Positions 1-64,000 of a DNA stretch of 64,000 bases are shown here, in pieces. The translations under genes and the position numbers were made by a program. The DNA is from Planctomycetota bacterium (GTDB taxonomy: Bacteria; Planctomycetota; Planctomycetia; Gemmatales; Gemmataceae), in the NCBI GenBank assembly GCA_021413735.1, contig JAIOPV010000276.1, positions 5,873 through 69,872 on the forward strand, read 5' to 3'. The notes under the pieces were generated by a model that had not been told where the DNA came from, made no database searches, and worked only from the letters and a program-made list of their open reading frames with translations. Positions within the stretch are counted from its first letter, which is position 1; the number at the start of each line of letters is the position of its first letter.

Positions 1-1455
1 GTAGTGCGGCGTGTTCCACGGCTTGCCCATCGGCTTGAAGGTGCCGGCCGTGGTGCCGAGCATGAGCACGTCGTGGAGGCTCCCGTGCTGGCTGTCCGGC
101 TCGTGGAAGAAGCGCCCCTCGGCACAGTACCCGTGGCTCTCCTGATCGGTCTTCGCCACGGGGCAGCGGGCCAGCACCTTCCCGGTGGTCACGTCGAGCA
201 TCGTCGTGCCGGACTTGTTGCGGACGAACGCCCGGTCCTGCCACACGGGCAGCCCGCTCATCCCGCCGCTGACGAACCCGACCTTCTCCTCGCCGGTGTG
301 TTCCCAGATCTTCTTCGCGCCGGTCGGCGTGATCTTCCACCCGCTCGCGCGGCCAACGAGTTTCTCGTCGCCCGGTCCCATCGGTTCCTTGCCGGCGTTC
401 AGCAGCAGCACATCGCCCGCGACGGATAGGGTCGATTCCTGCCGGCCCGTGTCGAGCGACCACCGCTCCTTGCCGGTGAGCGGTTCAAGGCACCGCACCT
501 TGCCCTCGATGTTCCCGCACAGGACGGACTCGCCGCTCTGGTGAACCCAGCGCGTCGGCGTGGCATGGTGGGCGAGGCACTTCGGCACCTGCCACAGCTT
601 CTTGCCGGTCGCACCGTCGAACCCGATCAGCCCGCCCTGGAAGTCAGGGCAGACGAATACGCCCGCCGCGAACGTCGAGCCGTTGCAGTGCCCGCGGTTG
701 ATGCCGCCGAACGCCTTCTTCTCGGCGAGGCCCTTCTTCTTGGTCTCTTCGAGCTTCGTATGCTCCGCGCCGAGGTCGCTCTCCCACTCCATCTTCCCGG
801 TCGCGGCATCGAGGCAGTAGACGCGGCAGGTCGAGCCGATGACGTACACTCGGCCACCGAACACGGCCCCGGTGTGGTTGGTGATGATGCTCTTGTGGTC
901 GGTCCAGTTGAGACCCTTGTCCTTGAACACCTGCTTCCAGAGCGTCTTGCCGGTGGCGGCATCGACGCACAACACCACGTCGTCGGCCGACACCTTCCAG
1001 TAGTCCGGGGTCCAGGTGCCCGGCCCCTTGTCGCGCTTCTGCTGCTCGCCGGCGTCGATCACCTCGCCGGACGGCACGAAGTAGCTGGCGAACACGCGGC
1101 CATCGGCGACGAGCAGGCTCGCGGCCCCGCCGCCGGGGAGCGGGATGCCGCCACCGGAGATGACCTCGCCGCCGCCCGCAAGCGGGATGTTGATGGGCTT
1201 AAAGTCCTTGAGCGAGATGCCGTGCCACCCGTGCCCACCGTACCGCGGGCTCTGGGCGGCGCCGGGCGGGGTGGGTTCGGCGCTCTTCCACACCAGCCGC
1301 GCGTCCTTCAGGTCATCGACCAGTGTAAGGCTGCAGTCGGTGGCGCTGAAGTTGCCGTTCGGCCCGTGGTAGCACGGCCACGACGGGGCGTCCGCCGCGC
1401 GAGCGACGAGGGGAGTCAGGGCGGCGAGGCCGAGGGCCACGAGGAAGCGTTGCAT
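1..1455 (-). CDS. Secreted PQQ-like beta-propeller protein (PQQ_2/BamB-like), 3' end runs off the window
   Basis: Hand translation from ATG at 1455: MQRFLVALGLAALTPLVARAADAPSWPCYHGPNGN..., with propeller motifs VLCVDAATGKTLW, VYCLDAATGKMEW and LIGFDGATGKKLW. The frame is open to position 1, so it is absent from the ORF track. Confidence 0.85.
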   Translation of the reverse strand, partial: MQRFLVALGLAALTPLVARAADAPSWPCYHGPNGNFSATDCSLTLVDDLKDARLVWKSAEPTPPGAAQSPRYGGHGWHGISLKDFKPINIPLAGGGEVISGGGIPLPGGGAASLLVADGRVFASYFVPSGEVIDAGEQQKRDKGPGTWTPDYWKVSADDVVLCVDAATGKTLWKQVFKDKGLNWTDHKSIITNHTGAVFGGRVYVIGSTCRVYCLDAATGKMEWESDLGAEHTKLEETKKKGLAEKKAFGGINRGHCNGSTFAAGVFVCPDFQGGLIGFDGATGKKLWQVPKCLAHHATPTRWVHQSGESVLCGNIEGKVRCLEPLTGKERWSLDTGRQESTLSVAGDVLLLNAGKEPMGPGDEKLVGRASGWKITPTGAKKIWEHTGEEKVGFVSGGMSGLPVWQDRAFVRNKSGTTMLDVTTGKVLARCPVAKTDQESHGYCAEGRFFHEPDSQHGSLHDVLMLGTTAGTFKPMGKPWNTPHY

Positions 1456-1483
1456 GGCGGTTGTCGGGGTTGGCGGGCGCGGT

Positions 1484-1693
1484 TCACTTCTTGTAATCAG
1501 CTTCGTTCTTCTCGGCAGCCCAGAACAAAGCCCGCGCGAGCATGACACGGACGCTCTCGTGGCCCTCGATGTACCGCGGGTCGTGGACCGTGTAGACCGT
1601 CCGCTGCTTGGTCTGCTTGTTGACCCGGCACCACGTCTGCGGCCCCTTCGAGTCCTTCATCTCGATCAGCACGGTCACGTCGTCGGCCTGCAT
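1484..1693 (-). pseudogene. Headless C-terminal fragment of a ThuA-like gene
   Basis: The 69 aa (...GPQTWCRVNKQTKQRTVYTVHD...ESVRVMLARALFWAAEKNEADYKK) align by eye with only the last ~70 aa of the ThuA-like protein at 8252-9007 (...GEPQVWTRTHPTSKQRIVYAIHD...EPVRTLVARAIFWAANADENAYRKK). Confidence 0.75.
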
Positions 1694-1705
1694 GGTCCCG
1701 CCGCG

Positions 1706-2038
1706 TCAGTACTGCGTCGTAACGGCCACGTTGCCGGTCAGACCCTTCAGGGTGTTGGTTTCATTGTCCTTGTTGAACTCGGTCCACGCCTTGCCGTTGA
1801 CCGTCACGCCCTTGATCGGCGCGGACTTGGGATGGCGGAAACGCAGGACCACTTCTTTCGGCGCCTTGCGAGACGACAACTCGATGGTGGCACTGGTCTT
1901 GCCGTTGTCCGCGTCCGAGACGAGCTCGTAGGCCACCGTGCCGAAGTGCGTCGGCGCGTTCTTGACGCTGATCTTCTTGCCCTGCTCCAGCCAGGCACGA
2001 GGAGTGGCGCGGGCCAGCCAAAGCGACTGGCCAGCCAA
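1706..2038 (-). pseudogene. Headless C-terminal fragment of a large glycoside-hydrolase-like protein
   Basis: SLWLARATPRAWLEQGKKISVKNAPTHFG...VVLRFRHP...VTVNG resembles the C-terminal beta-sandwich of large six-hairpin-glycosidase-like proteins. There is no catalytic domain upstream, and the TTG start is created by a tandem duplication. Confidence 0.6.
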
Positions 2039-2053
2039 AGCGACTGGCCAGCC
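2012..2053. repeat. 17-bp tandem duplication (2.5 copies)
   Basis: ggccagccaaagcgact at 2012-2028 and 2029-2045, plus a partial copy at 2046-2053. The unit is not a multiple of 3. Confidence 0.95.
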
Positions 2054-2153
2054 CGAGCTCCAACCACTGCTGCCTCGGTGTTGCTGTTGCCAGCCATAGT
2101 CTTCTTGTGCCTGAGTTCATCGACCTTTGCTTCCGAAGCCGACACGGTTGGCA

Positions 2154-3407
2154 TCACGACAAGCCAGGCAGCCCCGCCTCAAAGCGTTTGAACTTGCCGC
2201 CGCAAATGTCGGCTCGTTGTAGCATCGTGGTGAAAACCTGGCCGAACAGTGTGCGGTCGTCGGGGAACATCAGATGCTGGCCGTGGCGAATGCCAAAGTT
2301 ACCGCCGCCAGCGAACAGCAGGGGGATCTTGCGGACTCCGTGCGAACCGGTGCCGTTGCTGAAGTCCTCGCCGTTGTTCATGCCGCTGCCAAAGACGATC
2401 ATCGTGTTGTCCAGGAGGTTGCCCCCCGCATCGGGCGTATTTTTCATTCGCTTCAGGAACTCGGCGAAAAAACTCACCTGCTGGCGATCGGACTCGGCGA
2501 CTTTCGCGAGTTTGGAGGGGTCGCCCCCGTGGTGGGTGTCGCCATGCACGCGGGTGATTTCCCGTGAGGACAAGTAGGTGACGACCCGGGTCGAATCAGT
2601 CTTCAGCGCGAGATGGATCAGTTCGTACATGGCCGGAATTCGTCCGCGATTGTTGTCCAGGAAGGCGGCGTCCGCCTCAGGCCGGGGATTGCGGAGCCAG
2701 GCTTCCTCCCGAACGATGGCTTGTTCGACCTCGCGGATGCTTTCGAGGTATTCGGTCAAGCGCCGCGAATCGACCGCTCCGAGCGACCGTCGGATGGCTG
2801 CCACCTCCCCCTTCAGGTCGTCGAGAATGCTTCGACGGCTCGCCAAACGCCGTTCCGCCTCTGCCATTGATGCTGCGTCCGGCGTCACGAACAAGCGGTT
2901 GAAAATCTGACGGGGATCGGCCTGGGCGGGCAGCGGCGTTCCCCGTTCGTTGAACGAGAGCGTATGCGTCAACCGTTTCGCCCCCGTCCCGCTCTGCACG
3001 CTGAGTTGTAGCGAAGGGAATCGCACGTCCCGGCCCAGATGAGGTGCCGCCAACTGATCGAGCGAGATCGAGTTGTTCCCCGCGGGGTTGTCGGCGGTCA
3101 ACCAAGTGTCTGCGGCGGAGTGGCCGTTGAAGTCGTATTCGTGACGTAGCCCGGAGACGATCGACAACTGGTCGCGATGCGCCTCCAGCGCCTGGAGGGT
3201 CGGCGACAACTTGTACTTTTTGCCGGTTTCTCGGGGATACCACTCTTCATTCACCACACCAGACGCGAAGTAAATGAAGACCATCCGCGGCTTGGCCTTG
3301 GTCACCTCGGCCTTGGGAGAACCGGAGACCATCACCTCCAGCATCGGCAAGGCGAGCGTCGCGCAGCCCCCCTTGATCACCTGTCGTCGGGACATGATTG
3401 AAATCAT
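2154..3407 (-). CDS. DUF1552 (HXXSHH-family) protein, module 1
   Basis: 417 aa. N-terminal SRRQVIKGG..LALPMLE, R...DSTRVVT, His motif HGDTHH, and GNLLDNTMIVFGSGM. Confidence 0.92.
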   Translation of the reverse strand: MISIMSRRQVIKGGCATLALPMLEVMVSGSPKAEVTKAKPRMVFIYFASGVVNEEWYPRETGKKYKLSPTLQALEAHRDQLSIVSGLRHEYDFNGHSAADTWLTADNPAGNNSISLDQLAAPHLGRDVRFPSLQLSVQSGTGAKRLTHTLSFNERGTPLPAQADPRQIFNRLFVTPDAASMAEAERRLASRRSILDDLKGEVAAIRRSLGAVDSRRLTEYLESIREVEQAIVREEAWLRNPRPEADAAFLDNNRGRIPAMYELIHLALKTDSTRVVTYLSSREITRVHGDTHHGGDPSKLAKVAESDRQQVSFFAEFLKRMKNTPDAGGNLLDNTMIVFGSGMNNGEDFSNGTGSHGVRKIPLLFAGGGNFGIRHGQHLMFPDDRTLFGQVFTTMLQRADICGGKFKRFEAGLPGLS

Positions 3408-3435
3408 CGGTTACACTTCCACGTTGTTAAGTTTG

Positions 3436-6033
3436 TCAATGGCTGCGAAATTCATCGCTAAGAACCAGTTCCTCAATCAGCGTCCCCAGGCGATAGTCTT
3501 TATCTTTCAGTAGGCCACGAAGCCGGGCGACAGTCCGGCGATCTTGGAATCGCAGAGATCGGCCCAGGGAGTAGACCATCATTTTCTCGACGAAACACTG
3601 GATGAACGGATCGGGGGCGTCCCTCAAGGCACGCCGCAGTTGGTCGGGGCCATCGATCTCGCGTCCATCGGGCATGGTGGCCCGGGCGTCGATCTTCGGA
3701 CTGTCGAACCGTTTCTTCAGGCCATCGGCCTCGCGGTCGCGCCAGAGGCCTACGGCGTTGTAACGCTCCAGGGCGAATCCGATCGGATCGATCTTGCTGT
3801 GACAGCGGGCGCAGCTCTTGACGTCGCGGTGGATTTCGAGCTGTCGACGCTGCGTCACTTCGTTCAGGCCGGGAACCTTGTTGGCGAGTTCCCCGGCGTT
3901 GTCGGGCGGAGGCGGAGGCGGATCACCGAGGATGTTCTCCAAGATGAACGCGCCTCGCGCAACGGGCGAGGTCCGTGTGCTGTTGGAGGTGATTTTGAGG
4001 ATGCTGGCATGACCTAAGACGCCGCCCCGATGGTACTCCGGTGCCAGCTTAACCCGACGAAACTGATCGCCCAAAACCCCGGCGATTTTGTAGTGTTCCG
4101 CGAGCGTCTCGTTGAGCATCGTCCAGTCCGAATCGAGGAAGTTCAAGATGCTCAGATCCCGGCGGAGCACTTCGTGGAAGAACTCAACCGTCTCGAGCCC
4201 CATGCTGCGTTCGAGTTGCTTGCTGTACTTGTACAATTCGGGGTCGGGTTCCGCGGCACCAATCCGCTTCAGGTGCAGCCATTGCGAGGCGAAGTTCTCT
4301 GCCAACGCATAGGCACGGCGATCCTGGAGCATTCGCCGAACTTGTTTCCGTAACCCTTCCGGCTTCCCGAGTTCGCCGGATTCGGCGGCGCGCAGCAACT
4401 CGTCGTCGGGGCAACTGCTCCAAAGAAAGTAGGAGAGCCGTGAGGCGAGTCCCTGTGGCGAAAGTCGCTGATTGGGCTGAGCCGAAACGCGATCGCTTCC
4501 GACGAAGAGAAAATCGGGCGAAACGAAAACCGCCACCAGCGTTGCCCGCAGTGCTTCGCCGAAGGGAGCCCCCCGGTCGCGCTCGGCTTTGAACCGCTTC
4601 ACGTATCGTTCGACCGTCTCCGGCGAAACCGATCGGCGAAACGCTCGCGGCAGCATACGCTGGAGCGTCTCGCGGACCACGGCCATCTCCTCGCGTTCTC
4701 TTGGCAAAACGCCGGGGATGCGCAGCGTCGCATCTTGCACCGGCGGCAGAGGCCCCTCGACCTCGATGTAATCGATCTCGATCAGGTGGTGATAGAAATC
4801 CAACGCAGCCTGAAGTTGAGGTTCGCGATTCTTGTCCGTGTTCGGGTAAGGGCCTTTCTCCCGAAACGTCGTGCGAAACTGAATATCGAGCCGCAACGAA
4901 GAGTTGTCGCCAACGCGGACTTCTTCCAGCTCGCGAAACAGCATCAGTTCATGGGTCTTCCACTCGTTGGGCGCGAGTTCCACGTTCATGGCGACGGCGT
5001 CCACGGGCCGGTCGTCCGGGTGGCCCGTAAGCACCTGCATCAAGACCGGGTGGTTGAGCCCAGCCGGCTTGACGATCGGGCGACAACGAATGCGATACCG
5101 ATAGAGCCCCGGCTGACGCACCAGACAGTCCGCGCCGAAGGTGAACGTATCCCAGACCACCGCTCCGTTTTCGTTCAACAGCGGAAAGCCCAACCGACGA
5201 GTTCCGGTGAACGGATTCGCCCTCATGCGTTCGGCCTGGAAATCTTTCGCGAACGAACCGTCGCCATCCGATTTTCCGAGATTGATGAAGTAGACACCGG
5301 GCATCGGCGGCGCATCGTCCTTAAAGCGATCGCGGCAGTGAAGGTTGTCCTCAATTTTCCGGGCGGCGTTGCTTCCGGGAGCCGCGTAATCGATTCGCCA
5401 GTGGTGCGTGGGACGAGCCCAGTCCATGGCCAACGTCAACTGGCGTTCCGCCAATTGCAGGTACAACTCCAAATGCAACTTCGACAGCGACAGCCCGCCC
5501 CCGACCGTCTCGAATCCGTCGATCGCCGTCTCCTCGGGCAAGAGATGATGGAACGGCCGAAATCCGTGCGTCCCGCGCGGCATCCCCAAAACATCGTTGA
5601 GGGTGTTCTCGAATTCGACGCGATTCAGACGCCTGCTGAACGGTTTTGCGTCGCGATGCCCCTCCGCGTCCACGAACTGCCAAAGCTGCTTCTCCATCGC
5701 TTCGGCCACGAGCGTTCGCTCTTTGGGCGAGACGTCCTCGTTCGGCGGCGGAGGCATCTTCCCTTTGGCGACCTGGTGAAATGCCTTCTCGTAAGTCCGA
5801 AATCGTTCCCCGTTGAGAGTCGTTCCAGGCTTGAGCAATGGCTCAATGCTGAAGCCGCCTTTCGATGAACCCTTGGCGTGACAGCCGGAACAGTGATCCT
5901 GAAAGAACCTCGCTACTTTCTCCTGAATCTTGACCTCTTCGGCTTTATCCCCAGCCTGCGCGGACGCACAAAACGCGCCGCAAAAGAGGATCGCCGCAGC
6001 CCTCCATCGATGGATCGTTCCCGCGAAAGTCAT
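3436..6033 (-). CDS. Planctomycete diheme cytochrome c, PSCyt1-DUF1587-DUF1595-DUF1592-DUF1588-DUF1585 architecture, module 1
   Basis: 865 aa. Signal peptide, CSGCH, RRLNRVEF, LASRLSYFLWSSCPD, RGGVLGHAS, SPVARG and CARCH. Confidence 0.93.
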   Translation of the reverse strand: MTFAGTIHRWRAAAILFCGAFCASAQAGDKAEEVKIQEKVARFFQDHCSGCHAKGSSKGGFSIEPLLKPGTTLNGERFRTYEKAFHQVAKGKMPPPPNEDVSPKERTLVAEAMEKQLWQFVDAEGHRDAKPFSRRLNRVEFENTLNDVLGMPRGTHGFRPFHHLLPEETAIDGFETVGGGLSLSKLHLELYLQLAERQLTLAMDWARPTHHWRIDYAAPGSNAARKIEDNLHCRDRFKDDAPPMPGVYFINLGKSDGDGSFAKDFQAERMRANPFTGTRRLGFPLLNENGAVVWDTFTFGADCLVRQPGLYRYRIRCRPIVKPAGLNHPVLMQVLTGHPDDRPVDAVAMNVELAPNEWKTHELMLFRELEEVRVGDNSSLRLDIQFRTTFREKGPYPNTDKNREPQLQAALDFYHHLIEIDYIEVEGPLPPVQDATLRIPGVLPREREEMAVVRETLQRMLPRAFRRSVSPETVERYVKRFKAERDRGAPFGEALRATLVAVFVSPDFLFVGSDRVSAQPNQRLSPQGLASRLSYFLWSSCPDDELLRAAESGELGKPEGLRKQVRRMLQDRRAYALAENFASQWLHLKRIGAAEPDPELYKYSKQLERSMGLETVEFFHEVLRRDLSILNFLDSDWTMLNETLAEHYKIAGVLGDQFRRVKLAPEYHRGGVLGHASILKITSNSTRTSPVARGAFILENILGDPPPPPPDNAGELANKVPGLNEVTQRRQLEIHRDVKSCARCHSKIDPIGFALERYNAVGLWRDREADGLKKRFDSPKIDARATMPDGREIDGPDQLRRALRDAPDPFIQCFVEKMMVYSLGRSLRFQDRRTVARLRGLLKDKDYRLGTLIEELVLSDEFRSH

Positions 6034-6144
6034 GATCTGCCCCTTCTGAAACGCGCCGCTGTCTCTTGAGGCTGCCGTTGTGGACTACCATCCGGCCCGC
6101 CTGCTCACTGGTGGGATCGGGTGGGATCGTTGACGATTCGTTAG

Positions 6145-6793
6145 CTACTTTTTCTTTAACTTCCCAGCCATGCGAACGGGATCGAGGCTCGGCTGCCAGA
6201 GATACTGTTCGTCTTGCGTGATGCGGTCCGGGCCCAAGAAGGGGCGTATCGGTTGCCGAGTCTCGGCGAGTTTCGCCACCGGATCGAGAATCGTTCCCGA
6301 TACCAGATCGACGCGCACGCCTCGGGCGGGCTTATCCTTGCTGGTCTTTGGAGCTTGGAACTCACTTGCGGTAGATCACCAGACGATGGGCCACCGCGGG
6401 ATGGTCGTCCCAGTCCTTATTCGGGCCATCGGTGAACTTGCCGCCGTTGGAGAGCTTGTCGTCGACGTTCGTCTTGCTAGGCGAGTAGGAAAACGGGTTC
6501 CAGGCCGCGAACGTTTCGCCGTCCGGAGCGATGAAGAGATGAACGAAGGGGCCGACCGGCGGGAGCCCGACGAAATCGCCCGTGCGCGATTGGCCAGTTT
6601 TGGTGTCCTTCCAGTGAAACTTCCATTGGCCGGCCTCGGGATCTTTCGGGTTGGCACCGACCAACTCGGCTGTCACCACGAAGCGGCCGTCCTGCGTCTG
6701 ACAGCCATCGACGTACTCCTGTCGCGCTCGCCCGGCATGGAGAGTAGACGCAGCCAGCAGCAAACAAACTATTGCAATAGATGATTTCATCAT
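6145..6793 (-). pseudogene. Secreted hypothetical protein, apparently broken by an internal deletion or frameshift
   Basis: MMKSSIAIVCLLLAASTLHA...HRLVIYRK stops at 6362. A second frame (6366-6145) continues with protein-like SEFQAPKTSKDKPARGVRVDLVSGTILDP...GKLKKK* and has no start codon. The ATG at 6793 overlaps the upstream TGA. Confidence 0.6.
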
Positions 6794-8034
6794 TTCTCTC
6801 CGATGCACCAGAGTTTCGATTGGCCCAACAGCAGTAGACGGCCGTCCGCGACCGCGGGGGAGGCGTGCCCAGGATCGCCGAGATCGTTGTTGGCGAGCAC
6901 CATGAACTCCGCCCCCGCTTGCACGACGACGCTCTTTCCCGCCGAAGCCAAATAGATGCGTCCCTTCGCGTCGGCGACGGGGCTGGCCCACGCGGAACTC
7001 GCGCCGACACGCTCCTGATACACCTTCTCGCCGGTCTTCAAGCTTCGACAAATGAGGATGCCGTTGTTGTGCAATCGGTAGATGTGTTCGCCGACGATCA
7101 CGGGCGAGCCCAAGCTTTCCGGTACGTTCGCGGTCCATTTGCTGGGTACGGGCGAGGCAGCGTCGCCGGTGGGAATGGAGACCAAGGTGGCGAGCCCGCC
7201 TCGGCCGCTGTCGAAGTAGACGCGATCGCCGGCGAGGACGGGGGTCGCGGTCGAGGCGATCCCCGCAGCCCACCAGAGTTTCTTGCCCGTCAGCGGATCA
7301 AAGGCTTGCAGGGCGTTGTTCGCCGGCTCCTTACTGGAAGCAGCGATCAGCATCTGCGTGCCGATCTTCCCAGACGCCAACACGGGCGTCGAATGCCCGT
7401 AGCCCATGTCTTTGAGACGCAGATCATAGACGATGTCGCCCGTCTGTTTTTTGAACGCGATCAGGCGAGGCTCTTTGTTGAGGCCACAAAAGACAATCAC
7501 CAGATCCTGATACAAGATCGGGCTGGTCGCCATTTCGAAGTTGTAATGGAACGGCTTGAGCTCGTAACGCCATTTCAACTTGCCCGCCGTATCGATCGCG
7601 ACCAGCACCGACGAGCCAAACAGAGCGTAAACGCGTTCGCCGTCGGTGCAAGGCGTGGAGTTGGCATACCCCAAGCCGCGATCGCCTTTCAAAGCCCCGC
7701 GTTTGGCCGGGCCCGGCTCCACCGCGGTCTTCCACAGCCGTTTGCCATCACTGAGCTGAAAACACTGGACGTGATGTAAGGGTTGTTCACCATCGGGATT
7801 CGCGGCGACATTGGCGATATAGACGCGGTCCTTCCACACGATGGGGCTCGAAGTTCCTTGTCCCTCGGCATCGACGGACCAGCGAATGTTCTTCCCGGAC
7901 TTCGCGTTCCATTCGAGCGGTAGGTTGTCGCGCGTGGTGACGCCGCAACCACCCGGGCCACGGAACTGAGGCCAATCCTCGGCGCTGGAGACGCTGGGTA
8001 GCAATGCAAATACAAGCGGCATGAAATAACGCAT
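6790..8034 (-). CDS. Secreted PQQ-like beta-propeller protein
   Basis: Probable start MRYFMPLV at 8034. Motifs EDWPQFRGP, SSPIVWKDRVY, STPCTDGERVYALFGS, ASPVADAKGRIY and HASPAVADGRL. Confidence 0.9.
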   Translation of the reverse strand: MRYFMPLVFALLPSVSSAEDWPQFRGPGGCGVTTRDNLPLEWNAKSGKNIRWSVDAEGQGTSSPIVWKDRVYIANVAANPDGEQPLHHVQCFQLSDGKRLWKTAVEPGPAKRGALKGDRGLGYANSTPCTDGERVYALFGSSVLVAIDTAGKLKWRYELKPFHYNFEMATSPILYQDLVIVFCGLNKEPRLIAFKKQTGDIVYDLRLKDMGYGHSTPVLASGKIGTQMLIAASSKEPANNALQAFDPLTGKKLWWAAGIASTATPVLAGDRVYFDSGRGGLATLVSIPTGDAASPVPSKWTANVPESLGSPVIVGEHIYRLHNNGILICRSLKTGEKVYQERVGASSAWASPVADAKGRIYLASAGKSVVVQAGAEFMVLANNDLGDPGHASPAVADGRLLLLGQSKLWCIGEK

Positions 8035-8160
8035 GGTTGATAGTAGCCCCTTGATCGGCATCGCGTTGTGTCTCAGGAAGCTCATGGGCCGACCTTCGCA
8101 GTTTTCGTGTTCATGGGTCAACACATCCTTGGTCCACTCTTGGTCGGTGAGATCCGTCAC
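8035..8160 (-). pseudogene. Possible degenerate DUF1501 3' tail
   Basis: The in-frame upstream extension SVTDL...HENCEGRPMSFLRHNAMPIKGLL resembles DUF1501 C-termini in this window (NSDGRPVPLTDYGTEPVAAVL, QQRPVPILPSGQSIRELL). Similarity judged by eye only. Confidence 0.4.
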
Positions 8161-8188
8161 GCTCGAACGTGGGGATCGGGTCCGACGG

Positions 8189-8247
8189 GTCCGACACCGA
8201 ACCCCGTCCACTGAAGTGAGCAGACGGCGTGCAGAGAAAACACACAC
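8189..8247. repeat. Dispersed ~60-bp intergenic repeat, copy 1
   Basis: gtccgacaccgaaccccgtccactgaagtgagcagacggcgtgcagagaaaacacacac matches 30844-30904 apart from 2 substitutions and 2 extra A in that copy. Confidence 0.95.
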
Positions 8248-8251
8248 AAGA

Positions 8252-9007
8252 TCACTGCTTTTTCCGGTAAGCGTTCTCGTCCGCGTTCGCCGCCCAGAAA
8301 ATCGCCCGGGCGACGAGGGTGCGAACCGGCTCGGACCTTCCCAGGTCGTGGCCGTCGTGAATGGCGTAGACGATCCGCTGTTTGGAGGTCGGATGGGTGC
8401 GAGTCCACACCTGTGGCTCTCCGCTCGCCGATTCGAGGATGACGGAAAGGTCGTTGAGCGACTTGTGAACGTAGAGGTGTTCCTTGGGATACAAATCGGC
8501 GACGGTGAGTCCCTTCAGAATCGGATGGTCGGCTTGGCCTTCCCGAGGTCGAAGCTTCGCTTGCAAATGGTCCGCGAACGTCGCGCCGAAGGTGACCTGG
8601 CCGTACTTCTGCGAGTCAACGGCGGAACCTTTGGGTACCTTGAAACCCGCGCCGTGATGGCTGCGACGCATGCCCACGAGCGGCTTCGAAGCGTAAAGTT
8701 TCAGCACGGCGTCGGACTGCTTCTCATCGAGTTCCACGTGTGTGAGTCCGGTGAGGACGACATCAGCTTCCGCTGCTTTTTCGAGGTCCGGGATCGTTTT
8801 CCGATCGGCCGGGATGAGGAGCGTGACCTCAACGCGATAATTCGCTTCGAGCCATTTGGGAAAGGCTTCGTAGCCCGCCTTGTTGTCGCGGATGCCGAAC
8901 GCGGGGGTCAGGATGGCGACCTTGAGCGGCGGCGTCTTGTCGTCGGCTAGGGCACTTGAGGCCGCGAACAGCGTCAGCAGAGTCAGGACGAGAATGCGAA
9001 ATCGCAT
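8252..9007 (-). CDS. Secreted ThuA-like (class I glutamine amidotransferase-like fold) protein
   Basis: Start MRFRILVLT (signal peptide). Contains ADVVLT, KPLVGMRRSHH, FGATFADH, DHPILKG, EHLY and EPQVWTR. Confidence 0.75.
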   Translation of the reverse strand: MRFRILVLTLLTLFAASSALADDKTPPLKVAILTPAFGIRDNKAGYEAFPKWLEANYRVEVTLLIPADRKTIPDLEKAAEADVVLTGLTHVELDEKQSDAVLKLYASKPLVGMRRSHHGAGFKVPKGSAVDSQKYGQVTFGATFADHLQAKLRPREGQADHPILKGLTVADLYPKEHLYVHKSLNDLSVILESASGEPQVWTRTHPTSKQRIVYAIHDGHDLGRSEPVRTLVARAIFWAANADENAYRKKQ

Positions 9008-9027
9008 GACAGTCTCCTTGCAGGTGT

Positions 9028-10338
9028 TCAATCGAGTCCCTTGAGCGGTCCGGTGCTGTCGCCCAGCGTCTTCGTCGTGGCACCGGCGCGTTCGAGCAGG
9101 GACAGCCAGAGGTTCGTGATCGGCGTGTTCGTCGGGTAGCGGACGTGGCGAGCTGGCTTGAGCGACCCGCCGCCCTTGCCGGCGAGCAGGATGGGCAAGT
9201 CCTTGTGGTCATGGCGGTCGCCGTCGCCCAGCCCGCTACCGTAGGCGATCATGCAGTTATCCAGCAGGTTCCCGTCGCCCTCCTTGACGGCCTTCAGTTT
9301 CCCCAGCAGGTAGGCGAACTGCGTGACGTGGTGCCGCTCGATCTTCATGATCTGCTCGACCGTCTCCACCCTGCCGCCGTGGTGCGACAGGTTGTGGTGC
9401 CCGCCCTTGACGCCGATCTCGGGGTACGACCGCCCGCTCCCCTCTGGCTCGAAGATGAACGTGCAGACGCGGGTCACGTCGGCCTGGAAGGCCAGCACCA
9501 TCATGTCGCCCATCAGTCGGACGTGCGGCGCGAACTCGGCCGGGATGCCGTCGCCAGGACGCGCCGCACCTTGGGGCGGGTTTGGCGCGGGCAACTCCTC
9601 GGTGCGGCCGACCCGCCGCTCGACGTCGCGGACCGCGGTGAGGTACTCGTCCAGCTTGTGCCGGTCGTCGCTGCTGACCCGTGTGCTCAGACTGGCCGCC
9701 TCACCCTGGACCGTGTCGAGGATGCTACGGCGTGCGGTGGCTTTCTTGCGGTCGGCCTGGCCGGTGCCGAACAGGCGGTCGAAGACGGCCCGCGGGGAAG
9801 GCTCCAGGGGCAGCGGCTGGGTGGGGGAGGGCCACGACAGCGTGCTGGACACCACGCACGGGAAGCCGTCGCAGGACGCCCCGCCGATCCGCTTGCTGCC
9901 GATCTCCAGCGACGGCAGCCGGGTCAGTTGCCCGATCTTGCTCGCGGCGATTTGGTCGGCGGAGACGCCGCAGCGGACGTCGCGCCGGGGCTGAGTGCCG
10001 GTGAGGAAGGCGGCCATCGCCGGGGCGTGGTTGCCGCCGTCGTGCCCGCCCTGCAACGCCGCCAGACCGGAAAGCACCGAGAAGTCCTCGCGAAAGTCCT
10101 TCAAGGGCGCGAGCAGATCGGGCAGTTCGTAATCGCCCCCCTCCTTCGCGGGCGTCCAGTGCTTCATCTGGATGCCGTTGGGGACGTAGACCCACGCCAG
10201 TCGGATCGGCGGTTTCGTCTTCTCGGCAGCGAGCGCACGCCACGGAGTCATCGCTTCCAACAACGGCAGAGCGATCGTGGCACCGACGCCGCGCAACACC
10301 GTGCGGCGAGACATGGGATGGCGGGGGATGGTGATCAT
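9028..10338 (-). CDS. DUF1552 protein, module 2
   Basis: Start MITIPRHPMSRRTVLRGVGATIALPLLEAM with ATGA overlap. Canonical HHNLSHH motif and GNLLDNCMIAYGSGLGDGDRHDH. Confidence 0.94.
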   Translation of the reverse strand: MITIPRHPMSRRTVLRGVGATIALPLLEAMTPWRALAAEKTKPPIRLAWVYVPNGIQMKHWTPAKEGGDYELPDLLAPLKDFREDFSVLSGLAALQGGHDGGNHAPAMAAFLTGTQPRRDVRCGVSADQIAASKIGQLTRLPSLEIGSKRIGGASCDGFPCVVSSTLSWPSPTQPLPLEPSPRAVFDRLFGTGQADRKKATARRSILDTVQGEAASLSTRVSSDDRHKLDEYLTAVRDVERRVGRTEELPAPNPPQGAARPGDGIPAEFAPHVRLMGDMMVLAFQADVTRVCTFIFEPEGSGRSYPEIGVKGGHHNLSHHGGRVETVEQIMKIERHHVTQFAYLLGKLKAVKEGDGNLLDNCMIAYGSGLGDGDRHDHKDLPILLAGKGGGSLKPARHVRYPTNTPITNLWLSLLERAGATTKTLGDSTGPLKGLD

Positions 10339-12674
10339 TTGGGAGTCTCCTTGGTTCCACGCCGCATGGTAAACGGGCTGCTCCGGACGACTTCGAAGAT
10401 CAGCCTCTGGAATCGGTAATTGTCTTTCGCCACGGCCGCCACGATGGCGTCCACCGTCGGCCCGTCGTGATCCCCCAGGCCGCGGCCCAGGGCGTAGGTG
10501 AGCATTTTCTCGGTCAGGCATTTGGTGAACTGGTCCTTCTTCCCCAACAGAACCTTCCGCAGTCCGTCGGTGCCCTGGAACTTCTGGCCGTTGGACAGTT
10601 CAGCGGCGTCGTCGACCGGAGCCTTGCCGTCCTTGTCGCGGTACTGGCCCAACACGTCGAACCGCTCCAGGGCGAAGCCGAGCGGGTCGATCTTCGCGTG
10701 GCAGGCGGCGCATCCGGGCTTGCTCCGGTGCAGTTCGAGCCGCCCGCGCACGGTCACCGGCTCCTTCACCGTTCCGGCCGCCGCCTGCTCCAGCGGCGGG
10801 ACGTCCGCCGGTGGGGGGGGCGTCGGGGACGCCAGGACGTTCTCCAGGATCCAGGTGCCGCGCTTGACCGGCGACGTGCGGTCCGGATTGCTGGTCATTG
10901 TCAGGACGCTGGCATGCGTCAGTACCCCGGCGCGGGGGCCGTCCGCGGGCAGCTCGACGCGGACGAAGGCGTGCGCGGGGACCGGGGCCGCCGTCCGCTT
11001 GTCGCGGCCGAACTGCGCCAGGCCGTAGTGCCGGGCCAGCCGCTCGTTGAGGAAGGTGTAGCGTCCGTCGAGGAAGTCGGTGATCGGGCGGTCCTTGCGG
11101 AGCACCTCGTCGCAGAAGAGCAGCGTCTCGCGGGCCATCGACTCGCGCAGGCGAACGTCGAGCTGCGGGCCGCGGGTGACGCGGGCCAGGTCGCGGATGT
11201 CCAGCCACTGCGGCGCGAAGTTCTCGACGAGGGCGTCCGACCGGTCGTCGGCCAGCATCCGGGTCACCTGGGCGTCCAGGTTCTTCGACAGCTCGCCCTT
11301 CGCGGCCAGGGGGAGCAACGCCTCGTCGGGCATGCTGCTCCAGAGGAAGTACGACAGCCGACTGGCGAGCTGGTACTCCGAGATCGGGTGCGATCCCTTC
11401 TCCTGCGGCCGGTCGTCCAGCTCCACGCGGAACAGGAAGTTCGGCGACACGAGGATCGCCTGGAGGCTGGTCCCGATGGCCGCTTCGAAGTTCTGCCCGG
11501 CCTCAAGCGAGCGGTCGTAGAGCTTCAGGTATCGGTCCACCTCCTCGGCCGTGGCGGGGCGGCGGAATGCACGGTCGGCGAAGCGGGTGAGGATCTCGCG
11601 GGCCTGCTCGCGCGGCTGTGCCTTCGGGTCGCACGCGAGAATCCGCCGACGGCTTTCGGGTTCGTCGTCGGTCGGCCCGACGAGGTCGATCGCGTGCAGC
11701 TCGAGGCCGGGGCGGTTATCCCGGTTGGCATCAACCTGCGGCGGATACGCCGCCTTCTTCTCCTCCAGCTCGGCCGGCGGGTTGAGCAGCCGCAGGCTCA
11801 CCCGGCGGTTGCCCTGCTTCAGGGCGACGGGGATCTCGTACCTCGTGTACGCCCCCTTCTCCGGGAACGCGAACGTCACCCGCTTCAGCTCCTTGCCGTC
11901 GACGATCACCGACACCTCCGGCGCCGGGTCGTCCTTCTTGACCGGCTTGCCCTCCACCCGCACGAGGTACTCGCCGTCGGCGGCGATACGGAACGTGGCG
12001 GCGACCGGCTCGGAGGTGAAGACGTACAGACGGTACGGCACCTTGCTCCCACTCACCATGAACTGCGCGAACCCGACGCGCTCGGCTGGCTTGGCGGGCT
12101 TGCCAGCTAGGGCTCGGGCGACCACCACCTCGGCAGCGTCGAGGTAGCGTTCCATCAGGAGTGGCGAGAGGGACAGTGCATCGCCCTGGTTGTCGAAGCC
12201 GTGACTGGGCTCGTCGGCGGGGAAGTTGTCGGCCGGCTCGAACTCGATGTGGCAGAGGTCGCGGACGGTGTTGTTGTACTCGGTCCGGTTGAGCCGGCGG
12301 ATCGTCACCCGTCCGGGGTCGCGGGGCTTGCCCGCGTCGGCCCGGAGGAAGGCGCCGCGGACCGCCTCAGCGAACGCCTCCCGCGCGTCGGCGGTCGGCT
12401 GTGGGGCACCCTTCGGCGGCATCTCACCGTCGCGCACGGCCCGGATCGCGTTCGACCACACCTTGCGGCCCGCGACCACGGTCGCCTCGTCCCGGAAACC
12501 GCTCAGGTCGAGGTCGCCCCGCTTCTTCTCGGCACTGTGGCACGACAGGCAGTACCTCTGCACGAACGCGGCACCGGGAACCGGCGCGGGCTTCTCGCCG
12601 GGCGGATCCGCGGCCCGGACCGACATCGGGGCCATCGCAACAAGGGCGACGAAAAGCAACTTCTGCCGCGTCAT
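10335..12674 (-). CDS. DUF1592-type diheme cytochrome c, module 2
   Basis: Start MTRQKLL with ATGA overlap. CLSCH, RRLNRTEYNNTVRDL, YQLASRLSYFLWSSMPD, TSPVKRG and CAACH. Confidence 0.94.
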   Translation of the reverse strand: MTRQKLLFVALVAMAPMSVRAADPPGEKPAPVPGAAFVQRYCLSCHSAEKKRGDLDLSGFRDEATVVAGRKVWSNAIRAVRDGEMPPKGAPQPTADAREAFAEAVRGAFLRADAGKPRDPGRVTIRRLNRTEYNNTVRDLCHIEFEPADNFPADEPSHGFDNQGDALSLSPLLMERYLDAAEVVVARALAGKPAKPAERVGFAQFMVSGSKVPYRLYVFTSEPVAATFRIAADGEYLVRVEGKPVKKDDPAPEVSVIVDGKELKRVTFAFPEKGAYTRYEIPVALKQGNRRVSLRLLNPPAELEEKKAAYPPQVDANRDNRPGLELHAIDLVGPTDDEPESRRRILACDPKAQPREQAREILTRFADRAFRRPATAEEVDRYLKLYDRSLEAGQNFEAAIGTSLQAILVSPNFLFRVELDDRPQEKGSHPISEYQLASRLSYFLWSSMPDEALLPLAAKGELSKNLDAQVTRMLADDRSDALVENFAPQWLDIRDLARVTRGPQLDVRLRESMARETLLFCDEVLRKDRPITDFLDGRYTFLNERLARHYGLAQFGRDKRTAAPVPAHAFVRVELPADGPRAGVLTHASVLTMTSNPDRTSPVKRGTWILENVLASPTPPPPADVPPLEQAAAGTVKEPVTVRGRLELHRSKPGCAACHAKIDPLGFALERFDVLGQYRDKDGKAPVDDAAELSNGQKFQGTDGLRKVLLGKKDQFTKCLTEKMLTYALGRGLGDHDGPTVDAIVAAVAKDNYRFQRLIFEVVRSSPFTMRRGTKETPK

Positions 12675-13606
12675 TTCGTCGCCTCGTTCATTCGCCGCAG
12701 GATCCACATGTTGCGGTTGCCGTCAGAGCCGAAGTGCTCGGGTGGCTTGCGCAGTTCCTGCTTCTCCACCGCGTCTTTCGCCCAGCCACCTTCCGGGTAG
12801 ACGACCATCAGCAGGTCATCGCCGAAAAACGTGTACAGGCTGGGCGAGCGGCCCTGGTTCCCCTCGATGCCGCTGCGGAAGGTCAGGTCGATCCGCCCGC
12901 GGTCGGCCTGCGGTTCGACCAGCTTCCAGGTGCCGTCCATGCCCGGCTTGGCGTCCGACTTGAGCGTGCCACGCTTGAAGAAGTCGGTTGCCGTGAACTC
13001 GACGTTTCCTTGCGGGCGGGTGCGGGCACAGTTCGCGTCGTCGAGTTCGCCCAGAACAGCCCACTTGCCGACGAACCGCTTCGCGTCGGCCGCCGGATCG
13101 GGTTTCTGGGCTGCCGGCACCGCCTTCCGCTGGCAGATGAAGATCACGTCCGACGGAGCGGCCCCGCTGTAGGTGCCGTTGCGGTTGCCCTTGTACTCGG
13201 CGACCTCGACGAGCAGCAGCAGCACGTCGTTGTCGGTGATGCGCCAGCGGGCCGCGAGTTTCGCGTCTGGCTTCGGGCACAGGCTGCCAGTTACGATGCT
13301 GGTCAACTCGTTGGAGTCGGCCTGTTTTTTCGTCGGGTCGGCTGCGGCGTGGGCACACTTCACACTCACGAGCGGCGTGTCGGCCTTCTCCGGGTCGTGC
13401 CAAACCACGCCGTCGGCCGCGACCGCGACCCGCGAGCCGACCCGCTTCCCCTGGGCAATGTTCTTGTTGTTCTGATGCGCGGCGAGGACGTACCAGTCGC
13501 CTTGCGCCTCTTTCGTGAAGGCGGGTGGGGGATCGACGGCGGGTGCGGCCGAGGAGCCGAACAGGCACACCGACAGAACGAGCCAGGCGGTTCCGAGCGG
13601 TTTCAT
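12671..13606 (-). CDS. TIGR03067-domain protein (two domains), secreted
   Basis: Start MKPLGTAW (signal peptide). Two repeats beginning QGDWYVL and VGKWAVL, with IDLTF and ending SDGNRNMWILRR. Paralog of 18673-19575. Confidence 0.7.
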   Translation of the reverse strand: MKPLGTAWLVLSVCLFGSSAAPAVDPPPAFTKEAQGDWYVLAAHQNNKNIAQGKRVGSRVAVAADGVVWHDPEKADTPLVSVKCAHAAADPTKKQADSNELTSIVTGSLCPKPDAKLAARWRITDNDVLLLLVEVAEYKGNRNGTYSGAAPSDVIFICQRKAVPAAQKPDPAADAKRFVGKWAVLGELDDANCARTRPQGNVEFTATDFFKRGTLKSDAKPGMDGTWKLVEPQADRGRIDLTFRSGIEGNQGRSPSLYTFFGDDLLMVVYPEGGWAKDAVEKQELRKPPEHFGSDGNRNMWILRRMNEATK

Positions 13607-14697
13607 TTCGCGGTCTCCTGTTCGAGCCAACGCACCTCACGCAGCACCGTGCCGGGCTTGGCGGTGATCTTCACCGGCGAAGGGGCCGAACCGACTTTGG
13701 TCGTCATCACCGTTTGGCCGGTCATCCAGACCCGCAGCTCGCCGTCCTTGCGGCGTAGATCGACGCTGAACCAGAATGGTTCGGTGACCTTCTTTTCCGG
13801 CCCTTCGATCTTTCCTCGATAAGGCACATCGTTGCCGTGGGCGGTCTGATCGCCGAGCGAAGCGGTCGGATAGCGGAAGAGGTCGGCCCGGCCCTGTGTC
13901 GCGCCCTTCACCTTGTCCGGCGTCACCGCACCGAGTTCGAGCACCTTTCCGTCACCGAGATCGACCTTCACCGCGCCCGGTTCGACGGCCATGAACCAGA
14001 ACCGCAGTCGTTGCCACTTCGCATCGGCGGACAGGCTCCCTTCTTCCTTTTCAGCGGTCCACAGCGGGCGCTTGCCTTGTCCGATGGGGCCGACCGTCAA
14101 GTTCCTGGCAGTCGCCTTGTCGCCCGCGGTGAAGCCTTCCTCGCGCATCAGGACGTAGAGCTTGTCGGATTCTTCGCGATAGCCGTCGATCATCGTTCCC
14201 TGTTTGACGCCGGGCCGGGCGCGGCTGTTGTCGAGCGCCAGGGAAATGTCTTTCCCACTTTTCATGTTGAGCGTGATGCGGAGTTCGTCGCCGTCGATGC
14301 GATAGGCACCGTTCAAGGGAAGCGGGGTGTCTCCGTCGCGAAAGAGCGGATGGTTCCTCTTCGGGTTCAGCAGATGAATTCGCTTGGGCTCCTTGCCCGG
14401 ATCGAGTTTGATCTGGTCGTCGTTGTGCATGAAGCCGGCGCTGCCGAACACCTGATAGCGGAACAGGTTGTCGGTGATGGTGATTTCAGCCGGCCCCTTG
14501 CCTCCGAGCGTGGCGTCGTAGCCGTCGTCCTGCCACGACAGGAGAATCCAGCGGCCCTGCATCGCCTTGAGGTCGGCGGCCACCTTGTCCTTGTCTTCGG
14601 CGAACGCTGGAGCGCCCAACCAGGGAAGAGCCAGACACGCGCCGGAAGCTCGGAGGAACCGGCGTCGAGTGGTTGAGGAACTTGTCATGGCAGTCAT
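13603..14697 (-). CDS. TIGR03067-domain protein with a twin-arginine, DUF1552-like leader and an unknown C-terminal domain
   Basis: TRRRFLRASGACLALPWL leader, followed by DLKAMQGRWIL, IKLDPGKEPKRIHL and GAYRIDGDELRI. Confidence 0.75.
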   Translation of the reverse strand: MTAMTSSSTTRRRFLRASGACLALPWLGAPAFAEDKDKVAADLKAMQGRWILLSWQDDGYDATLGGKGPAEITITDNLFRYQVFGSAGFMHNDDQIKLDPGKEPKRIHLLNPKRNHPLFRDGDTPLPLNGAYRIDGDELRITLNMKSGKDISLALDNSRARPGVKQGTMIDGYREESDKLYVLMREEGFTAGDKATARNLTVGPIGQGKRPLWTAEKEEGSLSADAKWQRLRFWFMAVEPGAVKVDLGDGKVLELGAVTPDKVKGATQGRADLFRYPTASLGDQTAHGNDVPYRGKIEGPEKKVTEPFWFSVDLRRKDGELRVWMTGQTVMTTKVGSAPSPVKITAKPGTVLREVRWLEQETAK

Positions 14698-14718
14698 TCC
14701 TTGGGGATGCTTGAAACC

Positions 14719-16068
14719 TCAGGCCAGCAATTCATCCAGCGTGCGTCGGCTCTCGCCGAAGCCCTTCGCCTCGACGCCCATCCGTTCGGCGATCGTGCGG
14801 AGCAGGTCGGACACGCACGCCGGGTTCTTGCCGAAGTCTTTGTTCACGGGTGGCGCCTTGCCCTCGACGGCGATCACCGGCGCCTGACTGTTGAACGCGA
14901 GATGCCGGCCCTGCACGAACCCCAGCCCCTCGCCGCCCGCGAGCAGGAGCGGCAGGTTGTCGCTGCGGTGGAACGCGGGCCACGACATCCCGCGGCCAAA
15001 GAAGACGGCCGTGTTGCGGAGAAGGTCCGCTCCGCCCTCCTTCGCCGCGCTGAGTCGTTCGAGGAACCGGGCCAGCCGCTCGTGCCACCATGTGTCGTAC
15101 GCACTCAGCACGCCGAACGCCTTCGGCTCGGCGGTCTCGACCTTATCGTTCGTGTTGTGCCCCTGCCCGTGCCAATCCCCGCCGAGCGACTTCAGGGGAC
15201 CGCCGCCCTCTGAGCGGGTCGAAGTGAACGTGACCACCCGTGTGCTGTCCGTTTGCAACGCGAGGTAGATCAGCTCGAACATCGTGTCCACGTAGTCGTC
15301 CTGCTGATCGCCCTTGTAGGGGTCGGCGTTCAACGTCAGCCGCTTCTCGTCCGCGGCGGCCTTCGGCGTCTCCTTGAACGCGAGGTCGGCCTTCACCCGC
15401 TTCTCGACGGCGCGAACCGATTCGAGGTACTCGTCCAGCTTCCGTTCGTCGCCCGTGCCGAGTTTGCCGCGAAGGTCGGCGGCCTGTTCGGAGACGAGGT
15501 CGAGCACGCTCGCACGGTGCTTCAACCGGCCGTGGGGATCCGCCCCGACCAGCTCGTCGAAGATGTTCTTCAGGTCGAAATCGGCCAGCACCGGCTCGCC
15601 CTGCCGATTGAAGGAACCGGTCATCCGCCCGCCGTCGGCACCGACCACGAGGCTCGGCCACCGCGTCTGCTTGCCCGTGGCCTCGGCGATGTGCTGGTCG
15701 ATGGAAATGGTGTTGGGGCGAACGGCCGTGTGCTTGTTGGCGACCTCGCTGTTGACGTTCCCGGTGAGCATGTGAGCCCACTCCTCGTGCCCACCCTTCA
15801 CCTTGAAGTGCTGAAGGCCCGACAGGACGGTAAGCCGGTCGCGGACCGAGGCGAACGGCTTGAGCGAGGGCGTCAGCTCGTAGTCGCGACCGGTCTTGGC
15901 CGGGTGGAACTGCCACATGTTCACACCGTTGGGGACGAACACGAACACGGCCCGCTTCAGGGTATTTGAGGCCGGAGCCGCGCCCGCGAACACTTCGAGC
16001 CACGGCAGCGCAAGGCACACGCCGGAGGCACGCAGGAAGTTCCGTCGGGAAATCGGGATCGGGGTCAT
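14719..16068 (-). CDS. DUF1552 protein, module 3
   Basis: Start MTPIPISRRNFLRASGVCLALPWLE after an AGGAG RBS. PNGVNM, DSTRVVTF and variant motif WHGQGH. Confidence 0.92.
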   Translation of the reverse strand: MTPIPISRRNFLRASGVCLALPWLEVFAGAAPASNTLKRAVFVFVPNGVNMWQFHPAKTGRDYELTPSLKPFASVRDRLTVLSGLQHFKVKGGHEEWAHMLTGNVNSEVANKHTAVRPNTISIDQHIAEATGKQTRWPSLVVGADGGRMTGSFNRQGEPVLADFDLKNIFDELVGADPHGRLKHRASVLDLVSEQAADLRGKLGTGDERKLDEYLESVRAVEKRVKADLAFKETPKAAADEKRLTLNADPYKGDQQDDYVDTMFELIYLALQTDSTRVVTFTSTRSEGGGPLKSLGGDWHGQGHNTNDKVETAEPKAFGVLSAYDTWWHERLARFLERLSAAKEGGADLLRNTAVFFGRGMSWPAFHRSDNLPLLLAGGEGLGFVQGRHLAFNSQAPVIAVEGKAPPVNKDFGKNPACVSDLLRTIAERMGVEAKGFGESRRTLDELLA

Positions 16069-16087
16069 GGCAACTCCTGTTTCAATC

Positions 16088-18676
16088 TCACTTGTTTCGG
16101 AACGGTTCGGAGAGCACCATCGCAAGAAGCAGGGCACGCACCCCGCCGCCGTATTTCGCCGCCGCAGTCCGGATGGTCTTCAGGTGGACCTCATCGCCGT
16201 GGTCAAGGCTGCGGCCGAGGACGTAGGTGTAGAGCCGCTGCGAGAACGCGACCGCGAACCGGCTTTCCAGTTCTCCCTGTGCCATCAACTTGCGGAACTC
16301 GCTGAAGTTGGCGAAGGTGGCCTTATCCGGCAGCGTGCCGCTCGAATCGAAGGCAACGAGCTTGCCCTGTTTGTCGCGTTTCGGTTGCCCGTACATGTCG
16401 AACTCATCCCACACGAAGCCGAGCGGGTCGATGCGCTGGTGGCAGACGGCACAGGTGGCGATCGTGCGGTGTTTGTCGAGGTGCTGCCGGGCGGTGAGCG
16501 CCCGCAGGCTCTTGTCTTCGGCCAGTTGCACGTCGAGGGGCTTGATGTCCACATTCCCCGGCGGGGATGGGATGTCGATGCCGAGGAATCGCTCGACAAG
16601 GTACACCCCTCGTTTGATCTCCCCACGTTCCTGAGCGTGCGTGGCCGCGGCGATGCACCCGGCTTGCGTGAGCAATCCGCCCCGCCGGTTTTCTGGAGCC
16701 GCGACCCGTCGCCAGCCCGTTCCCTTGGGAAGCGCGACTCCGTAGTACTGCGCGAGCCGGTCGTTCACCACGACGTGATCCGCGGCAATGAGCGAATTCA
16801 CCGGGCGGTCGTTCCGGAGGGCGTCGAGCAGGACGTGGGCCGGTTCGGCGGCGAGGTCGCGGCGGATCGCCTTGTCGTACCACGCCAGTTCGCTCGTGTC
16901 GTCGATGATGCGGGTGGGCCGCGTGACCGGCGGCGCGAGGTGATCGATCACGTCGAGGTCGAGCCACTGCCGGGTGAACTCCCGCGTAAACCCGAAGGCT
17001 CGCTCGTCTGCCAGTAGGCGGTCGAGTTGCTTCGTCAGTTCCGCGTCCGTGAGAATCGAGCCGTCGCCGCCGCGGGCGAGGAGTTCCGCGTCCGGGGTGG
17101 TGTTCCACGCGAGGTACGACAGGCGCGACGCCACCTCCCACGCGGTCAGCGGCTTGCGCTCAGTGGCCCGCGGCTCGATCAGGTAAAGAACCTGCGGCGA
17201 GACGAGCGCGGCAGCCACGGCAGTCTTGTAGGCATCGACGAACCCGCGACCGGCGGCCCGCTGGTCGCGATACAGCTTCACGAAGGCGTCCAGCTCGCGG
17301 TCCTCGACCGGCCGCCGGAACGCCCGCGAAAGGAACGCCCTCAGGGCGCGTTTCGCGCGCGCCTCGTCGTCCTCGCCGTCGCGCGGCGCGAGCAGCACCA
17401 CCTCGCTCTTCGGCGGCCACGTCGGTGAGGCGTCCAGTTCGAGGCAGAACGATTCCAGCAGCAGACGGTTTCGCTTGAGGTACGTCTCCCGCTTCTTGGA
17501 GTCGTAAGCCTCGGGCGTTGCCGTCGGGGCGAGTGGTGCCGCGGCGTTGTCGATCTGTACGAGCAACCGCTTCTCGCGGCGGAACGACTTCCAGTCGCAC
17601 TCGGCCAGCACCAGCGGCACTTCCAGCACATACTCCTTCGTCTCGGTGGCTGTCACGGTCACTTGGGCCACCGGATAGGCGACGTTCCCCGGCCCCTGCG
17701 GCCCGCCGAAGCTGAGCCGCAACACTGGGGCGCTGTCGTCGTGGTCCATCACCGCGGCCGCGCGGACACGCACCCGGAGCACGCCGCCTTCGGGAACGAA
17801 CGGCAGCGCCAGCGTGACCGCGTTGCGGTTCACGCCGATGAGGATCGGGTTCGGCCCCAGCATCAACCCGCGGACGGGATCGAGGTGTTCGACCGCCAGC
17901 GGGCTGTTGGGGCCGCCCTGCACGCCGAGTTTGGCCGGGTCGCCGCCCTTCGCGTGTGCGGGAATCACCACGTTGCCAATGCCCGGACCGCGCTGCCCCT
18001 TGCGGTTCGCTTCGGGCATTGCCAAGAACGCCCGGAGCTTCTCGGCGACGACGGAGCGCAGGTCCACGTCGTACCGGAACGGCTTGACCGTGCCCTCCGC
18101 GGGGAGCGCGACCGCGAGCAGGTCTTCGGCGAGGTCGAGGCTCCGGCGGAGCAGCAGCGCCTGCGTGACCTGGGAGTTGCTGTCGTTGCTGAAGGTGTTG
18201 GCGATAGCGTCGCTCGGCAGTCGCGTGCCGAGGTCGCCGGTGGCGTGCGGAAACGACAGGCCGAGCAAGTCGTGAAGGGTGGCGACGTACTCGCGGTTGG
18301 TGAGCCGCCGCAGGGCACGCCGGCCGACCCCACCACGGGTGACGACGGCGGCCCGCGCCGCGGCGTCCTCGATCCAGCTCATGGTGGCAAGCAGTTCATC
18401 GGCGGTGGGCCGCGGCTTCCCCTCCGGCGGCATCTCACCCTGGGCGAGCATCCGCCGCGCCAGGAGCCACTTCTCGGCCACCTTCGGGTCGGTCAGGTCG
18501 GGGGCGGGCCCGTCGAACCGCACCCCGCCCTTGGGCTTCTCGGCCCCGTGGCAGGCGACGCAGTGTTTGACGAGCAGCGGTTTCACCGCTCGGTCATAGT
18601 CGGCCCTGTCGTCGGCCCGCGACGGCGCACCAACCGTGAGTATCACGATGGCCGCGGCAAAAATGCTGCGGGTCAT
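16088..18676 (-). CDS. DUF1592-type diheme cytochrome c, module 3
   Basis: 862 aa. CVACH, RRLTNREY, EVASRLSYLAW, RRGGLLTQAG and CAVCH. Confidence 0.93.
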   Translation of the reverse strand: MTRSIFAAAIVILTVGAPSRADDRADYDRAVKPLLVKHCVACHGAEKPKGGVRFDGPAPDLTDPKVAEKWLLARRMLAQGEMPPEGKPRPTADELLATMSWIEDAAARAAVVTRGGVGRRALRRLTNREYVATLHDLLGLSFPHATGDLGTRLPSDAIANTFSNDSNSQVTQALLLRRSLDLAEDLLAVALPAEGTVKPFRYDVDLRSVVAEKLRAFLAMPEANRKGQRGPGIGNVVIPAHAKGGDPAKLGVQGGPNSPLAVEHLDPVRGLMLGPNPILIGVNRNAVTLALPFVPEGGVLRVRVRAAAVMDHDDSAPVLRLSFGGPQGPGNVAYPVAQVTVTATETKEYVLEVPLVLAECDWKSFRREKRLLVQIDNAAAPLAPTATPEAYDSKKRETYLKRNRLLLESFCLELDASPTWPPKSEVVLLAPRDGEDDEARAKRALRAFLSRAFRRPVEDRELDAFVKLYRDQRAAGRGFVDAYKTAVAAALVSPQVLYLIEPRATERKPLTAWEVASRLSYLAWNTTPDAELLARGGDGSILTDAELTKQLDRLLADERAFGFTREFTRQWLDLDVIDHLAPPVTRPTRIIDDTSELAWYDKAIRRDLAAEPAHVLLDALRNDRPVNSLIAADHVVVNDRLAQYYGVALPKGTGWRRVAAPENRRGGLLTQAGCIAAATHAQERGEIKRGVYLVERFLGIDIPSPPGNVDIKPLDVQLAEDKSLRALTARQHLDKHRTIATCAVCHQRIDPLGFVWDEFDMYGQPKRDKQGKLVAFDSSGTLPDKATFANFSEFRKLMAQGELESRFAVAFSQRLYTYVLGRSLDHGDEVHLKTIRTAAAKYGGGVRALLLAMVLSEPFRNK

Positions 18677-19575
18677 GGTTTCACTGGTTCCTTCGAGGCT
18701 ACGGTGGGTTGTCGCTTCATGACCCAGAGGTTCCGGTCACCGTCTGAGTAGAAGCGGGTCGGGCGCAGGCGATCCTGCGGTGGCGTACCGGCCTTGAAGC
18801 CGCTTTCCGGGTAGCAGACCTTCAGCGTGTCGTCGTCGATAAACTCGTAGATCGCGGGCAGGTAGCCGTCTTCCGGCGGGGCCGGGTTGCCGCCCTTGGT
18901 GTTCCGGAAGTCGATCGCCCGAGGCGATTTCGTCGGGTCAATCGTGTAGTCCGCGCCGACGGACGGGGTGGGGGATTTCGACGTCGCCTTCCACTCGATC
19001 CGCGTCTTGGTGATGACGCACACGTGACCCGAGTACGGACCGGGTCGGATCTTGTCCGACGCATCGTCGAGGCTCGTGAGCATCGTCCAGGTGCCGAGGA
19101 GCAACTCGGCGTCCTTGCCGGTGGTCCGCGTGGGGCGAGGTGAGCCGGGCTTGATGCGCTCGAGCAGAAAGAAGGTGGACTGGCGACCGCCGCTGTACCC
19201 CTTCGGCCGCGTCGTTTCGTGGAAGGAGATCTTCAGGTAGTCCGGCAGGTACAGGTCGTAGATGCCGGGGAGCGGCTTGTCGGCCTTGCCGCCAACCGGC
19301 TGCAAATCCAACTCGTTGAGCGCGCCCTTCTCCTTGGCCTCCCGGATCACGATCGTCGCGGCGAAGTGACTGACCTTGCCGTCGGCCGATTTCCACTCCA
19401 GCCGGTCGCCCTTGATCGTCACGACCGAGTCCCGCAGTACCGGGTCGTCGAGCGCGTCCGCGTCGCTCCGGTGGGCGAGCAGGACACGCCACGAGCCGTC
19501 GAGCGCGGGCGGGTCGGCCCGGAGGGCTCCGGGGCCGACCGCGGCGAGACACATCAAGCCAAAGAAGTAACGCAT
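18673..19575 (-). CDS. TIGR03067-domain protein (two domains), secreted
   Basis: Start MRYFFGLM. LDGSWRV, LLGTWTM, IDPTKSPRAIDF, AIYEFIDDDTLKVCY and SDGDRNLWVMKR. ATGA-coupled to the downstream cytochrome gene. Confidence 0.8.
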   Translation of the reverse strand: MRYFFGLMCLAAVGPGALRADPPALDGSWRVLLAHRSDADALDDPVLRDSVVTIKGDRLEWKSADGKVSHFAATIVIREAKEKGALNELDLQPVGGKADKPLPGIYDLYLPDYLKISFHETTRPKGYSGGRQSTFFLLERIKPGSPRPTRTTGKDAELLLGTWTMLTSLDDASDKIRPGPYSGHVCVITKTRIEWKATSKSPTPSVGADYTIDPTKSPRAIDFRNTKGGNPAPPEDGYLPAIYEFIDDDTLKVCYPESGFKAGTPPQDRLRPTRFYSDGDRNLWVMKRQPTVASKEPVKP

Positions 19576-19614
19576 GGGGCATCCGGGGAATGAGGTCAAA
19601 CCAACTCGGGGATC

Positions 19615-19675
19615 GTCGGGGCACTGTCGATGGAACTCATCAGGTCGCGATTCGGTGCCCCGACCGTCCATCGAC
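19615..19675. repeat. Interleaved inverted repeats (B-A-B'-A')
   Basis: gtcggggcac (19615-24) pairs with gtgccccgac (19655-64); gtcgatgga (19626-34) pairs with tccatcgac (19667-75). Confidence 0.85.
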
Positions 19676-19689
19676 TCCGGGGCGCACGG

Positions 19690-21006
19690 TTATCCCAGCA
19701 GTTCCTTCACACTCCGGCGGCTGTCGCCGAATCGGTCGGCAGGAACGTCCAGGCGTTCCGACATGGTGCGAAGCACGTCGCAGATCGTGGTTTCTTGCAC
19801 CTTCGCAGACCTGTCGAGCTTGCCCATGTGGTCCTTGTGCGGATTGAAGCGCAGATGGCTGCCGTGCTTGAGGCCCAGCCGACTGCCGCCCGCCAGCAGC
19901 ATCGGCAGGTTCGACGGATTGTGCGTCCAGCTCATGCCGCCGCCGAAGAGCACCATGGTGTTCGCCAGCAGCGTGCTCTCGCCTTCCTTGGTCTCGTTGA
20001 GCCGTTCGAGGAACCGGGCCAGATGGGCGACAAACCACTTGTCCACGCTTTCGAGTAAGGCGAAGTCTTTCGGGCGTTGCGCCTCGGTGTCGTAGTTGGT
20101 GGCGTGCGAAGCGCGGTGGTGCGTGTCGTTACCGAACTGGGGCCATTGCCCGAAAAACTCGTGGCCCGAGCCGCAGGCGAGGATCGACACGATCCGCGTC
20201 TGATCGTTACGGAGCGCCAGCGCGACCAGATCGAGCATGGTTTGGAAATAATCCTGTCGTTGCGATTGCGGATCGACGTCGAGCTTCAGATTGTCGGCTG
20301 AGATTGGCAATGGTTTGGAGGCGAAGTACCCGCGATCGGCTTGCAACCGGCTTTCCACGTCGCGAACACTTTGTAAGTAGTCGTCGAACCGCTGGCGGTC
20401 GTTCTTGCCCAGTTGCTTCGAGAGCCCCTTTGCCTGTTCGCCGACAAGGTCGAGGACGCTGGACCGCCGATCGAGCCGGGAAAGGACATCAGGGGAGCCA
20501 AACAACTCGCCGAAAAGCCGGCGGAGGTTGTTCTCGGCATTGACCGGCGTCCCCTTGGCGTCGAACGACGTGGTGACGCTCCCCCCCGGAGCGCTGAGTA
20601 CCAGGCTGGGGATGCGCGTGCGGCTGCCGATCGCTCCGGCGATGTGCTGATCGATCGAGATCGTGTTCGGCTCGACCGGGCCGTCCTTGCTCTTGTACTT
20701 TTCGTTGCCGGTCAGCCAGACGCCGACTTCATAGTGTCCGCCGCCCGCCCCCTTGGCGTGCTCCAGTCCGGAAAAGATGGTCAGCTCCTTGCGGAAGGGC
20801 GTCAGCGCCGCGAGCGTACTGCTGATCTTGTAGTCGGGGCCGAGCGCTTTCGGGTGCCAGCGCCACATGTTGACGCCGCTGGGCACCATGAAGAAGACGG
20901 CCCGGCCCGGGGCTTTGGCTTGCTTCTCCGCGGCGGCGAGAGTTTCCAGCCAGGGCAAGGGCAGGCAGACGCCGGCGGCCTTGAGAACATTACGTCGAGT
21001 GAGCAT
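19690..21006 (-). CDS. DUF1552 protein, module 4
   Basis: 438 aa. MLTRRNVLKAAGVCLPLPWLE, DQTRIVS, HHRASH and TLLANTMVLFGGGM. Confidence 0.92.
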   Translation of the reverse strand: MLTRRNVLKAAGVCLPLPWLETLAAAEKQAKAPGRAVFFMVPSGVNMWRWHPKALGPDYKISSTLAALTPFRKELTIFSGLEHAKGAGGGHYEVGVWLTGNEKYKSKDGPVEPNTISIDQHIAGAIGSRTRIPSLVLSAPGGSVTTSFDAKGTPVNAENNLRRLFGELFGSPDVLSRLDRRSSVLDLVGEQAKGLSKQLGKNDRQRFDDYLQSVRDVESRLQADRGYFASKPLPISADNLKLDVDPQSQRQDYFQTMLDLVALALRNDQTRIVSILACGSGHEFFGQWPQFGNDTHHRASHATNYDTEAQRPKDFALLESVDKWFVAHLARFLERLNETKEGESTLLANTMVLFGGGMSWTHNPSNLPMLLAGGSRLGLKHGSHLRFNPHKDHMGKLDRSAKVQETTICDVLRTMSERLDVPADRFGDSRRSVKELLG

Positions 21007-21018
21007 GGGAAATCTCCG

Positions 21019-23619
21019 TTAGCCGTGGGTGAACGAGTTACTGAGGATGATCGACTTGATCACCTCGCGCAGTTTCCAGCCATCGCGGCGGGCGGACCGA
21101 ACCAACTCGCGAACCCCCGCTTCATCGTGCAGACGGACCTGACGAGCCAGGGCATACCCCATCAGCTGCCGCAAAAGCACCTCGCCGAACTGGTAGCGCG
21201 AATTCGCCTGTTCGTCTTTTAGCAACGCCGTGAACTCCGCCAGATTGGCAAACGTCCGGCCATCCGGAACCTTGCCGGAACAGTCCGTGATCGGTGCGGG
21301 GGTGTTGGGCTTGATCGGCTTCGGAGTGATCTTTTGCCCCAGGTAGTCGAGGTCGGCCCAGACGAAGCCGAGCGGGTCGATCTTGCGGTGGCACAGTTGG
21401 CAGGTGTTGATCGACGTATGGAGCTTGACCTGTTCGCGGATCGTCAGCTTGCCGCGCGTTTTCTCTTGCTTGGCCTGGACTTCGAGCGGCTCGACGTTGC
21501 CCGGCGGCGTGCCGGGATGTTCGCCCAGGAACCGTTGAAGGAGGTAGACCCCGCGGTGGATGGTCGCTTCCTTGTTGCCCCGCGAGGCCGCCACGACAAC
21601 GCCGGCCGTGGTCAACCAGCCCCACCTACGGTCGGTCGGTGCCGGCACGGTTCGGAACTCGCTACCGGTTACGTCAGCAATGCCGTAGTAGCTCGCCAGC
21701 CGATCGTTCACCAACAGGTAGTCACCGCCGATCAGTTCTTGCAGCGGGCGATTGTTCTTCAGCACGTGCTCGAAGTGGCGCACCGGCTCACGCGCCAGAT
21801 CGTGCTTGAGGCGAACTTCGCGCAGTCCAGCCACCTTGGCGTGGCTGAAACTGCGAAGGGTCAACCCGAAGTCGATTGGATCGTTCTCGACACGCTCCAG
21901 CGCCAGCAGCCGGCCTACGAAATCCGCGGTGAAGACTTGACTGCGTTCGTCGTCTAGCAGCCGGTCGACCTGGCTGGCCAACACCTTGGGATCGTGCAGC
22001 TTCTTCTGCTCGGCGAGCTTGAGCAGTTCGGCATCCGGGCCGCGCCCCCAGAGGAACATCGAGAGCCGATTGGCCAGTTCCAGATCGGTGAGAGGAGCGA
22101 CCTTCTCGGCCTTGCGTTCGACGATGTAGATGGCGAACGGTGATACCAGCACCGCGGTCAGCGGTTGCAGCAAGGCCCCGTCGCGGCTGTCGCCGGCCTT
22201 GCGCCGTGATTGGTAAAGCTTGACGAACGGGGCGACCTCCTCCGCGGTCACCGGTCGCCGCCAGGCCCTGGAGGCGACTTCGGTGAGGATCGCCGACGCT
22301 CGCTCTTTCTCGTCGGTCAACTTGTCGCCCGCTGCCAGGAGCGTCTGATGGCGGCGCGGCGGCCAAACCAGCGTGCCGGGGCCGTTGACCTCGATCTGAT
22401 CCAACACCAGCATCGGCTCCTGCCACGGCCAAACCTGTGGCTTGCCTTTTTCTGTCACCGGCTTCACTCGATCCGTGATCGGCATGTAGTCGTTGGTGAT
22501 CCGCAGGCTCACTCGGCCGGAGCGTTCGAAAAGCACCCACGGGAAATCGAGCAAATCCAGCGGGATTTCCACGTCGTAATCCTGAAGTTTGTCCGGCGAG
22601 TTCGTCACCGGGAACGACGCGATTTCCTTTCCGTAAATCTGGTTGACCACGTTGTTGTGCAGGGCCACACGCAGAACCGGAGCACCTTCCCCCTTGGGGA
22701 TGACTGCCGCCGCACGGATGCGAACGTGCAGCACGCCGGACTTCGGAAACAAGGGCAACTCGAGGTAACACGAACCCGCGTTCACCTTGTCGCGGCCCAG
22801 ATAGCCCTCGTCACTGCGGTAAATCGGCGGCAGGCTGAACGTGTCGTCCGCGTTTCGCTCCGTCACACCGAAGCTGACCGTGGCGGGCTGTGCCACGTCG
22901 GTTTGCTTCACAGCGACCTTGCCGCCAAACCCTTGTTCACCGGGTTTGAAGCCGGAGACATTGACTCGTTGGATGAGCGATCGCGGATCGATGCGATACG
23001 TGAACGGCGTGGGTCTCGCTTCGGGTGCCAGCACCGCCGAGACCGCTTTCTCGGTCAATTCGACGTAGGTCTTCAGGTGAAGACTTTGGAAGTTGAGCAA
23101 GTCGCCGTCGTTGAGCGGGGCTTCGGTCTGCGGGTCGTTGGGCAGTTTCTCCCAGAGGTGGATTGGCACGTTGGAGAAATGCAGCCCGAGCACGTCTTCC
23201 AGCATTCGGGCATACTCGACCCGCGTCAGGCGTCGCATGGTGGTTCGGCCGGTACCGCCACGGTCGGCGAGCACACCCCGTTCGGAAGCCTCGCGGATCC
23301 ACGTCGTGAGTGTGGCAAGTTCGTCGGTGGTGAGCTTGGGTTTGTCGCGGGGCGGCATCTCGCCGCGGACCAGCATGGAGTAGACGTTCTCCCATCTGGC
23401 CCGCACCTTGGCGTTGACCAGGTCGGGGGCCGGGCCGTCGAGCCGGATGTCGCCTTTCGGCTTCTCGGCTCCATGGCAGGAGACGCAGTGCTTGGCGAGC
23501 AGCGGCTTGACGACGCGGTCGAAGTCGGTCGGCTGCTCGGCCCGCACTGACTGCACACCGGCCGTGAGCAGCGCGAGCATCGCGCCGAGACAGGTCGATG
23601 TTGTTCTTGAACTGGCCAT
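21019..23619 (-). CDS. DUF1592-type diheme cytochrome c, module 4
   Basis: 866 aa. CVSCH, RRLTRVEY, ELANRLSMFLW and CQLCH. Confidence 0.93.
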   Translation of the reverse strand: MASSRTTSTCLGAMLALLTAGVQSVRAEQPTDFDRVVKPLLAKHCVSCHGAEKPKGDIRLDGPAPDLVNAKVRARWENVYSMLVRGEMPPRDKPKLTTDELATLTTWIREASERGVLADRGGTGRTTMRRLTRVEYARMLEDVLGLHFSNVPIHLWEKLPNDPQTEAPLNDGDLLNFQSLHLKTYVELTEKAVSAVLAPEARPTPFTYRIDPRSLIQRVNVSGFKPGEQGFGGKVAVKQTDVAQPATVSFGVTERNADDTFSLPPIYRSDEGYLGRDKVNAGSCYLELPLFPKSGVLHVRIRAAAVIPKGEGAPVLRVALHNNVVNQIYGKEIASFPVTNSPDKLQDYDVEIPLDLLDFPWVLFERSGRVSLRITNDYMPITDRVKPVTEKGKPQVWPWQEPMLVLDQIEVNGPGTLVWPPRRHQTLLAAGDKLTDEKERASAILTEVASRAWRRPVTAEEVAPFVKLYQSRRKAGDSRDGALLQPLTAVLVSPFAIYIVERKAEKVAPLTDLELANRLSMFLWGRGPDAELLKLAEQKKLHDPKVLASQVDRLLDDERSQVFTADFVGRLLALERVENDPIDFGLTLRSFSHAKVAGLREVRLKHDLAREPVRHFEHVLKNNRPLQELIGGDYLLVNDRLASYYGIADVTGSEFRTVPAPTDRRWGWLTTAGVVVAASRGNKEATIHRGVYLLQRFLGEHPGTPPGNVEPLEVQAKQEKTRGKLTIREQVKLHTSINTCQLCHRKIDPLGFVWADLDYLGQKITPKPIKPNTPAPITDCSGKVPDGRTFANLAEFTALLKDEQANSRYQFGEVLLRQLMGYALARQVRLHDEAGVRELVRSARRDGWKLREVIKSIILSNSFTHG

Positions 23620-23642
23620 TTCTGAGTGCTCTCGCTTGAGTA

Positions 23643-23810
23643 CTACCCCTTCCCAACAACTTCCTCGATCGCCTTCCCGCCCGGAGCGACCGTGCGCACC
23701 GGACGGCTCCCGGCGTGCAAATCCTTCGTCGGGTCGATGCCCAGCAGCGTCAGCACGGTGGCCATGAAGTCCGGACCGCTCACGGGTCGGTCCACCACTT
23801 CCGCGGCCTT
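23643..23810 (-). pseudogene. Headless 3' tail of a DUF1501 gene
   Basis: KAAEVVDRPVSGPDFMATVLTLLGIDPTKDLHAGSRPVRTVAPGGKAIEEVVGKG*. Positions 23710-23810 are 100/101 identical to 27658-27758. Confidence 0.92.
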
Positions 23811-23829
23811 CACGTTGATGAGGTCTCGC

Positions 23830-25167
23830 TCAGGTCAATTGCCGAAGCGGCCCGGTGCTGTCGCCGAATCGCGGCATTCGGACGCCCGCTTGCTCAAGCA
23901 TAGCGAGGTAGAGGTTCGCAATCGGGGTCTCGGCGGGGTAGACGCGATGGAAGCCGAGACGCAACGAGCCGTTCCCGCGCCCCGCGAGCAGCACCGGGAG
24001 ATCATCGTAATTGTGATCGTTGCCACGGCCGATGCTGCAGCCGAACATCACCTGCGACCGGTCGAACAGGCTGTGCTCGCCTTCGCGGGTGTTCTTGAGA
24101 CGGTCGAGCAGGTAGGCGAAGAAGCTGATGTGGTAGGCGCCGATGGCCGTGTACTTGTCCTGCCGAGTTTTGTCGGCACCATAGTGGGAAACCTCGTGGT
24201 GGCCGTTGCGTACGTTGATTTCCGGATAGGATCGTTGGCTGGCGTCGTTCCCCAGCATGAGGCTGCCAACGCGGATCGAATCCGTCGCCAGGGCCACGAC
24301 AAGCAGGTCGATCATGAGACGGGTGTGTTCGGCGAAATCGGCGGGAACGATCGGCAAGGGTCCGTTGGCTGTGAGCGACCTGTCCGGGACCGGTGGGTTG
24401 CGCTCGTAGGCTTGCACGCGGCGCTCGATTTCTCGGACGCTCTCGAGATACTGCTCGACCTTGAGGCGATCGGCCGCCCCCACCCGCTGGGTTAACTCGC
24501 GTGCCTCGGCGCGTACGAAATCGAGAATGCTGCGCCGCTGGCGGACTTCGTCCTCACGGGCAGCCCCTGCATCCGCAAACAGCCGCTCGAAGACGCTGCA
24601 CGGACTGATGTCGCGGCTGAGCGGCGTGGTCGGCGTCCGCCAGGAAATCGTCGTTGTGTAGGCGCAGTGATATCCGACATCACAGGTCCCGGTGCCGGTC
24701 GGCGTTTCGACGCTCAGCTCGAGCGACGGGAGCCGCGTCCGCGTGCCGAGTTCCCGGGCGAGGACCTGGTCGACGGAAATGCCCGACCGCACATCGCTGC
24801 CCAGCGTCACGCGGGGAGTGCTGCAGGTGAGGAAGCAACCCGAACCCGGTGCGTGCCCCGCACGCTTAGGCCCGCCGCGATACGCCTCCATGTTCGCCAG
24901 GTGCGTCAGCACGCTGAAATCGGCAATGTGTGGCTTGAGCGAGCGAAGAATTTCGGGGAGTTTCTCCAGGCGGCCTTCGGCCGCGGGAGTCCAATTGGGC
25001 ATGTACATGCCATTCGGCCCGTAGACGAAGAGCGTGCGCACCGGCGGCGGCCCGCTCTGGTCGGCACGCAGCGGCTGCATGGCCTCAAGCCACGGCAGAG
25101 CCAGCGATACGCCCGCCGACCGCAGTAGCGCTCTTCGCGAGATCGGTCGATGGTGCAGGATGTTCAT
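23830..25167 (-). CDS. DUF1552 protein, module 5
   Basis: 445 aa. ISRRALLRSAGVSLALPWLEAM, PNGMYM, HHEVSHY and GRGNDHNYDDLPVLLAG. Confidence 0.93.
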   Translation of the reverse strand: MNILHHRPISRRALLRSAGVSLALPWLEAMQPLRADQSGPPPVRTLFVYGPNGMYMPNWTPAAEGRLEKLPEILRSLKPHIADFSVLTHLANMEAYRGGPKRAGHAPGSGCFLTCSTPRVTLGSDVRSGISVDQVLARELGTRTRLPSLELSVETPTGTGTCDVGYHCAYTTTISWRTPTTPLSRDISPCSVFERLFADAGAAREDEVRQRRSILDFVRAEARELTQRVGAADRLKVEQYLESVREIERRVQAYERNPPVPDRSLTANGPLPIVPADFAEHTRLMIDLLVVALATDSIRVGSLMLGNDASQRSYPEINVRNGHHEVSHYGADKTRQDKYTAIGAYHISFFAYLLDRLKNTREGEHSLFDRSQVMFGCSIGRGNDHNYDDLPVLLAGRGNGSLRLGFHRVYPAETPIANLYLAMLEQAGVRMPRFGDSTGPLRQLT

Positions 25168-25206
25168 GATAAGCGTCTCCGAACTCGGATGGAAAATCAG
25201 CGTGAA

Positions 25207-27561
25207 CTATCGGTTATTGAAGGCCGGGCTGGCGATGATTCCGCGGATCAGTCCGCGCGATCGGTCCTTGTTCCGTGCCAGCGCGTCGACGATCGCCTGA
25301 ATCGCACGCACGTCCGCTGGGTCCGGCCCACGGCCCAGGGCGTAAATCATCATCTTCTCGGTCAAACAGCTCAGAAACTGCTCTTTGCGGGGGCCGACCA
25401 GGATTTTCTTGAGGCCCTCGACGCCCTGCACCTTCTCGCCCGAGGGAAGGACTGCCGTCGCATCGACGGGATGCCCCGAATCGTCCACTTTCCGTACTTT
25501 GCCGATGATGTCGAAGCCTTCGAGCGCAAATCCCAGCGGATCGATGCGGTTATGGCAGACCGCGCAACGAGCGTTGGACCGATGCTTTTCAAGCTGCTGG
25601 CGGAGGGACAACTTGGACTTGCTCGCCGCCTCGTTTGAGGAGTCCAGGTTCGGCACGTCCGGCGGCGGTGGCGGCGGGGGAGCATTGAGCAGGTTCTCGA
25701 GGATCCACGCCCCACGCACGACGGGCGAAGTCCGCGTCGGATACGAGGTCGCCGCCAGCACCGACGCGTGCGTCAGCAAGCCGCCCCGGCCCTTAACCTC
25801 GACCCGCTGGAAACCGGCGTCATCCGGGACTTTCGGCAGACCGTAGAACCGGGCGAGGGATTCATTCACCAATGAAAAATCGGCGTCAATGAGCGTGGTC
25901 AATGGCAGGTCTTTGCGGAGCACCGTAGCAAAGAACAGCTCGGTTTCGCGCACCGCTGAATCGCGAACCTGCTCGAAGTCGGCGTATCGCTTGTTCTTCG
26001 GATCGGGGCGAAACTCCTTGAGGCGGGCGAACTTCAACCACTGATGCGTGAAACTGCGGCAGAATTCCTCGAAGCGGGCATCGCCGATCATCCGGTCAAC
26101 GTGCCGATCCAGTTCTTTGCGAAGCCGACCCGCGCGAGCAGCGTCGAACAGTTCCTTGTCGGGCATGGTGTTCCAGAGAAAAAACGAGAGGCGGTTCGCA
26201 AGCTCAAACTCATCGACGGGCCTTGGCCCGCCCTTGCCTCGTTCGGCTTCCACTATGAACAGGAAGTTCGGCGAACAGAGCATCGCTTGCAGGGCCAGTT
26301 GCACGCCTTGATCGAACGACTGCCCCCCGGAATGTGCCTTCTCGACGATGGCAACAAGGCGGGCAACCTGCTCGCGCGTGGCCGGTCGTCGGTAGGCGCG
26401 AGTCGCCAGCGGCTCGAAGATGGCCTCGGCAGCCTCGCGCACACTCCTGGTCTTGCTGGGCCGCGCGACCACCACCCGACGATGCGGCTCGGGATAGGTG
26501 CTGTCGGAGGTCTGAGACGGCCGAGCAATGAGCACCCGTTCAAGCAGGATCGGCCCGCGCTTCGGTGCTTTTTCGCCCTTGGGCACCGGCTCCGGGATCG
26601 GCCGAAATGTGAACTCCGCCTTGCCCTTGGGCAGCCGCAGGCGGACCTTCGTCCAGGTCAACGACGACGATGCGACGGGAACCCGGAACGCCTCCGTTCC
26701 GCCGATATCGACTGCCAACTGCAGGGGCTTGGAGCCGATGTTCTCACCCAGCGCCTGCACCTTGATGACATACTCGTCGTCGTCCGGAATCTCGAACGTA
26801 TGGGCGAGGAACTTGCCCCCCGGCGGAGCCCAAGGGAGCTTTTTGCCGGTGAACTCAAGGCCGAAAGTATCGTCATTCGGACCTCTCACCCGGGCGAGCG
26901 GCCATTCGAGCTTGGCCACGACCGGCGCGGCATCATCCGGGTCGGTGATGATCACTGCGGCGGCGATCTCCTTGGCCATGCGCAGGTACTGCTCCATCAA
27001 GATGGGCGAGATCGTCAGGTGCTCGCCGATATTGTCGAAGCCGTAGCCGATTTCATCCGCAGGCAGATGGGTCGTGGGATCATAGTCCACGCCGAGAAGG
27101 TCGCGGATCACGTTGCGATACTGCACGCGGTTGAGGCGGCGCAGCGGCGTCGGAGGTGGCACGCGCGTGGAGGCGAGGAGGCGTTGTTTCAGCGCCGGTT
27201 GAAGCTCCGTCAGGAACCGATCGACCTCTTCGGCCGCGGGTTGAGTCTTGTCGGCGGGAGGCATCGAGCGCGATTCAACCTGCTCAATGACTTTGGTCCA
27301 GGTTCCATGCCGATCTGCCCAGTCGGAGGCCAGCAGGTCGTCGAGCCGGGTCATCCCCTTGGCGGACTTCCCGGAGTGGCACGAAAGACAGTGCTTCTTG
27401 AGAAACGCCGGGGCCGTTTCCTGCACAAACTGCTCGCTACGTTCAGGTGCCCGGGCGAGCAGTTCCGAAGAACCCGTCTGCAAAAAACCCGAAGTCGCCA
27501 CGAGGATCACGAGGATCACGAGGATGACGCCGGTGCGTCTGCTGGCGGTTGAACTGGTCAT
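25207..27561 (-). CDS. DUF1592-type diheme cytochrome c, module 5
   Basis: 784 aa. CLSCH, RRLNRVQYRN, ELANRLSFFLW, TSPVVRG and CAVCH. A 9-bp x3 repeat (27499-27525) encodes VILVILVIL in the signal peptide. Confidence 0.93.
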   Translation of the reverse strand: MTSSTASRRTGVILVILVILVATSGFLQTGSSELLARAPERSEQFVQETAPAFLKKHCLSCHSGKSAKGMTRLDDLLASDWADRHGTWTKVIEQVESRSMPPADKTQPAAEEVDRFLTELQPALKQRLLASTRVPPPTPLRRLNRVQYRNVIRDLLGVDYDPTTHLPADEIGYGFDNIGEHLTISPILMEQYLRMAKEIAAAVIITDPDDAAPVVAKLEWPLARVRGPNDDTFGLEFTGKKLPWAPPGGKFLAHTFEIPDDDEYVIKVQALGENIGSKPLQLAVDIGGTEAFRVPVASSSLTWTKVRLRLPKGKAEFTFRPIPEPVPKGEKAPKRGPILLERVLIARPSQTSDSTYPEPHRRVVVARPSKTRSVREAAEAIFEPLATRAYRRPATREQVARLVAIVEKAHSGGQSFDQGVQLALQAMLCSPNFLFIVEAERGKGGPRPVDEFELANRLSFFLWNTMPDKELFDAARAGRLRKELDRHVDRMIGDARFEEFCRSFTHQWLKFARLKEFRPDPKNKRYADFEQVRDSAVRETELFFATVLRKDLPLTTLIDADFSLVNESLARFYGLPKVPDDAGFQRVEVKGRGGLLTHASVLAATSYPTRTSPVVRGAWILENLLNAPPPPPPPDVPNLDSSNEAASKSKLSLRQQLEKHRSNARCAVCHNRIDPLGFALEGFDIIGKVRKVDDSGHPVDATAVLPSGEKVQGVEGLKKILVGPRKEQFLSCLTEKMMIYALGRGPDPADVRAIQAIVDALARNKDRSRGLIRGIIASPAFNNR

Positions 27562-27590
27562 GACTAATCACTCTCCTCCGGGGTGGATAG

Positions 27591-28889
27591 TTACCCCTTG
27601 CCGACGATTTCCGTTACGGGCTTTGCTCCGGGGGCGACCGTGCGAACCGGCCGGGTTCCGGCGTGCAAATCCTTCGTCGGGTCGATGCCCAGCAGCGTCA
27701 GCACGGTGGCCATGAAGTCGGGACCGCTCACGGGTCGGTCCACCACTTCCGCGGCCTTGTCGTCAGTCTTGCCGACCACCGCCCCGCCGGGTGCCCCGCC
27801 GCCGAACAGCACCGTGGACCACGCCTTGTCGTAGTGGTTCCGCGAGCCGGACTTGTCGTGCGTCTTCGGGGTGCGGCCGAACTCGCCCATCCAGACGACC
27901 AGCGTATCATCAAGAAGCCCGCGGTCCTTCAGGTCGGCGAGAAGGGCGGTCATCGCCTGATCACTGACCGGCAACAGGGTATCCCGGACCGACTCCGAAC
28001 GCTTCTGCTCGTGGGTGTCCCAGTCGCCGAGGTACACCTCGACGAACGGCACGCCGGTCTCGACGAGACGGCGGGCGAGCAAGCACCCCTGGCCGAACTC
28101 GTGTTTGCCGTACCGCTCGCGGACCTTCTCGGGCTCGCGTGACAGGTCGAACACCTGGCTCTTGCCGGACCGGACCAATTCCACCGCCCCCTGGTAGGCG
28201 GTCCGCTGCGCCTTCACCGCCGGCCACGGGGCGGTGCGCTGGAAGCCCTGCGCGAGCTTGTCGGCGAGGTCCAACTTCTCCGCGTACTCGGCCGTATCGG
28301 TTCCGGGCTGGGCGTTCTCCAGCCCCTTCGACAGGTCGCGGAGGATCAACCCGTCGTGGCGCGGGCCGAGGAACCCGGCGCCGCTGATGTGCGGGAAGTT
28401 CTGCATCGTCTTGCCGGCGACGACGAAGTTCGGCAGGCCGGTGTCCTGCGGCCGGTGGGCGGCGACGATCGACCCCAGCGACGGATAGGTCAGCCCGGCG
28501 AAGTTCGGGCGGTAGCCGGTGTGCATGTAGATCCGGCCCCGCCAGTGCTCGGCGGCCTCGTCGGTCTTCATCCCGCGGATCACGCAGGCGCGGTCCATCC
28601 ACTTCGCGAGTTTCGTGTAGCCCTCGCCGATTTGCAGTCCCGGCACGGCAGTCTGAACTGCCTTGTACGGGCCGCGGAACTCGGCCGGGGCGTCGGGCTT
28701 GGGGTCGAACGTGTCGGTCTGCGACGGCCCGCCGTCCATCCAGAGCAGGATGCACGATTTGTGCTTCTTCTTCGGCGTCTCGGCGGCGTGCGCCGCGAGC
28801 GGCCCGAGCCACCGCGAGAACGACACGGCCGACACCCCGGCGGCGGCCAGGCGCAGGGTTTCGCGGCGGGTGAGCGGACGGTCGAACAT
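27591..28889 (-). CDS. DUF1501 protein (Tat-type leader)
   Basis: MFDRPLTRRETL after an AGGAG RBS. WMDGGPSQTDTFDPKP, CLLARRLVETGV, WDTH and GEFGRTP. Confidence 0.93.
   Translation of the reverse strand: MFDRPLTRRETLRLAAAGVSAVSFSRWLGPLAAHAAETPKKKHKSCILLWMDGGPSQTDTFDPKPDAPAEFRGPYKAVQTAVPGLQIGEGYTKLAKWMDRACVIRGMKTDEAAEHWRGRIYMHTGYRPNFAGLTYPSLGSIVAAHRPQDTGLPNFVVAGKTMQNFPHISGAGFLGPRHDGLILRDLSKGLENAQPGTDTAEYAEKLDLADKLAQGFQRTAPWPAVKAQRTAYQGAVELVRSGKSQVFDLSREPEKVRERYGKHEFGQGCLLARRLVETGVPFVEVYLGDWDTHEQKRSESVRDTLLPVSDQAMTALLADLKDRGLLDDTLVVWMGEFGRTPKTHDKSGSRNHYDKAWSTVLFGGGAPGGAVVGKTDDKAAEVVDRPVSGPDFMATVLTLLGIDPTKDLHAGTRPVRTVAPGAKPVTEIVGKG
27658..27758. repeat. 101-bp direct repeat, partner of 23710-23810
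   Basis: One mismatch over 101 bp (gaagtcggga vs gaagtccgga). The two copies bracket module 5. Confidence 0.95.
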
Positions 28890-28898
28890 CGCCAACTC

Positions 28899-30821
28899 CT
28901 ACGGGATGACGGCGAATTCGGGAGAGTTCACGAGTGCCCACCAGACGGCCTGGTAGCCGTCGAGCGGGCTCTTGCGGCGACTCACGTACTCGCGGGTGAG
29001 TTTCAGTTCCTCGTCGCGCGGGTTGCGGCTTAGCACCCCAACGAAGACGCGCGTGAGGATCGCGTCCGCGTCGCCGCCCTCCTTCGCGGCGTCGGTGACG
29101 AGCCTGTTCGGCACGCTCACGGCCGGGTCGTTGAGGAGGGCCAGCACCTGGGCGATCCCCTGCGTGTAATCGCCCGGGTCGGTGTCGGCGGTCGCGGTAC
29201 CGAACAGCTTCAGAAACTCGCCGCGTGACGCGAGCGGGCCCTTCCCGCCGATGCCGCCGCCCCCCTTGGCGTCGAGCGTGTTCCCGGAGGCGACCACCAG
29301 CGACTCGAACAACGGCTCGGGGCTCACGGCCTTACCGGCGGCGTGGCTGTAGAGTAACTCGTCCCGCTCGTTGCCCGGAACGGTGGTGTGCGTCCGCTGG
29401 TACGCCCTCGTGAGGAGCACCGCCCGGAGGAGGTGCTTCAGGTCGTACCCGGAGGCGACGAACTCGCCGGCCAAGGCGTCGAGCAGTTCCGGGTGCGTCG
29501 GCGGGTTCTCCGGGTCGAGGGAATCGACCGGGTTGACCAGCCCCCGGCCGAACGCCTGCGCCCACAGCCGGTTGGCGGCGGCGCGGGCGAACATCGCGTT
29601 CTTCGGCGAGGTCACCCACTCCGCGAGTGCCGCCCGGGGCGAGCGGTCGTCGAGCTTCACCACCTCGCCGCGCGGGAACTTCGCGGGCACGACGGTTTTC
29701 GCCCGCGGGCCGGCGTCGTCGGGGATGAGCACCGCGCCGCCGTCTTTCCGCTCCAGCGGTTTCAGCCCGAACCGCGTCCTCGGCGGCCCCTTCTCGCTGT
29801 CGTAGATGCCCGTGCGGGTCTCGGTCTTGTTCTTCTCCACCTTCGCGGTCCGCGCAAAGAACGCCGCCAGACTCCAGAAGTCGTCCTGCTTCCAGTCGGC
29901 GAACGGGTGATTGTGGCACTCGGCGCACTCCAGCCGGACGCCGAGGAACCGCCGCGACACCGACATCGCCAGCTTGTTCGCCCGCGGTTGCCCGTCGTCC
30001 ATGCACTGCCGGACGAACGCGACCGGGGGCGACTCGCCCTCCGCCGTGATCATCTCGCGGACCAGTTCGTCCCACCGGCGGTTCTTGTTGAACCCGTCGG
30101 TGAGCCAGGCGTAGAACGCGGCGGTGTGGTTCGACCCCAGATCCGCGTTCGCACTGGTGGCGACCGCGACGCGGTCGCGCCAGAGGCGGGCCTGATAGGC
30201 CCCGTACTCCGGCCGGGCGAGCAGCGCGTCGATGAGCTTCTCGCGCTTGTCGGGGGCTGTGTCGCCGAGGAACGCGGCGGCCTCGGCGCGGGTGGGGATG
30301 CGGCCCACCACGTCGAGCCAGACGCGGCGCTGGAACTCGCCGTCGTCCGCGACGGGCGAGGCGGGGACCTTCGCGTCGGCGAGCCGGCGGTCGATCTCGC
30401 GGTCGATGAACTCGGCCAGTTCCTTCGCCGTCCGGGCCTTCGGCGGCACCCGCAACTCCCCCCCAAACGGGGCCGACTTCGCCCCGGCGGCGATCCACCG
30501 GCGGATCACATCCTTGTCCGCCGCGGAGACCTTGATCGGCCCCTTCGGCATCGCGCCGGCCTCGACCGCCTTCAGCAACTCACTTGCCTTCGGGTCGCCC
30601 GGGACGATCACCTTGCCGCTGTCACCGCCGGCAAGCGCCGATGCGGCCGTGCGGAGATCGAGTCCGCCCTTCTGGTGGATGCCGCCGTGGCACTGGAGGC
30701 AGTGCGAACTGAGGATCGGGAGGACGTCACGCTCGAACGTGGGGGTCGCGGCCGACTCGGCACCGGTGGCCGCCGTGGGCACGAGCAGGATCGCGAGGAT
30801 TGTGGGGAGCAGGCGTGGCAT
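28899..30821 (-). CDS. PSCyt1-DUF1549-DUF1553 cytochrome c protein
   Basis: Start MPRLLPTIL. CLQCH, ADDGEFQRRVWLDVVGRIPT, CAECHNHP, NRLWAQAFGRGLVNPVD and THPELLD. Confidence 0.93.
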   Translation of the reverse strand: MPRLLPTILAILLVPTAATGAESAATPTFERDVLPILSSHCLQCHGGIHQKGGLDLRTAASALAGGDSGKVIVPGDPKASELLKAVEAGAMPKGPIKVSAADKDVIRRWIAAGAKSAPFGGELRVPPKARTAKELAEFIDREIDRRLADAKVPASPVADDGEFQRRVWLDVVGRIPTRAEAAAFLGDTAPDKREKLIDALLARPEYGAYQARLWRDRVAVATSANADLGSNHTAAFYAWLTDGFNKNRRWDELVREMITAEGESPPVAFVRQCMDDGQPRANKLAMSVSRRFLGVRLECAECHNHPFADWKQDDFWSLAAFFARTAKVEKNKTETRTGIYDSEKGPPRTRFGLKPLERKDGGAVLIPDDAGPRAKTVVPAKFPRGEVVKLDDRSPRAALAEWVTSPKNAMFARAAANRLWAQAFGRGLVNPVDSLDPENPPTHPELLDALAGEFVASGYDLKHLLRAVLLTRAYQRTHTTVPGNERDELLYSHAAGKAVSPEPLFESLVVASGNTLDAKGGGGIGGKGPLASRGEFLKLFGTATADTDPGDYTQGIAQVLALLNDPAVSVPNRLVTDAAKEGGDADAILTRVFVGVLSRNPRDEELKLTREYVSRRKSPLDGYQAVWWALVNSPEFAVIP

Positions 30822-30843
30822 GGGGAGGGCTTCCTGCGGGCGA

Positions 30844-30904
30844 GTCCGACACCGAACCCCGTCCATTGAAGTGAGCAGACAGCGTGCAGAGAAAAAACAC
30901 ACAC
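30844..30904. repeat. Dispersed ~60-bp intergenic repeat, copy 2
   Basis: gtccgacaccgaaccccgtccattgaagtgagcagacagcgtgcagagaaaaaacacacac; partner of 8189-8247. Confidence 0.95.
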
Positions 30905-30922
30905 CCGGGCCGGCAGACCGAT

Positions 30923-32062
30923 TCACCGGTCCCGCCCGGCGAGGTGCTTCTCGAACCACGCGGCCATGCGGTCGCGCATCTCCGGCAGGTACTCGTGGGC
31001 GGTGTTCTCGTACACCACGCTGCAGAAGTGGTCCGACTGGCCGTGCAACTTGTACACCGCCCCGAGTTTTTTCTCCAGTACCTCGATTCCGGTCAGCGGC
31101 AGGCCGAAGTCGCGGTCGCCGGAGAGCATTAGAAGGGGGCGCGGCGCGATCAGCGAGTACACCGCCTCGGTGTCGAAGTGCCGGAGCAGTCCCGGCACGA
31201 AGTAGTACATGCCGTGCAGCCGGACGCCGTTGTGGGCGATCAGCTCGGCATACCGCGTGAACCCGGCGACCCCGACCCCGGCGGCGACGCGGTCATCGAC
31301 CGCCGCCAGCCACCACGTCCCGGTCCCGCCCATGCTCATGCCGGTCACGCCGATCCGCTTCGGGTCGACCTCCGGGCGGATGACGAGGTAGTCGATGAGG
31401 CACTGCTGGTCGCGGATCATCATCCCCCACAGCGACCGCCCCAGCCACAGGTTCAGCTTCACCCAGGTGCCCTCGTCGGCCCCAGGCAGTTGGCGGTCCC
31501 CAACCTTCTTGCCGGAGCGGTCGCCGCAGAAGTACGAGTCGATGGCCGCGACCGCGAACCCCTTCTTGACCAGGAGCGGGCCGACGCACTGCGGGTTCTG
31601 CTCGTCAGTGCAGATCGTCTCCTTGCTGCCGCCGTGGCCGTGCAGCCCGACCACCACCGGCAGCGATCCCTTCTGCCCCTTGGGGATCAGGAGCATCCCG
31701 GTGACGACGGAATCGACCCCGTTGTCGAACTCGAACCGCTCCAACGTGTAGCCGTCCTTGTCCTCGGTGGCCGTCACCTTGACCGCGAGATTCTTCGGTC
31801 GCGGAGGAAGCTCGCCCAAACACTTCAGCACGGTATCGCGGGTCTTCGCCCGGTCCGCCGACTGCCACCGCTTCAGGTCGTCGGGAAGTTTCCAGTCCGG
31901 CGGCTTGAGCCGCCGGAGTTCTTCCGGCACCCCGGCCCACGGCTCCCCGAGCGGCTTGCCGCTCTTCGACTTGGCGGGCGTGACCCGCTCTTGGGCCGGA
32001 GTCACCGGGGCGCCGACGACGAGTAGGCTGAGCGCCGCCAGAGTTGTGGCGAGACGAATCAT
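30923..32062 (-). CDS. Secreted alpha/beta hydrolase (dienelactone hydrolase/acetylxylan esterase-like)
   Basis: Start MIRLATTL (signal peptide). PVVVGLHGHGG, nucleophile elbow GMSMGG, APRPLLMLSGDRD and HEY. Confidence 0.88.
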   Translation of the reverse strand: MIRLATTLAALSLLVVGAPVTPAQERVTPAKSKSGKPLGEPWAGVPEELRRLKPPDWKLPDDLKRWQSADRAKTRDTVLKCLGELPPRPKNLAVKVTATEDKDGYTLERFEFDNGVDSVVTGMLLIPKGQKGSLPVVVGLHGHGGSKETICTDEQNPQCVGPLLVKKGFAVAAIDSYFCGDRSGKKVGDRQLPGADEGTWVKLNLWLGRSLWGMMIRDQQCLIDYLVIRPEVDPKRIGVTGMSMGGTGTWWLAAVDDRVAAGVGVAGFTRYAELIAHNGVRLHGMYYFVPGLLRHFDTEAVYSLIAPRPLLMLSGDRDFGLPLTGIEVLEKKLGAVYKLHGQSDHFCSVVYENTAHEYLPEMRDRMAAWFEKHLAGRDR

Positions 32063-32168
32063 CGGGTATTGGGGTTGATCGGAACGGGTGGGTCGTTGGT
32101 TTATCCTCATTTGAACACAACCCCACCGGGCCCGACCCCCAGACAGCTTGAAAAGCCCGGACCCACGC

Positions 32169-32369
32169 GCTGAGAGCCCGACACTTTTTGTAGGAGCGGG
32201 AAATCAAGGTGTTGCGGCCTGGACCGGCGGGATCCTACCGCTGTGATTTCGTGTGGTTTCGTTGAACCTCAATAATCCACAGTAGGATTATTGCTCTGCT
32301 GGGGATTCACTCGAAACCTCCAACATCACTTGATTTCTGCACCTCCCAAAAAACTGTCGGGCTCTCAGC
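32169..32369. mobile_element. MITE-like 201-bp element with terminal inverted repeats and nested internal inverted repeats
   Basis: Perfect 15-bp IR gctgagagcccgaca (32169-83) / tgtcgggctctcagc (32355-69), extending imperfectly to about 45 bp. Inner IRs: gaaatcaag/cttgatttc, ggtttcg/cgaaacc and aataatcc/ggattatt. No ORF. A third TIR core starts at 32368. Confidence 0.6.
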
Positions 32370-32416
32370 TGAGAGCCCGGGACACGGGGCATTACGCGAG
32401 AGCGGTCGTACGCCGG

Positions 32417-32446
32417 GCGTGGGGCATCGACGTCGATGCCCCACGC
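32417..32446. repeat. Perfect 30-bp palindrome
   Basis: gcgtggggcatcgacgtcgatgccccacgc equals its own reverse complement. Confidence 0.95.
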
Positions 32447-32585
32447 AACTCCCCGCGAACTGTCCTCCCAAGGATGGTTCCCGAACGCCTGATGTCTGAC
32501 GTCTGGGACTGCGGGGTTCTGTCAGTTGTCGCCCACCCACGTGTGCGCCCCCACCTGCCGCTCAACGTTCCGGACCCATCCACCA

Positions 32586-33869
32586 ATGCACACCCCTCGC
32601 GCTGTGCGGCTGACCGCCGCAGTCTGCACGTTCGCCCTGCTACTTACCGGCCGCGCGATGGCCGAGGACTGGCCACAGTTCCGTGGCCCGGCCGGCGGCG
32701 GGGTGTCCACCGAGAAAGATCTGCCGCTGACTTGGGGCGGGCCAAAGAACGAGAACGTCGTCTGGACCGCGGACCTGCTCGGCGAAGGCAGCGCCAGCCC
32801 GGTCGTCTGGAAAGACCGACTGTTCGTGGTCAACGCCTCGCGCAAGGAGGACGACAAGAAGGCGGACCGGAAGCAGCCGGAGCAGTACGTCGCCTGTTAC
32901 GACACCGCGACCGGCAAACTCCTGTGGAACGCGGTCGTCCCGCACGGCCCCTGGAAGCGGTCGCATACCGGGCGGTCCGGCGGTGGGTGGGCCAGTTGCA
33001 CCCCGGCCGCGGACGGCGAGCGAGTCTACGCGCTGTTCGGCTCGTCGGTCCTGGTGGCCCTCGACCACGACGGCAAGACTGTCTGGCACGCGGAACTGAC
33101 GCCGCACGACTACGACGTTGAGATGGCGACGAGCCCGGTCTTGTTCGAGAAGTTCGTGATCGTGTTCTGCGGCATGAAGGGCGGCTCACGGTTGGTCGCC
33201 TTCGACCGCAAGACCGGCGAAGTCGCCTGGGATAAGGAACTGAAGGACACCGGTTACGGGCACAACACGCCGCTTGTGATCCGGGTGAAGGACGAACCCC
33301 AACTGGTTCTGATGGGGGCCGGGCTGGGGACGGCCAAGAACGCGATCCAGAGCTTCGACCCGCGGACCGGGGAGCGCCTCTGGTGGTGCGCGGGTAAGGG
33401 GGAGACGGCGTCCCCGGTCGAGGCGAAGGGGCTGGTGTTCTGCGACAGCGGACGCGGTGGCGCGGCCAAGTTGCTCGATCCGGCCGGTAAGGGGGATGTC
33501 ACGACGACGCATGTGAAATGGCAGACCAGCCTCATCCAGGGGCTGAGTTCGCCGCTGGGAGTCGGCGACCACGTCTACCGCCTGTTCGACAACGGGACGT
33601 TCGCCTGTCTGGACCTGGCGACCGGCAAGGAGTTGTACAAGGAGCGGGTGTCGGGGCTGACGAGCCACTGGGCCAGCCCAGTGGCCGATGGGGCCGGCCG
33701 CATCTTCCTGGCCAGCGGCGGGACGAGCGTGGTGGTGGAGGCGGGTCCAGAGTTCAAGGTGCTGGCGACCAACAAGCTGAACGACCCCAACCACGCCTCG
33801 CCCGCCGTCGCCGGCGGCAGGCTGTACCTCCTCGGTGCGAAACGACTCTACGCCGTCGGGAAGAAGTAG
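32586..33869 (+). CDS. Secreted PQQ-like beta-propeller protein
   Basis: Start MHTPRAVRL. EDWPQFRGP, ASPVVWKDRLF, DGERVYALFGSSVLVA and HASPAVAGGRLY. Close paralog of 6790-8034. Confidence 0.92.
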   Translation: MHTPRAVRLTAAVCTFALLLTGRAMAEDWPQFRGPAGGGVSTEKDLPLTWGGPKNENVVWTADLLGEGSASPVVWKDRLFVVNASRKEDDKKADRKQPEQYVACYDTATGKLLWNAVVPHGPWKRSHTGRSGGGWASCTPAADGERVYALFGSSVLVALDHDGKTVWHAELTPHDYDVEMATSPVLFEKFVIVFCGMKGGSRLVAFDRKTGEVAWDKELKDTGYGHNTPLVIRVKDEPQLVLMGAGLGTAKNAIQSFDPRTGERLWWCAGKGETASPVEAKGLVFCDSGRGGAAKLLDPAGKGDVTTTHVKWQTSLIQGLSSPLGVGDHVYRLFDNGTFACLDLATGKELYKERVSGLTSHWASPVADGAGRIFLASGGTSVVVEAGPEFKVLATNKLNDPNHASPAVAGGRLYLLGAKRLYAVGKK

Positions 33870-33938
33870 TCGGCGAGCCCGTCGGTCACCCCCACTCCGC
33901 CGTTCCCGACCTCGGTCTGATCGTGAGAAGGAAGCGCC

Positions 33939-35207
33939 ATGCGCGGTCATCGATCCCAACTCGCCGTCTGCACGTTCGCCCTGCTACTTTATGGCCGCGC
34001 AACGGCCGACGACTGGCCGCAGTATCGCGGGCCGAACCGCGACGGCGTGTCACGCGAAACCGGTTTGCTCAAGGCGTGGCCGAAGGACGGGCCGCCGCTG
34101 CTGTGGACGTACCGGGACGCCGGGGTCGGCTTCACCCCGCCATCGGTCGTCGGTGACCGACTCTACAGTATGGGGGTCCGCGACAAGAAGGACTTCCTCT
34201 ACGCCCTCGACACGAAGACCGGCCGGCAGATGTGGGCCACGGAACTGGGTCCCGAGCGGCCCGCCGGTTGGGGCGACGGCCCGTGCGCGACGCCGACGGT
34301 CGACGGGGATCACCTCTACACCGTGACCACCTGGGGCGACCTCCACTGCGTGGAGCGGGCCACCGGCAAGAAGGTGTGGAACGTCCACCTGAAGAACGAC
34401 CTCCAGGGGAAGGTTCTTCACGATGGCCGGTACACCGAATCGCTCCTGATCGACGGCGACGTCCTTGCCTGCTGCCCCGGCGGCAAGTCGGGCACGATGG
34501 CAACCCTCGACAAAAAGACGGGAAAGGTTCTTTGGAGAAGCAAGGAACTGACCGACGACGCCGTCAGTTCGTCCACCATCCTCGTCACCGCCGACGGGGT
34601 GCGGCAATACGTGAACCTGACGGGTAAGGGCGTGGCCGGGGTCGCCGCCAAGGACGGGAAATTCCTGTGGAAGAGCGACATCCCCGCGGCGCACATCATG
34701 GTCGCCACCCCGATCCACGCAGACGGCCACGTGTTCGTGACCGCCGGGTACGGCCGCGGGTGTGGCCTCCTAAAACTGAGTGCCGACGGGGAACGCACGA
34801 AGGCCGAGGAGGTTTACCGGAACAAGGTCATGAAGAACCACCACGGCGGGGTGGTGCTGGTGGGTGGCCACCTGTACGGCCACTCGGACCCGAACGGCTG
34901 GGTGTGCATGGATTTCAAAACCGGCAAGCTGAAGTGGGAAGAAACCAGCGTGCCCGGCAAGGGCAGCCTGACCTGTGCCGACGGTCACCTGTACTGCTAC
35001 GGCGAAAGAACCGGTACACTGGTGCTGGTCGAGGCCGACCCGACGGAGTGGAAGGAGGCCGGGAGGTTCACGATCCCCGAGAAGACGAAGGTCGCGCGGA
35101 AGGAAGGGCTCATCTGGACGCCCCCAGTCGTGGCCAACGGCCGGTTGTATCTCCGCGACCAGGATCTGCTGTTCTGTTACGACATCACGGCGCCCCGAGA
35201 GCCGTGA
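33939..35207 (+). CDS. Secreted PQQ-like beta-propeller protein
   Basis: 422 aa. DDWPQYRGPNRDG, GPCATPTVDGD, LVGGHLYG and WTPPVVANGRLYLRDQDLLFCYD. Confidence 0.93.
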   Translation: MRGHRSQLAVCTFALLLYGRATADDWPQYRGPNRDGVSRETGLLKAWPKDGPPLLWTYRDAGVGFTPPSVVGDRLYSMGVRDKKDFLYALDTKTGRQMWATELGPERPAGWGDGPCATPTVDGDHLYTVTTWGDLHCVERATGKKVWNVHLKNDLQGKVLHDGRYTESLLIDGDVLACCPGGKSGTMATLDKKTGKVLWRSKELTDDAVSSSTILVTADGVRQYVNLTGKGVAGVAAKDGKFLWKSDIPAAHIMVATPIHADGHVFVTAGYGRGCGLLKLSADGERTKAEEVYRNKVMKNHHGGVVLVGGHLYGHSDPNGWVCMDFKTGKLKWEETSVPGKGSLTCADGHLYCYGERTGTLVLVEADPTEWKEAGRFTIPEKTKVARKEGLIWTPPVVANGRLYLRDQDLLFCYDITAPREP

Positions 35208-35297
35208 CGCGGCGAGACTCCGAGTCCGCTTCCGCGAAAAGTCTTGTGGTCTGTCTGATCCTGTCGCCGGGCGGGGTTCAGGCGGCTGAAGTGTTGA

Positions 35298-35365
35298 AAA
35301 TCCGCCCCAGTCAAGATTCTCCGCGGGATTTGGTGAGATTGGGCTAAATGCCGTGAGAGATCACG
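35298..35365 (+). promoter_or_regulatory. Conserved upstream element, copy A (putative promoter or structured leader)
   Basis: Shares the ordered blocks aaatccg, aagattc, gcgggattt, ttgggctaaat and agatcacg with 47347-47418. Confidence 0.55.
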
Positions 35366-35470
35366 AGCCCAGACTCGCAGCCCGTTCCGAATCCGACACC
35401 GCCAAGTAGCCCACCGCACTCTCCGCCTTGTTTCCCGCTTCCGTTTCCGCCACCCGACGTGAGACACGCT

Positions 35471-36805
35471 ATGGCCCGCTCGTCTCAGACCTGCCACTCC
35501 GCCGAACACTTCGTGGACCGCCGCGCGTTCCTGAGTGCGGGCGCCGCCTTCGTGGGCGGCGTTTCCGCACTCAACCCCCTGGCAACGCCGGCGCTCGCGA
35601 AGGACATGGCCCGCAAGCAGAAGCGGGTGCTGATGATCTTCCTGAACGGGGGCATGAGCCAGTTCGAGAGCTGGGATCCCAAACCGGGCACGGCGACCGG
35701 CGGCCCGTTCCAGTCGATCCAGTCCTCCATCCCGGGCTACCGCGTCTCGGAGTTGATGCCCAAAATGGCCGCGTGCCTCCACAAGCACACGGCCGTCATC
35801 CGCTCGCAACTCGCGTCCGGCGACCACAACGACTTCACCATCTTCGGCGGCAAGCCGCGAACCGGCCCGGTCCGCTACCCCAGCCTCGGGCCGATGCTCG
35901 CGCGGGAACTGGCCGACCCCAAGAGCCCGGTTCCTTACCATGTCATGTTCACCAACTACCTGGGGGCCAACTTCTTCGAGAACGCCGGGTTCCTCGGGAC
36001 CATCTGGGATCCGATCAACATCACCCCGGAGAGCGTACCGGCGAAGCCGCCTTTCTCGGTCGCCGGCTCGAAGCACCGCCTCGCCCCGCCCGCGAACAAG
36101 TTGCCCGACTCGCTCACCGACCAGGACCACCGCGAGCGCGAGGCGCTGCGCGCGGAGTTGGCGAAGCGGTTCGGGACCGGCCGCGAGCGGGACGGCGTGC
36201 TGCTCAGCCACGGCGGGGCGTACGGCCGTGTCCGCGGGCTGATGGAGAGTGCCAAACTGTTCGACATCGAGCAGGAGTCGAAGAGCACGCGCGACAAGTA
36301 CGGTTCGACGCCGTTCGGCGAGCAGGCGCTGGTGGCGCGGCGGCTGATCGAGGCGGGCGTCCCGTATGTCCGCGTGAACCGCGGGTGGTGGGACCACCAC
36401 GGCCAGAATTTCGAGTTCCACCAGGAGATGGTCCCCGAACTCGACCACATCCTGAGCGTACTCCTCGACGACCTGAAGGACCGCGGCCTTCTCGACGACA
36501 CGCTGGTCGTCACGTTCTCCGAGATGGGCCGTACCCCCGGCATCAACAACAACAACGGCCGGGACCACTTCGCCCGGATGAGCGTGACGCTGTCCGGCTG
36601 CGGGGTCAAGCCCGGCGTGGTCCACGGCAGCACCACGGCTGACGGCGGCAACATCGCGAAGGATCCGGTCAGCCTCCAGCAGTTCTTCGCCACCGTGATG
36701 AAGGCCGTGGGGATCGATCACCAGAAGGAAATCACCAACAGCGACGGCCGCCCGGTACCACTCACCGACTACGGCACCGAGCCGGTCGCCGCCGTCCTCG
36801 CCTGA
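35471..36805 (+). CDS. DUF1501 protein (Tat-type leader)
   Basis: DRRAFL, FLNGGMSQFESWDPKP, ALVARRLIEAGV, WWDHH, EMGRTP and GRDH. Confidence 0.92.
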   Translation: MARSSQTCHSAEHFVDRRAFLSAGAAFVGGVSALNPLATPALAKDMARKQKRVLMIFLNGGMSQFESWDPKPGTATGGPFQSIQSSIPGYRVSELMPKMAACLHKHTAVIRSQLASGDHNDFTIFGGKPRTGPVRYPSLGPMLARELADPKSPVPYHVMFTNYLGANFFENAGFLGTIWDPINITPESVPAKPPFSVAGSKHRLAPPANKLPDSLTDQDHREREALRAELAKRFGTGRERDGVLLSHGGAYGRVRGLMESAKLFDIEQESKSTRDKYGSTPFGEQALVARRLIEAGVPYVRVNRGWWDHHGQNFEFHQEMVPELDHILSVLLDDLKDRGLLDDTLVVTFSEMGRTPGINNNNGRDHFARMSVTLSGCGVKPGVVHGSTTADGGNIAKDPVSLQQFFATVMKAVGIDHQKEITNSDGRPVPLTDYGTEPVAAVLA

Positions 36806-36840
36806 CCGCCCCCGCACCCCGTTGCCGAGAAACCGTCTCC

Positions 36841-37881
36841 ATGAACGCACAACCGAAGAAGGATCCGCCGCCCGCGGCGCCGGTGGTGGACGTGAAGTTG
36901 GTACGGGAGGTCGGCGTGGGCTGCGACCTCCTGGCCGTTGCGGGTATCCCCGGTACGGCCAAGGCTTTCGCCGGGGGCACGGACGGAAAGATATACCTCA
37001 TCGATTTCGACGAGGCGAAACCAAATCCGGTGACGTGGGCCGCTCACACCGGCTACGTCAGCGGGCTGGCGCTGGCGGGCAAGTATCTCGTCTCCGGTGG
37101 GTCGGATCATCAGTTGATCTGGTGGGACGCCGAGACCCGCGAGAAGGTACGCGGCCTGGAAACGCACGACAAGAAATGGGTTCGCAGCGTGGCCGCATCC
37201 CCGGACGGCAAACTGGTCGCCAGCGCCGGCGACGACATGGTCGGCCGGCTGTGGGACGCGACATCCGGCAAACTCATTCACGAACTGAAGGGGCACGACA
37301 AGCTCACCCCGTACCAACTGGCGTCGAAGTTGTACTGCGTCCGCTTCTCGCCCGACGGCAAGCACCTCGCGACCGGCGACCAGACCGGCACCGCCGTCGT
37401 CTGGGACGCGGCCGGTGGCAAGGAGGTCGGGCGGGTCCGCGCCCCGAACCTGTACACCTCCGACACCAACGGGCACACCTACGGCGGAATCCGCGCACTG
37501 GCGTTCTCTCCAGACGGCACACGACTGGCGCTCGCGGGAAACATCGCCGGCGACACCTCCACGATCACCAACAGCAAGGCGCTGGTGCAGGCCTTCGACT
37601 GGAAGGCCGGGAAAATGACCCAGGACATCCCGGTGAAGGTCAACGCCTTCTTCGAGGCCGTCGCGTTCCACCCGAAGGAGCCGTGGCTGTTCGCCGCGAC
37701 CGGCGCCGGCGAGGGGAAGAAGGTCGTGATCCTCGACGTCGAGAAGGCGTCGGTGCTTCAAGAGATCACGTCGAACACTCCCCTCTTCGACGTGGCGCTG
37801 AACGCGGTCGGGGACACGCTCGTCGCGGTCGGCCGAAAGAAAGCGTTCTGCTGGCGACTCACCCGACGAGACCCCCAATGA
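36841..37881 (+). CDS. WD40-repeat protein
   Basis: 346 aa. HTGYVSGL..LVSGGSDH..IWWD, WVRSVAASPDGKLVASAGDD..RLWD and VRFSPDGKHLATGD. No clear signal peptide. Confidence 0.9.
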   Translation: MNAQPKKDPPPAAPVVDVKLVREVGVGCDLLAVAGIPGTAKAFAGGTDGKIYLIDFDEAKPNPVTWAAHTGYVSGLALAGKYLVSGGSDHQLIWWDAETREKVRGLETHDKKWVRSVAASPDGKLVASAGDDMVGRLWDATSGKLIHELKGHDKLTPYQLASKLYCVRFSPDGKHLATGDQTGTAVVWDAAGGKEVGRVRAPNLYTSDTNGHTYGGIRALAFSPDGTRLALAGNIAGDTSTITNSKALVQAFDWKAGKMTQDIPVKVNAFFEAVAFHPKEPWLFAATGAGEGKKVVILDVEKASVLQEITSNTPLFDVALNAVGDTLVAVGRKKAFCWRLTRRDPQ

Positions 37882-39515
37882 ACACGCCATTCCGCGCCAC
37901 GGTCTGCTTCGCACTGTTGCTCGCCGTCGGCATCGCCGTGGACACCGCGACGGGCACCGAACGTCTTCCGGCGGATCGACCCATGCCGGACGTAATCGAC
38001 CACCACGTCGATCAGCAGTTGCAGAAGGCGAAGGTCATCCCGGCCCCACAGGCCGACGACGCGACCTTGGTCCGGCGGCTCTACCTCGACCTCGCCGGTC
38101 GCATCCCGACCCCCTCCGAGGCCCGCGAGTACATCGACTCGACCGACCCGAGGAAGCGCGACAAGCTGGTCGCGGAGTTGGTCGCGTCACCCGAGTTCAT
38201 TCGCCACAACGCGAACGAGTTCGACGCCTTCCTCCGCAACGACAACGGCGACGGCGGGAGCGTCCGCCCGTACCTCCTGGCAGCTTTCAAAGAGGGACGC
38301 CCGTGGGATCGGATGTTCCGCGACCTGCTCGGGGCCAGCGAAACGCCGCACCCCACAAAGCCCGAACAGTACGTGCTGCGACGGCTCAAGGACCGCGATG
38401 CACTCACGCGAGACATCAGCAGTGTGTTCTTCGGGTTGAACATCAGTTGTGCTCAGTGCCACAATCACCCGTACCTGAAGTCGCTGACCCAGGACTACTT
38501 CTTTGGGATGCGAGAGTTCTTCGCCGCGTCCTATGATTTCCAGGGCAACCTCCTCGACCGCCGGTTCGTAAAGTCGGCCGAGTTCAAGCCGAAGTCCGGT
38601 GCCGCCCGACCGGTGAAGATGATGTTCCTGAACGGCCAGACGGTCGATCGCGCAGGCGAACCGGCCGACGACCTGGCGAAGGCCATCCAGGAGGAGACGA
38701 AGGCTATCGAGCAACTCGGCAAGGCGTATGCCAAGGATAAGGTTCTGCCGCCGCAGGCGACGTTCCGGGCCCGCGAGAAGCTGGTGGATCTGGCCCTGAC
38801 ACCGGAGAGCCGCGACCGATTCGCCCGGGCGATGGTGAACCGTCTCTGGTTCCGTTTTTACGGCGACGGGCTGGTGATGCGGGTGGACCAGATGCACGCC
38901 AACAACCCTGGGAGCCACCCGGAGTTGCTCGACTGGCTGACCCGCGACTTCATCGCTCACGACTACGATCTGAAACGGCTCATCGCGGGGCTCGTCTCGA
39001 GTAAGACCTACGCCCGCAGCAGCGAGTGGAAGGGGGTTCCGGTGCCGGCACCGGAGCTGTTCGCGGTGGCGTCGATCCGGCCACTGACCCCGGCGCAGTG
39101 GGCGGCATCGTTCCAACTCGCCAACAACCCGGCGCTGCTTGGCCGAGAGAAGACCTTCGAGGCCCGCGAGAAGGCTCTGAGCGCCCTTGAAAATGCCGCG
39201 CGGCCGCTCGAGAGCCTGATCCAGTATCCGCGGGACGACATGCCGATCCCGGTTACTGAATCGATGCGGCTGAGTAACGATCCGGGCCTCAACAAGTCGA
39301 TCGGCGCCCAGTTGCTTCCGGCACTGAAAAAGGCCAGCGACCGCAAGGCGCAGATCACCGAGGCTGTCTGGGCCGTGCTGTCGCGGCCGCCGACCGCCGC
39401 CGAGTACGAACTCTTCGAGTCGTACCTGGAGCGCCGGAAGGATCGGCCGGACGCGGCCCTCCAGCAAATGGTCTGGGCGCTCATCAACAGCCCCGAGTTC
39501 CGATTCAACCACTAG
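37878..39515 (+). CDS. DUF1549-DUF1553 protein (no N-terminal PSCyt1)
   Basis: Start MNTPFRATVC with ATGA overlap. ADDATLVRRLYLDLAGRIPT, CAQCHNHP and SHPELLDWL. Confidence 0.92.
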   Translation: MNTPFRATVCFALLLAVGIAVDTATGTERLPADRPMPDVIDHHVDQQLQKAKVIPAPQADDATLVRRLYLDLAGRIPTPSEAREYIDSTDPRKRDKLVAELVASPEFIRHNANEFDAFLRNDNGDGGSVRPYLLAAFKEGRPWDRMFRDLLGASETPHPTKPEQYVLRRLKDRDALTRDISSVFFGLNISCAQCHNHPYLKSLTQDYFFGMREFFAASYDFQGNLLDRRFVKSAEFKPKSGAARPVKMMFLNGQTVDRAGEPADDLAKAIQEETKAIEQLGKAYAKDKVLPPQATFRAREKLVDLALTPESRDRFARAMVNRLWFRFYGDGLVMRVDQMHANNPGSHPELLDWLTRDFIAHDYDLKRLIAGLVSSKTYARSSEWKGVPVPAPELFAVASIRPLTPAQWAASFQLANNPALLGREKTFEAREKALSALENAARPLESLIQYPRDDMPIPVTESMRLSNDPGLNKSIGAQLLPALKKASDRKAQITEAVWAVLSRPPTAAEYELFESYLERRKDRPDAALQQMVWALINSPEFRFNH

Positions 39516-39523
39516 AGCACGGT

Positions 39524-40885
39524 ATGACCACCACCTTCCGACCGGTGTTTTTCGGCGCGGCCCTGTGGTTCGTTGCTTGCGGGTCCACAGACGCCCACGC
39601 GGACGACTGGCCGCAGTTCCGGGGGCCGAACCGCGACGGCGTCTCTCGCGAAACCGGCTGGCTGACCGGGTGGCCGACCAACGGTCCGAAGGTGCTCTGG
39701 AAGGTGTCCGTTGGGCGCGGGTACTCGTCCGTTGCCGTGGTCAAGGACCGCCTATACACACTGGGGCTGCTGCCGAAGGATCCGGCCAAGAAGGACTCGC
39801 TCCAGGAGGTGGTTCAGTGTCTCGACGCGGAGACGGGCAAGCCGGTCTGGGAGTTCGTGAGCTCGACCGTGATCGATAAGAGTTTCCCGGGAGCGCGCTC
39901 GACGCCGACGGTTCAGGGCAAACACGTCTATGTGTTCGGGCAGGGGGCCGAACTGTACTGCCTCGAAGCCGCAAGCGGGAAGGTCGTCTGGCAGAAGCCC
40001 CTGATGAAGGAACTGGGCGCGCAGACCGTGACCTACGGGTATGCTGCGTCTCCACTCGTCGTGGACGATCTGGTTGTCGTGCCTGCCCGAATCCCGGCGG
40101 ACAAGGTACCGAAGGACAGCCAGCCCGCAGAACCGGGCCTCCTGCTCGCCTTCGACAAGGCAACCGGGAAAGAAGCGTGGCGTGTCTACCACCCGTCGGC
40201 GCAAATCGGCGGCGGATACTGGGCGGCCCCGACCGCTTGCACGATGAACAGCCAACCTTGTCTCGTGTTCTCGTCCGGCAACGCGGTACTCGGCATCGCC
40301 CCCACCACGGGGAAGGTGTTGTGGAAATACCAGTTCTCGGCCGAAGACTTGAAGACCAAGGAGGGACGCAAAGGGATCACGGCCCAGGAACCGCTCGTCG
40401 TCGGCAACCGCGTCGTGTGTTGCATTCACCCCGATAACTCAAACGGGTTGGGCGTCTGCCTCGAAGTGAACGGCGACGAGGTCAAGGAAGTGTGGCGCGA
40501 CAAACTGCTCGACAACTACACCTGCTCCTACGTCGCGTGGAAGGGCCACGTGTTCGGCATTCAACACAACGACACCGCGAGCCGGATCGGACCGTTGTAC
40601 TGCTTCGACGTGCAAACGGGGAAGAAGAAGTGGGAGATGCCCGATGCCGGTGGCGCCTTCACGCTGGTCGACGGGAAGTTCCTCACCTTCAACGGAGTCG
40701 AGGTCTTGTTGATCGAAGCCGCGACCGACGAACCCAAGGAACTGGCCCGCAGTCAGAAGCTGTTCACGAAGGAGGAAATGACGTTCCGCTACAGCGACCG
40801 CATCGCGCCGGTACTGGCCAACGGCCGGATTTACTGCCGGAACCAGAACGGCTTCATCGTGTGCCTGGACGTCGGCGGGAAATGA
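39524..40885 (+). CDS. Secreted PQQ-like beta-propeller protein
   Basis: 453 aa. DDWPQFRGPNRDG, GRGYSSVAV, GARSTPTV and APVLANGRIYCRN. Confidence 0.92.
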   Translation: MTTTFRPVFFGAALWFVACGSTDAHADDWPQFRGPNRDGVSRETGWLTGWPTNGPKVLWKVSVGRGYSSVAVVKDRLYTLGLLPKDPAKKDSLQEVVQCLDAETGKPVWEFVSSTVIDKSFPGARSTPTVQGKHVYVFGQGAELYCLEAASGKVVWQKPLMKELGAQTVTYGYAASPLVVDDLVVVPARIPADKVPKDSQPAEPGLLLAFDKATGKEAWRVYHPSAQIGGGYWAAPTACTMNSQPCLVFSSGNAVLGIAPTTGKVLWKYQFSAEDLKTKEGRKGITAQEPLVVGNRVVCCIHPDNSNGLGVCLEVNGDEVKEVWRDKLLDNYTCSYVAWKGHVFGIQHNDTASRIGPLYCFDVQTGKKKWEMPDAGGAFTLVDGKFLTFNGVEVLLIEAATDEPKELARSQKLFTKEEMTFRYSDRIAPVLANGRIYCRNQNGFIVCLDVGGK

Positions 40886-41014
40886 CGACTCGGCGAGATG
40901 CTTCAACTCGAGGCCACCAACGGCCGTCAACCTGGGTGAACGCATTCCTGGGGCGGGCCTCCCGGCCACGATCCCACAGTTACAATCGTCCTGCCGCCTC
41001 TCCAGGAGTTCCCG

Positions 41015-42010
41015 ATGTTCCGCGCGGTCCTCGTCCTCGTCTCGCTCTCACCCGTGCTGGCCGGGGAACCCCCGAAGGCTGACCTCCGTTGGCAGAAGGC
41101 GACCGCCTCCCCGTTCGCACGAGTCGAGTCCCCGACTGCCGTCATCGACGGCAAGATGTACCTGTTCGGCGGCTTTACCGACGACCTGGGGGCGTCGAAC
41201 CGGGTGGATGTGTACGACCCGGCAGCCGACGCTTGGGCCCGCAAAAAGGACATGCCTGCGGGTCTCACCCACCTCAACCCGGCTGTCGATGGGAAGACCG
41301 TCTGGTTCGCGGGCGGGTTCAAGGGGAAGCACCCCGGCCCGGCGACCGTCGAGGTGTGGAAGTACGATCTCGCCTCCGACTCCTGGGCCGCTGGGTCGCC
41401 ACTGCCGGAGCGGCGGACGGGGGGCGGATTGGTCGTGTTCCGTCGCCGGTTGCACTACTTCGGGGGCTACAAGGAGGATCGCGACACGAACGCCGGCGAC
41501 CACTGGAGCTTGTCGCTCGACGGGGGTAAGGAGTGGGAAAAAGAGGCGGCACTCCCCGACCCGCGTGGTCATCTGACGGCGGTGGTGCTGGACGGCATGA
41601 TCTATGCACTGGGCGGGGCTCATGGGCACGACAAAACGCAAATCGACGTGGCGTCCTGTCACCGCTACGACCCCGAGAAGAAGAAGTGGGCCGAGATCGC
41701 CAGCCTCCCCGACGGCCGGAGCCACTTCGAGTCCAGCACGGTCGTTCTGAACGGCCGGATTCTCGTTGTTGGCGGTCGGTGCAACAGTTCGAAGCCGCCC
41801 CGGAATGTCGTGGGCGACCTGCTGGAGTACGACCCCAAGGCGGATGCGTGGCTCGTCGTCGGTGGACTACCCGAAAAGGTGATGTCCCCGTCCGCGGCGG
41901 TCATCGGTGCGAAACTCGTGGTCATTGGTGGCGGCCTGAACAACCCGCGACCGCTCACAGCGGCTACGTGGGTGGCGGAGTTCCCGGGCAGGTCGACCGA
42001 GAAGCCGTAA
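41015..42010 (+). CDS. Kelch-repeat protein (NanM/galactose oxidase-like propeller), secreted
   Basis: Repeats DGKMYLFGG, HYFGG, DGMIYALGG, NGRILVVGG and YDP..D.W. AGGAG RBS and TACAAT at 40981-86. Confidence 0.9.
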   Translation: MFRAVLVLVSLSPVLAGEPPKADLRWQKATASPFARVESPTAVIDGKMYLFGGFTDDLGASNRVDVYDPAADAWARKKDMPAGLTHLNPAVDGKTVWFAGGFKGKHPGPATVEVWKYDLASDSWAAGSPLPERRTGGGLVVFRRRLHYFGGYKEDRDTNAGDHWSLSLDGGKEWEKEAALPDPRGHLTAVVLDGMIYALGGAHGHDKTQIDVASCHRYDPEKKKWAEIASLPDGRSHFESSTVVLNGRILVVGGRCNSSKPPRNVVGDLLEYDPKADAWLVVGGLPEKVMSPSAAVIGAKLVVIGGGLNNPRPLTAATWVAEFPGRSTEKP

Positions 42011-42031
42011 GGCGGTGTAAGGGGACGGACG

Positions 42032-42112
42032 ATGCTGACCTTTCGCCACAACGGCATCGACCGCTGACTGACGGACGTCTACGGTACCGTCATCCGCGAA
42101 ATCCTGAACTGA
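42032..42112 (+). pseudogene. Headless DUF1501 3' tail with an in-frame stop
   Basis: MLTFRHNGIDR*LTDVYGTVIREILN* matches the familiar DUF1501 C-terminus LT(F/Y)RHxGxDxRLTDVxGxVIxEIL. TGA (42065-67) sits where R is expected. Confidence 0.8.
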
Positions 42113-42170
42113 CAGCGTGCGTTCACGATCCCGAACCGCAACATTGGGATTCGATTGACAAGGAGACGAG

Positions 42171-42809
42171 ATGAACCGCTATTGCGTCACCGTGCTACTC
42201 ACGATCGGTTTCCTCGGTTTCAGCTTTGGGGCGGACGAGCCCAAGCCCGACAAGGACGGCTGGTACGATCTGTTCGACGGCAAGAGCCTCGATGACTGGA
42301 AAGCCGCCGAAGACCCGAAAGCCTTCAAGGTGGAAGATGGACTCATTGTGGCGGGTCCGTCGAAGCTGACCCACCTGTACTACAACGGGCCGATTCAGAA
42401 GGGGAACTTCAAGAACTTTGAACTGAAGGCCGAGGTGAAGACGCGCCCGAAGGGCAACTCCGGCATCTTCTTTCACACGGAATATCAGGCAAAAGGGATC
42501 CCGGGCAAGGGGTTTGAGTTTCAGATCAACAACACTGGGAGCGACCAGAAGTACCGGACAGGTGCCATCTACCCGACCAAGCCGCTGGACAAGGTTCTCG
42601 TCAAGGACGACGAGTGGTTCGAGTGCCACCTCTCGGTCCGCGGGAACAAGGTCGTGTTGAAGGTGAACGGCGAGATCACGCACGACGTGGAGTTGCCCGT
42701 TAACGCGAAGAGCGGCCTATCCCTTTCGAGCGGCACTTTCGCGATCCAGAGCCACGACCCGGGGAGCGTCGTCTACTTCCGCCGCATCCGAGTCAAGCCG
42801 CTGGAATGA
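42171..42809 (+). CDS. DUF1080 (3-keto-disaccharide hydrolase family) protein, secreted
   Basis: DGWYDLFDGKSLDDW, FKNFELKAEV, GNSGIFFH, GFEFQI and GTFAIQSHDPGSVVYFRRIRVK. Confidence 0.92.
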   Translation: MNRYCVTVLLTIGFLGFSFGADEPKPDKDGWYDLFDGKSLDDWKAAEDPKAFKVEDGLIVAGPSKLTHLYYNGPIQKGNFKNFELKAEVKTRPKGNSGIFFHTEYQAKGIPGKGFEFQINNTGSDQKYRTGAIYPTKPLDKVLVKDDEWFECHLSVRGNKVVLKVNGEITHDVELPVNAKSGLSLSSGTFAIQSHDPGSVVYFRRIRVKPLE

Positions 42810-43050
42810 CTCCGATGCTCCACGCCGAGCCACCCGCCTCGCATTCTGTGGCTCCCACCCCAGGACGAGATTCGACATGATCACGCCCGGTTCCGCCCCT
42901 GTCCGCAGAACCTTCTTGTGCGCCGCAGCAGCCCTCAACGGCGCTGTCCGGTGACGAGGTTGGAAATCTCCGGTCGCTGTCTGCTCCCGCGGACGTCGGG
43001 GTACTTTCTCGTGTCGCCCTCCTGCTACTTCCTCTTACCCGCCCGGTCAC

Positions 43051-43917
43051 ATGTCACGCCGTTCCCTTGTTTCCTGCGTCCTGGTGGCCCTCCTGGCCCG
43101 CACCGCTGCGGCCGACGAGGCCAAATCCGACGGCCACGCCTTCGTCGGCGTCACGTTCCAAAAGAACAAGGTGGTCGCCGTCTCGGCGAAGGGCGACGTG
43201 GAGTGGGAATACGACGCCCCCGCGTGCCTCGATGCCTGGAAGCTCCCGAACGGCAACGTTCTCGTCGCCAGCCGGTCGAAGGGAATTCTGGAGGTCACGC
43301 CGGAGAAGAAGGTGGTTTGGTCGTTCAAGCCGGACGGGGAGACGTACACCTGCCAGCGGCTGTCGAACGGGAACACCCTTGTGGGCGATAACAAGAACGC
43401 CCGGCTCATCGAGGTGGACGCGGCGGGTAAGATCGTCCGCGAGGTGAAATTGGCGACGAAGGCCAAGGAACACGGCATGATCCGCACGGCCCGCGCCGTC
43501 GGATCCGACCGTTATCTGGTGTGCCAGCGGGAGGACAACGTCGTCCGCGAGTACGACGCCGACGGCAAGGTAGTGTGGGAGCACAAGGTGAACGGCCCGA
43601 TGTCGGCCGTGCGGTTGCCCAACAAGAACACCCTCATCGCCGGCTACTTCGGCGGGGTGGTAGAGGTCGATCCGACCGGCAAGGAGGTCTGGAAGGTCAC
43701 CATGAAGGACTTGCCGGCGGGTGCGAAGGGACAGCCGTACGGGGTGCAACGATTGCCCAATGGCAACACCGTCTTCGTCGCCGACGGCACGGTGTACGAG
43801 GTCACGCCGGAGAAGAAGATCGTGTGGTCGCGGTCCGGCCCGGCCCTCGCGGGGTTATTTGGTGTGCAGATCACCGACGTTCCCGGCGACGCGACCAAGG
43901 GAGAAGTGCTGCGATGA
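43051..43917 (+). CDS. Secreted beta-propeller repeat protein (PQQ/NHL-like)
   Basis: Repeats LPNGNVLVA..ILEVTPEKKVVW, LSNGNTLV..LIEVD, LPNKNTLI..VVEVD and LPNGNTVF. Confidence 0.85.
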   Translation: MSRRSLVSCVLVALLARTAAADEAKSDGHAFVGVTFQKNKVVAVSAKGDVEWEYDAPACLDAWKLPNGNVLVASRSKGILEVTPEKKVVWSFKPDGETYTCQRLSNGNTLVGDNKNARLIEVDAAGKIVREVKLATKAKEHGMIRTARAVGSDRYLVCQREDNVVREYDADGKVVWEHKVNGPMSAVRLPNKNTLIAGYFGGVVEVDPTGKEVWKVTMKDLPAGAKGQPYGVQRLPNGNTVFVADGTVYEVTPEKKIVWSRSGPALAGLFGVQITDVPGDATKGEVLR

Positions 43918-45806
43918 CCCGACCGCAACTGCTGACCGGTATCGTCGCGTACGTCCTGCTGTCCGCCCCGGCCGTGGCCGCGGAGCCGTCCTTCGAGAAG
44001 GACGTGTTGCCCATTCTCAGAGCGCACTGCGTCTCGTGCCACGGAGGCGACAAGCCGAAGGCCGGGCTGGACCTCTCCACCGAGAAGGGCGTCACGGCCG
44101 GGGGGAAGAGCGGCGCGGTGGTGAAACCCGGCTCGCTGAAGGAAAGCCCCCTCTGGCTCAACGTCTCGACCGACAAGATGCCCGCGACCGGGCCGAAACT
44201 GACGGACGAGGAAAAGGCCGTGCTGCGGACGTGGGTCGCGGGCGCGAAGACCGGGACGGTTCAGCCCGTCAAGCCGGGCCAGAAGCGCGGCGTTACCGCC
44301 GCCGCGAAGGCCGTCGACGACGCCATCGAAGCCCGGCTCGCGAAGGACGGGTTGAAGCCCGCGGAGCAGGCCGACGATTCCGAGTTCCTCCGACGCGTTT
44401 ACCTCGACCTTACCGGGGTCGTGCCGACCGCGGAGAAGGCGGTCGCGTTCCTCGATGACACCTCGCCCGACAGGCGAGCCAGGCTCATCGATGAACTCCT
44501 CGCGTCGCCGGAACACGGGCGATTCGCTGGCGAGCAGTGGGCCGCGCTGCTCTCGGCAGAAGAACCCGAACTGCGGCCGAAACTGGCGGCGTGGCTGGCC
44601 GACCAGTTCAACCGCGGTCGCGGGTGGAACGCGGTCGTGAGCGATCTGATCGCGGCCGACGGGACCGGCCCGGAAACGAACTTCGTGATGGCCCACGCCG
44701 AGAACAAGCAGCCGGTGCCGGAGAAACTGGCCGGGGCCACGGCTCGGCTGTTCCTGGGCCTGCAACTCCAGTGCGCGGAGTGCCATAACCACCCGTTCAC
44801 CGAGTGGAAGCAGACCGACTTCTGGGCGCTGGCCGCGTTCTACAGCCGCGCCCGGATGGCGACCAAGCCGCCGGCGGGCCTCTCGGACTCCGAAACTCCG
44901 GTGATCAAGTTGCCGCCGCCGAAGAAGGGCGAACCGGCCGTCGATCTGAGCGGGGCGGTGATCCCGATCGGGGCGAACGCCGGCCGGGCCGCGGGGAAGC
45001 CCGTGCGGGCCAAGTTCCTCGGCGGTCCGGAGCCGGGGCTCGACCCCAAGGGCCCGTTCCGGCCCGCCCTCGCCGCGTGGATCACCGCCGCCGACAACCC
45101 GTACTTCGCCGACGCCACCGTAAACCGCGTCTGGGCCGAACTGTTCGGCCGCGGGCTGGTCAACCCGGTGGACGACCTCTCCCCGGAGAACCCCGCGAGC
45201 CACCCGGAGGTGCTCCGCGCCCTGGCCGATGAGTTCCGCGCGTCCGGGTTCGACCGCAAGCACCTGATCCGCTGCATCTGCAACAGCAAGACCTACCAGC
45301 GGACCAGTCGCGGGACCGACACCGCGGGCGAGAAGGTGTACGCCCGCGTGCCGGTGAAGGTGATGGCCCCCGGCGCGCTGTACGACTCGCTCGTCCGCAC
45401 CACTGGGGTGAAGGAGGTTCGGCTCGACGTGTACCTCCCCTCCGGCGGTCGCGGCGGGGTGACGGCCAAGCGGCCCGCGCGCGAGGTGTTCGTCCGGTTC
45501 TTCGGCACCCGCGATCCGGATGCACCCGGCACCGAGTACACCCACGGCATCCCGCAGGCGCTCGGGCTGCTCAACGGCCCGACGTTCACCCGCCCCACGC
45601 CCGTGGTCGAGCAACTCGTCAAGGACAAGGTGATGCCGGAAAAGGCGGTCGAGCGGCTCTACTTGGCCGCGCTCGCGCGCCGCCCGACGGCCGACGAAAC
45701 GAAGCTGATGACCGCCTACCTGGCGAAACGCACCGACCCGGCCATCGGGTACGCGGGCGTGCTGTGGATCCTGCTGAACTCCCCCGAATTCGTTCTCATT
45801 CGCTAG
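43914..45806 (+). CDS. PSCyt1-DUF1549-DUF1553 cytochrome c protein
   Basis: Start MTRPQLL with ATGA overlap. CVSCH, ADDSEFLRRVYLDLTG, CAECHNHP and NRVWAELFGRGLVNPVD. Confidence 0.93.
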   Translation: MTRPQLLTGIVAYVLLSAPAVAAEPSFEKDVLPILRAHCVSCHGGDKPKAGLDLSTEKGVTAGGKSGAVVKPGSLKESPLWLNVSTDKMPATGPKLTDEEKAVLRTWVAGAKTGTVQPVKPGQKRGVTAAAKAVDDAIEARLAKDGLKPAEQADDSEFLRRVYLDLTGVVPTAEKAVAFLDDTSPDRRARLIDELLASPEHGRFAGEQWAALLSAEEPELRPKLAAWLADQFNRGRGWNAVVSDLIAADGTGPETNFVMAHAENKQPVPEKLAGATARLFLGLQLQCAECHNHPFTEWKQTDFWALAAFYSRARMATKPPAGLSDSETPVIKLPPPKKGEPAVDLSGAVIPIGANAGRAAGKPVRAKFLGGPEPGLDPKGPFRPALAAWITAADNPYFADATVNRVWAELFGRGLVNPVDDLSPENPASHPEVLRALADEFRASGFDRKHLIRCICNSKTYQRTSRGTDTAGEKVYARVPVKVMAPGALYDSLVRTTGVKEVRLDVYLPSGGRGGVTAKRPAREVFVRFFGTRDPDAPGTEYTHGIPQALGLLNGPTFTRPTPVVEQLVKDKVMPEKAVERLYLAALARRPTADETKLMTAYLAKRTDPAIGYAGVLWILLNSPEFVLIR

Positions 45807-45820
45807 CCGAGGGCCGAGCC

Positions 45821-47125
45821 GTGTCCCAACTCACTCGCCGCGAGCTGTTCTGCCTGTCCGCCGCCGGGGTCGGGGGCGCGTCCGCCTCCGGGTGGCTCGG
45901 CGCCCTCGCCGCACACGCCGCCAAGCCCCTCGCGGGCAAGAAGGCGAAGCAGTGCATCCTCCTCTGGATGGACGGGGGGCCCTCCCACCACGACACGTTC
46001 GACATGAAGCCGGACGCCCCGGCCGATGTCCGCGGCGAGTTTACGCCGATTCAGTCGTCCGTCACCGGTCTTCAGGTGACGGAGATGCTCCCTCGGGTGG
46101 CGAAGGTGATGCACCTCGCGGCGGTAATTCGCGGGATGAGCACCGGGGAGTCGGAGCACGGCCGCGCGCGGACGTACCTCCACACCGGCTACCGGGTCGG
46201 GGCGGGCGGGCTCCAGTATCCGACGATGGGCTCGCTGATGACCGCCGCGGCAGGCGAACCGGCCGACGCCGCGATGCCGAACTTCGTCGTCACCGGGACG
46301 CACCTGAACCCGGCGAACTGGTCGTATGTCGCCAGCCCCGGGCACCTCGGCCCGCGGCACACCCCGCTCATCGTCGCCGACCCGGCCGGTGGGGTGGCGA
46401 ACCTCAAGCCGGGGGTGGACGACGCCGAGTTCGACGACCGCGCCGCAGTGCTCGACCAGATGACCCGCGGCTTCCTCCGCGACCGCCCGGCACCGCCAGC
46501 GGCTGCCCAGGCGACCGCCTACCAGCGGGCCGTGCAGCTCATGCGGTCGCCGAAGGGTAAGGCGTTCGACCTGTCGGCCGAGCCGCTGAAGGTGCGAGCG
46601 ACCTACGGCGACCACGCGTTCGGCAAGGGGTGTCTGCTGGCCCGGCGGCTGGTCGAAGTCGGGGTGCCGTTCGTCGAGGTGTACCACGCCCCGACCCCCG
46701 GCGGGTGGGACAACCACACCGGCGCGCGGGCGAAGGAGGTTAAGACCCTCGCCCTGCCGCAACTCGACCAGGGGATGAGCGCCCTGCTCGCCGACCTGAA
46801 GGACCGCGGCCTGCTGGACAACACGCTGGTGGTATGGATGGGCGAGTTTGGCCGCACCCCGAAAGTGAAGCCCGACGGCGGGCGCGACCACTACGCCCGG
46901 GCGTGGACGACGCTCCTTGCGGGCGGCGGTGTCCAGGGCGGCGCGATCGTCGGGCGGACCGACAAGACCGGGGCAACGGTCGAGGACCGCCCGGTGTCCG
47001 CTGCCGACTTCATGGCGACGGTCTGCCAGGCTCTCGGCGTTGACCCGGAGACCGAGTTCCAGGTGGGGGAGCGCCCAGTCCGGGCTGTGGACAAGGGATC
47101 CAAGCCGCTCACCGAACTGTTCTGA
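45821..47125 (+). CDS. DUF1501 protein (Tat-type leader)
   Basis: GTG start VSQLTRRELF. WMDGGPSHHDTFDMKP, WDNH, GEFGRTP and GRDHY. Close paralog of 27591-28889. Confidence 0.92.
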   Translation: MSQLTRRELFCLSAAGVGGASASGWLGALAAHAAKPLAGKKAKQCILLWMDGGPSHHDTFDMKPDAPADVRGEFTPIQSSVTGLQVTEMLPRVAKVMHLAAVIRGMSTGESEHGRARTYLHTGYRVGAGGLQYPTMGSLMTAAAGEPADAAMPNFVVTGTHLNPANWSYVASPGHLGPRHTPLIVADPAGGVANLKPGVDDAEFDDRAAVLDQMTRGFLRDRPAPPAAAQATAYQRAVQLMRSPKGKAFDLSAEPLKVRATYGDHAFGKGCLLARRLVEVGVPFVEVYHAPTPGGWDNHTGARAKEVKTLALPQLDQGMSALLADLKDRGLLDNTLVVWMGEFGRTPKVKPDGGRDHYARAWTTLLAGGGVQGGAIVGRTDKTGATVEDRPVSAADFMATVCQALGVDPETEFQVGERPVRAVDKGSKPLTELF

Positions 47126-47154
47126 CCCCCGAGCCCGACCACCAGAATCGCCTC

Positions 47155-47316
47155 ATCTTGTGTCAGGAACACAGGCTCGGCAAGGACGGGGAGTGGGACA
47201 ACTGGCGGGTGGAAGGCCCAGCGTTCGTGTGGTACTTCCGCGGCTTCCCGCACGTTCACATCTGGTTCCACGCCGCCGAGAACCCGGACGTCCCCGGCAC
47301 GTCCCACTTCGGATGA
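47155..47316 (+). pseudogene. Headless 3' tail of a DUF3500-type gene
   Basis: ...LGKDGEWDNWRVEGPAFVWYFRGFPHVHIWFH...* matches the WDxWRxEGPxFVWxFRGxPHVH C-terminal signature of planctomycete DUF3500 proteins, as recalled. No start codon and no upstream domain. Confidence 0.7.
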
Positions 47317-47346
47317 CGCCCTCGCTCGCCTCACCCGTTCCGCCGG

Positions 47347-47418
47347 AAATCCGAACCCCCGGAAAGATTCGCTGCGGGATTTAGTGGGGTTGGGCTAAAT
47401 ACTGAGGAGGAGATCACG
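47347..47418 (+). promoter_or_regulatory. Conserved upstream element, copy B
   Basis: Homologous to 35298-35365; lies 85 bp upstream of the ECF sigma start. Confidence 0.55.
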
Positions 47419-47502
47419 GGACGGGCTTACAACCCGGCCGAATTCTGCTCTACGTATCGGGCGGAAGTTGTTTCCGTGCAGTGGCTTGTGGGATGGTCGG
47501 AC

Positions 47503-48018
47503 ATGGGCGTTTCCACTGAATTCGTGACGCAGATCACCCGCTCTCAGCGGCAGTTGCACTCGTTCATTCTGTCGATGGTGTGGAATCCGGCCGAGGCGGA
47601 CGACGTGCTCCAGGAGACGAATCTGGTGCTCTGGGAGAAAGTGTCCGAGTTCGATGCTGGCCGGCCATTTCTGCCGTGGGCGATGCAGTTCGCCCAGTTC
47701 CAGGCGTTGGCGTGGCTCAAGCGGCGCCGGCGGCAACGGCTTGTATTCGACGACGATCTGGCCCGACTGCTCGCGGACGATGCCATTCAGGAAGAGTTGA
47801 CGTTTGAAGACCGGCGAGAGGCCCTCGCGACGTGCCTGCAGAAACTCCCAGCCGAACAGCGTGACCTGATTGCCCGGCGCTACGAACCGGAGGGGTCGGT
47901 GAACGCCATTGCCACGGCCGGCGGGACGTCGCCTAAGGCGGTCTCGGATCGGCTGCGGCGGATCCGCCACACGTTGCTCCAGTGCATCCAGCGGACGCTC
48001 AGGGAGGCCATCGCGTGA
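47503..48018 (+). CDS. ECF sigma-70 factor (Rhodopirellula/Verrucomicrobium type, TIGR02989-like)
   Basis: ADDVLQETNLVLWEK..FD...FLPWA (region 2) and LATCLQKLP..QR.LI..RY...S...AV...L.RIR..L..CI (region 4). Confidence 0.92.
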   Translation: MGVSTEFVTQITRSQRQLHSFILSMVWNPAEADDVLQETNLVLWEKVSEFDAGRPFLPWAMQFAQFQALAWLKRRRRQRLVFDDDLARLLADDAIQEELTFEDRREALATCLQKLPAEQRDLIARRYEPEGSVNAIATAGGTSPKAVSDRLRRIRHTLLQCIQRTLREAIA

Positions 48019-49589
48019 CGACCAATTACGATCTCGAAGGGCTGTTCAATCGACTCGCTGACGGCCTCGCGTCGGAGGCCGACGAACGCACCCTGACCGA
48101 GTTGCTCCGCAGTAGCCCCGAAGTGCGGCGTGCGTATCGCGAGTTCATGGCGTTGCACTCGGGGTTGCACTGGGACTACGTCGCCGCCGCCGGGCCCGAA
48201 GTTCCTCAGCCCCCAACCGTGCCGGCCCCGCCCACTGGTTCCTCATGGCGGGCCGGTTGGTTCGCTGCGTTCGGCGCAGGGATGCTGTTGGCCAGTGCTG
48301 CGGCCTTGGCCCTGTTCCTCCTGCGACCCGTTCCACCGGGCCCGCCTGAACAGACCGCCTCGCCGCCGAAGCCTGATGTTCCGAAGGAGGGCTCGATCTC
48401 GGCCCTGTTGGTGGACGGGGTGGGAGCGGAGTTCGCTCTGGGTCGCGCGCCCGACGGAGTCCGATTTGGCCCCGGTGAGTACGAACTGGTCAAGGGCATC
48501 GTCCACCTTCGGTTCGCGCAGGGGGCCGACATGGTGCTGGTCGCCCCGGCTCGCATCGAAGTCACTGACGCGCAGCGTACCCGGCTGGTGCAAGGCCAGG
48601 TGCGGGTGATCGCGCCCCCGACCGCGAAGGGGTTCACGGTCGCCACGAAGGCCGCCAACTACATTGATCTGGGAACCGAGTTCGGCTTGCGGGTCGATCC
48701 CGCCAGCGGGGCCAGCGACCTGTACGTGTTCGACGGGCAGGTGGATGTCACCGACTCGCGGTCGGGCGCGGTGCGGTCGGTCATGGGCGGCAAGTCGTCG
48801 CGGTCGGTGGACGGTCGGCCGACCGACGCCCCGCCGCTGAAGGAGGGGGACTTCCCAACACCCGGTTCCATCGGCCTGAAACGCTGGGAGCAGTATGAAC
48901 TGGAGATACGAAAGGACCGCACCCTGTTGGCGTTCTTCCCGTTCCGACGCCAGGCCGACGAGTCCGTGTTGGTGAACGCGATCGAGGGCGGCGGGATGGG
49001 CGACGGTCGAGTTGTCGGCGCGCGGTGGACGACCGGCCGGTGGCCCGGTAAGGACGCTCTGCTCTTCGACCGCGACACCGACTTCGCGCAGGTGACGATC
49101 CCCGGTGAGCACCAGGAACTGACACTCGCGGCATGGGTGAAGGTCGAACGCATCGACTTCGTGCTCAACGCGATCCTGAACTCCGACGGGTACGAACCGG
49201 GCGGCATCCACTTCCAGTTGAATCGCCAGGGGTTCGTCCGCGGCGGCGTGATCCTAGCGGGGAACTTCAAGGACCCGTTCGTGGGGAAACCGGTTCCGCT
49301 CGGGAGCTGGGTCCACGTCGCCTCGGCGATCTCCGCTCGGACACGCTCTCAGCAGATCTATGTGAACGGGGTGCTGGCCCGCGAGCGGAACTGGCAGAAC
49401 GAAACGCTGGTGCGGCCCGGTTCGTGTCGGATTGGCAACTGGCTGGCCATTCCGAAAGACCAGTTCCCGACCCGTGCGTTACGTGGTCAGATGGACGAAC
49501 TCGCGGTCTGGAGCCGGGCTCTGCCGAAGGAAGAAATCGGGCGGTTGGTCGAGACCGGACGCCCCGGATTACTGTGGAACAAGGAATAA
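48015..49589 (+). CDS. FecR-domain anti-sigma factor with a C-terminal LamG-like jellyroll
   Basis: GTG start overlaps the sigma TGA. N-terminal anti-sigma helix, TM segment AGMLLASAAALALFLL, FecR motif IDLGTEFGLRV..LYVFDGQV, then LTLAAWVK, WVHVA, IYVNG, IGNW and GQMDELAVWSRAL. Confidence 0.9.
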   Translation: MTTNYDLEGLFNRLADGLASEADERTLTELLRSSPEVRRAYREFMALHSGLHWDYVAAAGPEVPQPPTVPAPPTGSSWRAGWFAAFGAGMLLASAAALALFLLRPVPPGPPEQTASPPKPDVPKEGSISALLVDGVGAEFALGRAPDGVRFGPGEYELVKGIVHLRFAQGADMVLVAPARIEVTDAQRTRLVQGQVRVIAPPTAKGFTVATKAANYIDLGTEFGLRVDPASGASDLYVFDGQVDVTDSRSGAVRSVMGGKSSRSVDGRPTDAPPLKEGDFPTPGSIGLKRWEQYELEIRKDRTLLAFFPFRRQADESVLVNAIEGGGMGDGRVVGARWTTGRWPGKDALLFDRDTDFAQVTIPGEHQELTLAAWVKVERIDFVLNAILNSDGYEPGGIHFQLNRQGFVRGGVILAGNFKDPFVGKPVPLGSWVHVASAISARTRSQQIYVNGVLARERNWQNETLVRPGSCRIGNWLAIPKDQFPTRALRGQMDELAVWSRALPKEEIGRLVETGRPGLLWNKE

Positions 49590-49656
49590 CGACTCTGCGA
49601 CAATGCTTTCGTGCATCCCACCATAAACACAAGTCCCTTGCGCTGGAGATAGCCGC

Positions 49657-51039
49657 ATGAATGTTCACCCCTGTGCGGGGCCGGTGTCACGGCGGTCGTT
49701 CCTCACCATGGGCACGCTGGGCATCACGGGGCTGAGCCTCGCTGATGTGATGCAACTGCGGGCCGCCCAGGGGAGGTCGAGCCTCGCCCCGGACACGTCG
49801 GTCATCTTCGTGTGGCTGGCTGGCGGGCCGCCGCACCTCGACATGTACGACATGAAGCCGGACTCGCCCGAGGAATACCGCGGGCCGTTCAAACCGATCC
49901 CGACGAACGTCCGGGGTCTCGATGTGTGCGAGCACATGCCGCTGCACGCCAAGTGCGCGGACAAGTACACCGTGATCCGCAGTATCGCGCACACGTTCAA
50001 CGACCACGGCGGTGGGTCCAAGCGGGTGATGACGGGGCGCATTCCGAACACGCCGACGGAGACCGTGAACGACTCCCCTGCGGTCTGCACGATCGTCTCC
50101 AAGATGCGGGAGAAACTCCAACTCGGCCTGCCCAACTGTGTCTCGGTGGTCGATGGTGGCCGGGCCGGAGTGGACACGTACGCGCAGGGGGCGGCGTGGC
50201 TCGGCCACGGGTACACGCCGTTCATGGTGGACGGCGACCCGAGCAAACCGAATTTCCAGGTGAAGAACATCGGTGTCAGCGAGGAGATGGCACTGCGGCT
50301 CGACGACCGGTTCACGCTCCTCCGGGGCATCGAGGGGGTGCGCCGCGAGGCGGACACGAACCCCGCGCTGAAGACGATGGGCGGGCAGTACGCTCGCGCC
50401 TTCGACATGCTGACCAGCACACAGGCCCGGGCTGCGTTCGACCTGTCGAAGGAGCCGGTCGCGCTGCGCGAGCGGTACGGGATGAACGCGTGGGGCCAAC
50501 GGGCGCTGCTGGCCCGGCGACTGGTCGAAGCCGGGTGCAGCTTCGTGACGGTGGTGATGGAGAACCCGCACATCAACGGGTGCTTCTACAACTGGGACAC
50601 GCACGCGGTCAACCACGACAACTTCATCGACATGAAGCTGCGTCTGCCGGTGTACGACAAGGTCATCACGGCGCTCGTCGAGGATCTGCACGCGCGGGGT
50701 CTGAACAAGAAGGTGCTGCTGGTGGTGACGGGCGAGTTCGGACGGTCGCCGAGGATTAGCAAGGCCGACGGTGGGGCCAAGGGGATGCGTAACGGGCGTG
50801 AGCACTGGCCGCAGTCGATGTCGGTGTTGGTCTCCGGTGGCGGTATGAAAATGGGACAGGTGATCGGCTCGACCGACAAGCTGGGCACACACCCGCATGA
50901 GAACCGCCTGACGCCGGAAGATCTGTGGGCGACCGTCTACAAGCACCTGGATATCGAACCGCACAGTTTCCTCTACGACCCACAACAACGACCGGTTCCG
51001 ATCCTGCCGTCCGGCCAATCGATCCGCGAGCTGCTGTAA
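49657..51039 (+). CDS. DUF1501 protein
   Basis: SRRSFL, WLAGGPPHLDMYDMKP, LLARRLVEAG, WDTH, GEFGRSP and GREHWP. Confidence 0.93.
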   Translation: MNVHPCAGPVSRRSFLTMGTLGITGLSLADVMQLRAAQGRSSLAPDTSVIFVWLAGGPPHLDMYDMKPDSPEEYRGPFKPIPTNVRGLDVCEHMPLHAKCADKYTVIRSIAHTFNDHGGGSKRVMTGRIPNTPTETVNDSPAVCTIVSKMREKLQLGLPNCVSVVDGGRAGVDTYAQGAAWLGHGYTPFMVDGDPSKPNFQVKNIGVSEEMALRLDDRFTLLRGIEGVRREADTNPALKTMGGQYARAFDMLTSTQARAAFDLSKEPVALRERYGMNAWGQRALLARRLVEAGCSFVTVVMENPHINGCFYNWDTHAVNHDNFIDMKLRLPVYDKVITALVEDLHARGLNKKVLLVVTGEFGRSPRISKADGGAKGMRNGREHWPQSMSVLVSGGGMKMGQVIGSTDKLGTHPHENRLTPEDLWATVYKHLDIEPHSFLYDPQQRPVPILPSGQSIRELL

Positions 51040-51168
51040 TCTCCCGCCGACACCCGCGAGACCGACGAAAGCCGGTCCCTCGGGCCCGCCTCGAAACCGT
51101 TCGTCGTCATTCCCCGCGAGAGCCTCGTTAGGAATTCACGCCCCAAACTTCAGATCGGCTGGAACACC

Positions 51169-52515
51169 ATGACTCAAATCGAAGCTGCCAAAGCCGGCCT
51201 CCACCGGCGTGAACTTCTGCGGATGGGTGCCGCGTCGTTTTGCGGCCTGGCCCTGACCGATTTCTTGCGGGCCGACGCGCGCTCCGCGCTCGACTCCGCA
51301 TACCGCAAGAAGTCGATTGTCAACGTCTGGTTGGCCGGCGGCGCATCGCACCTGGACACGTTCGACATGAAGCCGGACGCCCCGGCGGAGTTCCGCGGGG
51401 AATTCAAGCCGATCGCGACGCGGGTGCCGGGGCTGCAGATCTGCGAGCACATGCCCAGGATCGCCGAGCGGATGGACCGCATGGTCCTGATCCGCTCGCT
51501 CACGGGCACAGTCGACTCGCACGACGGGGCGATGTGCGCGACCGGCTACCCGCCGGGCAACCTGAAGAACATCGGCGGGCGACCGAACATTGGGTCGGTC
51601 GTCGCCAAACTCCAAGGCCCCACCAATGGCAACGTACCCACGTCGGTCGCCATGATCTCCGGGTACAACCCCAGTGAGCAGGCTTACTTTCGCTCGGCGG
51701 GATACCTGGGCTCGACCTACGACTGTTACACCCCGGACAGCGAGGGGGCGCGAGCCAACCTGACCGCGCGGAACGTGACGCCAGACCGCCTGCGGCTCCT
51801 GTCGGGCTTCGACACGGGCAGCAGGGAGCGCGATACCCGTGGAACCATGGAGGCGATGGATGTCTACACCCAGCGGGCGATCGAGTTCTTGACCTCGCGG
51901 GAGTTCGCGCGGGCGCTCGACATCAACGCTGAGCCGCTGAAGGTGCGGGATCGGTACGGCATCGGGTTCGGGAAGAGTCCCAAATCCAAAAGAACACTGG
52001 GCCTGCAAAACGCTCGGTTCCTCATGGCGCGGCGGCTGATCGAGTGCGGCGCGCGCTGCGTGAACGTGACCTGGGAAGAGGAGGGCGAACGGCGGTGGGA
52101 CACCCACAGTGACAACTTCAACGCCCTGCGTCATGAATTATTGCCGTCCTTCGACCTCGGCCTCAGTGCCTTTTTCGACGACCTCGAGGCGCGGGGCCTG
52201 ATGGACGACGTCCTCGTGCTCGTCTGGGGCGAATTCGGTCGAACACCGCGGATCAACGACAAAGCGGGCCGCGACCACTACGCCCCGGCGGCATCTGCGC
52301 TGTTGTTCGGAGGCGGTCTCAAAGTGGGCCAAGTGATTGGAAGCACGACGAAGAACGGTGAACGGCCCAAGGATCGCCCGATCCACTACCAACAGATGTT
52401 CGCCACGCTGTACCGGCACCTCGGGATCGACCCGGCGACCACCACAATCATGGACCCGAACAACCGTCCGCAATACCTCCTCGAGGAGGCGGACCCGATC
52501 CGCGAACTGCTGTGA
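51169..52515 (+). CDS. DUF1501 protein
   Basis: HRRELL, WLAGGASHLDTFDMKP, LMARRLIECG, WDTH, GEFGRTP and GRDHY. Confidence 0.93.
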   Translation: MTQIEAAKAGLHRRELLRMGAASFCGLALTDFLRADARSALDSAYRKKSIVNVWLAGGASHLDTFDMKPDAPAEFRGEFKPIATRVPGLQICEHMPRIAERMDRMVLIRSLTGTVDSHDGAMCATGYPPGNLKNIGGRPNIGSVVAKLQGPTNGNVPTSVAMISGYNPSEQAYFRSAGYLGSTYDCYTPDSEGARANLTARNVTPDRLRLLSGFDTGSRERDTRGTMEAMDVYTQRAIEFLTSREFARALDINAEPLKVRDRYGIGFGKSPKSKRTLGLQNARFLMARRLIECGARCVNVTWEEEGERRWDTHSDNFNALRHELLPSFDLGLSAFFDDLEARGLMDDVLVLVWGEFGRTPRINDKAGRDHYAPAASALLFGGGLKVGQVIGSTTKNGERPKDRPIHYQQMFATLYRHLGIDPATTTIMDPNNRPQYLLEEADPIRELL

Positions 52516-52635
52516 GCGCCGCCCTGAGGCGTGGGGTCGCTCCTGCTCCCATCCATTTCCCACAGGCAAGGCGTCCGGAACTGCTGAACACGGACCTTTT
52601 GCCGGGCGCAATGACGTGCAACTCGGAGGTACACC

Positions 52636-55600
52636 ATGCGACAGGCGATTTACGGCGTGCTCTGTCTTTGCTTGTTCCACAGCGTCACCGGTCGCGCTGA
52701 GGAGCTGTCGGCTGAGCGTGCCAAACAACTGTTGCAAGACAAGAGCGGCCGGCTCATCTTGAATCACCTGACCGTGCTCTCGCCCGATGCAGCGAAGGAT
52801 TTGGCGCGCCACGAGGGGTGGCTGTCCCTGAACGGCCTCAGGTCCCTCCCGAACGAATCCGCGGAGGTGCTCGCTCTGCACAAGGGGCAGTTGCACCTCG
52901 ACGGGTTGACGGCGCTCTCGCCGGAAGCTGCCCGATCACTGGCCCGGCACTACGGCGAACTGTCCCTCAACGGGTTGACGTCGCTCTCGGACGAGGCAGG
53001 GGTTGCACTCGCGAAGCACACGGGCGGTCGCCTGTACCTCAAGGCTGTGAAATCGCTTTCGCCCGATGTGGCCAAGGCACTGGCGCAACGCAAAGGGGGC
53101 GGGCCGTCGAACCAAGTCCGCCTCGACGGACTGGAATCCCTTTCGGTCGAGGCTGCTGCGGCGCTGGCAGAAATGCATGGCCACAACTGGGATGGTCGGC
53201 TTCCCGCCATGAAGACCATTCCTGAAGACGTGGCCCGGGCACTGGCCAAACGTCCGGGAGGGCTTTCCCTCGAAGGGCTGACGTCGCTCTCGGACGAGGC
53301 AGCCAAGGCACTTGGCGGAAAACTGGGTGGCAACCTACCGGGTTTGACCTCGCTCACGGTTGAGTCGGCCAAAGCGATTGCTGGACCGGTTCCGGGGCAA
53401 TTTCATCGCACGCTCAACCTTGATGGATTGACCGCGCTACCCGATGACATCGCTCTGGCGATTGGTGGCAAGGACAGTCGCGGCAACCTGTACCTCAACG
53501 GCCTGACTTCGCTGACCCCTGCAGCCGCGAAGGCCATCTGCCAGCGCGAGGGCGATCTTTACCTCGACGGCCTCACCACAATCCCCGACGACACACTCAA
53601 GGCGATCACCGAACACAAGTCGCCCGGCTACGCGAGGCCGATTGTCTTCCTCAAGGGGCTAACGAAGCTGTCTGACGACGGGGCCGTGATCCTCGCGGCC
53701 TGGCCGAAGTGGTGCGGTGAACTGCCCGCCTTGTCGATGCTCTCCGAAAAGACCGCTGTAGCCCTGGCATCGTCACGGAACTGGGATGGCAAACTCCCCG
53801 CCGTGAAGCAACTCTCGGCGGAAGTCGCAAAAGCACACGCGAAACGTCGAGGCAACCTCTCCCTTGACGGCCTCGCCGAACTGTCCGATGCCGCGGCGAA
53901 CGCACTCGCCGAACATCGGGATGGTACTCTTTCGCTGAACGGGCTGAAGAACCTCTCGGACAAGGCCGCCGCGGCGCTGGCCCGGCACGACGGGCGGCTG
54001 TCCCTCAATGGACTGACGACCCTGTCCGATGGTGCCGCCGGTGCCCTTGCGCAGCACCCGGGCGACTGGTTGATCCTCGATGGCCTCACGACTCTCACTG
54101 ATTCGGCGGCCAAGGCTCTGGCTCAGCACCGGGGCGTGGTCTCACTCAACGGGTTGACCGCACTCGCCCCCGAAACGCTAAAGACACTGAAAACCAATAC
54201 CAGGATTGGCCTGCCCGAGTCGTTCCGCACCGCGGTCGTCCACCAGCCCACGAAGGCCGATGCCAAGATGGTGCGTGCCTTCCTCGAAACTCATTGCGCG
54301 AGTTGTCACGACGCACAATCGAAGTCGGGTGATTTCACGCTCGCACCGCTCGATCAAGACGATGTCGCCGGCCGCGTTGCCTACGCCTCAATCCTGGAAC
54401 GGCTTCGTGCCGGTGACATGCCCCCGCCGTCGAAGAAGGAGCGCCCCGACCCCGCTGAGGCGGCCGGGGTGGCGAAGTGGATCGAGGCGAAGCTCGACGC
54501 CCCACTACGGGGCAAGCCCGCCTATCACCCCGTGCGGGAGAAGCCGATCGACGGGAACCGGCTGCCGAACGCGATCCTGTTCGGCGGCCCGCGCGGGCCG
54601 AGCGTCCCGCCCCCGCCGCGGCTCTGGCGGCTCTCGCCGTCGGCCTACACCAAATGGCTCGGGGAGTTCAACGCGCACGGCCTGCAGCAGCCGTTCGGCG
54701 TGATCCAGGACGCGGGCTTCCGCGACTTCGCCTCCCTGTACGCACCCGACGAGGGAGCCACAAGTTTGCTCCTGTCAAATGCCGAGTTGCTGGTCGCCGC
54801 TCAGGTCCGCGCTCACCAACTCGTGAACACCAACGACAACCCAGTCGCGGCGAAGGAGACCCTCTGGCCCAATGATGCTCGCATCAAAACCGCGACCGAC
54901 GCCGAGCGGGAACTTCTCAAGAAGGGCGTGCGAGTGCGACAGGGTAATGGGGTGTTTGCTCCCCTCATGCACCCGCATGTTCGGGCCAGCAAGGATGAGT
55001 TGGAGAAGGCCATCCGGCAGCAGTACCAGACGGCGATCGCCCGGCAACCGAGTGACAAGGAGTTGGCGAGCGTCCTGGCCCTGTACGACGACATCGCCCG
55101 TGACGGTGATTTCCCACTGGCCGGGCGAACGATCCTCATGGCCCCGATGCTGACGCCGGAGGCCATTCTGCGGTTCGAGGTCGGCACGGGGGCCGAGATG
55201 CGGCCGGACGTCCGCATGCTGTCGCCCCGCGAGACCGCCTTCGCGCTGAGCCTGGCGCTTTCGAGCAAACGGGATCCCGGACTCCTCACGGCCGCGGCGC
55301 TGGGCAAGTTGACCACCCGCGCGGAAGTGGCCGAGAGCGTGCGGCGCATCCTCGACGACCCGAAGGTCGACAAGTCGCAGGTGCTGTGGTTCTTCCGCGA
55401 GTACTTCGACTACTACCGCGCCCCAGAGGTGTTCAAGGATCCGCTGCCCGATTACCTCCAGCGCCGGGGCATCGGGTACAGCCCACAGGGCTACGTCGCG
55501 GACACCGATTTCGCGATCCTGAACATCCTGGCCCACGACAAGGACGTGCTGAAAGAGTTGCTCACGACGACGGCCTCGTTCCGCAGCCATGAGTTGTTCA

Positions 55601-56331
55601 CGCCGGGGAAGGACGGCTCGATCTTTCGACACCTGCCGCCGTACTCACTTGAGAATCTCGGTCCCAAGCATCCCGACCGCATCGGCATCCTGATGCAGCC
55701 GAGTTGGCAGGTGGCGTGGTCCACGAACTTCCACAACGACATCGTCCGTCGCGGCCGGTGGGTGCGTGAGCACCTGCTGGGCGGGCGCGTTCCGGACCTG
55801 CCGATCAACGCGGCCGCGATGATCCCCGACGACCCGCACCGCACCTTGCGGCAGCGGCAGATGGTCACCCGCGAGGCCCAGTGCTGGAAGTGCCACTACC
55901 GCATGGACGAACTCGGGCTGCCGTTCGAGGACGTGACCCACTACGGCTTCCCCCGCCGCGCGGAGGAGGTGCTGGACCTCGAAGCGGTGGCGCAGAGCAA
56001 GGACAAGAAGGCGAAAATCTACCGCGATGCCCCGCTCGACGCGACCGGGTTCATCGCGTTCAGCGGCGACCCGAAGCTCGACGGCCCCGTCAAGGACGCC
56101 CCCGAAATGCTCCGCCGGCTTGCGGAATCGGACCGGGTGCGGCAGATCTTCATCCGCCACGCCTTCCGCTTCTTCCTCGGTCGCAACGAGACTCCCGGAG
56201 ACGCGGTCTCGCTGCAAGAAGCGGAGAAGGCCTACCTCGACAGCGGCGGCAGCTTCAAGGCGTTGCTCGTGTCGCTGCTTTCGTCGGAATCATTCCTGTA
56301 TCGAACGGTCCCCGCCAGGGAGAAGAAATGA
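52636..56331 (+). CDS. Fusion of a leucine-rich repeat array with a PSCyt1/DUF1592/DUF1588 cytochrome c, module 6
   Basis: 1231 aa. Signal peptide, about 500 aa of ~22-residue repeats LxLNGLTxLSDxAAxALAxHxG, then CASCH, WFFREYFDY, RRGRWVREHLLGG and CWKCH. Confidence 0.88.
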   Translation: MRQAIYGVLCLCLFHSVTGRAEELSAERAKQLLQDKSGRLILNHLTVLSPDAAKDLARHEGWLSLNGLRSLPNESAEVLALHKGQLHLDGLTALSPEAARSLARHYGELSLNGLTSLSDEAGVALAKHTGGRLYLKAVKSLSPDVAKALAQRKGGGPSNQVRLDGLESLSVEAAAALAEMHGHNWDGRLPAMKTIPEDVARALAKRPGGLSLEGLTSLSDEAAKALGGKLGGNLPGLTSLTVESAKAIAGPVPGQFHRTLNLDGLTALPDDIALAIGGKDSRGNLYLNGLTSLTPAAAKAICQREGDLYLDGLTTIPDDTLKAITEHKSPGYARPIVFLKGLTKLSDDGAVILAAWPKWCGELPALSMLSEKTAVALASSRNWDGKLPAVKQLSAEVAKAHAKRRGNLSLDGLAELSDAAANALAEHRDGTLSLNGLKNLSDKAAAALARHDGRLSLNGLTTLSDGAAGALAQHPGDWLILDGLTTLTDSAAKALAQHRGVVSLNGLTALAPETLKTLKTNTRIGLPESFRTAVVHQPTKADAKMVRAFLETHCASCHDAQSKSGDFTLAPLDQDDVAGRVAYASILERLRAGDMPPPSKKERPDPAEAAGVAKWIEAKLDAPLRGKPAYHPVREKPIDGNRLPNAILFGGPRGPSVPPPPRLWRLSPSAYTKWLGEFNAHGLQQPFGVIQDAGFRDFASLYAPDEGATSLLLSNAELLVAAQVRAHQLVNTNDNPVAAKETLWPNDARIKTATDAERELLKKGVRVRQGNGVFAPLMHPHVRASKDELEKAIRQQYQTAIARQPSDKELASVLALYDDIARDGDFPLAGRTILMAPMLTPEAILRFEVGTGAEMRPDVRMLSPRETAFALSLALSSKRDPGLLTAAALGKLTTRAEVAESVRRILDDPKVDKSQVLWFFREYFDYYRAPEVFKDPLPDYLQRRGIGYSPQGYVADTDFAILNILAHDKDVLKELLTTTASFRSHELFTPGKDGSIFRHLPPYSLENLGPKHPDRIGILMQPSWQVAWSTNFHNDIVRRGRWVREHLLGGRVPDLPINAAAMIPDDPHRTLRQRQMVTREAQCWKCHYRMDELGLPFEDVTHYGFPRRAEEVLDLEAVAQSKDKKAKIYRDAPLDATGFIAFSGDPKLDGPVKDAPEMLRRLAESDRVRQIFIRHAFRFFLGRNETPGDAVSLQEAEKAYLDSGGSFKALLVSLLSSESFLYRTVPAREKK

Positions 56332-57704
56332 CCACTCCACAACGCACGTTCACACCCGACCAATTGAACCGCCGGACGGCTCTCAAGGGCGTCACGCTCG
56401 GGGCGGGAGCCGTCGTGCTGCAACCGTTTCTGAATCGGCTCGCGGCCGAGGCACGCGGCGAAACGCCGCCTCCGCGGATCATCTTCGTGATGCAGGGGAA
56501 CGGCCTTTGGCCGCATCACATTCAGCCCAAGGGCATCGACAAGCACAAGGCGATCGGCCTTGTCGATCTTCCGTTGGCCGATCTGGAATTGCCAGACCCC
56601 ATCTCGCCGCTCGAACCGTTCAAGAAGCGGCTGGGGATTATCCAGAACCTCTCGCACAAGATCTCCGGCGGTGGCGACCACGGCAAGCACTACGGTGCCC
56701 TCGGCTGCTTCAACTGGCGTCGCGGGCCGCTCGCCCAAACAGTTGACCACGCGCTGGCCTCGGCTCAACCGAGTCCGATTCCGGTCGTCGGTCTGGCGGT
56801 TCAACCGTCGGTGGAAGCAGTTATCGTCAACACCGTCTCGGCCATTGCTCCCAAACGGCCGCAACCGATGGTGTGCCAGCCGGACATCGCCTTTCAGTCG
56901 CTCTTCGGCAGTGTCGCGGAAGGAAACGCCGGCAAGGCGTTCAACGCCCGGAACAAACTGCTGGACTGGGCTCGCTCCGACGTCAAGCGGGTCCAGAGTG
57001 AACTGCCGTCGATGGACCGGGAGAAGCTCGACATCTACCTCGACACATTCGAGCAGATGCGGACCCGTCAGGATCAGATCGCCACGATGAAGGACCGCCT
57101 CAAGGCGAACGTGCCGGTGATCGACAAGTTCAACAGCAAGATCGTGACCGAGCGGTTCGAGGCGCAGTGTGCGATCGCCGCCGCCGCGATCGCCTCTGGG
57201 CTCACGAACGTGGTAACTCTCGACGCCTCACCAACCGCGTATCACACGTGGAAGGAACTCGGCGTCACGGTCGATGGCCACTCCATCGGCCACATGACGG
57301 GGCACCCGGACCGTGACAAGCTCTGCACGCCGATTCGGAAGTTCCACGCCGAGCGGGTCGCGGATCTCGCGCGACGGCTCGACGCAGTGAAAGAAGGCAA
57401 CGGCACCGTTCTGGACAACACACTGATCGTCTGGATGAGCGACTCGGGCGAGGAACACCACGGCTTCTGTTCCGAATGGCCAATGGTGTTACTCGGCAAC
57501 CTCGGTGGTCGGCTCAAGACCGCGGGGCGGTTCCTGCAATTCCCCAAATACCAGAGCGCCGGCCACCGCACGATCGCGAACTTCTATCTCGCCCTGCTGC
57601 ACGCGGTCGGCGACAAACGGAAGTCGTTCGGTGAGATCGATCCGGCTCTCGAGGGCTTGCGCGACGTCAACCAGTCCGGCCCGCTGACGGAAATTCTGGC
57701 GTGA
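56328..57704 (+). CDS. DUF1552 protein, module 6
   Basis: Start MTTPQRTF with ATGA overlap. NRRTALKG, HSIGH and TVLDNTLIVWMSDSGEEHH. Confidence 0.9.
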   Translation: MTTPQRTFTPDQLNRRTALKGVTLGAGAVVLQPFLNRLAAEARGETPPPRIIFVMQGNGLWPHHIQPKGIDKHKAIGLVDLPLADLELPDPISPLEPFKKRLGIIQNLSHKISGGGDHGKHYGALGCFNWRRGPLAQTVDHALASAQPSPIPVVGLAVQPSVEAVIVNTVSAIAPKRPQPMVCQPDIAFQSLFGSVAEGNAGKAFNARNKLLDWARSDVKRVQSELPSMDREKLDIYLDTFEQMRTRQDQIATMKDRLKANVPVIDKFNSKIVTERFEAQCAIAAAAIASGLTNVVTLDASPTAYHTWKELGVTVDGHSIGHMTGHPDRDKLCTPIRKFHAERVADLARRLDAVKEGNGTVLDNTLIVWMSDSGEEHHGFCSEWPMVLLGNLGGRLKTAGRFLQFPKYQSAGHRTIANFYLALLHAVGDKRKSFGEIDPALEGLRDVNQSGPLTEILA

Positions 57705-57741
57705 CCCACGTTGGTACGTTTCCTTCTGTCAGGAACAGTTC

Positions 57742-60700
57742 ATGCGCACTGCTGCCATCTTGCTGATCACGTTGACCGCGAGCCACCTCTAAGCCGCACC
57801 GCTTCGGGCCGCACCGGAACGCGCCAGTTCCGTCACGAACAGCATCGGTATGAAACTCGTTTACATCCCGCCGGGGACGTTCACAATGGGCTCCCCGGAA
57901 AGCGAGCCGGGCCGGGAAGCACAAGAAGTGCAACACGAGGTCGATCTCACGAAGGGGTTTTACCTGGGACGATATGAAGTCACGGTCGGCCAGTTCAAGG
58001 AGTTTGTGAAGGAGACGAAGTACGAGACCGACGGTGAGCGCGATGGCAAGGGCGCTTTTGGCGTCAACGAGGCCGGCAAGATCGAGGAGATGCACGCCAA
58101 GTTCACCTGGAAAAGTCCGGGGTTCGAGCAGACCGACGATCACCCCGTGGTCGATGTGTCCTGGAATGATGCCAGGGCGTACTGCCAGTGGCTGAGCAAG
58201 AACGAGAAGAAGACGTATCGCCTGCCGACCGAGGCGGAGTGGGAGTACGCATGTCGCGCCGGCACCAAGACAGCCTATGTGCACGGCGATGATCCCGAAG
58301 GTTTGGCGACCATCGGCAACGGGGCCGACGCAACCGCCCGAGCCAGGTATCCGGGGTGGAGTATCGGTATCAAGGCGAAGGATGGCCACGTCTTCACGGC
58401 ACCCGTGGGCCAGTTCAAAGCCAACGCGTTCGGCCTTCACGATGTGCATGGAAACGTCTGGGAGTGGTGCGAAGACTGGTATGAGCCGAACAGTTACCCC
58501 AAAGAAAAGCAGGTCGATCCGACTGGGCCGGCGACGGGCAAAGCCAAGGTACAACGCGGTGGCGGTTGGTCGAGCGATGCGAAGCGTCTGCGTTCTGCGG
58601 CTCGTGTTGGCCGGGATGCTTCCGCCTACCGCGGCTGCTACCTTGGATTCCGTGTCGTTCTCGTTGCAGCGAATGAAAAGCCGACCAAAGAACCCGAAGC
58701 GGTCAAGAAGCCACCCGCGGGGCTGCGGGTGATGTTCAACGGCAACAGTTGGTTCAACTTCGTGCCGGGTGGCGTCGCCGATCAGGTCAGAGCAGCCGGG
58801 ATCGAGGGGCACAAGGAAGTCAAGGCTGCGAAACCGAACGACTTCAGCGTTATCGAAGCAGGTGAAGTCGATGTCTACGCACATGGCGTTCATTGGTGGA
58901 TGGAGGTGCCATGGGGAAAGGATGGCGTCTTTGCAGAGAAGATCGTCGAAATGGGGCGGAAGGTGAATCCGAACTTCCGGGCATACTACCATGCTGCCTG
59001 GTTGGTCGGCGATGGACGAGCCAAGGACATCAAGACCACGGCCGACTACGACGAATCCAAACTCGCGGATGTTCAGACGGCACTCGACAAGACACGCAAG
59101 GGTGTCGAGACCACCGTGGACAAACTGAACGAGAAGTTTGGCAAGCGGGTGGTGTTCCTGGTCCCGGTGGGTGATGCCACGGTGAAACTCCGGGGAATGA
59201 TCCTGGAAGGCAAGTACCCCGGTGTGAAGAAGCAGTCAGAACTGTGGACGGATGCGATGCCGCACGCCGGGCCGCATGTCATGGCCCTCAGCGGCTACTG
59301 CCACTTCGCGGCGATCTACCGCACCTCGCCGGTCGGCCTGAAGATCGATCGATTCAAGGAACTGACCGACGAGCAGCACGCGATCCTCCAAAAGATCGCA
59401 TGGGAAACGGTGTCGAAATATCCGTATGCCGGCGTCGCTGAGGCCCAAGATCCGAAATCGGAGCCTGCCAAGAAGCTCCCGGCTGGGCTGCACGTGGCGG
59501 GGGCTGGCAACAGTTGGTATTCGGAGGGCTCCGAGCCCCTGTGCAAGGCGGCGGGCATCGTCGGGCACAAGAAAATCACCGGCATCAATGGCAACCGCAC
59601 CGAGGACCTGACACCCTTGCTCGAAAAGGGCGAGTTCGACGCCTTCGTGTATGGGCGAACCGACATCGGCATGGAACAGAAGCTCCTGTCGGCCCTTCTG
59701 GAACTTGGCCCCAAGCACAATCCCAACTTCCGCGGCATTTATGTCCAGATGCCGTGGCTGGTGCATGACGGACGACAGGGCGTCAAGTCAGCAGAGGAAT
59801 ACGAAAAGACGGACCTGGCGGAAATGCAGGTGAAACTGGAGAAATCCCGCAAGCAACAGGAGGTCTGGGCCGACGAGGTCAACGCCAAGGCCAGCAAGCG
59901 AGTCGTCTTCCTTGTGCCGCTCGGCGACGGGATGCTGGAGGTGCGGAAGATGATCGCGGCCGGGAAGTTCCCCGGCGAGACGAAGCAATCCGGTGGGAAT
60001 TCGGTACTGCGGGGTGACATCATGCCGCACCAGGGACTTCTTGGAATGCGTCTGGGAAATTACATGCACTTTGCAGCTCTGTATCGGATGTCACCGGAAG
60101 GCCTCAAGTTCCCAGGCAAGGACGGTGATGGCCTGACCGACGAGCAGCGGGCGATACTCCAGAAGCTCGCGTGGGACATGGTCTCGAAGTACCCGTACGC
60201 AGGTGTTGCGAAGTTCGACGCACCCAAGCCTCCGAAGGATGGCGAGAAGCCGGTCCCGAAATCAGGCGATGACGCGACTGCCTTGCCGGACGCGTTGAAG
60301 GGGTGGAAGGCGACCACGGATCTACCCGCGGAGGCGGTGGTCACCGATTACAACGCCTACATCCAGACGTTACCCAAGGCCGAACGGCCCGGTGTTTCTG
60401 ACGTGAAATACTACGTCGATGACACGGGCCGAAATGCCGTGGCAGTCCTCGTCAATGTGGGCGGCGAACGGTGGACTCATCTCCTCGTTTACGACAAGCA
60501 GAACAAGCAAACCAGCGTGACGAAATTCGTTGCCAATAAGCCCACCGAGGAGCCGAAGGCCGCACCCACCCAAAAGCCGCCGGAGGGGTTGCGTGTCGCG
60601 TACACCCTCATGTCGAACGGCACCGAGATGGACGCGATCGTGAAAGCAGCCAACATCGTCGGACACAAGGCGACGGACGCACCATACTTCGGCACATGGC

Positions 60701-61395
60701 ATGGTTTCGTGAAAGGTGGCAAGGAAGGAATTCCGGAGAAGGCGCAGAAGCAGATTGCCAGCGGGGGCATCGACGCCCTCACGGTCGCGACGTGGACGTG
60801 GGCTCCGAACGAGGAAACTTGGCACAAGCACGTCGGTCTCGACTCGGCCCTCGCCGGTGTTGCGGAACTGGGCCTCGAAAAGAACCCGAACTTTCGCCTC
60901 TGCTGGCGAGCCTTCCTCAAACCCGCCACGGTCAAGAAGGGGAACGAGGTCGTTCCGGACTTCGTGCAAACCCGGAAAACGCTCGAGAAAGAAACGAAGG
61001 ATCTGGAAACCCATGTCGATCTGGTCAACAAGAAGCACGGCAGGCGGGTCGTTCTGATCGTGCCGCATGCCCAGGCCGGGCTGGCGCTGGTCGATGTGGT
61101 CGCCGCGGGCAAGTTCCCCGGCATCACGGACCCGGCGGAGTTGTGGATGAAAGAGGAGGCGTTCAACATGAACGTCCACCGACACCTACGGGCGCTGGCG
61201 GCCTACTGCGACTTCGCTGTGATCTACGGTGTCTCGCCGGAGGGGTTGAAACCGTCGTTCAAGGGCATCAGCTACAAGTCCAAGGGCGGGGCCGAACACT
61301 CCATGGAGGGCATCACCGACGAGCAGAATGGCATCCTCCAGAAGCTCGCATGGGAAACGGTCTCGAAATACCCCTACACCGGAGTCGCCCGATAG
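57742..61395 (+). CDS. FGE-sulfatase (SUMF1-like) domain plus three tandem SGNH-like domains; signal peptide interrupted by a premature TAA
   Basis: ATG 57742 gives MRTAAILLITLTASHL* (TAA 57790-92), then continues in frame AAPLRAAPE...NSIGMKL into the 1181-aa ORF from 57850. FGE motifs RLPTEAEWEYACRAG, GNVWEWCEDWY and GFRVV. Three repeats end in L(T)DEQ..ILQK.AW..VSKYPY.GVA. Confidence 0.82.
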
Positions 61396-61421
61396 CCGTG
61401 CGATGAGGATTTTTCGCACGG
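61396..61421 (+). terminator. Stem-loop immediately after the stop codon (possible terminator or processing hairpin)
   Basis: ccgtgcga-N10-tcgcacgg, an 8-bp perfect stem. No U-tract follows. Confidence 0.35.
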
Positions 61422-61552
61422 GATTCCCACCAGTTCGGCTAACTCACGAGACGGGGCGATGCGGGTACGCGTCGCGTGGGTGAGCAGCGGGTCGGGAATG
61501 TGGCCGAATTCCGGGGGCGGATTCGGAACGTAACCCGTGACAGGAACCGAAC

Positions 61553-63187
61553 ATGAACGCGTTTCGACTCGCACTATTCGTTCTGATCGTGTCCGTGTTC
61601 CCTCGCCCAGTATGGGCAGACGACGAGCGGTTGCGCGACACCATTGACCGCGAGATCAAGGCGGGTTGGGCGAAGGAAAAGATCACCGCACCGATTCAAT
61701 CGTCGGACAACGTGTTCCTGCGGCGTGTGCACCTCGACCTCGTCGGCATGATCCCCACATACGAAGAGACAACGGCCTTCCTCAAAGACACCGACCCGAA
61801 GAAACGCGAAAAGCTCATCGATAAGTTGCTGGCCGATCCGCGGTTCGCCCGACAGCAGTCCCACGTGTGGGACATGGCCATGCTGGGCCGCAACGCCAAG
61901 CTCGTGGAAGGGACGGTCGGCCACCGGAACCGCGAACGGTTTCGCCAGTGGCTCGCCAAGCAATTCGAGGCGAACGAGCCTTGGGACCGCGTAGCCGCGA
62001 AAATCCTCCGGGCCGAGGAAGATGGTTCGCAACTCTTTTTCGCGGTGAACAACGGCACGGACGAGATGGTTACCGCGGTTTCGCGCGTCTTCCTCGCGAC
62101 ACAAATTCAGTGCGCCAAGTGCCACGATCACCCGTACGAGCCGTGGACGCAAAAGGACTACCACGGCATGGCCGGTTTCTTCGTCCGCACCATGGCCGTG
62201 GAAGTTCCGGGTAAGCCCGAGATCACGAATCAGAAGGGCAAGCAGTACCTCGTTGGCGAGAAGGCCGTGGGCGAAGCACTGTTCGCCACCGAAGAACTCG
62301 ATCCGAAGACCAAGAAGAAGCAATCCATCCCCATCAAGCCGAAGTTCCTCAGTGGCGCGGTGCTGACCGAGCCAGAAGCACCGAAGGACTACGTCGAACC
62401 GAAGCTGAAACCGGGCGAGGTGCCGCCGAAGCCGGCGTTCTCCCGTCGCGAGAAGTTCAGCGAGTGGATGACGGCCAAGGACAACCCGTACTTCGCGAGG
62501 GCGGCGGTCAATCGCGTCTGGGCGCAGTTCATGGGGCGTGGCTTCGTTCACCCGGTCGATGACTTCAACTCGCAGAACACGCCGAGCCACCCTGAACTGC
62601 TGAAGGCCATCGAGAAAGAGTTCGTTGCCCACAAGTTCGATCTGAAGTGGCTTGTCCGGGAGATTGTCAGCAGCGAGGCGTATCAGGCGACCGATCTCGG
62701 CCCGGTCACCGACGCGATGCCGAAGCACTACGAGCGAGCCCGCATTCGCCCGCTGAGCGTCGAGGAGCTCACGGCATCGCTGCATCTGGCAACGGGTCTC
62801 GGCCTCGAATCGGCTCTGAAAGCCGAGCCGAGCAGCCAGTTGCTTCAGTACCTGGGCCAGCCCACTGACGGCCAGGGGCGGTTTCAGGGGAGTCTGTCGG
62901 AACACCTGTTCCTTCATAACGGCGACCAGTTCCGGGGTCTATGCCGCCCCAACAAGGGCAACCTGCCGGAGAAGTTGCTGACCGGTTCCGAGGACTGGAA
63001 CGCGAAGGTCGAGCGCATGTTCCTGTCGGTGTTGAGCCGGCCGCCCACCAGCGAGGAGAAGGAGCGATTCGTCAAATACCTGAGCGCGGACCCGAAGGAC
63101 GCGAAGGACGCGAAACTGGCGGCACAGCGCATGGAAGACGTGATGTGGGTGCTGGTCTCGTGTTCCGAGTTTCGATTCAACCGGTAG
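61553..63187 (+). CDS. DUF1549-DUF1553 protein (no N-terminal PSCyt1)
   Basis: 544 aa. VFLRRVHLDLVGMIPT, CAKCHDHP, NRVWAQFMGRG and SHPELL. Confidence 0.93.
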   Translation: MNAFRLALFVLIVSVFPRPVWADDERLRDTIDREIKAGWAKEKITAPIQSSDNVFLRRVHLDLVGMIPTYEETTAFLKDTDPKKREKLIDKLLADPRFARQQSHVWDMAMLGRNAKLVEGTVGHRNRERFRQWLAKQFEANEPWDRVAAKILRAEEDGSQLFFAVNNGTDEMVTAVSRVFLATQIQCAKCHDHPYEPWTQKDYHGMAGFFVRTMAVEVPGKPEITNQKGKQYLVGEKAVGEALFATEELDPKTKKKQSIPIKPKFLSGAVLTEPEAPKDYVEPKLKPGEVPPKPAFSRREKFSEWMTAKDNPYFARAAVNRVWAQFMGRGFVHPVDDFNSQNTPSHPELLKAIEKEFVAHKFDLKWLVREIVSSEAYQATDLGPVTDAMPKHYERARIRPLSVEELTASLHLATGLGLESALKAEPSSQLLQYLGQPTDGQGRFQGSLSEHLFLHNGDQFRGLCRPNKGNLPEKLLTGSEDWNAKVERMFLSVLSRPPTSEEKERFVKYLSADPKDAKDAKLAAQRMEDVMWVLVSCSEFRFNR

Positions 63188-63205
63188 TCAAGCCAGGGGA
63201 AGCAG

Positions 63206-64000
63206 ATGAAGAGGAACATCCAGGCGGGCACTTGCAACTCAGGGCACCACCTCAGCCGTCGCTCGCTGATGAAGGGGCTGCTCACCACGGCGGGCGGCAT
63301 GGCCGTCGCGAACTGGGGTGTGTTGACACATTCGCAGACGATCGCCGCGGAGACGAAACGATCGGGGAAGCGCTGCATCATGCTCTACATGGGCGGCGGC
63401 GCGAGCCAGATCGACACCTTCGACATGAAGCCGGGGCGGCCGACCGGTGGCGAATTCCGCCCGGTTCAGACCAAGGTCACCGGCATCCAGGTTTGCGAAT
63501 ACCTGCCGAACATTGCACGCCATGCCGAGAAACTCGGGATCATTCGCAGCATGCGAACGAAGACACCCGATCACGGCCCCGGCGGCTATTACATGCACAC
63601 GGGCTATCATCCGGGCGAGCGTTTTCCGCACCCGGAAGCCGGTGCGATGATCGCCAAGTATTGCGAAAACCCGGAAAGCGACCTGCCGAGTTTCGTCAAG
63701 ATCGGTGGGCAAAGCGGCATTTATGGCTCGGGTTATCTTGGACCGCAGTACGAACCGTTCGTGGTGGAAGAGGATGGCCGGGTTCCCAACTTTGTCAATC
63801 CGAGTGTCGGGACAGAAATTCAGGAACGTCGCGGCGAACTGCTGAACTTCATGGAGCAGCGTTTCGCCGAGCAGCGTAAAGGTGAGCCGTTCGCCGCTCA
63901 TCACACGGCGGAATTGCGCACGATTCGCCTGATGCGAGCCCGCCAAGCGTTTAACGTCAGTGCGGAGTGGGAGAGAGCCAAGGAGCGGTATGGGGACAAT
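63206..64000 (+). CDS. DUF1501 protein, 3' end runs off the window
   Basis: Hand translation MKRNIQAGTCNSGHHLSRRSLMKG...YMGGGASQIDTFDMKPGRPTGGEF...; the frame is open to the window end. Confidence 0.9.
   Translation, partial: MKRNIQAGTCNSGHHLSRRSLMKGLLTTAGGMAVANWGVLTHSQTIAAETKRSGKRCIMLYMGGGASQIDTFDMKPGRPTGGEFRPVQTKVTGIQVCEYLPNIARHAEKLGIIRSMRTKTPDHGPGGYYMHTGYHPGERFPHPEAGAMIAKYCENPESDLPSFVKIGGQSGIYGSGYLGPQYEPFVVEEDGRVPNFVNPSVGTEIQERRGELLNFMEQRFAEQRKGEPFAAHHTAELRTIRLMRARQAFNVSAEWERAKERYGDN

Follow-up and report, generated by a model that had tools for sequence, protein, structure and literature searches.

The window analysed here, a 64-kb stretch that makes up most of a 72-kb contig from a freshwater planctomycete, carries two divergent arrays of exported-protein genes. 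At its core are ten two-gene modules of two distantly paralogous types, with six of type I (a DUF1592-type cytochrome and a DUF1552 partner) and four of type II (a DUF1549/DUF1553 protein and a DUF1501 partner). Modules of this kind are known; what stands out is how densely they are packed here and how plastic the locus is. The account favoured here, and considered reasonably probable as a whole, is that of a dense, plastic array of ten exported modules which serve as periplasmic ligand units and turn over in the manner of cassettes. Domain content was assigned with Pfam and NCBIfam, and the features are as follows (genes by Pfam unless another source is given).

1-9031, minus: left-arm accessory span, which also encloses module P1
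1-1548 and 6790-8247, minus: PQQ_2 beta-propellers, exported accessory proteins
2154-6033, minus: module P1, di-haem cytochrome (3436-6033) and Tat-signal DUF1552 (2154-3407) (Pfam, motifs)
8252-9031, minus: ThuA-like protein, exported accessory protein
9028-12707, minus: module P2, cytochrome (10335-12707) and DUF1552 (9028-10521; true start probably near 10338, overlapping the cytochrome stop codon)
12671-13630 and 13603-14697, minus: two TIGR03067-domain genes (NCBIfam)
14719-18676, minus: module P3, cytochrome (16088-18676) and DUF1552 (14719-16137)
19690-23619, minus: module P4, cytochrome (21019-23619) and DUF1552 (19690-21006)
23644-23815, minus: relic of a DUF1501 3' end, direct repeat of 27592-27763 (172 nt, 87%)
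23830-27561, minus: module P5, cytochrome (25207-27561) and DUF1552 (23830-25167)
27591-30959, minus: module PA, PSCyt1-DUF1549-DUF1553 (28899-30959; true start probably near 30821) and Tat-signal DUF1501 (27591-28895) (Pfam, motifs)
30923-32110, minus: alpha/beta hydrolase flanking the spacer, weak esterase-family matches
32111-32525, no strand: divergent spacer separating the two arms
32526-33869 and 33939-35207, plus: two PQQ_2 propellers flanking the spacer
35459-39515, plus: module PB, a variant, DUF1501 (35459-36805), WD40 (36841-37881) and DUF1549/DUF1553 (about 37.9 kb to 39515)
39524-43917, plus: accessory exported proteins with N-terminal signal sequences (PQQ_2 propeller, Kelch propeller, DUF1080 of the 3-keto-disaccharide-hydrolase family, small propeller)
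43521-47125, plus: module PC, PSCyt1-DUF1549-DUF1553 (ORF 43521-45806, true start later than 43521) and DUF1501 (45764-47125)
47476-61395, plus: conserved block, made up of the next four entries
47476-48018 and 47982-49589, plus: ECF sigma factor and FecR-LamG anti-sigma-like protein (Pfam, NCBIfam)
49657-51039 and 51169-52515, plus: two unpaired DUF1501 genes
52636-57704, plus: module P6, cytochrome (52636-56331) and DUF1552 (about 56.3 kb to 57704)
57850-61395, plus: FGE-sulfatase-domain protein, 1181 aa (Pfam, NCBIfam)
61553-64000, plus: module PD, DUF1549/DUF1553 without PSCyt1 (61553-63187) and DUF1501 (63206 to beyond the window)

All 38 genes are transcribed outward from the 415-bp spacer, with 19 of 19 on the minus strand left of 32.1 kb and 19 of 19 on the plus strand right of 32.5 kb, and Pfam detects no housekeeping gene in the 64 kb. 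Both features had been proposed in a sequence-only reading of this DNA, whose counts of six and four pairs are likewise borne out by the Pfam domains. Its inventory was less complete: the propellers, hydrolases and ECF/FecR pair that it placed between the modules are present, but it did not list the two unpaired DUF1501 genes, three TIGR03067-domain genes and the ThuA-like, Kelch, DUF1080 and FGE-sulfatase-domain genes. PB has an unusual layout: the gene order is reversed (DUF1501 first), a WD40 gene lies between the partners and the DUF1549/DUF1553 protein lacks PSCyt1. The window contains no tRNA, no transposase or integrase domain (Pfam) and no glycoside hydrolase, lyase or other CAZyme. 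By length, the left arm ranks 4th among 3,387 same-strand runs in the bin, a ranking based on a crude gene caller that splits runs artificially. The spacer holds a 216-bp element (32169-32384), which is single-copy in the bin and missing from L001, L002 and run X3.

The type I modules are uniform in architecture. All six cytochromes exhibit the Pfam string PSD3-PSD5-PSD4-PSCyt3-PSD2, and each is followed by its DUF1552 gene; in the bin, the cytochrome comes first in 20 of 21 type I pairs, and 27 of 28 DUF1592-type proteins carry two CxxCH motifs. The PSCyt3/PSD domains (DUF1587-DUF1595-DUF1592-DUF1588-DUF1585) were reportedly described by Studholme et al. in 2004. Taken together, the module cytochromes have one or two CxxCH motifs and Sec signals, and are predicted to be Sec-exported c-type haem proteins. 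Tat motifs occur in all partners in the window and, in the bin, in 25 of 28 DUF1552 and 143 of 153 DUF1501 proteins. The combination of Tat signals on the partners and Sec signals on the cytochromes thus indicates the periplasm, and nothing points to the surface location that had been entertained as an alternative. Profile comparison aligns DUF1552 with DUF1501 (hhalign, 98.3% probability, 364 columns) and DUF1592-type with DUF1549-type proteins (N-terminal cytochrome domain, 96.5%; core, 95.6% across 254 columns). By these profiles both pair types are branches of one system, related as distant paralogues.

The modules differ mainly in one central slot of the cytochrome, a slot described for the DUF1592 type, and this supports part of the earlier interpretation. 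Scaffold identity is 30-45% in every pairing of the window cytochromes, and the slots are unrelated except for P3-P4, the PSD3-PSD5 slot of P6 not being delimited in this comparison. The conserved helical scaffold has no solved relative. In the model of the P5 cytochrome (pLDDT 86), the sole all-beta region, residues ~214-346, occupies the central slot, and PDB matches to the model are almost all carbohydrate-binding modules, the best being CBM36 (target TM 0.71-0.73). The slot is thus modelled as folding like a CBM36/CBM6-type beta-sandwich, a carbohydrate-binding fold shown for this one module only. No window cytochrome has a Pfam CBM match; homologues about 40% identical carry Pfam CBM60 in the equivalent slot. 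Foldseek gives 15 PDB matches at E <= 0.001 for the P5 DUF1552 model (pLDDT 80), and every one is a sulfatase, a phosphonate monoester hydrolase or an alkaline phosphatase; the Foldseek probability is about 1.0, with ~10% identity and TM ~0.4. DUF1501 gives weak Pfam and PDB sequence matches to Sulfatase and Phosphodiest. The modelled DUF1552 fold therefore resembles overall that of the S1 formylglycine-dependent sulfatases and the alkaline-phosphatase superfamily, from which the partners differ in having a dedicated haem-protein partner and in lacking both the formylglycine motif C/S-x-P-x-R and a conserved metal-binding Asp after the first strand, in DUF1501 as in DUF1552. Given these two absences, it is possible that the partner does not act as a catalyst.

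Neither pairing is new to the literature. The pairing of PSCyt3/PSD protein and DUF1552 has been reported for Planctomycetes and Verrucomicrobia (He et al. 2017, PMC5615132), and the present pairs share its Pfam string, gene order, CxxCH motifs, Tat-signal partner and occasional carbohydrate-binding inserts. Nothing differs at the level of the pair; the stacking of six in one locus and their cassette-like turnover are new here, as are the sequence-level comparison of scaffold and slot and the structural model of one slot. DUF1501 together with PSCyt1/PSCyt2/PSD1 forms a "conserved genetic module" of PVC bacteria, with mainly vertical inheritance and duplication (Kamneva et al. 2012, PMC3542564). 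The type II modules agree with it in their domains and adjacency, in the twin-arginine signal that DUF1501 carries and in the large number of diverged copies in each genome, and differ in varying between near relatives, in mosaic composition, in the reversed and WD40-interrupted PB and in the two unpaired DUF1501 genes. An organisation like that of Bacteroidota SusCD/PUL loci, which had also been proposed, fails on content and is kept as a loose analogy only. The likeness lies in a repeated two-gene signature, a variable ligand-binding part in one partner, a nearby ECF sigma/anti-sigma pair and content variation from strain to strain. In contrast to PULs, Pfam detects no TonB-dependent outer-membrane transporter, SusD-like lipoprotein, glycoside hydrolase or lyase in the window, the predicted products are soluble periplasmic proteins, and there is one regulator pair for ten pairs.

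Comparison shows that close relatives have gained, lost and moved modules as wholes, with breakpoints at gene ends. Gene order is not fixed, and every related contig found has a different module set: with A for PA and digits for the P modules, the window reads A-5-4-T-3-u-T-2, L026 A-4, L006/L018 A-(another DUF1501)-T-3 and L001 (relic of A)-3-T-2. P1, of low GC3 (0.72-0.77), and P5 are missing from all five related MAGs (G001-G005), and in G005:C319 PQQ_b is joined directly to PQQ_a without P1; the same contig has a counterpart of P2 at 96% nucleotide identity. P4, of which P3 is an old sister in the tree, is found at 96-97% in G002 and G005 and is missing from G001, G003 and G004. In G003:C32 about 33 kb of other modules separate the counterparts of P2 and T067_a, the position of PC in G003:C76 is occupied by other genes, and PB is missing from L002, whose junction lies at repeat D11 (34005-34107 / 39599-39701). 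P5 behaves like a cassette: it occurs at 85-95% nucleotide identity in five other contexts, giving six neighbourhoods with the window, and homology to these copies spans about 23810-27460. It is bracketed by the 172-nt direct repeat, which has a 101-nt core with one mismatch and coincides with the junction in L026; repeats D5 and D11 both coincide with junctions in relatives. Relics of rearrangement are the DUF1501 tail at 23644-23815 and the TIGR03067 gene at 13603-14697, whose N-terminus is a Tat signal of the DUF1552 type (RRRFLRASGACLALPWL), marking it as a chimeric gene and rearrangement scar, and which is absent in L001. GC3 varies as a mosaic along the window (0.72-0.93), and in three independent metagenomes the P5 region is covered less deeply than its flanks. 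Rearrangement would probably proceed by homologous or illegitimate recombination between the conserved ends of paralogous genes. The relatives stand at 87-94% identity, where differences in gene content are expected anyway. The comparison genomes are all fragmented MAGs, some with the locus in two versions (as with L002 and L004, both in one bin), so that part of the apparent variation could reflect mixed strains or the way in which repeats were assembled.

The 9.8-Mb bin encodes 28 DUF1552, 28 DUF1592-type, 160 DUF1501 and 98 DUF1549 genes, which form 87 adjacent pairs as counted with HMMs built on the window's own paralogues. The pairs are not spread at similar density over the genome: the window has ten, against a bin average of 0.57 per 64 kb, a ~17-fold enrichment that is approximate because the membership of its contig (C206) in the bin is in doubt. 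After the window, pairs are packed most densely on C240 (6 in 41 kb), C150 (5), C14 (4) and C186 (4). There is a slightly better than even chance that C206 comes from a co-occurring Gemmataceae species of higher GC, rather than from the 60%-GC organism of the bin, and that some joins, notably around P5, are assembler choices; the enrichment and some of the variation would then be overstated, and the stack itself would still be real. C206 has a GC of 64.8% (bin mean 60.4%, SD 1.4), and GC3 exceeds 0.86 in 11 of its 23 family genes compared to 4.6% elsewhere, where 9 of the 13 outliers lie on C240. C240 and C14 are collinear at just 73-76% nucleotide identity, as for orthologous regions of two organisms. 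C206 and C240 match G001-G005, five other Gemmataceae MAGs, at 80-96%, while random regions of these MAGs show hardly any alignment to the bin (about 62% identity for best-hit proteins, 76-79% at the nucleotide level in conserved genes). The outer flanks of C206 carry no housekeeping anchor, independent source-sample contigs break exactly at repeat D5, flanking P5, and no independent contig was found that reproduces the PA-P5-P4 joins. On the other side, C206 has the same source-sample depth (7-10x) as a control contig (8-10x), a match favoured in advance by the binning itself; CheckM contamination of the bin is 2.1%; and most adjacencies recur in independent assemblies (L026, G005:C158, G005:C319, G003:C76). 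Low-GC3 and high-GC3 genes alternate inside single contigs in two assemblies, so the mosaic is real, whichever organism carries it. C206 is either mis-binned or laterally exchanged.

It is rather unlikely that the stack is an ordinary pile-up of paralogues, in which local recombination concentrates families hugely expanded in Gemmataceae and the modules, a by-product of genome flux, work singly and form no functional library. In its favour, the 87 pairs are scattered over many contigs, relatives do well with different subsets, and the window modules, old paralogues 30-50% identical, derive in the tree from at least four old lineages and hence are not one tailored set. There is also a single regulator pair for the ten modules, with a single extra copy of the 25-nt motif upstream of its ECF gene. 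Against a pile-up stand the density itself, the exceptional co-directional runs of both arms, the uniformly exported accessory neighbours with housekeeping genes absent, and equally dense stacks in relatives (G003:C32), which argue that stacking itself is maintained. The tree of the cytochromes agrees with that of DUF1552: cytochrome and partner duplicate and diverge together. The pairs behave as discrete units, but the interchangeability proposed for them does not extend to the block of ECF sigma, FecR-LamG, two DUF1501 genes, P6 and FGE protein, which is collinear in G003:C76 with its upstream motif kept and is covered by short contigs of a lake metatranscriptome. At least this one block behaves as a fixed regulated unit.

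In the favoured account of exported ligand units, each module would probably be a periplasmic unit: its variable slot would bind one given glycan or another kind of organic ligand, the bound ligand would be converted by the phosphatase-fold partner, and the haems would connect the reaction to the respiratory chain. Substrate handling is inferred, as are haem attachment and the proteins' metal content, ligand binding and catalysis; the propellers, esterase-like hydrolase, DUF1080 and ThuA-like proteins fit periplasmic sugar processing. That the modules are instead redox or hydrolytic enzymes for non-carbohydrate compounds (e.g. organophosphate, organosulfur or humic compounds) or electron-transfer relays, with a structural or protein-binding beta-sandwich, is very doubtful. 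In its favour, PSCyt genes correlate inversely with glycoside hydrolases and are enriched in oxic water (He et al. 2017, PMC5615132), the window is free of CAZymes, enzymes of phospho- and sulfo-transfer have the fold of the partner and the P6 cytochrome has a long, repeat-rich N-terminal region besides its haem scaffold, but the CBM60 of homologues, the modelled P5 slot, neighbours from sugar-related families (DUF1080, ThuA-like, Kelch/NanM-like, esterase-like) and the LamG domain on the anti-sigma factor all speak for carbohydrates.

The window codes for 38 genes, as delimited by tiling it with long ORFs and scanning these against Pfam and NCBIfam, and the genes form two divergent arms: 19 on the minus strand, up to 32110, and 19 on the plus strand, from 32526. 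Six DUF1592-type genes, coding for an N-terminal cytochrome c-like domain, are each followed directly downstream on the same strand by a DUF1552 gene (PF07586), and together they constitute the type-I pairs P1 to P6; the cytochrome comes first in 20 of the 21 type-I pairs of the whole bin, a 9.8-Mb Gemmataceae MAG. The domain order PSD3-PSD5-PSD4-PSCyt3-PSD2 is complete in five of the six proteins, and the P6 cytochrome contains PSD4, PSCyt3 and PSD2 together with a long N-terminal repeat region. Four type-II pairs combine a DUF1549/DUF1553 gene with a DUF1501 gene. PA, PC and PD are adjacent and in the canonical order, and PB is reversed, with DUF1501 first and a WD40 gene between its two members. 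The other genes code for PQQ_2-type, Kelch and other beta-propellers, a ThuA-like protein, three TIGR03067-domain proteins, an alpha/beta hydrolase with weak Pfam matches to esterase families, and a DUF1080 protein of the 3-keto-disaccharide-hydrolase family. None of the 38 is a housekeeping gene; in this respect, as in its six and four pairs and its divergent layout, the locus is as the sequence-only reading had described it. The plus-strand arm also contains the following genes:

47476-49589, plus strand: ECF sigma factor (TIGR02989) and FecR-LamG protein (Pfam, NCBIfam)
49657-51039, plus strand: DUF1501 gene without a cytochrome partner
51169-52515, plus strand: second DUF1501 gene without a cytochrome partner

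The modules themselves are already known. DUF1501 proteins, which have twin-arginine signals, are encoded beside PSCyt1/PSCyt2/PSD1 proteins and were proposed to act in electron transport (Kamneva et al. 2012, PMC3542564), an arrangement reproduced here by the adjacency within PA, PC and PD, though reversed in PB, and by the signals of the DUF1501 proteins. PSCyt2 and PSCyt3 genes each adjoin one of two uncharacterised families, and some of their products carry carbohydrate-binding modules, with function unknown (He et al. 2017, PMC5615132); the domain order (five of six) and the downstream partner of the PSCyt3/PSD and DUF1552 module both recur in the window. A literature search found no newer assignment of function to either pair.

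The locus is exceptionally dense in such modules. HMMs built from the window's own paralogues and searched against all ORFs of the bin detected 28 DUF1552, 28 DUF1592-type, 160 DUF1501 and 98 DUF1549 genes, and 87 adjacent same-strand pairs; both gene pairs are among the most expanded function-unassigned families of Planctomycetes and Verrucomicrobia. The mean for the bin is 0.57 pairs per 64 kb versus 10 in the window, which comprises 0.65% of the DNA yet ~21% of all type-I pairs, so the island proposed from the sequence does stand far above the bin average, which is an approximate baseline. Smaller clusters occur on contigs C240, C150, C14 and C186. The left arm ranks fourth in length among 3,387 same-strand runs of the bin, even though the gene calling was crude and split runs artificially. 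A housekeeping anchor was sought on the outer flanks of the contig, C206 (1-5872 and 69873-72106; L067, L068), which code only for further DUF1501 genes and one WD40 gene, and the stack thus reaches both contig ends and exceeds 72 kb. A replication origin was rejected as the cause of the strand switch, since the cumulative GC skew does not change direction at 32 kb.

The likeness to SusCD/PUL loci of Bacteroidota, which the sequence-only reading had drawn, is reduced to an analogy by the Pfam profile of the 38 proteins. It includes no TonB_dep_Rec or Plug domain that would indicate a SusC-like TonB-dependent transporter, no SusD family match for a SusD-like lipoprotein, and no glycoside hydrolase or polysaccharide lyase, only the esterase-like hydrolase, DUF1080 and ThuA-like proteins. 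An ECF/anti-sigma regulator is found in both systems, yet here one pair serves as the counterpart for ten modules. With a classical genomic island or integrative element the locus shares a composition anomaly, unlike the other hallmarks: transposase and integrase domains are absent from the window (Pfam) and from the outer flanks of C206, no tRNA was found in the window, and the only repeats are internal ones derived from gene ends.

Twin-arginine signals (an RR motif with a hydrophobic stretch) are present on the DUF1552 and the complete DUF1501 proteins of the window, and bin-wide on 25 of 28 and 143 of 153, respectively; the window cytochromes bear Sec-type signals. Two CxxCH motifs, the putative haem sites of a motif scan, occur in every window DUF1592-type protein and in 27 of 28 bin-wide. 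Profile-profile comparison of bin-wide alignments (hhalign) relates DUF1552 to DUF1501 with 98.3% probability over 364 columns, and the DUF1592-type to the DUF1549-type cytochromes through the N-terminal haem domain (96.5%) and a 254-column core (95.6%). Since the partner families are homologous and the cytochrome families share a core, the two pair types are paralogous versions of one two-gene system, and this homology is new here.

The AlphaFold model of the P5 DUF1552 protein (pLDDT 80) matched only sulfatases, phosphonate monoester hydrolases and alkaline phosphatases in a Foldseek search of the PDB (probability ~1.0, TM ~0.4). A sequence search of the PDB had been uninformative for DUF1552 and, for DUF1501, had produced weak sulfatase matches only. 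The partners, by the model for DUF1552 and by hhalign for DUF1501, are thus predicted to share the alkaline-phosphatase/sulfatase fold of the S1 formylglycine sulfatases. The C/S-x-P-x-R formylglycine motif is absent at any plausible position in all 12 partner proteins, in which the usual first-strand Asp is not conserved either; they are therefore predicted to be sulfatase-fold proteins that cannot be canonical sulfatases, and may be non-catalytic.

In the P5 cytochrome, the model (pLDDT 86, pTM 0.82) comprises a helical scaffold and an all-beta domain at residues ~214-346, inside the variable central region, or slot, of the protein. Its PDB matches are almost all carbohydrate-binding modules (CBM36, CBM6, CBM35), the best fit being CBM36 with a target TM of 0.71-0.73. 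As no match aligns more than ~220 of the 784 residues, the helical scaffold is without a solved relative. Homologues of ~40% identity carry a CBM60 (Pfam) in exactly the same slot. The C-terminal scaffold of the window cytochromes is 30-45% identical in every pairing (E 1e-53 to 1e-110), and similarity in the slot is limited to P3-P4 and a marginal P2-P5 match. The DUF1592-type cytochrome thus varies in a single central slot, predicted to be CBM-like in the one module that was modelled and probably ligand-binding; the comparison of scaffold and slot and the fold model of one slot are new here.

For the 28 cytochromes of the bin and its 28 DUF1552 proteins, maximum-likelihood trees are congruent. 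P3 and P4 are sisters in both (37% and 46% identity), P2 and P5 group with pairs on C75 and C214, P1 groups with a pair on C24, and a separate clade unites P6 with pairs on C240, C14 and C23. The six pairs are spread over old lineages, so the stack did not arise by recent amplification. Of the earlier proposal that the pairs are interchangeable substrate-handling units, the discreteness and co-evolution of the pairs and their variable, probably ligand-binding slot are borne out, and the function is one that we infer.

Relatives of the locus were collected by scanning species-representative genomes with the hydrolase gene adjoining the spacer as anchor, followed by DNA and protein maps. The scan led to Gemmataceae MAGs from lakes, with copies 86-94% identical, and the order of genes downstream of the hydrolase differs among them.

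Table. Gene order downstream of the spacer-side hydrolase in the window and in related loci (A, PA; digits, P1-P6; T, TIGR03067-domain gene)
Window: A-5-4-T-3-u-T-2
L026: A-4
L006 and L018: A-(a different DUF1501)-T-3
L001: (decayed piece of A)-3-T-2-(a different DUF1549)

Similar changes affect the other arm and the spacer. In locus L002 the right arm is missing the second propeller and PB, and an internal repeat of the window (D11) coincides with the junction. Contig C319 of the related MAG G005 has no P1, the two propellers that flank it (PQQ_b and PQQ_a) being joined directly, and in a 52-kb stack of G003 (contig C32) the counterparts of P2 and of the gene T067_a are separated by ~33 kb of other modules. 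The P4 partner is present in two of the five related MAGs, and a whole-genome search of the five found no orthologue of the P5 partner (best match 46% identical); these genomes are incomplete. By contrast, G003 (contig C76) keeps the block ECF-FecR-DUF1501-DUF1501-P6-FGE (47.3-61.4 kb) in collinear order. A fixed gene order, which would have spoken against a library of modules, is not what the relatives show: order varies and content turns over, and this cassette-like turnover between relatives is new here. If confirmed with long reads, it would single these loci out, in freshwater planctomycete genomes, as rapidly evolving and niche-defining.

The spacer is a hot spot of insertion. L004 and L003 have a 4.2-kb insertion there, and that of L004 codes for a G8/CEMIP beta-helix protein and a further ECF sigma factor; the near-spacer insertions of the relatives contain ECF sigma, G8/CEMIP beta-helix and propeller genes and no mobility genes. 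A 216-bp spacer element (32169-32384) is replaced by ~8 nt in L001, L002 and the population of metagenome run X3; being single-copy in the bin, it was not treated as a MITE family. A 63-nt element of 94% identity lies just upstream of the PQQ_b and PA cytochrome starts (8186-8248 and 30841-30903) and has no other copy in the bin. The adjoining 87-nt segment (30757-30843) is skipped in some contigs of runs X1 and X4, and is thus polymorphic even in the source sample.

Traces of rearrangement surround P5, which is bracketed by a 172-nt direct repeat (D5; 23644-23815 and 27592-27763) whose 101-nt core has one mismatch. The copy downstream of P5 is what remains of the 3' end of a DUF1501 gene (tail at 23655-23810), the only relic obtained when a six-frame HMM scan of short segments was used to look for recurrent headless gene tails at module junctions. 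Locus L026 has the structure expected if P5 were absent and both repeats merged, which fits a Campbell-type circle and a deletion between the repeats equally and does not separate them. P5 occurs elsewhere in five other contexts.

Table. P5 in other contexts
L038: 95% nucleotide identity; between two other DUF1552 genes
L077: 94.6% nucleotide identity; after a P3-like cytochrome
L030-37: 85%; tail-to-tail with a PA-like pair
L039-40: 85%; adjoining a Bax-inhibitor-family gene, then another type-II pair

L038 and L077 share both points at which homology to the window stops, ~20 nt past the DUF1552 stop codon and 34 codons into the cytochrome gene, and the window copy thus has a different signal peptide. 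This region (27461-27561) is wholly unlike that of the two ~95%-identical copies and includes a short tandem repeat, CGTGATCCT, in ~2.5 copies, encoding VILVILVILV. No native copy of the L077/L038-type locus was found in the bin. Three independent metagenomes have a depth over P5 that is two- to five-fold below the flanks; the joins of P5 to its two neighbours are not reproduced in independent assemblies, and source-sample contigs break at that repeat. Elsewhere in the minus-strand arm, gene 13603-14697 fuses a DUF1552-type Tat signal (RRRFLRASGACLALPWL) to a TIGR03067 domain, is missing in L001, and is a chimera presumably left by rearrangement. No mobility genes are involved in the relocation of P5, and recombination between the conserved ends of paralogous genes would be the simplest mechanism for the movement of modules.

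The 20-kb control regions of the relatives, intended to give a background rate of structural change, do not align to the bin; they gave no rate and exposed a binning problem. C206 has a GC content of 64.8%, against a bin mean of 60.4% (SD 1.4). Of the 23 family genes on C206, 11 have a GC3 above 0.86, compared with 4.6% of the members of these families on other contigs; C240, which ranks second in density, accounts for nine of the 13 high-GC3 outliers outside C206. Between C240 and C14, which are collinear, nucleotide identity is only 73-76%, and GC (65.2% versus 61.9%) and GC3 differ, so that the two look like orthologous regions of two organisms in one bin. The other highest-GC contigs, C154 and C58, likewise have partial duplicates, 83-94% identical, on other contigs. 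C206 and C240 match the five related MAGs at 80-96%, whereas arbitrary 20-kb regions of these MAGs barely align to the bin; best-hit protein identity is ~62% for control regions versus 84% for island loci, and the largest contig of G005 matches the bin at 76-79% in conserved genes only. C206-like and C240-like segments share one contig in G003, and in other samples the island is present and the bulk genome of the bin absent. Source-sample depth is equal between C206 and a control contig, in a comparison for which binning already selects. There is perhaps a little better than an even chance that the bin includes a second Gemmataceae organism, of higher GC, from which C206 and C240 derive; the alternative to mis-binning is that the region was acquired from that higher-GC group. 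Whichever organism carries it, GC3 forms a mosaic within single contigs (0.72-0.93), as it does in contig C319 of G005; neighbouring modules thus differ in compositional history. Both the stack itself and the majority of its adjacencies recur in independent assemblies.

A more far-reaching reading, which we hold to be improbable, is that the locus would be a recombination-driven cassette array, in which modules of a haem scaffold and a phosphatase-fold partner, differing in their slots, are swapped among Gemmataceae without mobile-element genes, making up a periplasmic, redox-linked counterpart of a PUL, with a substrate range adjusted through the exchange of modules.

A 25-nt motif, GGGATTTnGTGnGnTTGGGCTAAAT, has only two copies in the 9.8-Mb bin, upstream of the ECF sigma gene (47376-47400) and of the PB operon (35325-35349), and is also found at 13665-13689 of L074. 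The ECF copy is kept in G003 and the PB copy is missing in L004; the motif may represent a promoter under ECF control, of which a second operon received a copy. Short contigs of a lake metatranscriptome, of 93-100% identity, lie over FecR, both unpaired DUF1501 genes, P6 and PD, and hint at expression of the ECF-block genes and PD in nature. A conserved block with its own ECF sigma factor, a LamG-bearing anti-sigma factor and lake-water transcripts is a reasonable first target. The locus does not solve the function of the modules; it narrows the question to one system with one variable slot, a predicted non-canonical sulfatase-fold partner and a regulated block. Within this block, the N-terminal half of the P6 cytochrome is encoded by eleven diverged repeat copies at multiples of ~69-72 nt (52822-54178), which Pfam does not recognise and which fit a leucine-rich-repeat-like solenoid fused to the haem scaffold. 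The block ends with a 1181-aa protein (57850-61395) that has an FGE-sulfatase domain at residues 3-270, no obvious signal peptide, and a C-terminal part in which an 83-nt repeat occurs three times (59356, 60127 and 61306).

Follow-up and report, generated by a model that had tools for sequence, protein, structure and literature searches.

A foreign two-gene module interrupts the tail of a resident DUF1501 gene in a planctomycete genomic island

In planctomycete genomes the DUF1501, DUF1552 and PSCyt/PSD gene families are very large, and we know of no event-by-event documentation of how arrays of these families expand. The locus described here lies within a 64,000-nt stretch of planctomycete DNA, called the window below; the genome to which it belongs is denoted G000. 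All genes at the locus are on the minus strand, and the features are therefore listed from high to low coordinates.

28899..30959, minus strand: PSCyt1/PSCyt2(DUF1549)/PSD1(DUF1553) gene (Pfam), resident partner of DUF1501a; syntenic in G002, G022, G042 and L040 at 87-94%; GC3 90.5%
27591..28895, minus strand: DUF1501a (Pfam DUF1501, E 2e-100)
27658..27758, minus strand: repeat copy B, 101 nt, within the functional DUF1501a (alignment)
27591..27657, minus strand: tail B, the new, foreign C-terminus, ending in ...GTRPVRTVAPGAKPVTEIVGKG and the stop (mismatches to G042)
27464..27590, minus strand: spacer IG-B with the start codon and signal-peptide region of the DUF1592-type gene of module 5
25207..27561, minus strand: module 5 gene 1, DUF1592-type multi-domain cytochrome-like protein, 784 aa (Pfam PSD3/PSD5/PSD4(DUF1592)/PSCyt3/PSD2)
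23830..25167, minus strand: module 5 gene 2, DUF1552 (HXXSHH) protein, 445 aa (Pfam E 5e-90)
23811..23829, minus strand: 3' flank of module 5, up to the illegitimate junction (comparison with L052)
23710..23810, minus strand: repeat copy A, 101 nt, start of an orphaned DUF1501 3' fragment, beginning precisely where the module-5 flank stops (alignment)
23643..23709, minus strand: tail A, the displaced original C-terminus, now an orphan, ending in ...GSRPVRTVAPGGKAIEEVVGKG and the stop (mismatches to G042)
21019..23619, minus strand: module 4 gene 1, DUF1592-type, 866 aa, resident downstream neighbour (Pfam); identity 92.9% to G042, 92-96% to G008, 85% to L041
19690..21006, minus strand: module 4 gene 2, DUF1552, 438 aa (Pfam); 96-97% amino acid identity in G042 and G008, 88% in L042
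19596..19652, minus strand: second orphan, consisting of the final ~55 nt of a further DUF1501 gene (DUF1501b), immediately past module 4 (alignment)

Only one repeat family was reported by the repeat search of the window, with copies at 23644-23815 and 27592-27763 (172 nt, 87% identity, spacing 3,948 nt). This family is not uniform along its length. Alignment and exact counts show that segments 23710-23810 and 27658-27758 differ at a single one of 101 positions (position 39, CCG/CCC, synonymous), so that their longest exact shared runs are 38 and 62 nt, while the adjoining tails including the stop codon (23643-23709 and 27591-27657) differ at 20 of 67 positions without any indel. Beyond the tails, a similarity of about 74%, with one 6-nt indel, extends across the intergenic spacer into the first codons of the next ORF. 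The original prediction had pointed out both the near-identity and the diverged gene ends, as well as a 3,948-nt unit containing exactly one DUF1592-type/DUF1552 pair; the former were reproduced by our searches and the latter agrees with the Pfam assignments. A match of 100 out of 101 nt cannot be due to chance. BLAST against the whole 9.8-Mb assembly found no third copy of the repeat, the matches being the two known sites only, and within the same genome tail B and its spacer are likewise unique, having neither a second copy nor a donor. Simple tandem duplication can be rejected, as the proteins of modules 4 and 5 are only 31% (gene 1) and 34% identical, and nucleotide similarity between the two modules is limited to the 168-nt tail and the spacer.

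The arrangement that preceded module 5 is represented by contig C675 of G042 (G042:C675), a sister species within the same genus. This contig is without module 5 and has one copy of the 101 nt, an intact DUF1501 gene ending in ...GGKAIEEVVGKG and the stop, and module 4 directly downstream. It is co-linear with window positions 31035-27628 (93.8%) and 23810-19431 (92.9%), and the two alignments overlap in the single repeat copy. The comparison also reveals which of the two gene ends is the old one, for tail A differs from the G042 tail at 3 of 67 positions (64 matches) and tail B at 23 (44 matches). Moreover, tail A leads without interruption into the spacer and module 4, just as in G042, L041 and G008, and the adjacency of DUF1501 and module 4 is also found in more distant contigs (L041, L042/L043). 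Thus, the earlier proposal that module 5 was inserted into a resident DUF1501 gene, giving it a new C-terminus and displacing the old tail, holds, and a relative lacking module 5, of the kind that it suggested looking for, does exist. The present DUF1501a is a chimera made of the resident body, the 101-nt segment and the foreign tail B; its body is 94% identical to those of L040 and G042, with divergence rising sharply over the last ~85 nt. The new C-terminal tip differs from the old one in 6 of 22 residues, a change that is probably functionally neutral.

Other relatives contribute less to this comparison. G002, G022 and L040 were considered as empty sites and rejected, since they are without modules 4 and 5 and have DUF1501b there instead; their tail is of a third type, equidistant from A and B, and is therefore uninformative as to which of the two is old. 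G008, which is closest to G000 in modules 3-4, is likewise uninformative, for the site is unassembled there, with contig ends at window positions 23654 and 29532. Along the alignment of G000 with L041 across the reconstructed empty site, identity per 90 nt is heterogeneous (53-93%) with no sharp step, so that the body and tail A are not separated.

The 101-nt copies themselves are informative. Copy B has 8 mismatches to G042, and copies A and B carry the same 7 differences from it, which means that both are the same allele, as expected if resident sequence was duplicated. However, positions 84-91, adjoining the boundary of tail B, hold a cluster of the differences from G042 in both copies. This cluster could be a short donor-type conversion tract; it would fit a heteroduplex at a reciprocal crossover and counts against the explanation that we favour below.

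Module 5 itself is, judging by sequence comparison, foreign and mobile. It is 94.6% identical to metagenome contig L037, whose flanks are only 66-68% identical. For gene 1 the nucleotide identity amounts to 94.6% in L037, 94.1% in L051, 91.8% in L052, 88.6% in L048 and 85% in L038, L039, L049 and L050, and genes 1 and 2 are co-linear in all orthologous contigs. The module occurs in six other genomic contexts, and DUF1501 precedes it in none of them. Its GC3 is 77-79% (76.9% for gene 1) compared with 91% for the host DUF1501 gene. No orthologue with more than 42% amino acid identity was found in 29 genomes of the genus, and of 267 genomes belonging to the order none gave a match at E<=1e-200. 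The insert contains just two Pfam-typed genes, with no integrase or transposase among its Pfam matches, and the repeat search detected no terminal inverted repeats around it. With neither a recombinase gene nor such repeats, a site-specific integrative element (phage, ICE, integron cassette, IS or transposon) was rejected, and 101 nt is far too long for a target-site duplication.

The upstream boundary of the module deserves separate consideration. The identity of G000 to module-5 orthologues starts only at about 27460-27467, and L037, L051 and L048 share another start and signal peptide, the native ones being missing here. Hence the arriving piece was not simply a tail plus module 5, as had been supposed: the native start and signal peptide have been lost and replaced by a spacer and signal peptide joined to tail B. 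A protein search with residues 1-40 of the module-5 protein found no homologue of the spacer/signal-peptide region, and exact and degenerate patterns for this region and for the tail B peptide had no matches in the metagenome or genome contig collections. A donor haplotype in which DUF1501 with tail B is directly followed by module 5 was present in no collection searched, which again counts against the favoured explanation.

The two junctions of the insert are of different kinds. At the homologous one, the DUF1501 frame runs from resident sequence into the homeologous tail B without an indel. At the other, the right junction (23810/23811), ...CAACGTGA is followed by AGGCCGCGG... with an overlap of at most 1-3 nt. 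A comparison of L052, G000 and G042 places the joint between ...CAACGTGA and AGGCC..., with about 1 nt shared; L052 keeps the 3' flank of module 5, ...TGAaCGAGACCTCgTCAACGTGA (up to ...CAACGTGA), and diverges exactly at 23810/23811. That module 5 was inserted, in which polarity and between which boundaries, that it is foreign and that it carries no recombinase gene can be regarded as shown.

The best explanation of these observations might be that foreign DNA was spliced in by host recombination through a homologous left and an illegitimate right junction; we put its probability at roughly 0.5. According to this scenario, a foreign segment of 3,847 nt (27657 down to 23811) would have entered the 3' part of resident DUF1501a once its lineage had separated from that of G042, without the involvement of any element-encoded enzyme. 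The donor would be a relative whose orthologous DUF1501 preceded module 5 instead of module 4, its haplotype presumably consisting of a DUF1501 gene ending in ...GAKPVTEIVGKG, followed by ATGACCAGTTCAAC..., and the incoming DNA would comprise the diverged tail B, spacer, signal peptide and module-5 body together with a flank of 20 nt. On the left, the junction would have formed by homologous recombination, in register, inside the conserved DUF1501 C-terminal motif, so that the reading frame continues into tail B. At the right junction, the end of the flank would have been fused illegitimately, sharing ~1 nt, with resident sequence at a point 101 nt upstream of the exit point, and those 101 nt would consequently have been duplicated. 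In this way the DUF1501 gene would have acquired a different C-terminus and the island a further DUF1592-type/DUF1552 pair, while the old tail of 168 nt would be left as an orphan ahead of module 4. As to the molecular route, we infer homology-facilitated illegitimate recombination (HFIR) acting on linear DNA, or else a template switch during replication, in preference to a free circle. The idea that the abundant DUF1501 genes serve as landing pads was overstated. At least 136 DUF1501 genes are present in this genome; by comparison tail B is of the orthologue type, and the anchor was therefore the orthologous gene and none of the paralogues.

The original prediction favoured a Campbell-type route, in which a circle made of the 101 nt, tail B, spacer, module 5 and flank entered the resident DUF1501 by a single reciprocal crossover and could leave again through the 101-nt repeats. 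The topology is indeed that of insertion-duplication, with direct repeats bracketing the insert and a single copy in G042, and the illegitimate joint between the flank and the 101 nt could be the point at which the circle was closed. The clustered differences at positions 84-91, common to both copies, fit a repaired heteroduplex, and direct repeats as long as 101 nt would allow RecA to bring about excision. On the other hand, the insert is without a recombinase, an att-like site or a replication function, and no donor was recovered. More importantly, a simple Campbell event with a circle from a foreign donor should leave repeats about as different as donor and resident, that is, like the tails (20/67), and yet only one site in 101 differs. 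The route consequently needs either an already mosaic donor of the same species, whose identical DUF1501 body would give repeats identical by descent, or an extra conversion step. Homology-anchored illegitimate recombination fits the data at least as well as the circular intermediate, which we regard as possible, though doubtful.

Another scenario starts from an ancestral DUF1501a-module 5 arrangement followed by a second full PSD1-DUF1501-module 4 unit, whose DUF1501 was deleted except for its last 168 nt; a later 101-nt conversion tract then homogenised the remnant with the functional gene. Orphan DUF1501 3' ends produced by truncation are present in this genome (the DUF1501b relic at 19596-19652, C24:38015-38299 and C14:7606-7815), and a conversion tract ending at the limit of homology would yield the sharp step from 99% to 70%. 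However, G042 has a single intact DUF1501 whose body is orthologous to DUF1501a (93.8%) and whose tail, joined to module 4, corresponds to tail A (3/67). Because G042 carries both parts in one gene, the body and tail A were once one gene and a second DUF1501 is unneeded. There is also no second PSD1/DUF1501 copy of this type in G000, and the absence of a module-5 orthologue from the genus and order genomes searched is at odds with an ancestral module 5. The G042 arrangement largely refutes the scenario, which we consider improbable.

Misassembly, with an empty-site chromosome and a separate module-5 strain or molecule wrongly threaded through the shared 101 nt, is the least probable of the alternatives and very unlikely: although the genome is a draft of 293 contigs, exact runs of 38 and 62 nt are short enough to confuse a small-k graph and the G008 contigs break on both sides of the site, k-mer threading in a de Bruijn graph cannot create the joint between the flank and the 101 nt, because the overlap there is at most 1-3 nt, the single mismatch ties the C variant to the body and tail B and the G variant to the flank and tail A, and even an alternative threading needs a molecule with DUF1501 3' sequence on both sides of module 5.

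Among known systems, HFIR and the orphan 3' tips of Rhs, CDI and T6SS arrays appear to be the closest analogues of the insertion by host recombination that we favour. HFIR is known from Acinetobacter, Pseudomonas stutzeri, Streptococcus pneumoniae and E. coli conjugation (PMC3240628; PMC5361080, its references 41, 42 and 47). In HFIR, too, homology to a conserved gene anchors the foreign DNA at one end, the other end is joined without homology or with minimal microhomology, non-homologous cargo foreign to the recipient is trapped, and no element-encoded enzyme is needed. The described cases usually delete recipient DNA at the illegitimate joint, whereas here 101 nt have been duplicated, because the joint lies that far upstream of the homologous exit point. 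A further difference is the host, a planctomycete, for which the mechanism is read from the sequence only; we know of no demonstrated competence in this host. In Rhs, CDI (cdiA-CT) and T6SS effector-immunity arrays, C-terminal displacement leaves orphan 3' tips (PMC5361080 and papers cited there). The conserved upstream part of a gene acts as the anchor, a new 3' end arrives with downstream genes, the old 3' end is displaced downstream and kept as an orphan (here 23643-23810), and growth proceeds by successive displacements. Unlike these arrays, our locus has no toxin or immunity genes, its Pfam domains being DUF1501, DUF1592-family and DUF1552 only, and the payload is a whole two-gene DUF1592-type/DUF1552 module instead of the tip itself. 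Campbell insertion-duplication, as seen with integrative plasmids and circles formed from transforming DNA, shares with the locus the direct repeats around the insert, a single copy in the uninterrupted relative and, in principle, the possibility of excision through the repeats. It differs in that the present insert has no replication or recombinase function and its 101-nt repeats are shorter than typical; they are also near-identical, despite a divergence of 30% between the donor and resident sequences beside them.

The insertion of module 5 is not the only one in this island. In the sister genome G008, a 5-kb module (DUF1592-type, DUF1552 and FGE-sulfatase) has entered the module-4 DUF1552 gene at its 5' end. 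This insertion has one illegitimate and one homologous junction (the first ~130 nt are 20-28% diverged, the rest 2-5%), and the event was a replacement without duplication. It is independent of the module-5 event and fits the HFIR pattern cleanly.

The module-5 event represents a single, recent gain resolved to the nucleotide, with its empty site, insert boundaries and foreign source. Together with the gain in G008, it indicates how the island grows: foreign two-gene modules are captured at conserved gene ends through a homologous anchor, the orphan tails being the scars. Module exchange can be tested on this model. The kind of recombination is a known one, and no new class of mobile element is revealed. 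One could go further and imagine that conserved gene ends (the DUF1501 C-terminal motif, the DUF1552 N-terminal signal region, the DUF1592 3' tails) are generic anchors and that two-gene cytochrome/DUF1552 modules move between species as recombinase-free cassettes, in and out of islands as ~4-kb circles. We think this unlikely, but if true, it would amount to an integron-like cassette economy driven wholly by host homologous recombination. Annotators can take it as a working rule that a short DUF1501 or DUF1592 3' fragment lying between two modules is an insertion scar and not a gene. The second orphan, at 19596-19652, aligns with the 3' end of the intact DUF1501b in G002 and L040 (...RDLM..IDSAPTIPEL., then the stop) and with the common spacer that follows.

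A repeat search of the window returned a single repeat family, consisting of two 172-nt members (23644-23815 and 27592-27763) that are 87% identical and spaced by 3,948 nt. According to alignment and exact counting, the first 101 nt (23710-23810 versus 27658-27758, copies A and B) differ by one mismatch at position 39, which is synonymous (CCG versus CCC), whereas the next 67 nt, stop codon included (23643-23709 versus 27591-27657, tails A and B), have 20 mismatches and no indels. Beyond the stop, similarity of about 74% with one 6-nt indel extends across the spacer into the first few codons of the gene that follows. The 101-nt repeat occurs at these two locations only in the whole 9.8-Mb assembly. 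Repeat search, alignment, counts and Pfam thus bear out as written the original prediction of a two-copy repeat with a 1-nt difference, diverged tails and a 3,948-nt unit. Every gene in this region lies on the minus strand:

28899..30959, minus, PSD1 (Pfam: PSCyt1/PSCyt2/PSD1)
27591..28895, minus, DUF1501a (Pfam: DUF1501)
25207..27561, minus, module 5 gene 1 (Pfam: DUF1592-type, multi-domain)
23830..25167, minus, module 5 gene 2 (Pfam: DUF1552)
21019..23619, minus, module 4 gene 1 (Pfam: DUF1592-type)
19690..21006, minus, module 4 gene 2 (Pfam: DUF1552)

Proteins of modules 4 and 5 share just 31% and 34% identity, and no nucleotide similarity between the two modules is detectable outside the tail and spacer, which rules out tandem duplication.

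It had been proposed that module 5 was inserted into a resident DUF1501 gene, giving it a new C-terminus and displacing the old tail, and that strains without the module should be sought. Such a strain exists, and this empty site in a sister species confirms the insertion, the displaced old tail and the new C-terminus. In a protein search of the genus, module-4 DUF1552 orthologues were found only in two genomes, G008 and G042. Contig C675 of G042 (7,662 nt) aligns with window 31035-27628 (93.8%) and 23810-19431 (92.9%), and both alignments overlap in one single repeat copy. The G042 DUF1501 ORF is intact (~434 aa, C-terminal end KAAEVVDRPVSGPDYMATVLTLLGIDPTKDLHAGSRPVRTVAPGGKAIEEVVGKG*); the same spacer comes next, with module 4 behind it. 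Over the last 67 nt, tail A has 3 mismatches to G042 and tail B 23; therefore, tail A is the resident original gene end and tail B is not. Over the first 101 nt, copies A and B have 7 and 8 mismatches, respectively, the same seven being common to both. Contigs more distant than G042 display the same arrangement: L041 has DUF1501 (end ...GGKAIEKVVGKG) adjacent to module 4, with an unbroken alignment over window 23810-22995 (84.7%), and L042/L043 (GCA_021413475.1) have the order PSD1-DUF1501-module 4. As a separate observation, within ~120 nt of DUF1501a (28600-28717) the genome of the window is closer to the related genome G002 than to the relative L040, whereas elsewhere in the gene it is the other way round; such a small mosaic patch points to ordinary homologous exchange between these lineages.

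Module 5 is of foreign origin and mobile. For its DUF1592-type protein, close relatives are found on metagenome contigs only. One such contig, L037, is 94.6% identical to window 27460-23932, while the PSD1, DUF1501 and DUF1592 genes that flank the module there reach just 66-68% identity to those of the window genome. Module-5 identity is 94.1% in L051, 91.8% in L052, 88.6% in L048 and 85% in L038/L039/L049/L050. The contexts are all different (behind a lone DUF1592 gene, beside Bax1-I, beside a DDE-like gene, upstream of AIM24/ParE/PIN), and in none of them is DUF1501 directly upstream. No orthologue with >42% amino acid identity was found in the 29 genus genomes searched, nor any match at E<=1e-200 among 267 genomes of the order. 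GC3 is 76.9% and 79.4% for the module-5 genes, compared to 91.3% for DUF1501a and 90.5% for PSD1. Along 19690-30959, GC3 steps from ~91% (PSD1, DUF1501a) to 77-81% (modules 5 and 4) and then to ~87% (module 3), which suggests that module 4 was likewise acquired, earlier than module 5.

The insert comprises 3,847 nt (27657 to 23811). On its 3' side, the flank ...TGA(a/g)CGAGACCTC(g/a)TCAACGTGA also occurs in L052, where similarity stops after it; in the window, copy A begins at the very next base, and therefore the right junction lies at 23811|23810 (...GACGACA|AGGCC..., with ~1 nt of possible overlap with resident sequence). Identity to L037, L051 and L048 sets in, on the 5' side, only at ~27460-27467, just past the signal peptide. 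The native start and signal peptide (MNQN.YRMA...) are common to these three contigs, with 75-89% nucleotide identity among them, and those in the window are completely different. Consequently, the insert is composite: tail B, a 29-nt spacer and the signal-peptide region (27464-27657) are followed by the module-5 body and flank. Judging by its sequence, tail B is clearly a DUF1501 tail of the orthologue type (...APGAKPVTEIVGKG versus ...APG[AG]K[PA]I[SE]E.VGKG in the orthologue series P0002-P0006); the ends of other DUF1501 paralogues are quite unlike it. The spacer and first codons behind tail B are similar to those ahead of module 4. Most simply, the donor would be a relative already having module 5 in place of module 4 behind the orthologous DUF1501; a search for a tail B-DUF1501 followed by module 5 did not find one.

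One junction is homologous and in register within the conserved DUF1501 C-terminal motif; the other is illegitimate and lies, in resident coordinates, 101 nt upstream. In the insert, Pfam and repeat searches revealed neither a recombinase or transposase nor terminal inverted repeats, so that it is not a site-specific element. Whereas the junctions and the lack of a recombinase can be read directly, the molecular route is what we infer. We assign a probability of roughly 50% to a non-circular, homology-anchored route, in which the 101 nt of both copies would be resident sequence, duplicated either by homology-anchored capture of linear DNA or by a replication template switch returning 101 nt upstream. 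A Campbell-type crossover of a circle with the resident DUF1501a seems a weaker, though possible, candidate. With a foreign circle, each repeat would be a donor/resident hybrid and the copies should differ wherever donor and resident differ; differences of 20/67 in the tails yet 1/101 in the repeats are unlike such a plain crossover. However, if the donor was a conspecific strain whose gene body was identical and which already carried an older breakpoint at 27657/8, the hypothetical circle, with its likewise hypothetical excision, and a single crossover would suffice. Repeat identity can also be explained by heteroduplex repaired to one type in both copies. In both copies, positions 84-91, adjoining the tail B boundary, hold four of the seven differences from G042, a clustering that favours none of the three explanations clearly. 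A deletion remnant combined with gene conversion is improbable, being largely excluded by G042, in which body and tail A belong to a single gene. An assembly artefact is the least probable of all, since the flank|101-nt junction lacks k-mer overlap and the lone mismatch links each copy to its own flanks.

Functionally, the insertion works similarly to homology-facilitated illegitimate recombination (PMC3240628). It is also functionally alike to the displacement model proposed for Rhs/CDI/T6SS effector-immunity arrays, in which a conserved upstream part anchors an incoming 3' end together with the genes behind it, and the previous 3' end shifts downstream to become an orphan (PMC5361080). Unlike in both described processes, resident DNA at the illegitimate joint was duplicated rather than deleted, the payload is an entire two-gene module with no toxin/immunity content, and only 6 of 22 residues changed in the new DUF1501a tip. 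In other words, this is a known kind of recombination, resolved here to the nucleotide and not known to have been documented before in this lineage and gene family. It provides concrete support for island growth via module capture at conserved gene ends.

A second gain is seen in G008, which is 92-96% identical to the window genome over modules 3-4. In its contig C158 (2646-7760, locus L026), the module-4 DUF1552 gene has received at its 5' end (window equivalent 20956-21007) an extra 5-kb module encoding DUF1592-type (886 aa), DUF1552 (443 aa) and FGE-sulfatase-like (283 aa) proteins. The left junction is illegitimate, 52 nt inside the DUF1552 gene, and the incoming DUF1592-type protein gets the start of the interrupted gene (MLTRRHFLKAAGV...). 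At the right, the junction is homologous: DUF1552 is 20-28% diverged from the window over its first ~130 nt and 2-5% over the remainder, with an orphan DUF1592 3' relic (...LREITMAIMPTETFAHE*) just ahead of the resumed gene. Both the window genome and G042 lack this module; thus, one island made two independent module gains among three genomes 4-7% apart, and in either case a homologous junction is paired with an illegitimate one. Contigs C158 and C307 of G008 end at window 23654 and 29532, leaving the PSD1 3' part, DUF1501a, perhaps module 5, and tail A unassembled, a gap that may stem from strain heterogeneity at this locus or just from low coverage. C307 aligns to window 34107-32385 and 32166-29532, with only 10 nt between the blocks (C307 2630-2639; window 32167-32384); the 211-nt palindromic MITE-like element at 32169-32379 thus appears to be absent from G008, where these 10 nt would be its empty site.

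Other scars are present as well. Right behind module 4, at 19596-19652 (minus), ~55 nt remain from the very end of a second DUF1501 gene, DUF1501b, which is intact in G002, G022 and L040; consequently, ATG 19575 is the more likely start of the 332-aa ORF that was called from 19671. At least 136 near-full-length DUF1501 genes are present in the genome of the window, several of them frameshift-split (C102, C141, C175, C183, C201). Two more orphan DUF1501 3' fragments (C24:38015-38299 and C14:7606-7815; ~95 and 70 aa in frame) have neither an upstream gene body nor a near-identical partner. In the distant relative GCA_021413475.1, the gene behind module 4 (L042 7498-7801) is a homologue of a window gene ~11.6 kb further downstream (7757-8062), suggesting that the ancestral locus was PSD1-DUF1501-module 4 and that modules 3 and 2 with their accessory genes were added later.

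Follow-up and report, generated by a model that had tools for sequence, protein, structure and literature searches.

ECF sigma factors typically share a transcript with their anti-sigma factors and activate their own expression, and comparisons of the kind used here are a routine way of predicting their promoters (PMC8103513, PMC7826278). The hallmarks of these promoters are an AAC in the -35 element and a CGT in the -10 element, a signature that later classifications have ceased to treat as defining (PMC8103513); a promoter-prediction approach is also available for ECF groups, with the FecI-like clade corresponding to ECF239-243 (PMC7826278). The window analyzed here, a stretch of 64,000 nucleotides from a member of the Gemmataceae, encodes an ECF sigma factor of the TIGR02989 type and contains a sequence element upstream of the sigma gene (site B) that recurs before two further gene arrays (sites A and C) (Table 1). 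The kind of regulation that this suggests is ordinary; the sequence is unusual and non-canonical.

The assignment of the sigma, DUF1501, and DUF1549 genes in the sequence-only reading is upheld by NCBIfam and Pfam, but its WD40 label is not, with no Pfam match at E<=0.001 in the N-terminal part of the 897-aa protein. The start of the anti-sigma gene overlaps the end of the sigma gene, and its product combines FecR (PF04773; 27.8 bits against a cutoff of 24) with Laminin_G_3 (63.9 bits). The genes of the presumed site A operon are all co-directional, and those 3' of the sigma/anti-sigma pair may be co-transcribed from site B. A search for a sigma-70-like promoter in the three intergenic regions found none.

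Table 1. Features of the locus, in window positions; promoters, their targets, and operon extents are predictions.
Feature	Position	Strand	Content	Basis
A/B likeness, site A side	35298..35384	+	partner at site B, 47347-47436	alignments
Site A promoter (predicted)	35313..35349	+	A/T tract AAGATTC 35313-35319; upstream block CGCGGGATTT 35322-35331; variable spacer; downstream block TTGGGCTAAAT 35339-35349	sequence, exact pattern match, R1/R2 model hits
DUF1501 gene	35471-36805	+		Pfam
PSCyt2/PSD1 (DUF1549/DUF1553) gene	36822-39515	+	897 aa	Pfam
Site A operon (presumed)	35471..47125	+	DUF1501, PSCyt2/PSD1, PQQ_2 propeller, Kelch, 3-keto-disaccharide hydrolase, PSCyt1/2/PSD1, DUF1501	ORFs, Pfam; extent inferred
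Site B promoter (predicted)	47364..47400	+	A/T tract AAGATTC; upstream block TGCGGGATTT 47373-47382; downstream block TTGGGCTAAAT 47390-47400	pattern, R1/R2 model hits, orthologous sites before all sigma orthologs
Hairpin in sigma leader	47430..47473	+	imperfect hairpin, then GTTGTTTCC	terminator-like match
ECF sigma factor, TIGR02989 type	47503..48018	+	171 aa	NCBIfam, 162.8 bits against a cutoff of 124.55; Pfam Sigma70_r2 and r4
Anti-sigma factor	47982..49589	+	FecR and C-terminal LamG-like (Laminin_G_3)	Pfam
Genes 3' of sigma/anti-sigma	49657..61395	+	two DUF1501, 1231-aa PSD4/PSCyt3/PSD2 protein, DUF1552, 1181-aa FGE-sulfatase-domain protein; all co-directional	ORFs, Pfam
Site C promoter (predicted)	61410..61442	+	TTTTT tract; CGC-ACGGGAT 61415-61424; 11-nt spacer; CGGCTAA 61436-61442	nhmmer E=0.0026; R2 model E=8.4e-6
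Site C target genes (predicted)	61553..64000	+	PSCyt2/PSD1 61553-63187; DUF1501 from 63206, past the window end	

The conserved leader that had been noticed before the sigma gene and the site A array is real: the two loci align over ~88 nt with two indels, one of 2 nt and one of 2-3 nt, and none of 100 dinucleotide shuffles reproduces the match. At its center lies a 27-nt core, GCGGGATTTRGTGRGRTTGGGCTAAAT, with exactly two copies in the window (35323-35349 and 47374-47400). Neither a pattern search nor blastn and nhmmer searches found a further close copy across the 9.8-Mb genome. Site C, which precedes a PSCyt2/PSD1-DUF1501 gene pair and is absent from the earlier reading, is more divergent and emerged with a profile constructed from relatives. 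Outside the core, the flanks that A and B share recur only in relatives of the same genus and at one site in another Gemmataceae genus (G150), the other secondary sites matching the core alone (model positions about 5-56); this limited spread is consistent with most of the 70-nt resemblance beyond the 28-bp core having arisen by recent duplication of the promoter region, not through function. An orthologous site in another genome (L051 in G208) shares the DUF1501 start with site A.

The functional core consists of an A/T-rich tract, CGCGGGATT, 8-9 variable bases, and T(C/G)GGCTAA(AT), in fixed spacing. A logo built from 37 unique sites shows two near-invariant stretches (-1 to +8 and +17 to +24) around a variable one (+9 to +16); the spacer length is constant save for one site that is 1 nt shorter, and a purine stands 7 nt after CTAA in 95% of the sites. 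With ~17 near-invariant positions the information content is unusually high, and the span of 28 bp, close to the ~29 bp expected of an ECF promoter, is about the -35 to -7 distance of a sigma-70-family promoter. The assignment of -35 and -10 elements within these 28 bp is uncertain because the two most conserved blocks lie just 8-11 nt apart, and neither the canonical AAC nor the CGT is present in the consensus. Two other assignments were discarded on inspection of the logo. Sigma-54 promoters have 12 nt between GG(-24) and GC(-12), and here 17 nt separate the conserved GGG from GGC; GGCTAAAT, considered as a PvdS/FecI-like TAAAT -35 box, would call for a -10 element ~16 nt downstream, a position that shows no conservation.

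Homologs upstream of ECF and DUF1501 genes were collected, as had been suggested. In 252 Gemmataceae genomes, each of the 18 sigma orthologs (>=72% identity) is preceded by the motif at a distance of 50-140 nt, and so are 24/24 orthologs in a wider contig collection that includes Pirellulaceae, Planctomycetaceae, Planctomicrobium, and a low-GC Opitutales MAG; in total, 27/27 sigma orthologs carry it, 18 from Gemmataceae and 9 from Pirellulaceae, Planctomycetaceae, other Planctomycetota MAGs, and one Opitutales MAG. All 16 Gemmataceae genomes with an ortholog have the motif, and convincing sites were found in one (G034) of the 236 without, a co-occurrence that is partly trivial, one motif copy being physically linked to the sigma gene. 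The motif was found only with sigma orthologs of at least 67% identity. The motif occurs 1-9 times per sigma-bearing genome. The ~24 non-sigma sites in relatives, several of them 12-30 kb away from the sigma gene, are all directed toward the next gene, which is a PSCyt/PSD, DUF1501, DUF1552, FGE-sulfatase, PQQ-propeller (PQQ_2), or FHA gene. The core is near-invariant across families and in the 34%-GC Opitutales context, with the spacer and flanks varying. Ten first-pass pattern hits (L003-L005, L012, L013, L015-L017, L041, and L043) were judged chance or coding matches and excluded; L041 and L043 resemble FHA-domain coding sequence.

Paralogous sigma groups offer a further comparison. The group at 51-55% identity has the same layout in other letters, CGTGGGAT-N11-TGGCTAT, and that at 42-44% identity has GTCCAAT-N11-CGGCTCT. 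As the letters differ in the two groups, the motif changes with the sigma. In the 42-44% group the element stands ~25 nt before the ATG with a GGAG in between, which leaves room for a promoter only.

Taking the orthologs, the neighboring operons, and the paralog letters together, we consider it quite probable that the element is the cognate, positively autoregulated promoter of the TIGR02989 ECF sigma and its local regulon; of the two possibilities raised earlier, promoter or cis-regulatory RNA, these comparative data lend strong support to the former. The membrane-bound FecR/LamG anti-sigma would respond to a signal by releasing the sigma, and RNA polymerase with the released sigma would recognize CGCGGGATT-N8/9-T(C/G)GGCTAA after an A/T-rich, UP-like tract. 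Transcription would begin ~7 nt downstream of the motif, at a purine, placing the predicted starts at ~35353-35358 for site A and ~47404-47410 for site B. Site B would thereby confer positive autoregulation on the sigma/anti-sigma operon, and sites A and C would turn on the neighboring operons of PSCyt/PSD cytochrome-like and DUF1501 proteins. We found no paper describing the motif in a literature search, although an earlier computational prediction is possible.

The leader from motif to ATG is long, about 100-120 nt (103 nt at site B), and in most members of the orthogroup it holds a second conserved block, GnAAs-N17-TTrCG, which resembles a canonical ECF promoter more than the motif does, with an AAC-like -35 and a 17-nt spacer. 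This canonical-looking block nearer the ATG counts against the promoter reading of the motif, as do the lack of AAC/CGT and the fact that autoregulation is classically absent from FecR-associated (FecI-like) ECFs. The motif could then be DNA read by another factor, either as a transcription-factor operator or as the promoter of a different sigma, with the proximal block, which is conserved across families, as the sigma's own autoregulated promoter; the weak inverted repeat ATTTnG...CnAAAT within the motif would suit such a reader. We regard this as improbable: the motif lacks symmetry and without exception faces the gene downstream of it, and the sigma always travels with it, even into Opitutales, as no other DNA-binding gene does. 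Further, two leaders (L087 from Opitutales, and L091) have lost the proximal block and retain the motif, and the paralogous groups lack the proximal block, their motif-like elements standing immediately ahead of the start codons. The block is also missing at site A and in the other target leaders examined, site C having a GGAAC-N17 string near the ATG but no TTrCG-like element.

Less probable still is a cis-regulatory RNA in the 5' leader with aaatcc/ggattt and atttRg/ctaaat as the alternative stems of a switch. Both stems can indeed be drawn in A and B, as had been observed, and the upstream A/T tract could act as a weak -10 element, in which case the RNA would carry the motif at its 5' end. 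The imperfect hairpin in the sigma leader, clear in 4/5 own-genus leaders, is a further point in its favor, with fold z-scores of -1.1 to -2.4 in 4/5 own-genus sigma leaders (-0.46 in the fifth, L036); it overlaps the proximal block ~20-45 nt before the ATG and has no counterpart at site A. Against this, neither stem shows covariation: the second is paired in 68.6% of cells versus 68.9% in shuffles, and the A/G difference that was thought to preserve its pairing is a single case, with no compensatory pair in 35 sequences. A complement of at least 6 nt for the first stem occurs at just 10/38 sites, at varying distance and mostly in close relatives. RNAalifold finds no conserved fold in 10 leaders (-1.69 kcal/mol, with a positive covariation term), the mean fold z-score over 19 leaders is -0.28, and Rfam 15 has no match in the window at gathering thresholds. 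Like the riboswitch-like leader RNAs identified through comparative genomics, the element is a conserved non-coding stretch before functionally related genes, but here the conservation is at the level of letters, in two blocks around a free spacer; invariant letters flanking a variable spacer of fixed length are a signature of protein-DNA recognition.

Least probable of all is that the likeness is functionless and merely left behind by segmental duplication, or that it marks a junction at which the PSCyt/DUF1501 modules of this island recombined, since, although the restricted A/B flanks indicate that duplication did happen and some sites (L035, L062, and L064) hold remnants of the sigma gene start, the core has stayed near-invariant across families while its surroundings were free to change, the motif is confined to 3 of the window's many modules, where it invariably precedes a start codon by 100-150 nt and is never placed at a module's 3' end, and no integrase is associated with it.

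Planctomycete genomes contain dozens of PSCyt/PSD and DUF1501/DUF1552 gene pairs of unknown function. A defined promoter with a dedicated sigma/anti-sigma pair, apparently switching on a subset of these modules, would provide an experimental handle on them, and the LamG sensor domain a route toward its ligand. The combinations GCGGGAT/GGCTAA, GTGGGAT/GGCTAT, and GTCCAAT/GGCTCT make up a natural series of sigma-promoter pairs, non-canonical in sequence and possibly orthogonal, that is useful for studying the ECF recognition code. We also put forward, tentatively and as a proposal somewhat short of probable, that the TIGR02989 family at large has a layout undescribed for ECF sigmas, in which an upstream box of 7 nt that ends in AT is followed after exactly 11 nt by (C/T)GGCT and AAC/CGT are missing, that this orthogroup represents the first regulon linking a LamG-sensing FecR anti-sigma to PSCyt/PSD-DUF1501/DUF1552 modules, and that the complete unit has spread among families of Planctomycetota and reached Verrucomicrobiota.

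Among known systems, FecI/FecR signaling and the Bacteroidetes polysaccharide utilization loci share with this locus an anti-sigma FecR (PF04773) joined to a periplasmic sensor part, here LamG-like, and a sigma with apparent control over neighboring genes whose products belong to the envelope or periplasm. In contrast to those systems, no TonB-dependent transducer was seen in the cluster, a scan of 17 proteins from the 33.9 to 64 kb region having matched no TonB-receptor family, and the sigma scores as TIGR02989; further, classical FecI-like sigmas lack autoregulation, but in this locus the motif stands before the sigma's own gene. Another parallel lies with the autoregulated group 4 ECF promoters, such as rpoE P6 of Escherichia coli sigma-E and that of Bacillus subtilis sigma-W, where a two-part motif of fixed spacing likewise precedes the sigma/anti-sigma operon (PMC8103513). 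In both, the same motif stands before a small nearby regulon and differs between paralogous groups. What sets the present element apart is that, in place of AAC and CGT, it has CGCGGGATT and T(C/G)GGCTAA 8-9 bases apart, with ~17 near-invariant positions and a leader of ~100-120 nt.

The sequence-only reading had noticed a likeness between two stretches of the window, one before a DUF1501 gene (site A) and one before an ECF sigma gene (site B). These stretches indeed align over ~88 nt with two small indels, and their 27-nt core, GCGGGATTTRGTGRGRTTGGGCTAAAT, has two exact occurrences in the window vs none in 100 shuffles. The accompanying gene calls, a sigma factor and DUF1501 with PSCyt2/PSD1, also held. 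Across the 9.8-Mb genome (293 contigs), no further close copy of the A/B stretch was recovered by pattern search, blastn or nhmmer; a third motif copy, site C (tttttCGCACGGGAT-N11-CGGCTAA), was located with a profile built on the core, 110 nt before a PSCyt2/PSD1 gene. Hence, the observation is confirmed and now extends to three sites, which lie ~12-14 kb apart within a co-directional gene cluster running from 35.4 kb to the window end (64 kb). Outside the core, sites A and B share GAAATCCG...CCCC upstream and GAGATCACG...CAnCCCG downstream. These flanks are found elsewhere only in same-genus relatives and at one site in G150, a genome of another Gemmataceae genus, and their likeness is best explained if the promoter region was recently duplicated. 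The stretch separating the DUF1501 gene from site B contains a 52-aa ORF ending in WYFRGFPHVHIWFHAAENPDVPGTSHFG, the 3' end of which is conserved upstream of orthologous sites in other genomes (G199, G211, and G217); it could be either a genuine small gene or the stranded tail of a gene.

Features of the window bearing on the shared element
Feature	Position	Remarks
Site A (aligned stretch)	35298-35384	upstream of DUF1501 and neighbours
DUF1501	35471-36805	followed by an 897-aa PSCyt2/PSD1 protein
52-aa ORF	47158-47316	
Site B (aligned stretch)	47347-47436	upstream of sigma, anti-sigma, two DUF1501 genes, PSD protein, DUF1552, FGE-domain protein
Imperfect long hairpin	47430-47473	
Second conserved block	47460-47502	equivalents in leader loci L025-L039, L083, L086, L088, L092, L093
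TIGR02989 ECF sigma	47503-48018	162.8 bits vs cutoff 124.55
Anti-sigma, FecR + LamG-like	47982-49589	
Site C	61415-61442	upstream of PSCyt2/PSD1 + DUF1501
PSCyt2/PSD1 gene	61553-63187	DUF1501 next

Relatives of the element were sought in 252 Gemmataceae genomes, mostly freshwater MAGs, with a degenerate pattern and then a sequence-only covariance model (R1); the model matched over its full length upstream of sigma orthologs, and ~30 shorter matches covered the core only. A logo built from 37 unique sites displays two near-invariant blocks, CGCGGGATT upstream and T(C/G)GGCTAA(AT) downstream, separated by 8-9 freely varying bases; an A/T-rich tract (AAAwTT) precedes them by 5-10 nt, and 7 nt past CTAA a purine is present in 95% of sites, with a G-rich patch after it. 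The spacing is fixed (GGGAT-N11-CGGCTAA), giving a conserved span of 28 bp, approximately the length from -35 to -7 in a sigma-70-family promoter. The motif is without the AAC/CGT hallmarks of ECF promoters (PMC8103513), and its two best conserved blocks lie nearer to each other than the cores of a canonical -35 and -10; any assignment of -35 and -10 contacts within the 28 bp would therefore be tentative. The three intergenic regions gave no prediction of a sigma-70-like promoter. The consensus is non-canonical, and we found no published description of it, though a computational prediction may exist in the ECF Hub.

A protein search across Gemmataceae showed the sigma homologs to be bimodal: 16 genomes together hold 18 copies at 72-100% identity, and no copy falls between 55% and 72%. 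The motif lies 50-140 nt upstream of all 18 of these orthologs, including a copy in G236 that was missed by the model and read by eye (CGCGGGAT-N11-TGGCTAA), and each of the 16 genomes has motif matches (1-9 per genome). Among the 236 ortholog-less genomes, convincing sites were found in G034 only, which has five good ones (on contigs C206, C234, C115, C178, and C264) and no sigma ortholog above 41% identity; in this 290-contig MAG the sigma gene may be unassembled, or the motif may be read by something else. The GTDB species collection added orthologs at 67-87% identity from Pirellulaceae, Planctomycetaceae, Planctomicrobium, and one Opitutales (Verrucomicrobiota) MAG, and all 24 orthologs of that collection have the upstream motif. 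We find it likely that the shared element is the promoter read by the adjacent ECF sigma.

Outside Gemmataceae, the Opitutales MAG (L087, CAYSOI010000007.1) and Pirellulaceae MAGs (L088, L089, and L093) have the same motif alongside a sigma ortholog of 67-74% identity. The Opitutales locus retains GCGGGAT-N11-TGGCTAA despite a local G+C of 34%. Such a distribution points to horizontal exchange between freshwater bacteria, or else to an error in binning.

The most telling comparison was an alignment of the regions upstream of two groups of TIGR02989 paralogs. The group at 51-55% identity has CGTGGGAT-N11-TGGCTAT ~50 nt before the start codon, while that at 42-44%, which includes the own genome's second TIGR02989 sigma (contig C6), has GTCCAAT-N11-CGGCTCTGAT ~25 nt before the ATG and a GGAG in the interval. 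The layout of the motif is constant and its letters change with the sigma; in these groups the space before the start codon leaves room for a promoter only. On contig C6 at ~30330-30410, outside the window, the second sigma has its own variant, GTCCAAT-N11-ACGCTCT, ~25 nt before the ATG, as the instance of the paralog promoter in this genome.

The sequence-only reading had left a choice between a promoter read by this sigma and an undescribed cis-regulatory RNA, and only the promoter half found support. In the proposed stem 2 (ATTTRG/CTAAAT), the exchange of A-U for G-U does exist, as a single instance only; across 35 sequences, cells were paired about as often as in shuffles (68.6% vs 68.9%), and compensatory pairs were absent. 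The proposed stem 1 (AAATCC/GGATTT) did not hold as a general feature: a complement of at least 6 nt is present in 10/38 sites, at variable distance and mostly in same-genus relatives. For ten sigma leaders RNAalifold gave no conserved fold (-1.69 kcal/mol, covariation term positive), and across 19 leaders the -75 to -28 segment has a mean fold z-score of -0.28; Rfam had no match in the window.

Most sigma leaders of the orthogroup possess a second conserved block, GnAA(C/G)-N17-TT(A/G)CG, fixed 20-45 nt before the ATG, which has the look of a canonical ECF promoter. Neither site A nor the other target leaders examined contain this block, and it is missing from the paralog groups and from the Opitutales and L091 loci; it is therefore treated as a feature of the sigma leader separate from the motif. 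In 4/5 own-genus leaders it overlaps the hairpin, which is followed by GTTGTTTCC and was flagged as terminator-like in a terminator scan. Fold z-scores are -1.1 to -2.4 in 4/5 same-genus sigma leaders, but the hairpin is not a general feature; it might serve in attenuation or as a stability element.

The ~24 non-sigma sites inspected all lie between genes or at the upstream margin of an ORF, and all are oriented toward the next gene. The genes that follow encode PSCyt1/2-PSD1, DUF1501, DUF1552, PSD3/4/5 proteins, FGE-sulfatase-domain proteins, a PQQ_2 propeller with a PSCyt protein after it, a 138-aa FHA protein that precedes a 281-aa protein and DUF1501, or two 487-aa proteins without Pfam hits. 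On longer contigs (G164, G078, G150, and G211) the sites are 20-31 kb apart, a distribution that fits a predicted local regulon on an accessory island. Several sites (L035, L062, and L064) still contain vestiges of the codons that open the sigma gene. At L035 (G150:C332), tandem motif copies at 511-560 and 736-812, 225 nt apart, both continue into leader sequence and vestiges of the sigma start-codon region, the second running into a PSCyt1/PSD3/PSD5/PSD4 gene; here, it seems, copies of the promoter with its leader and first codons were placed ahead of other genes.

The chief value of the assignment is practical: it would tie a sensor/sigma pair to a defined subset of uncharacterised PSCyt/DUF1501 modules, and the three related motifs offer a testable sigma-promoter trio. 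As predicted from these comparisons, the system would behave as an autoregulated ECF promoter with a local regulon, i.e., a system of a known kind. As a caveat, sigmas associated with FecR are classically exempt from autoregulation; here, in contrast, the motif precedes the sigma gene itself. Autoregulation has served to predict the promoters of ECF sigmas, which vary between (sub)groups (PMC7826278, PMC8103513), and the motif letters here likewise vary with the sigma group.
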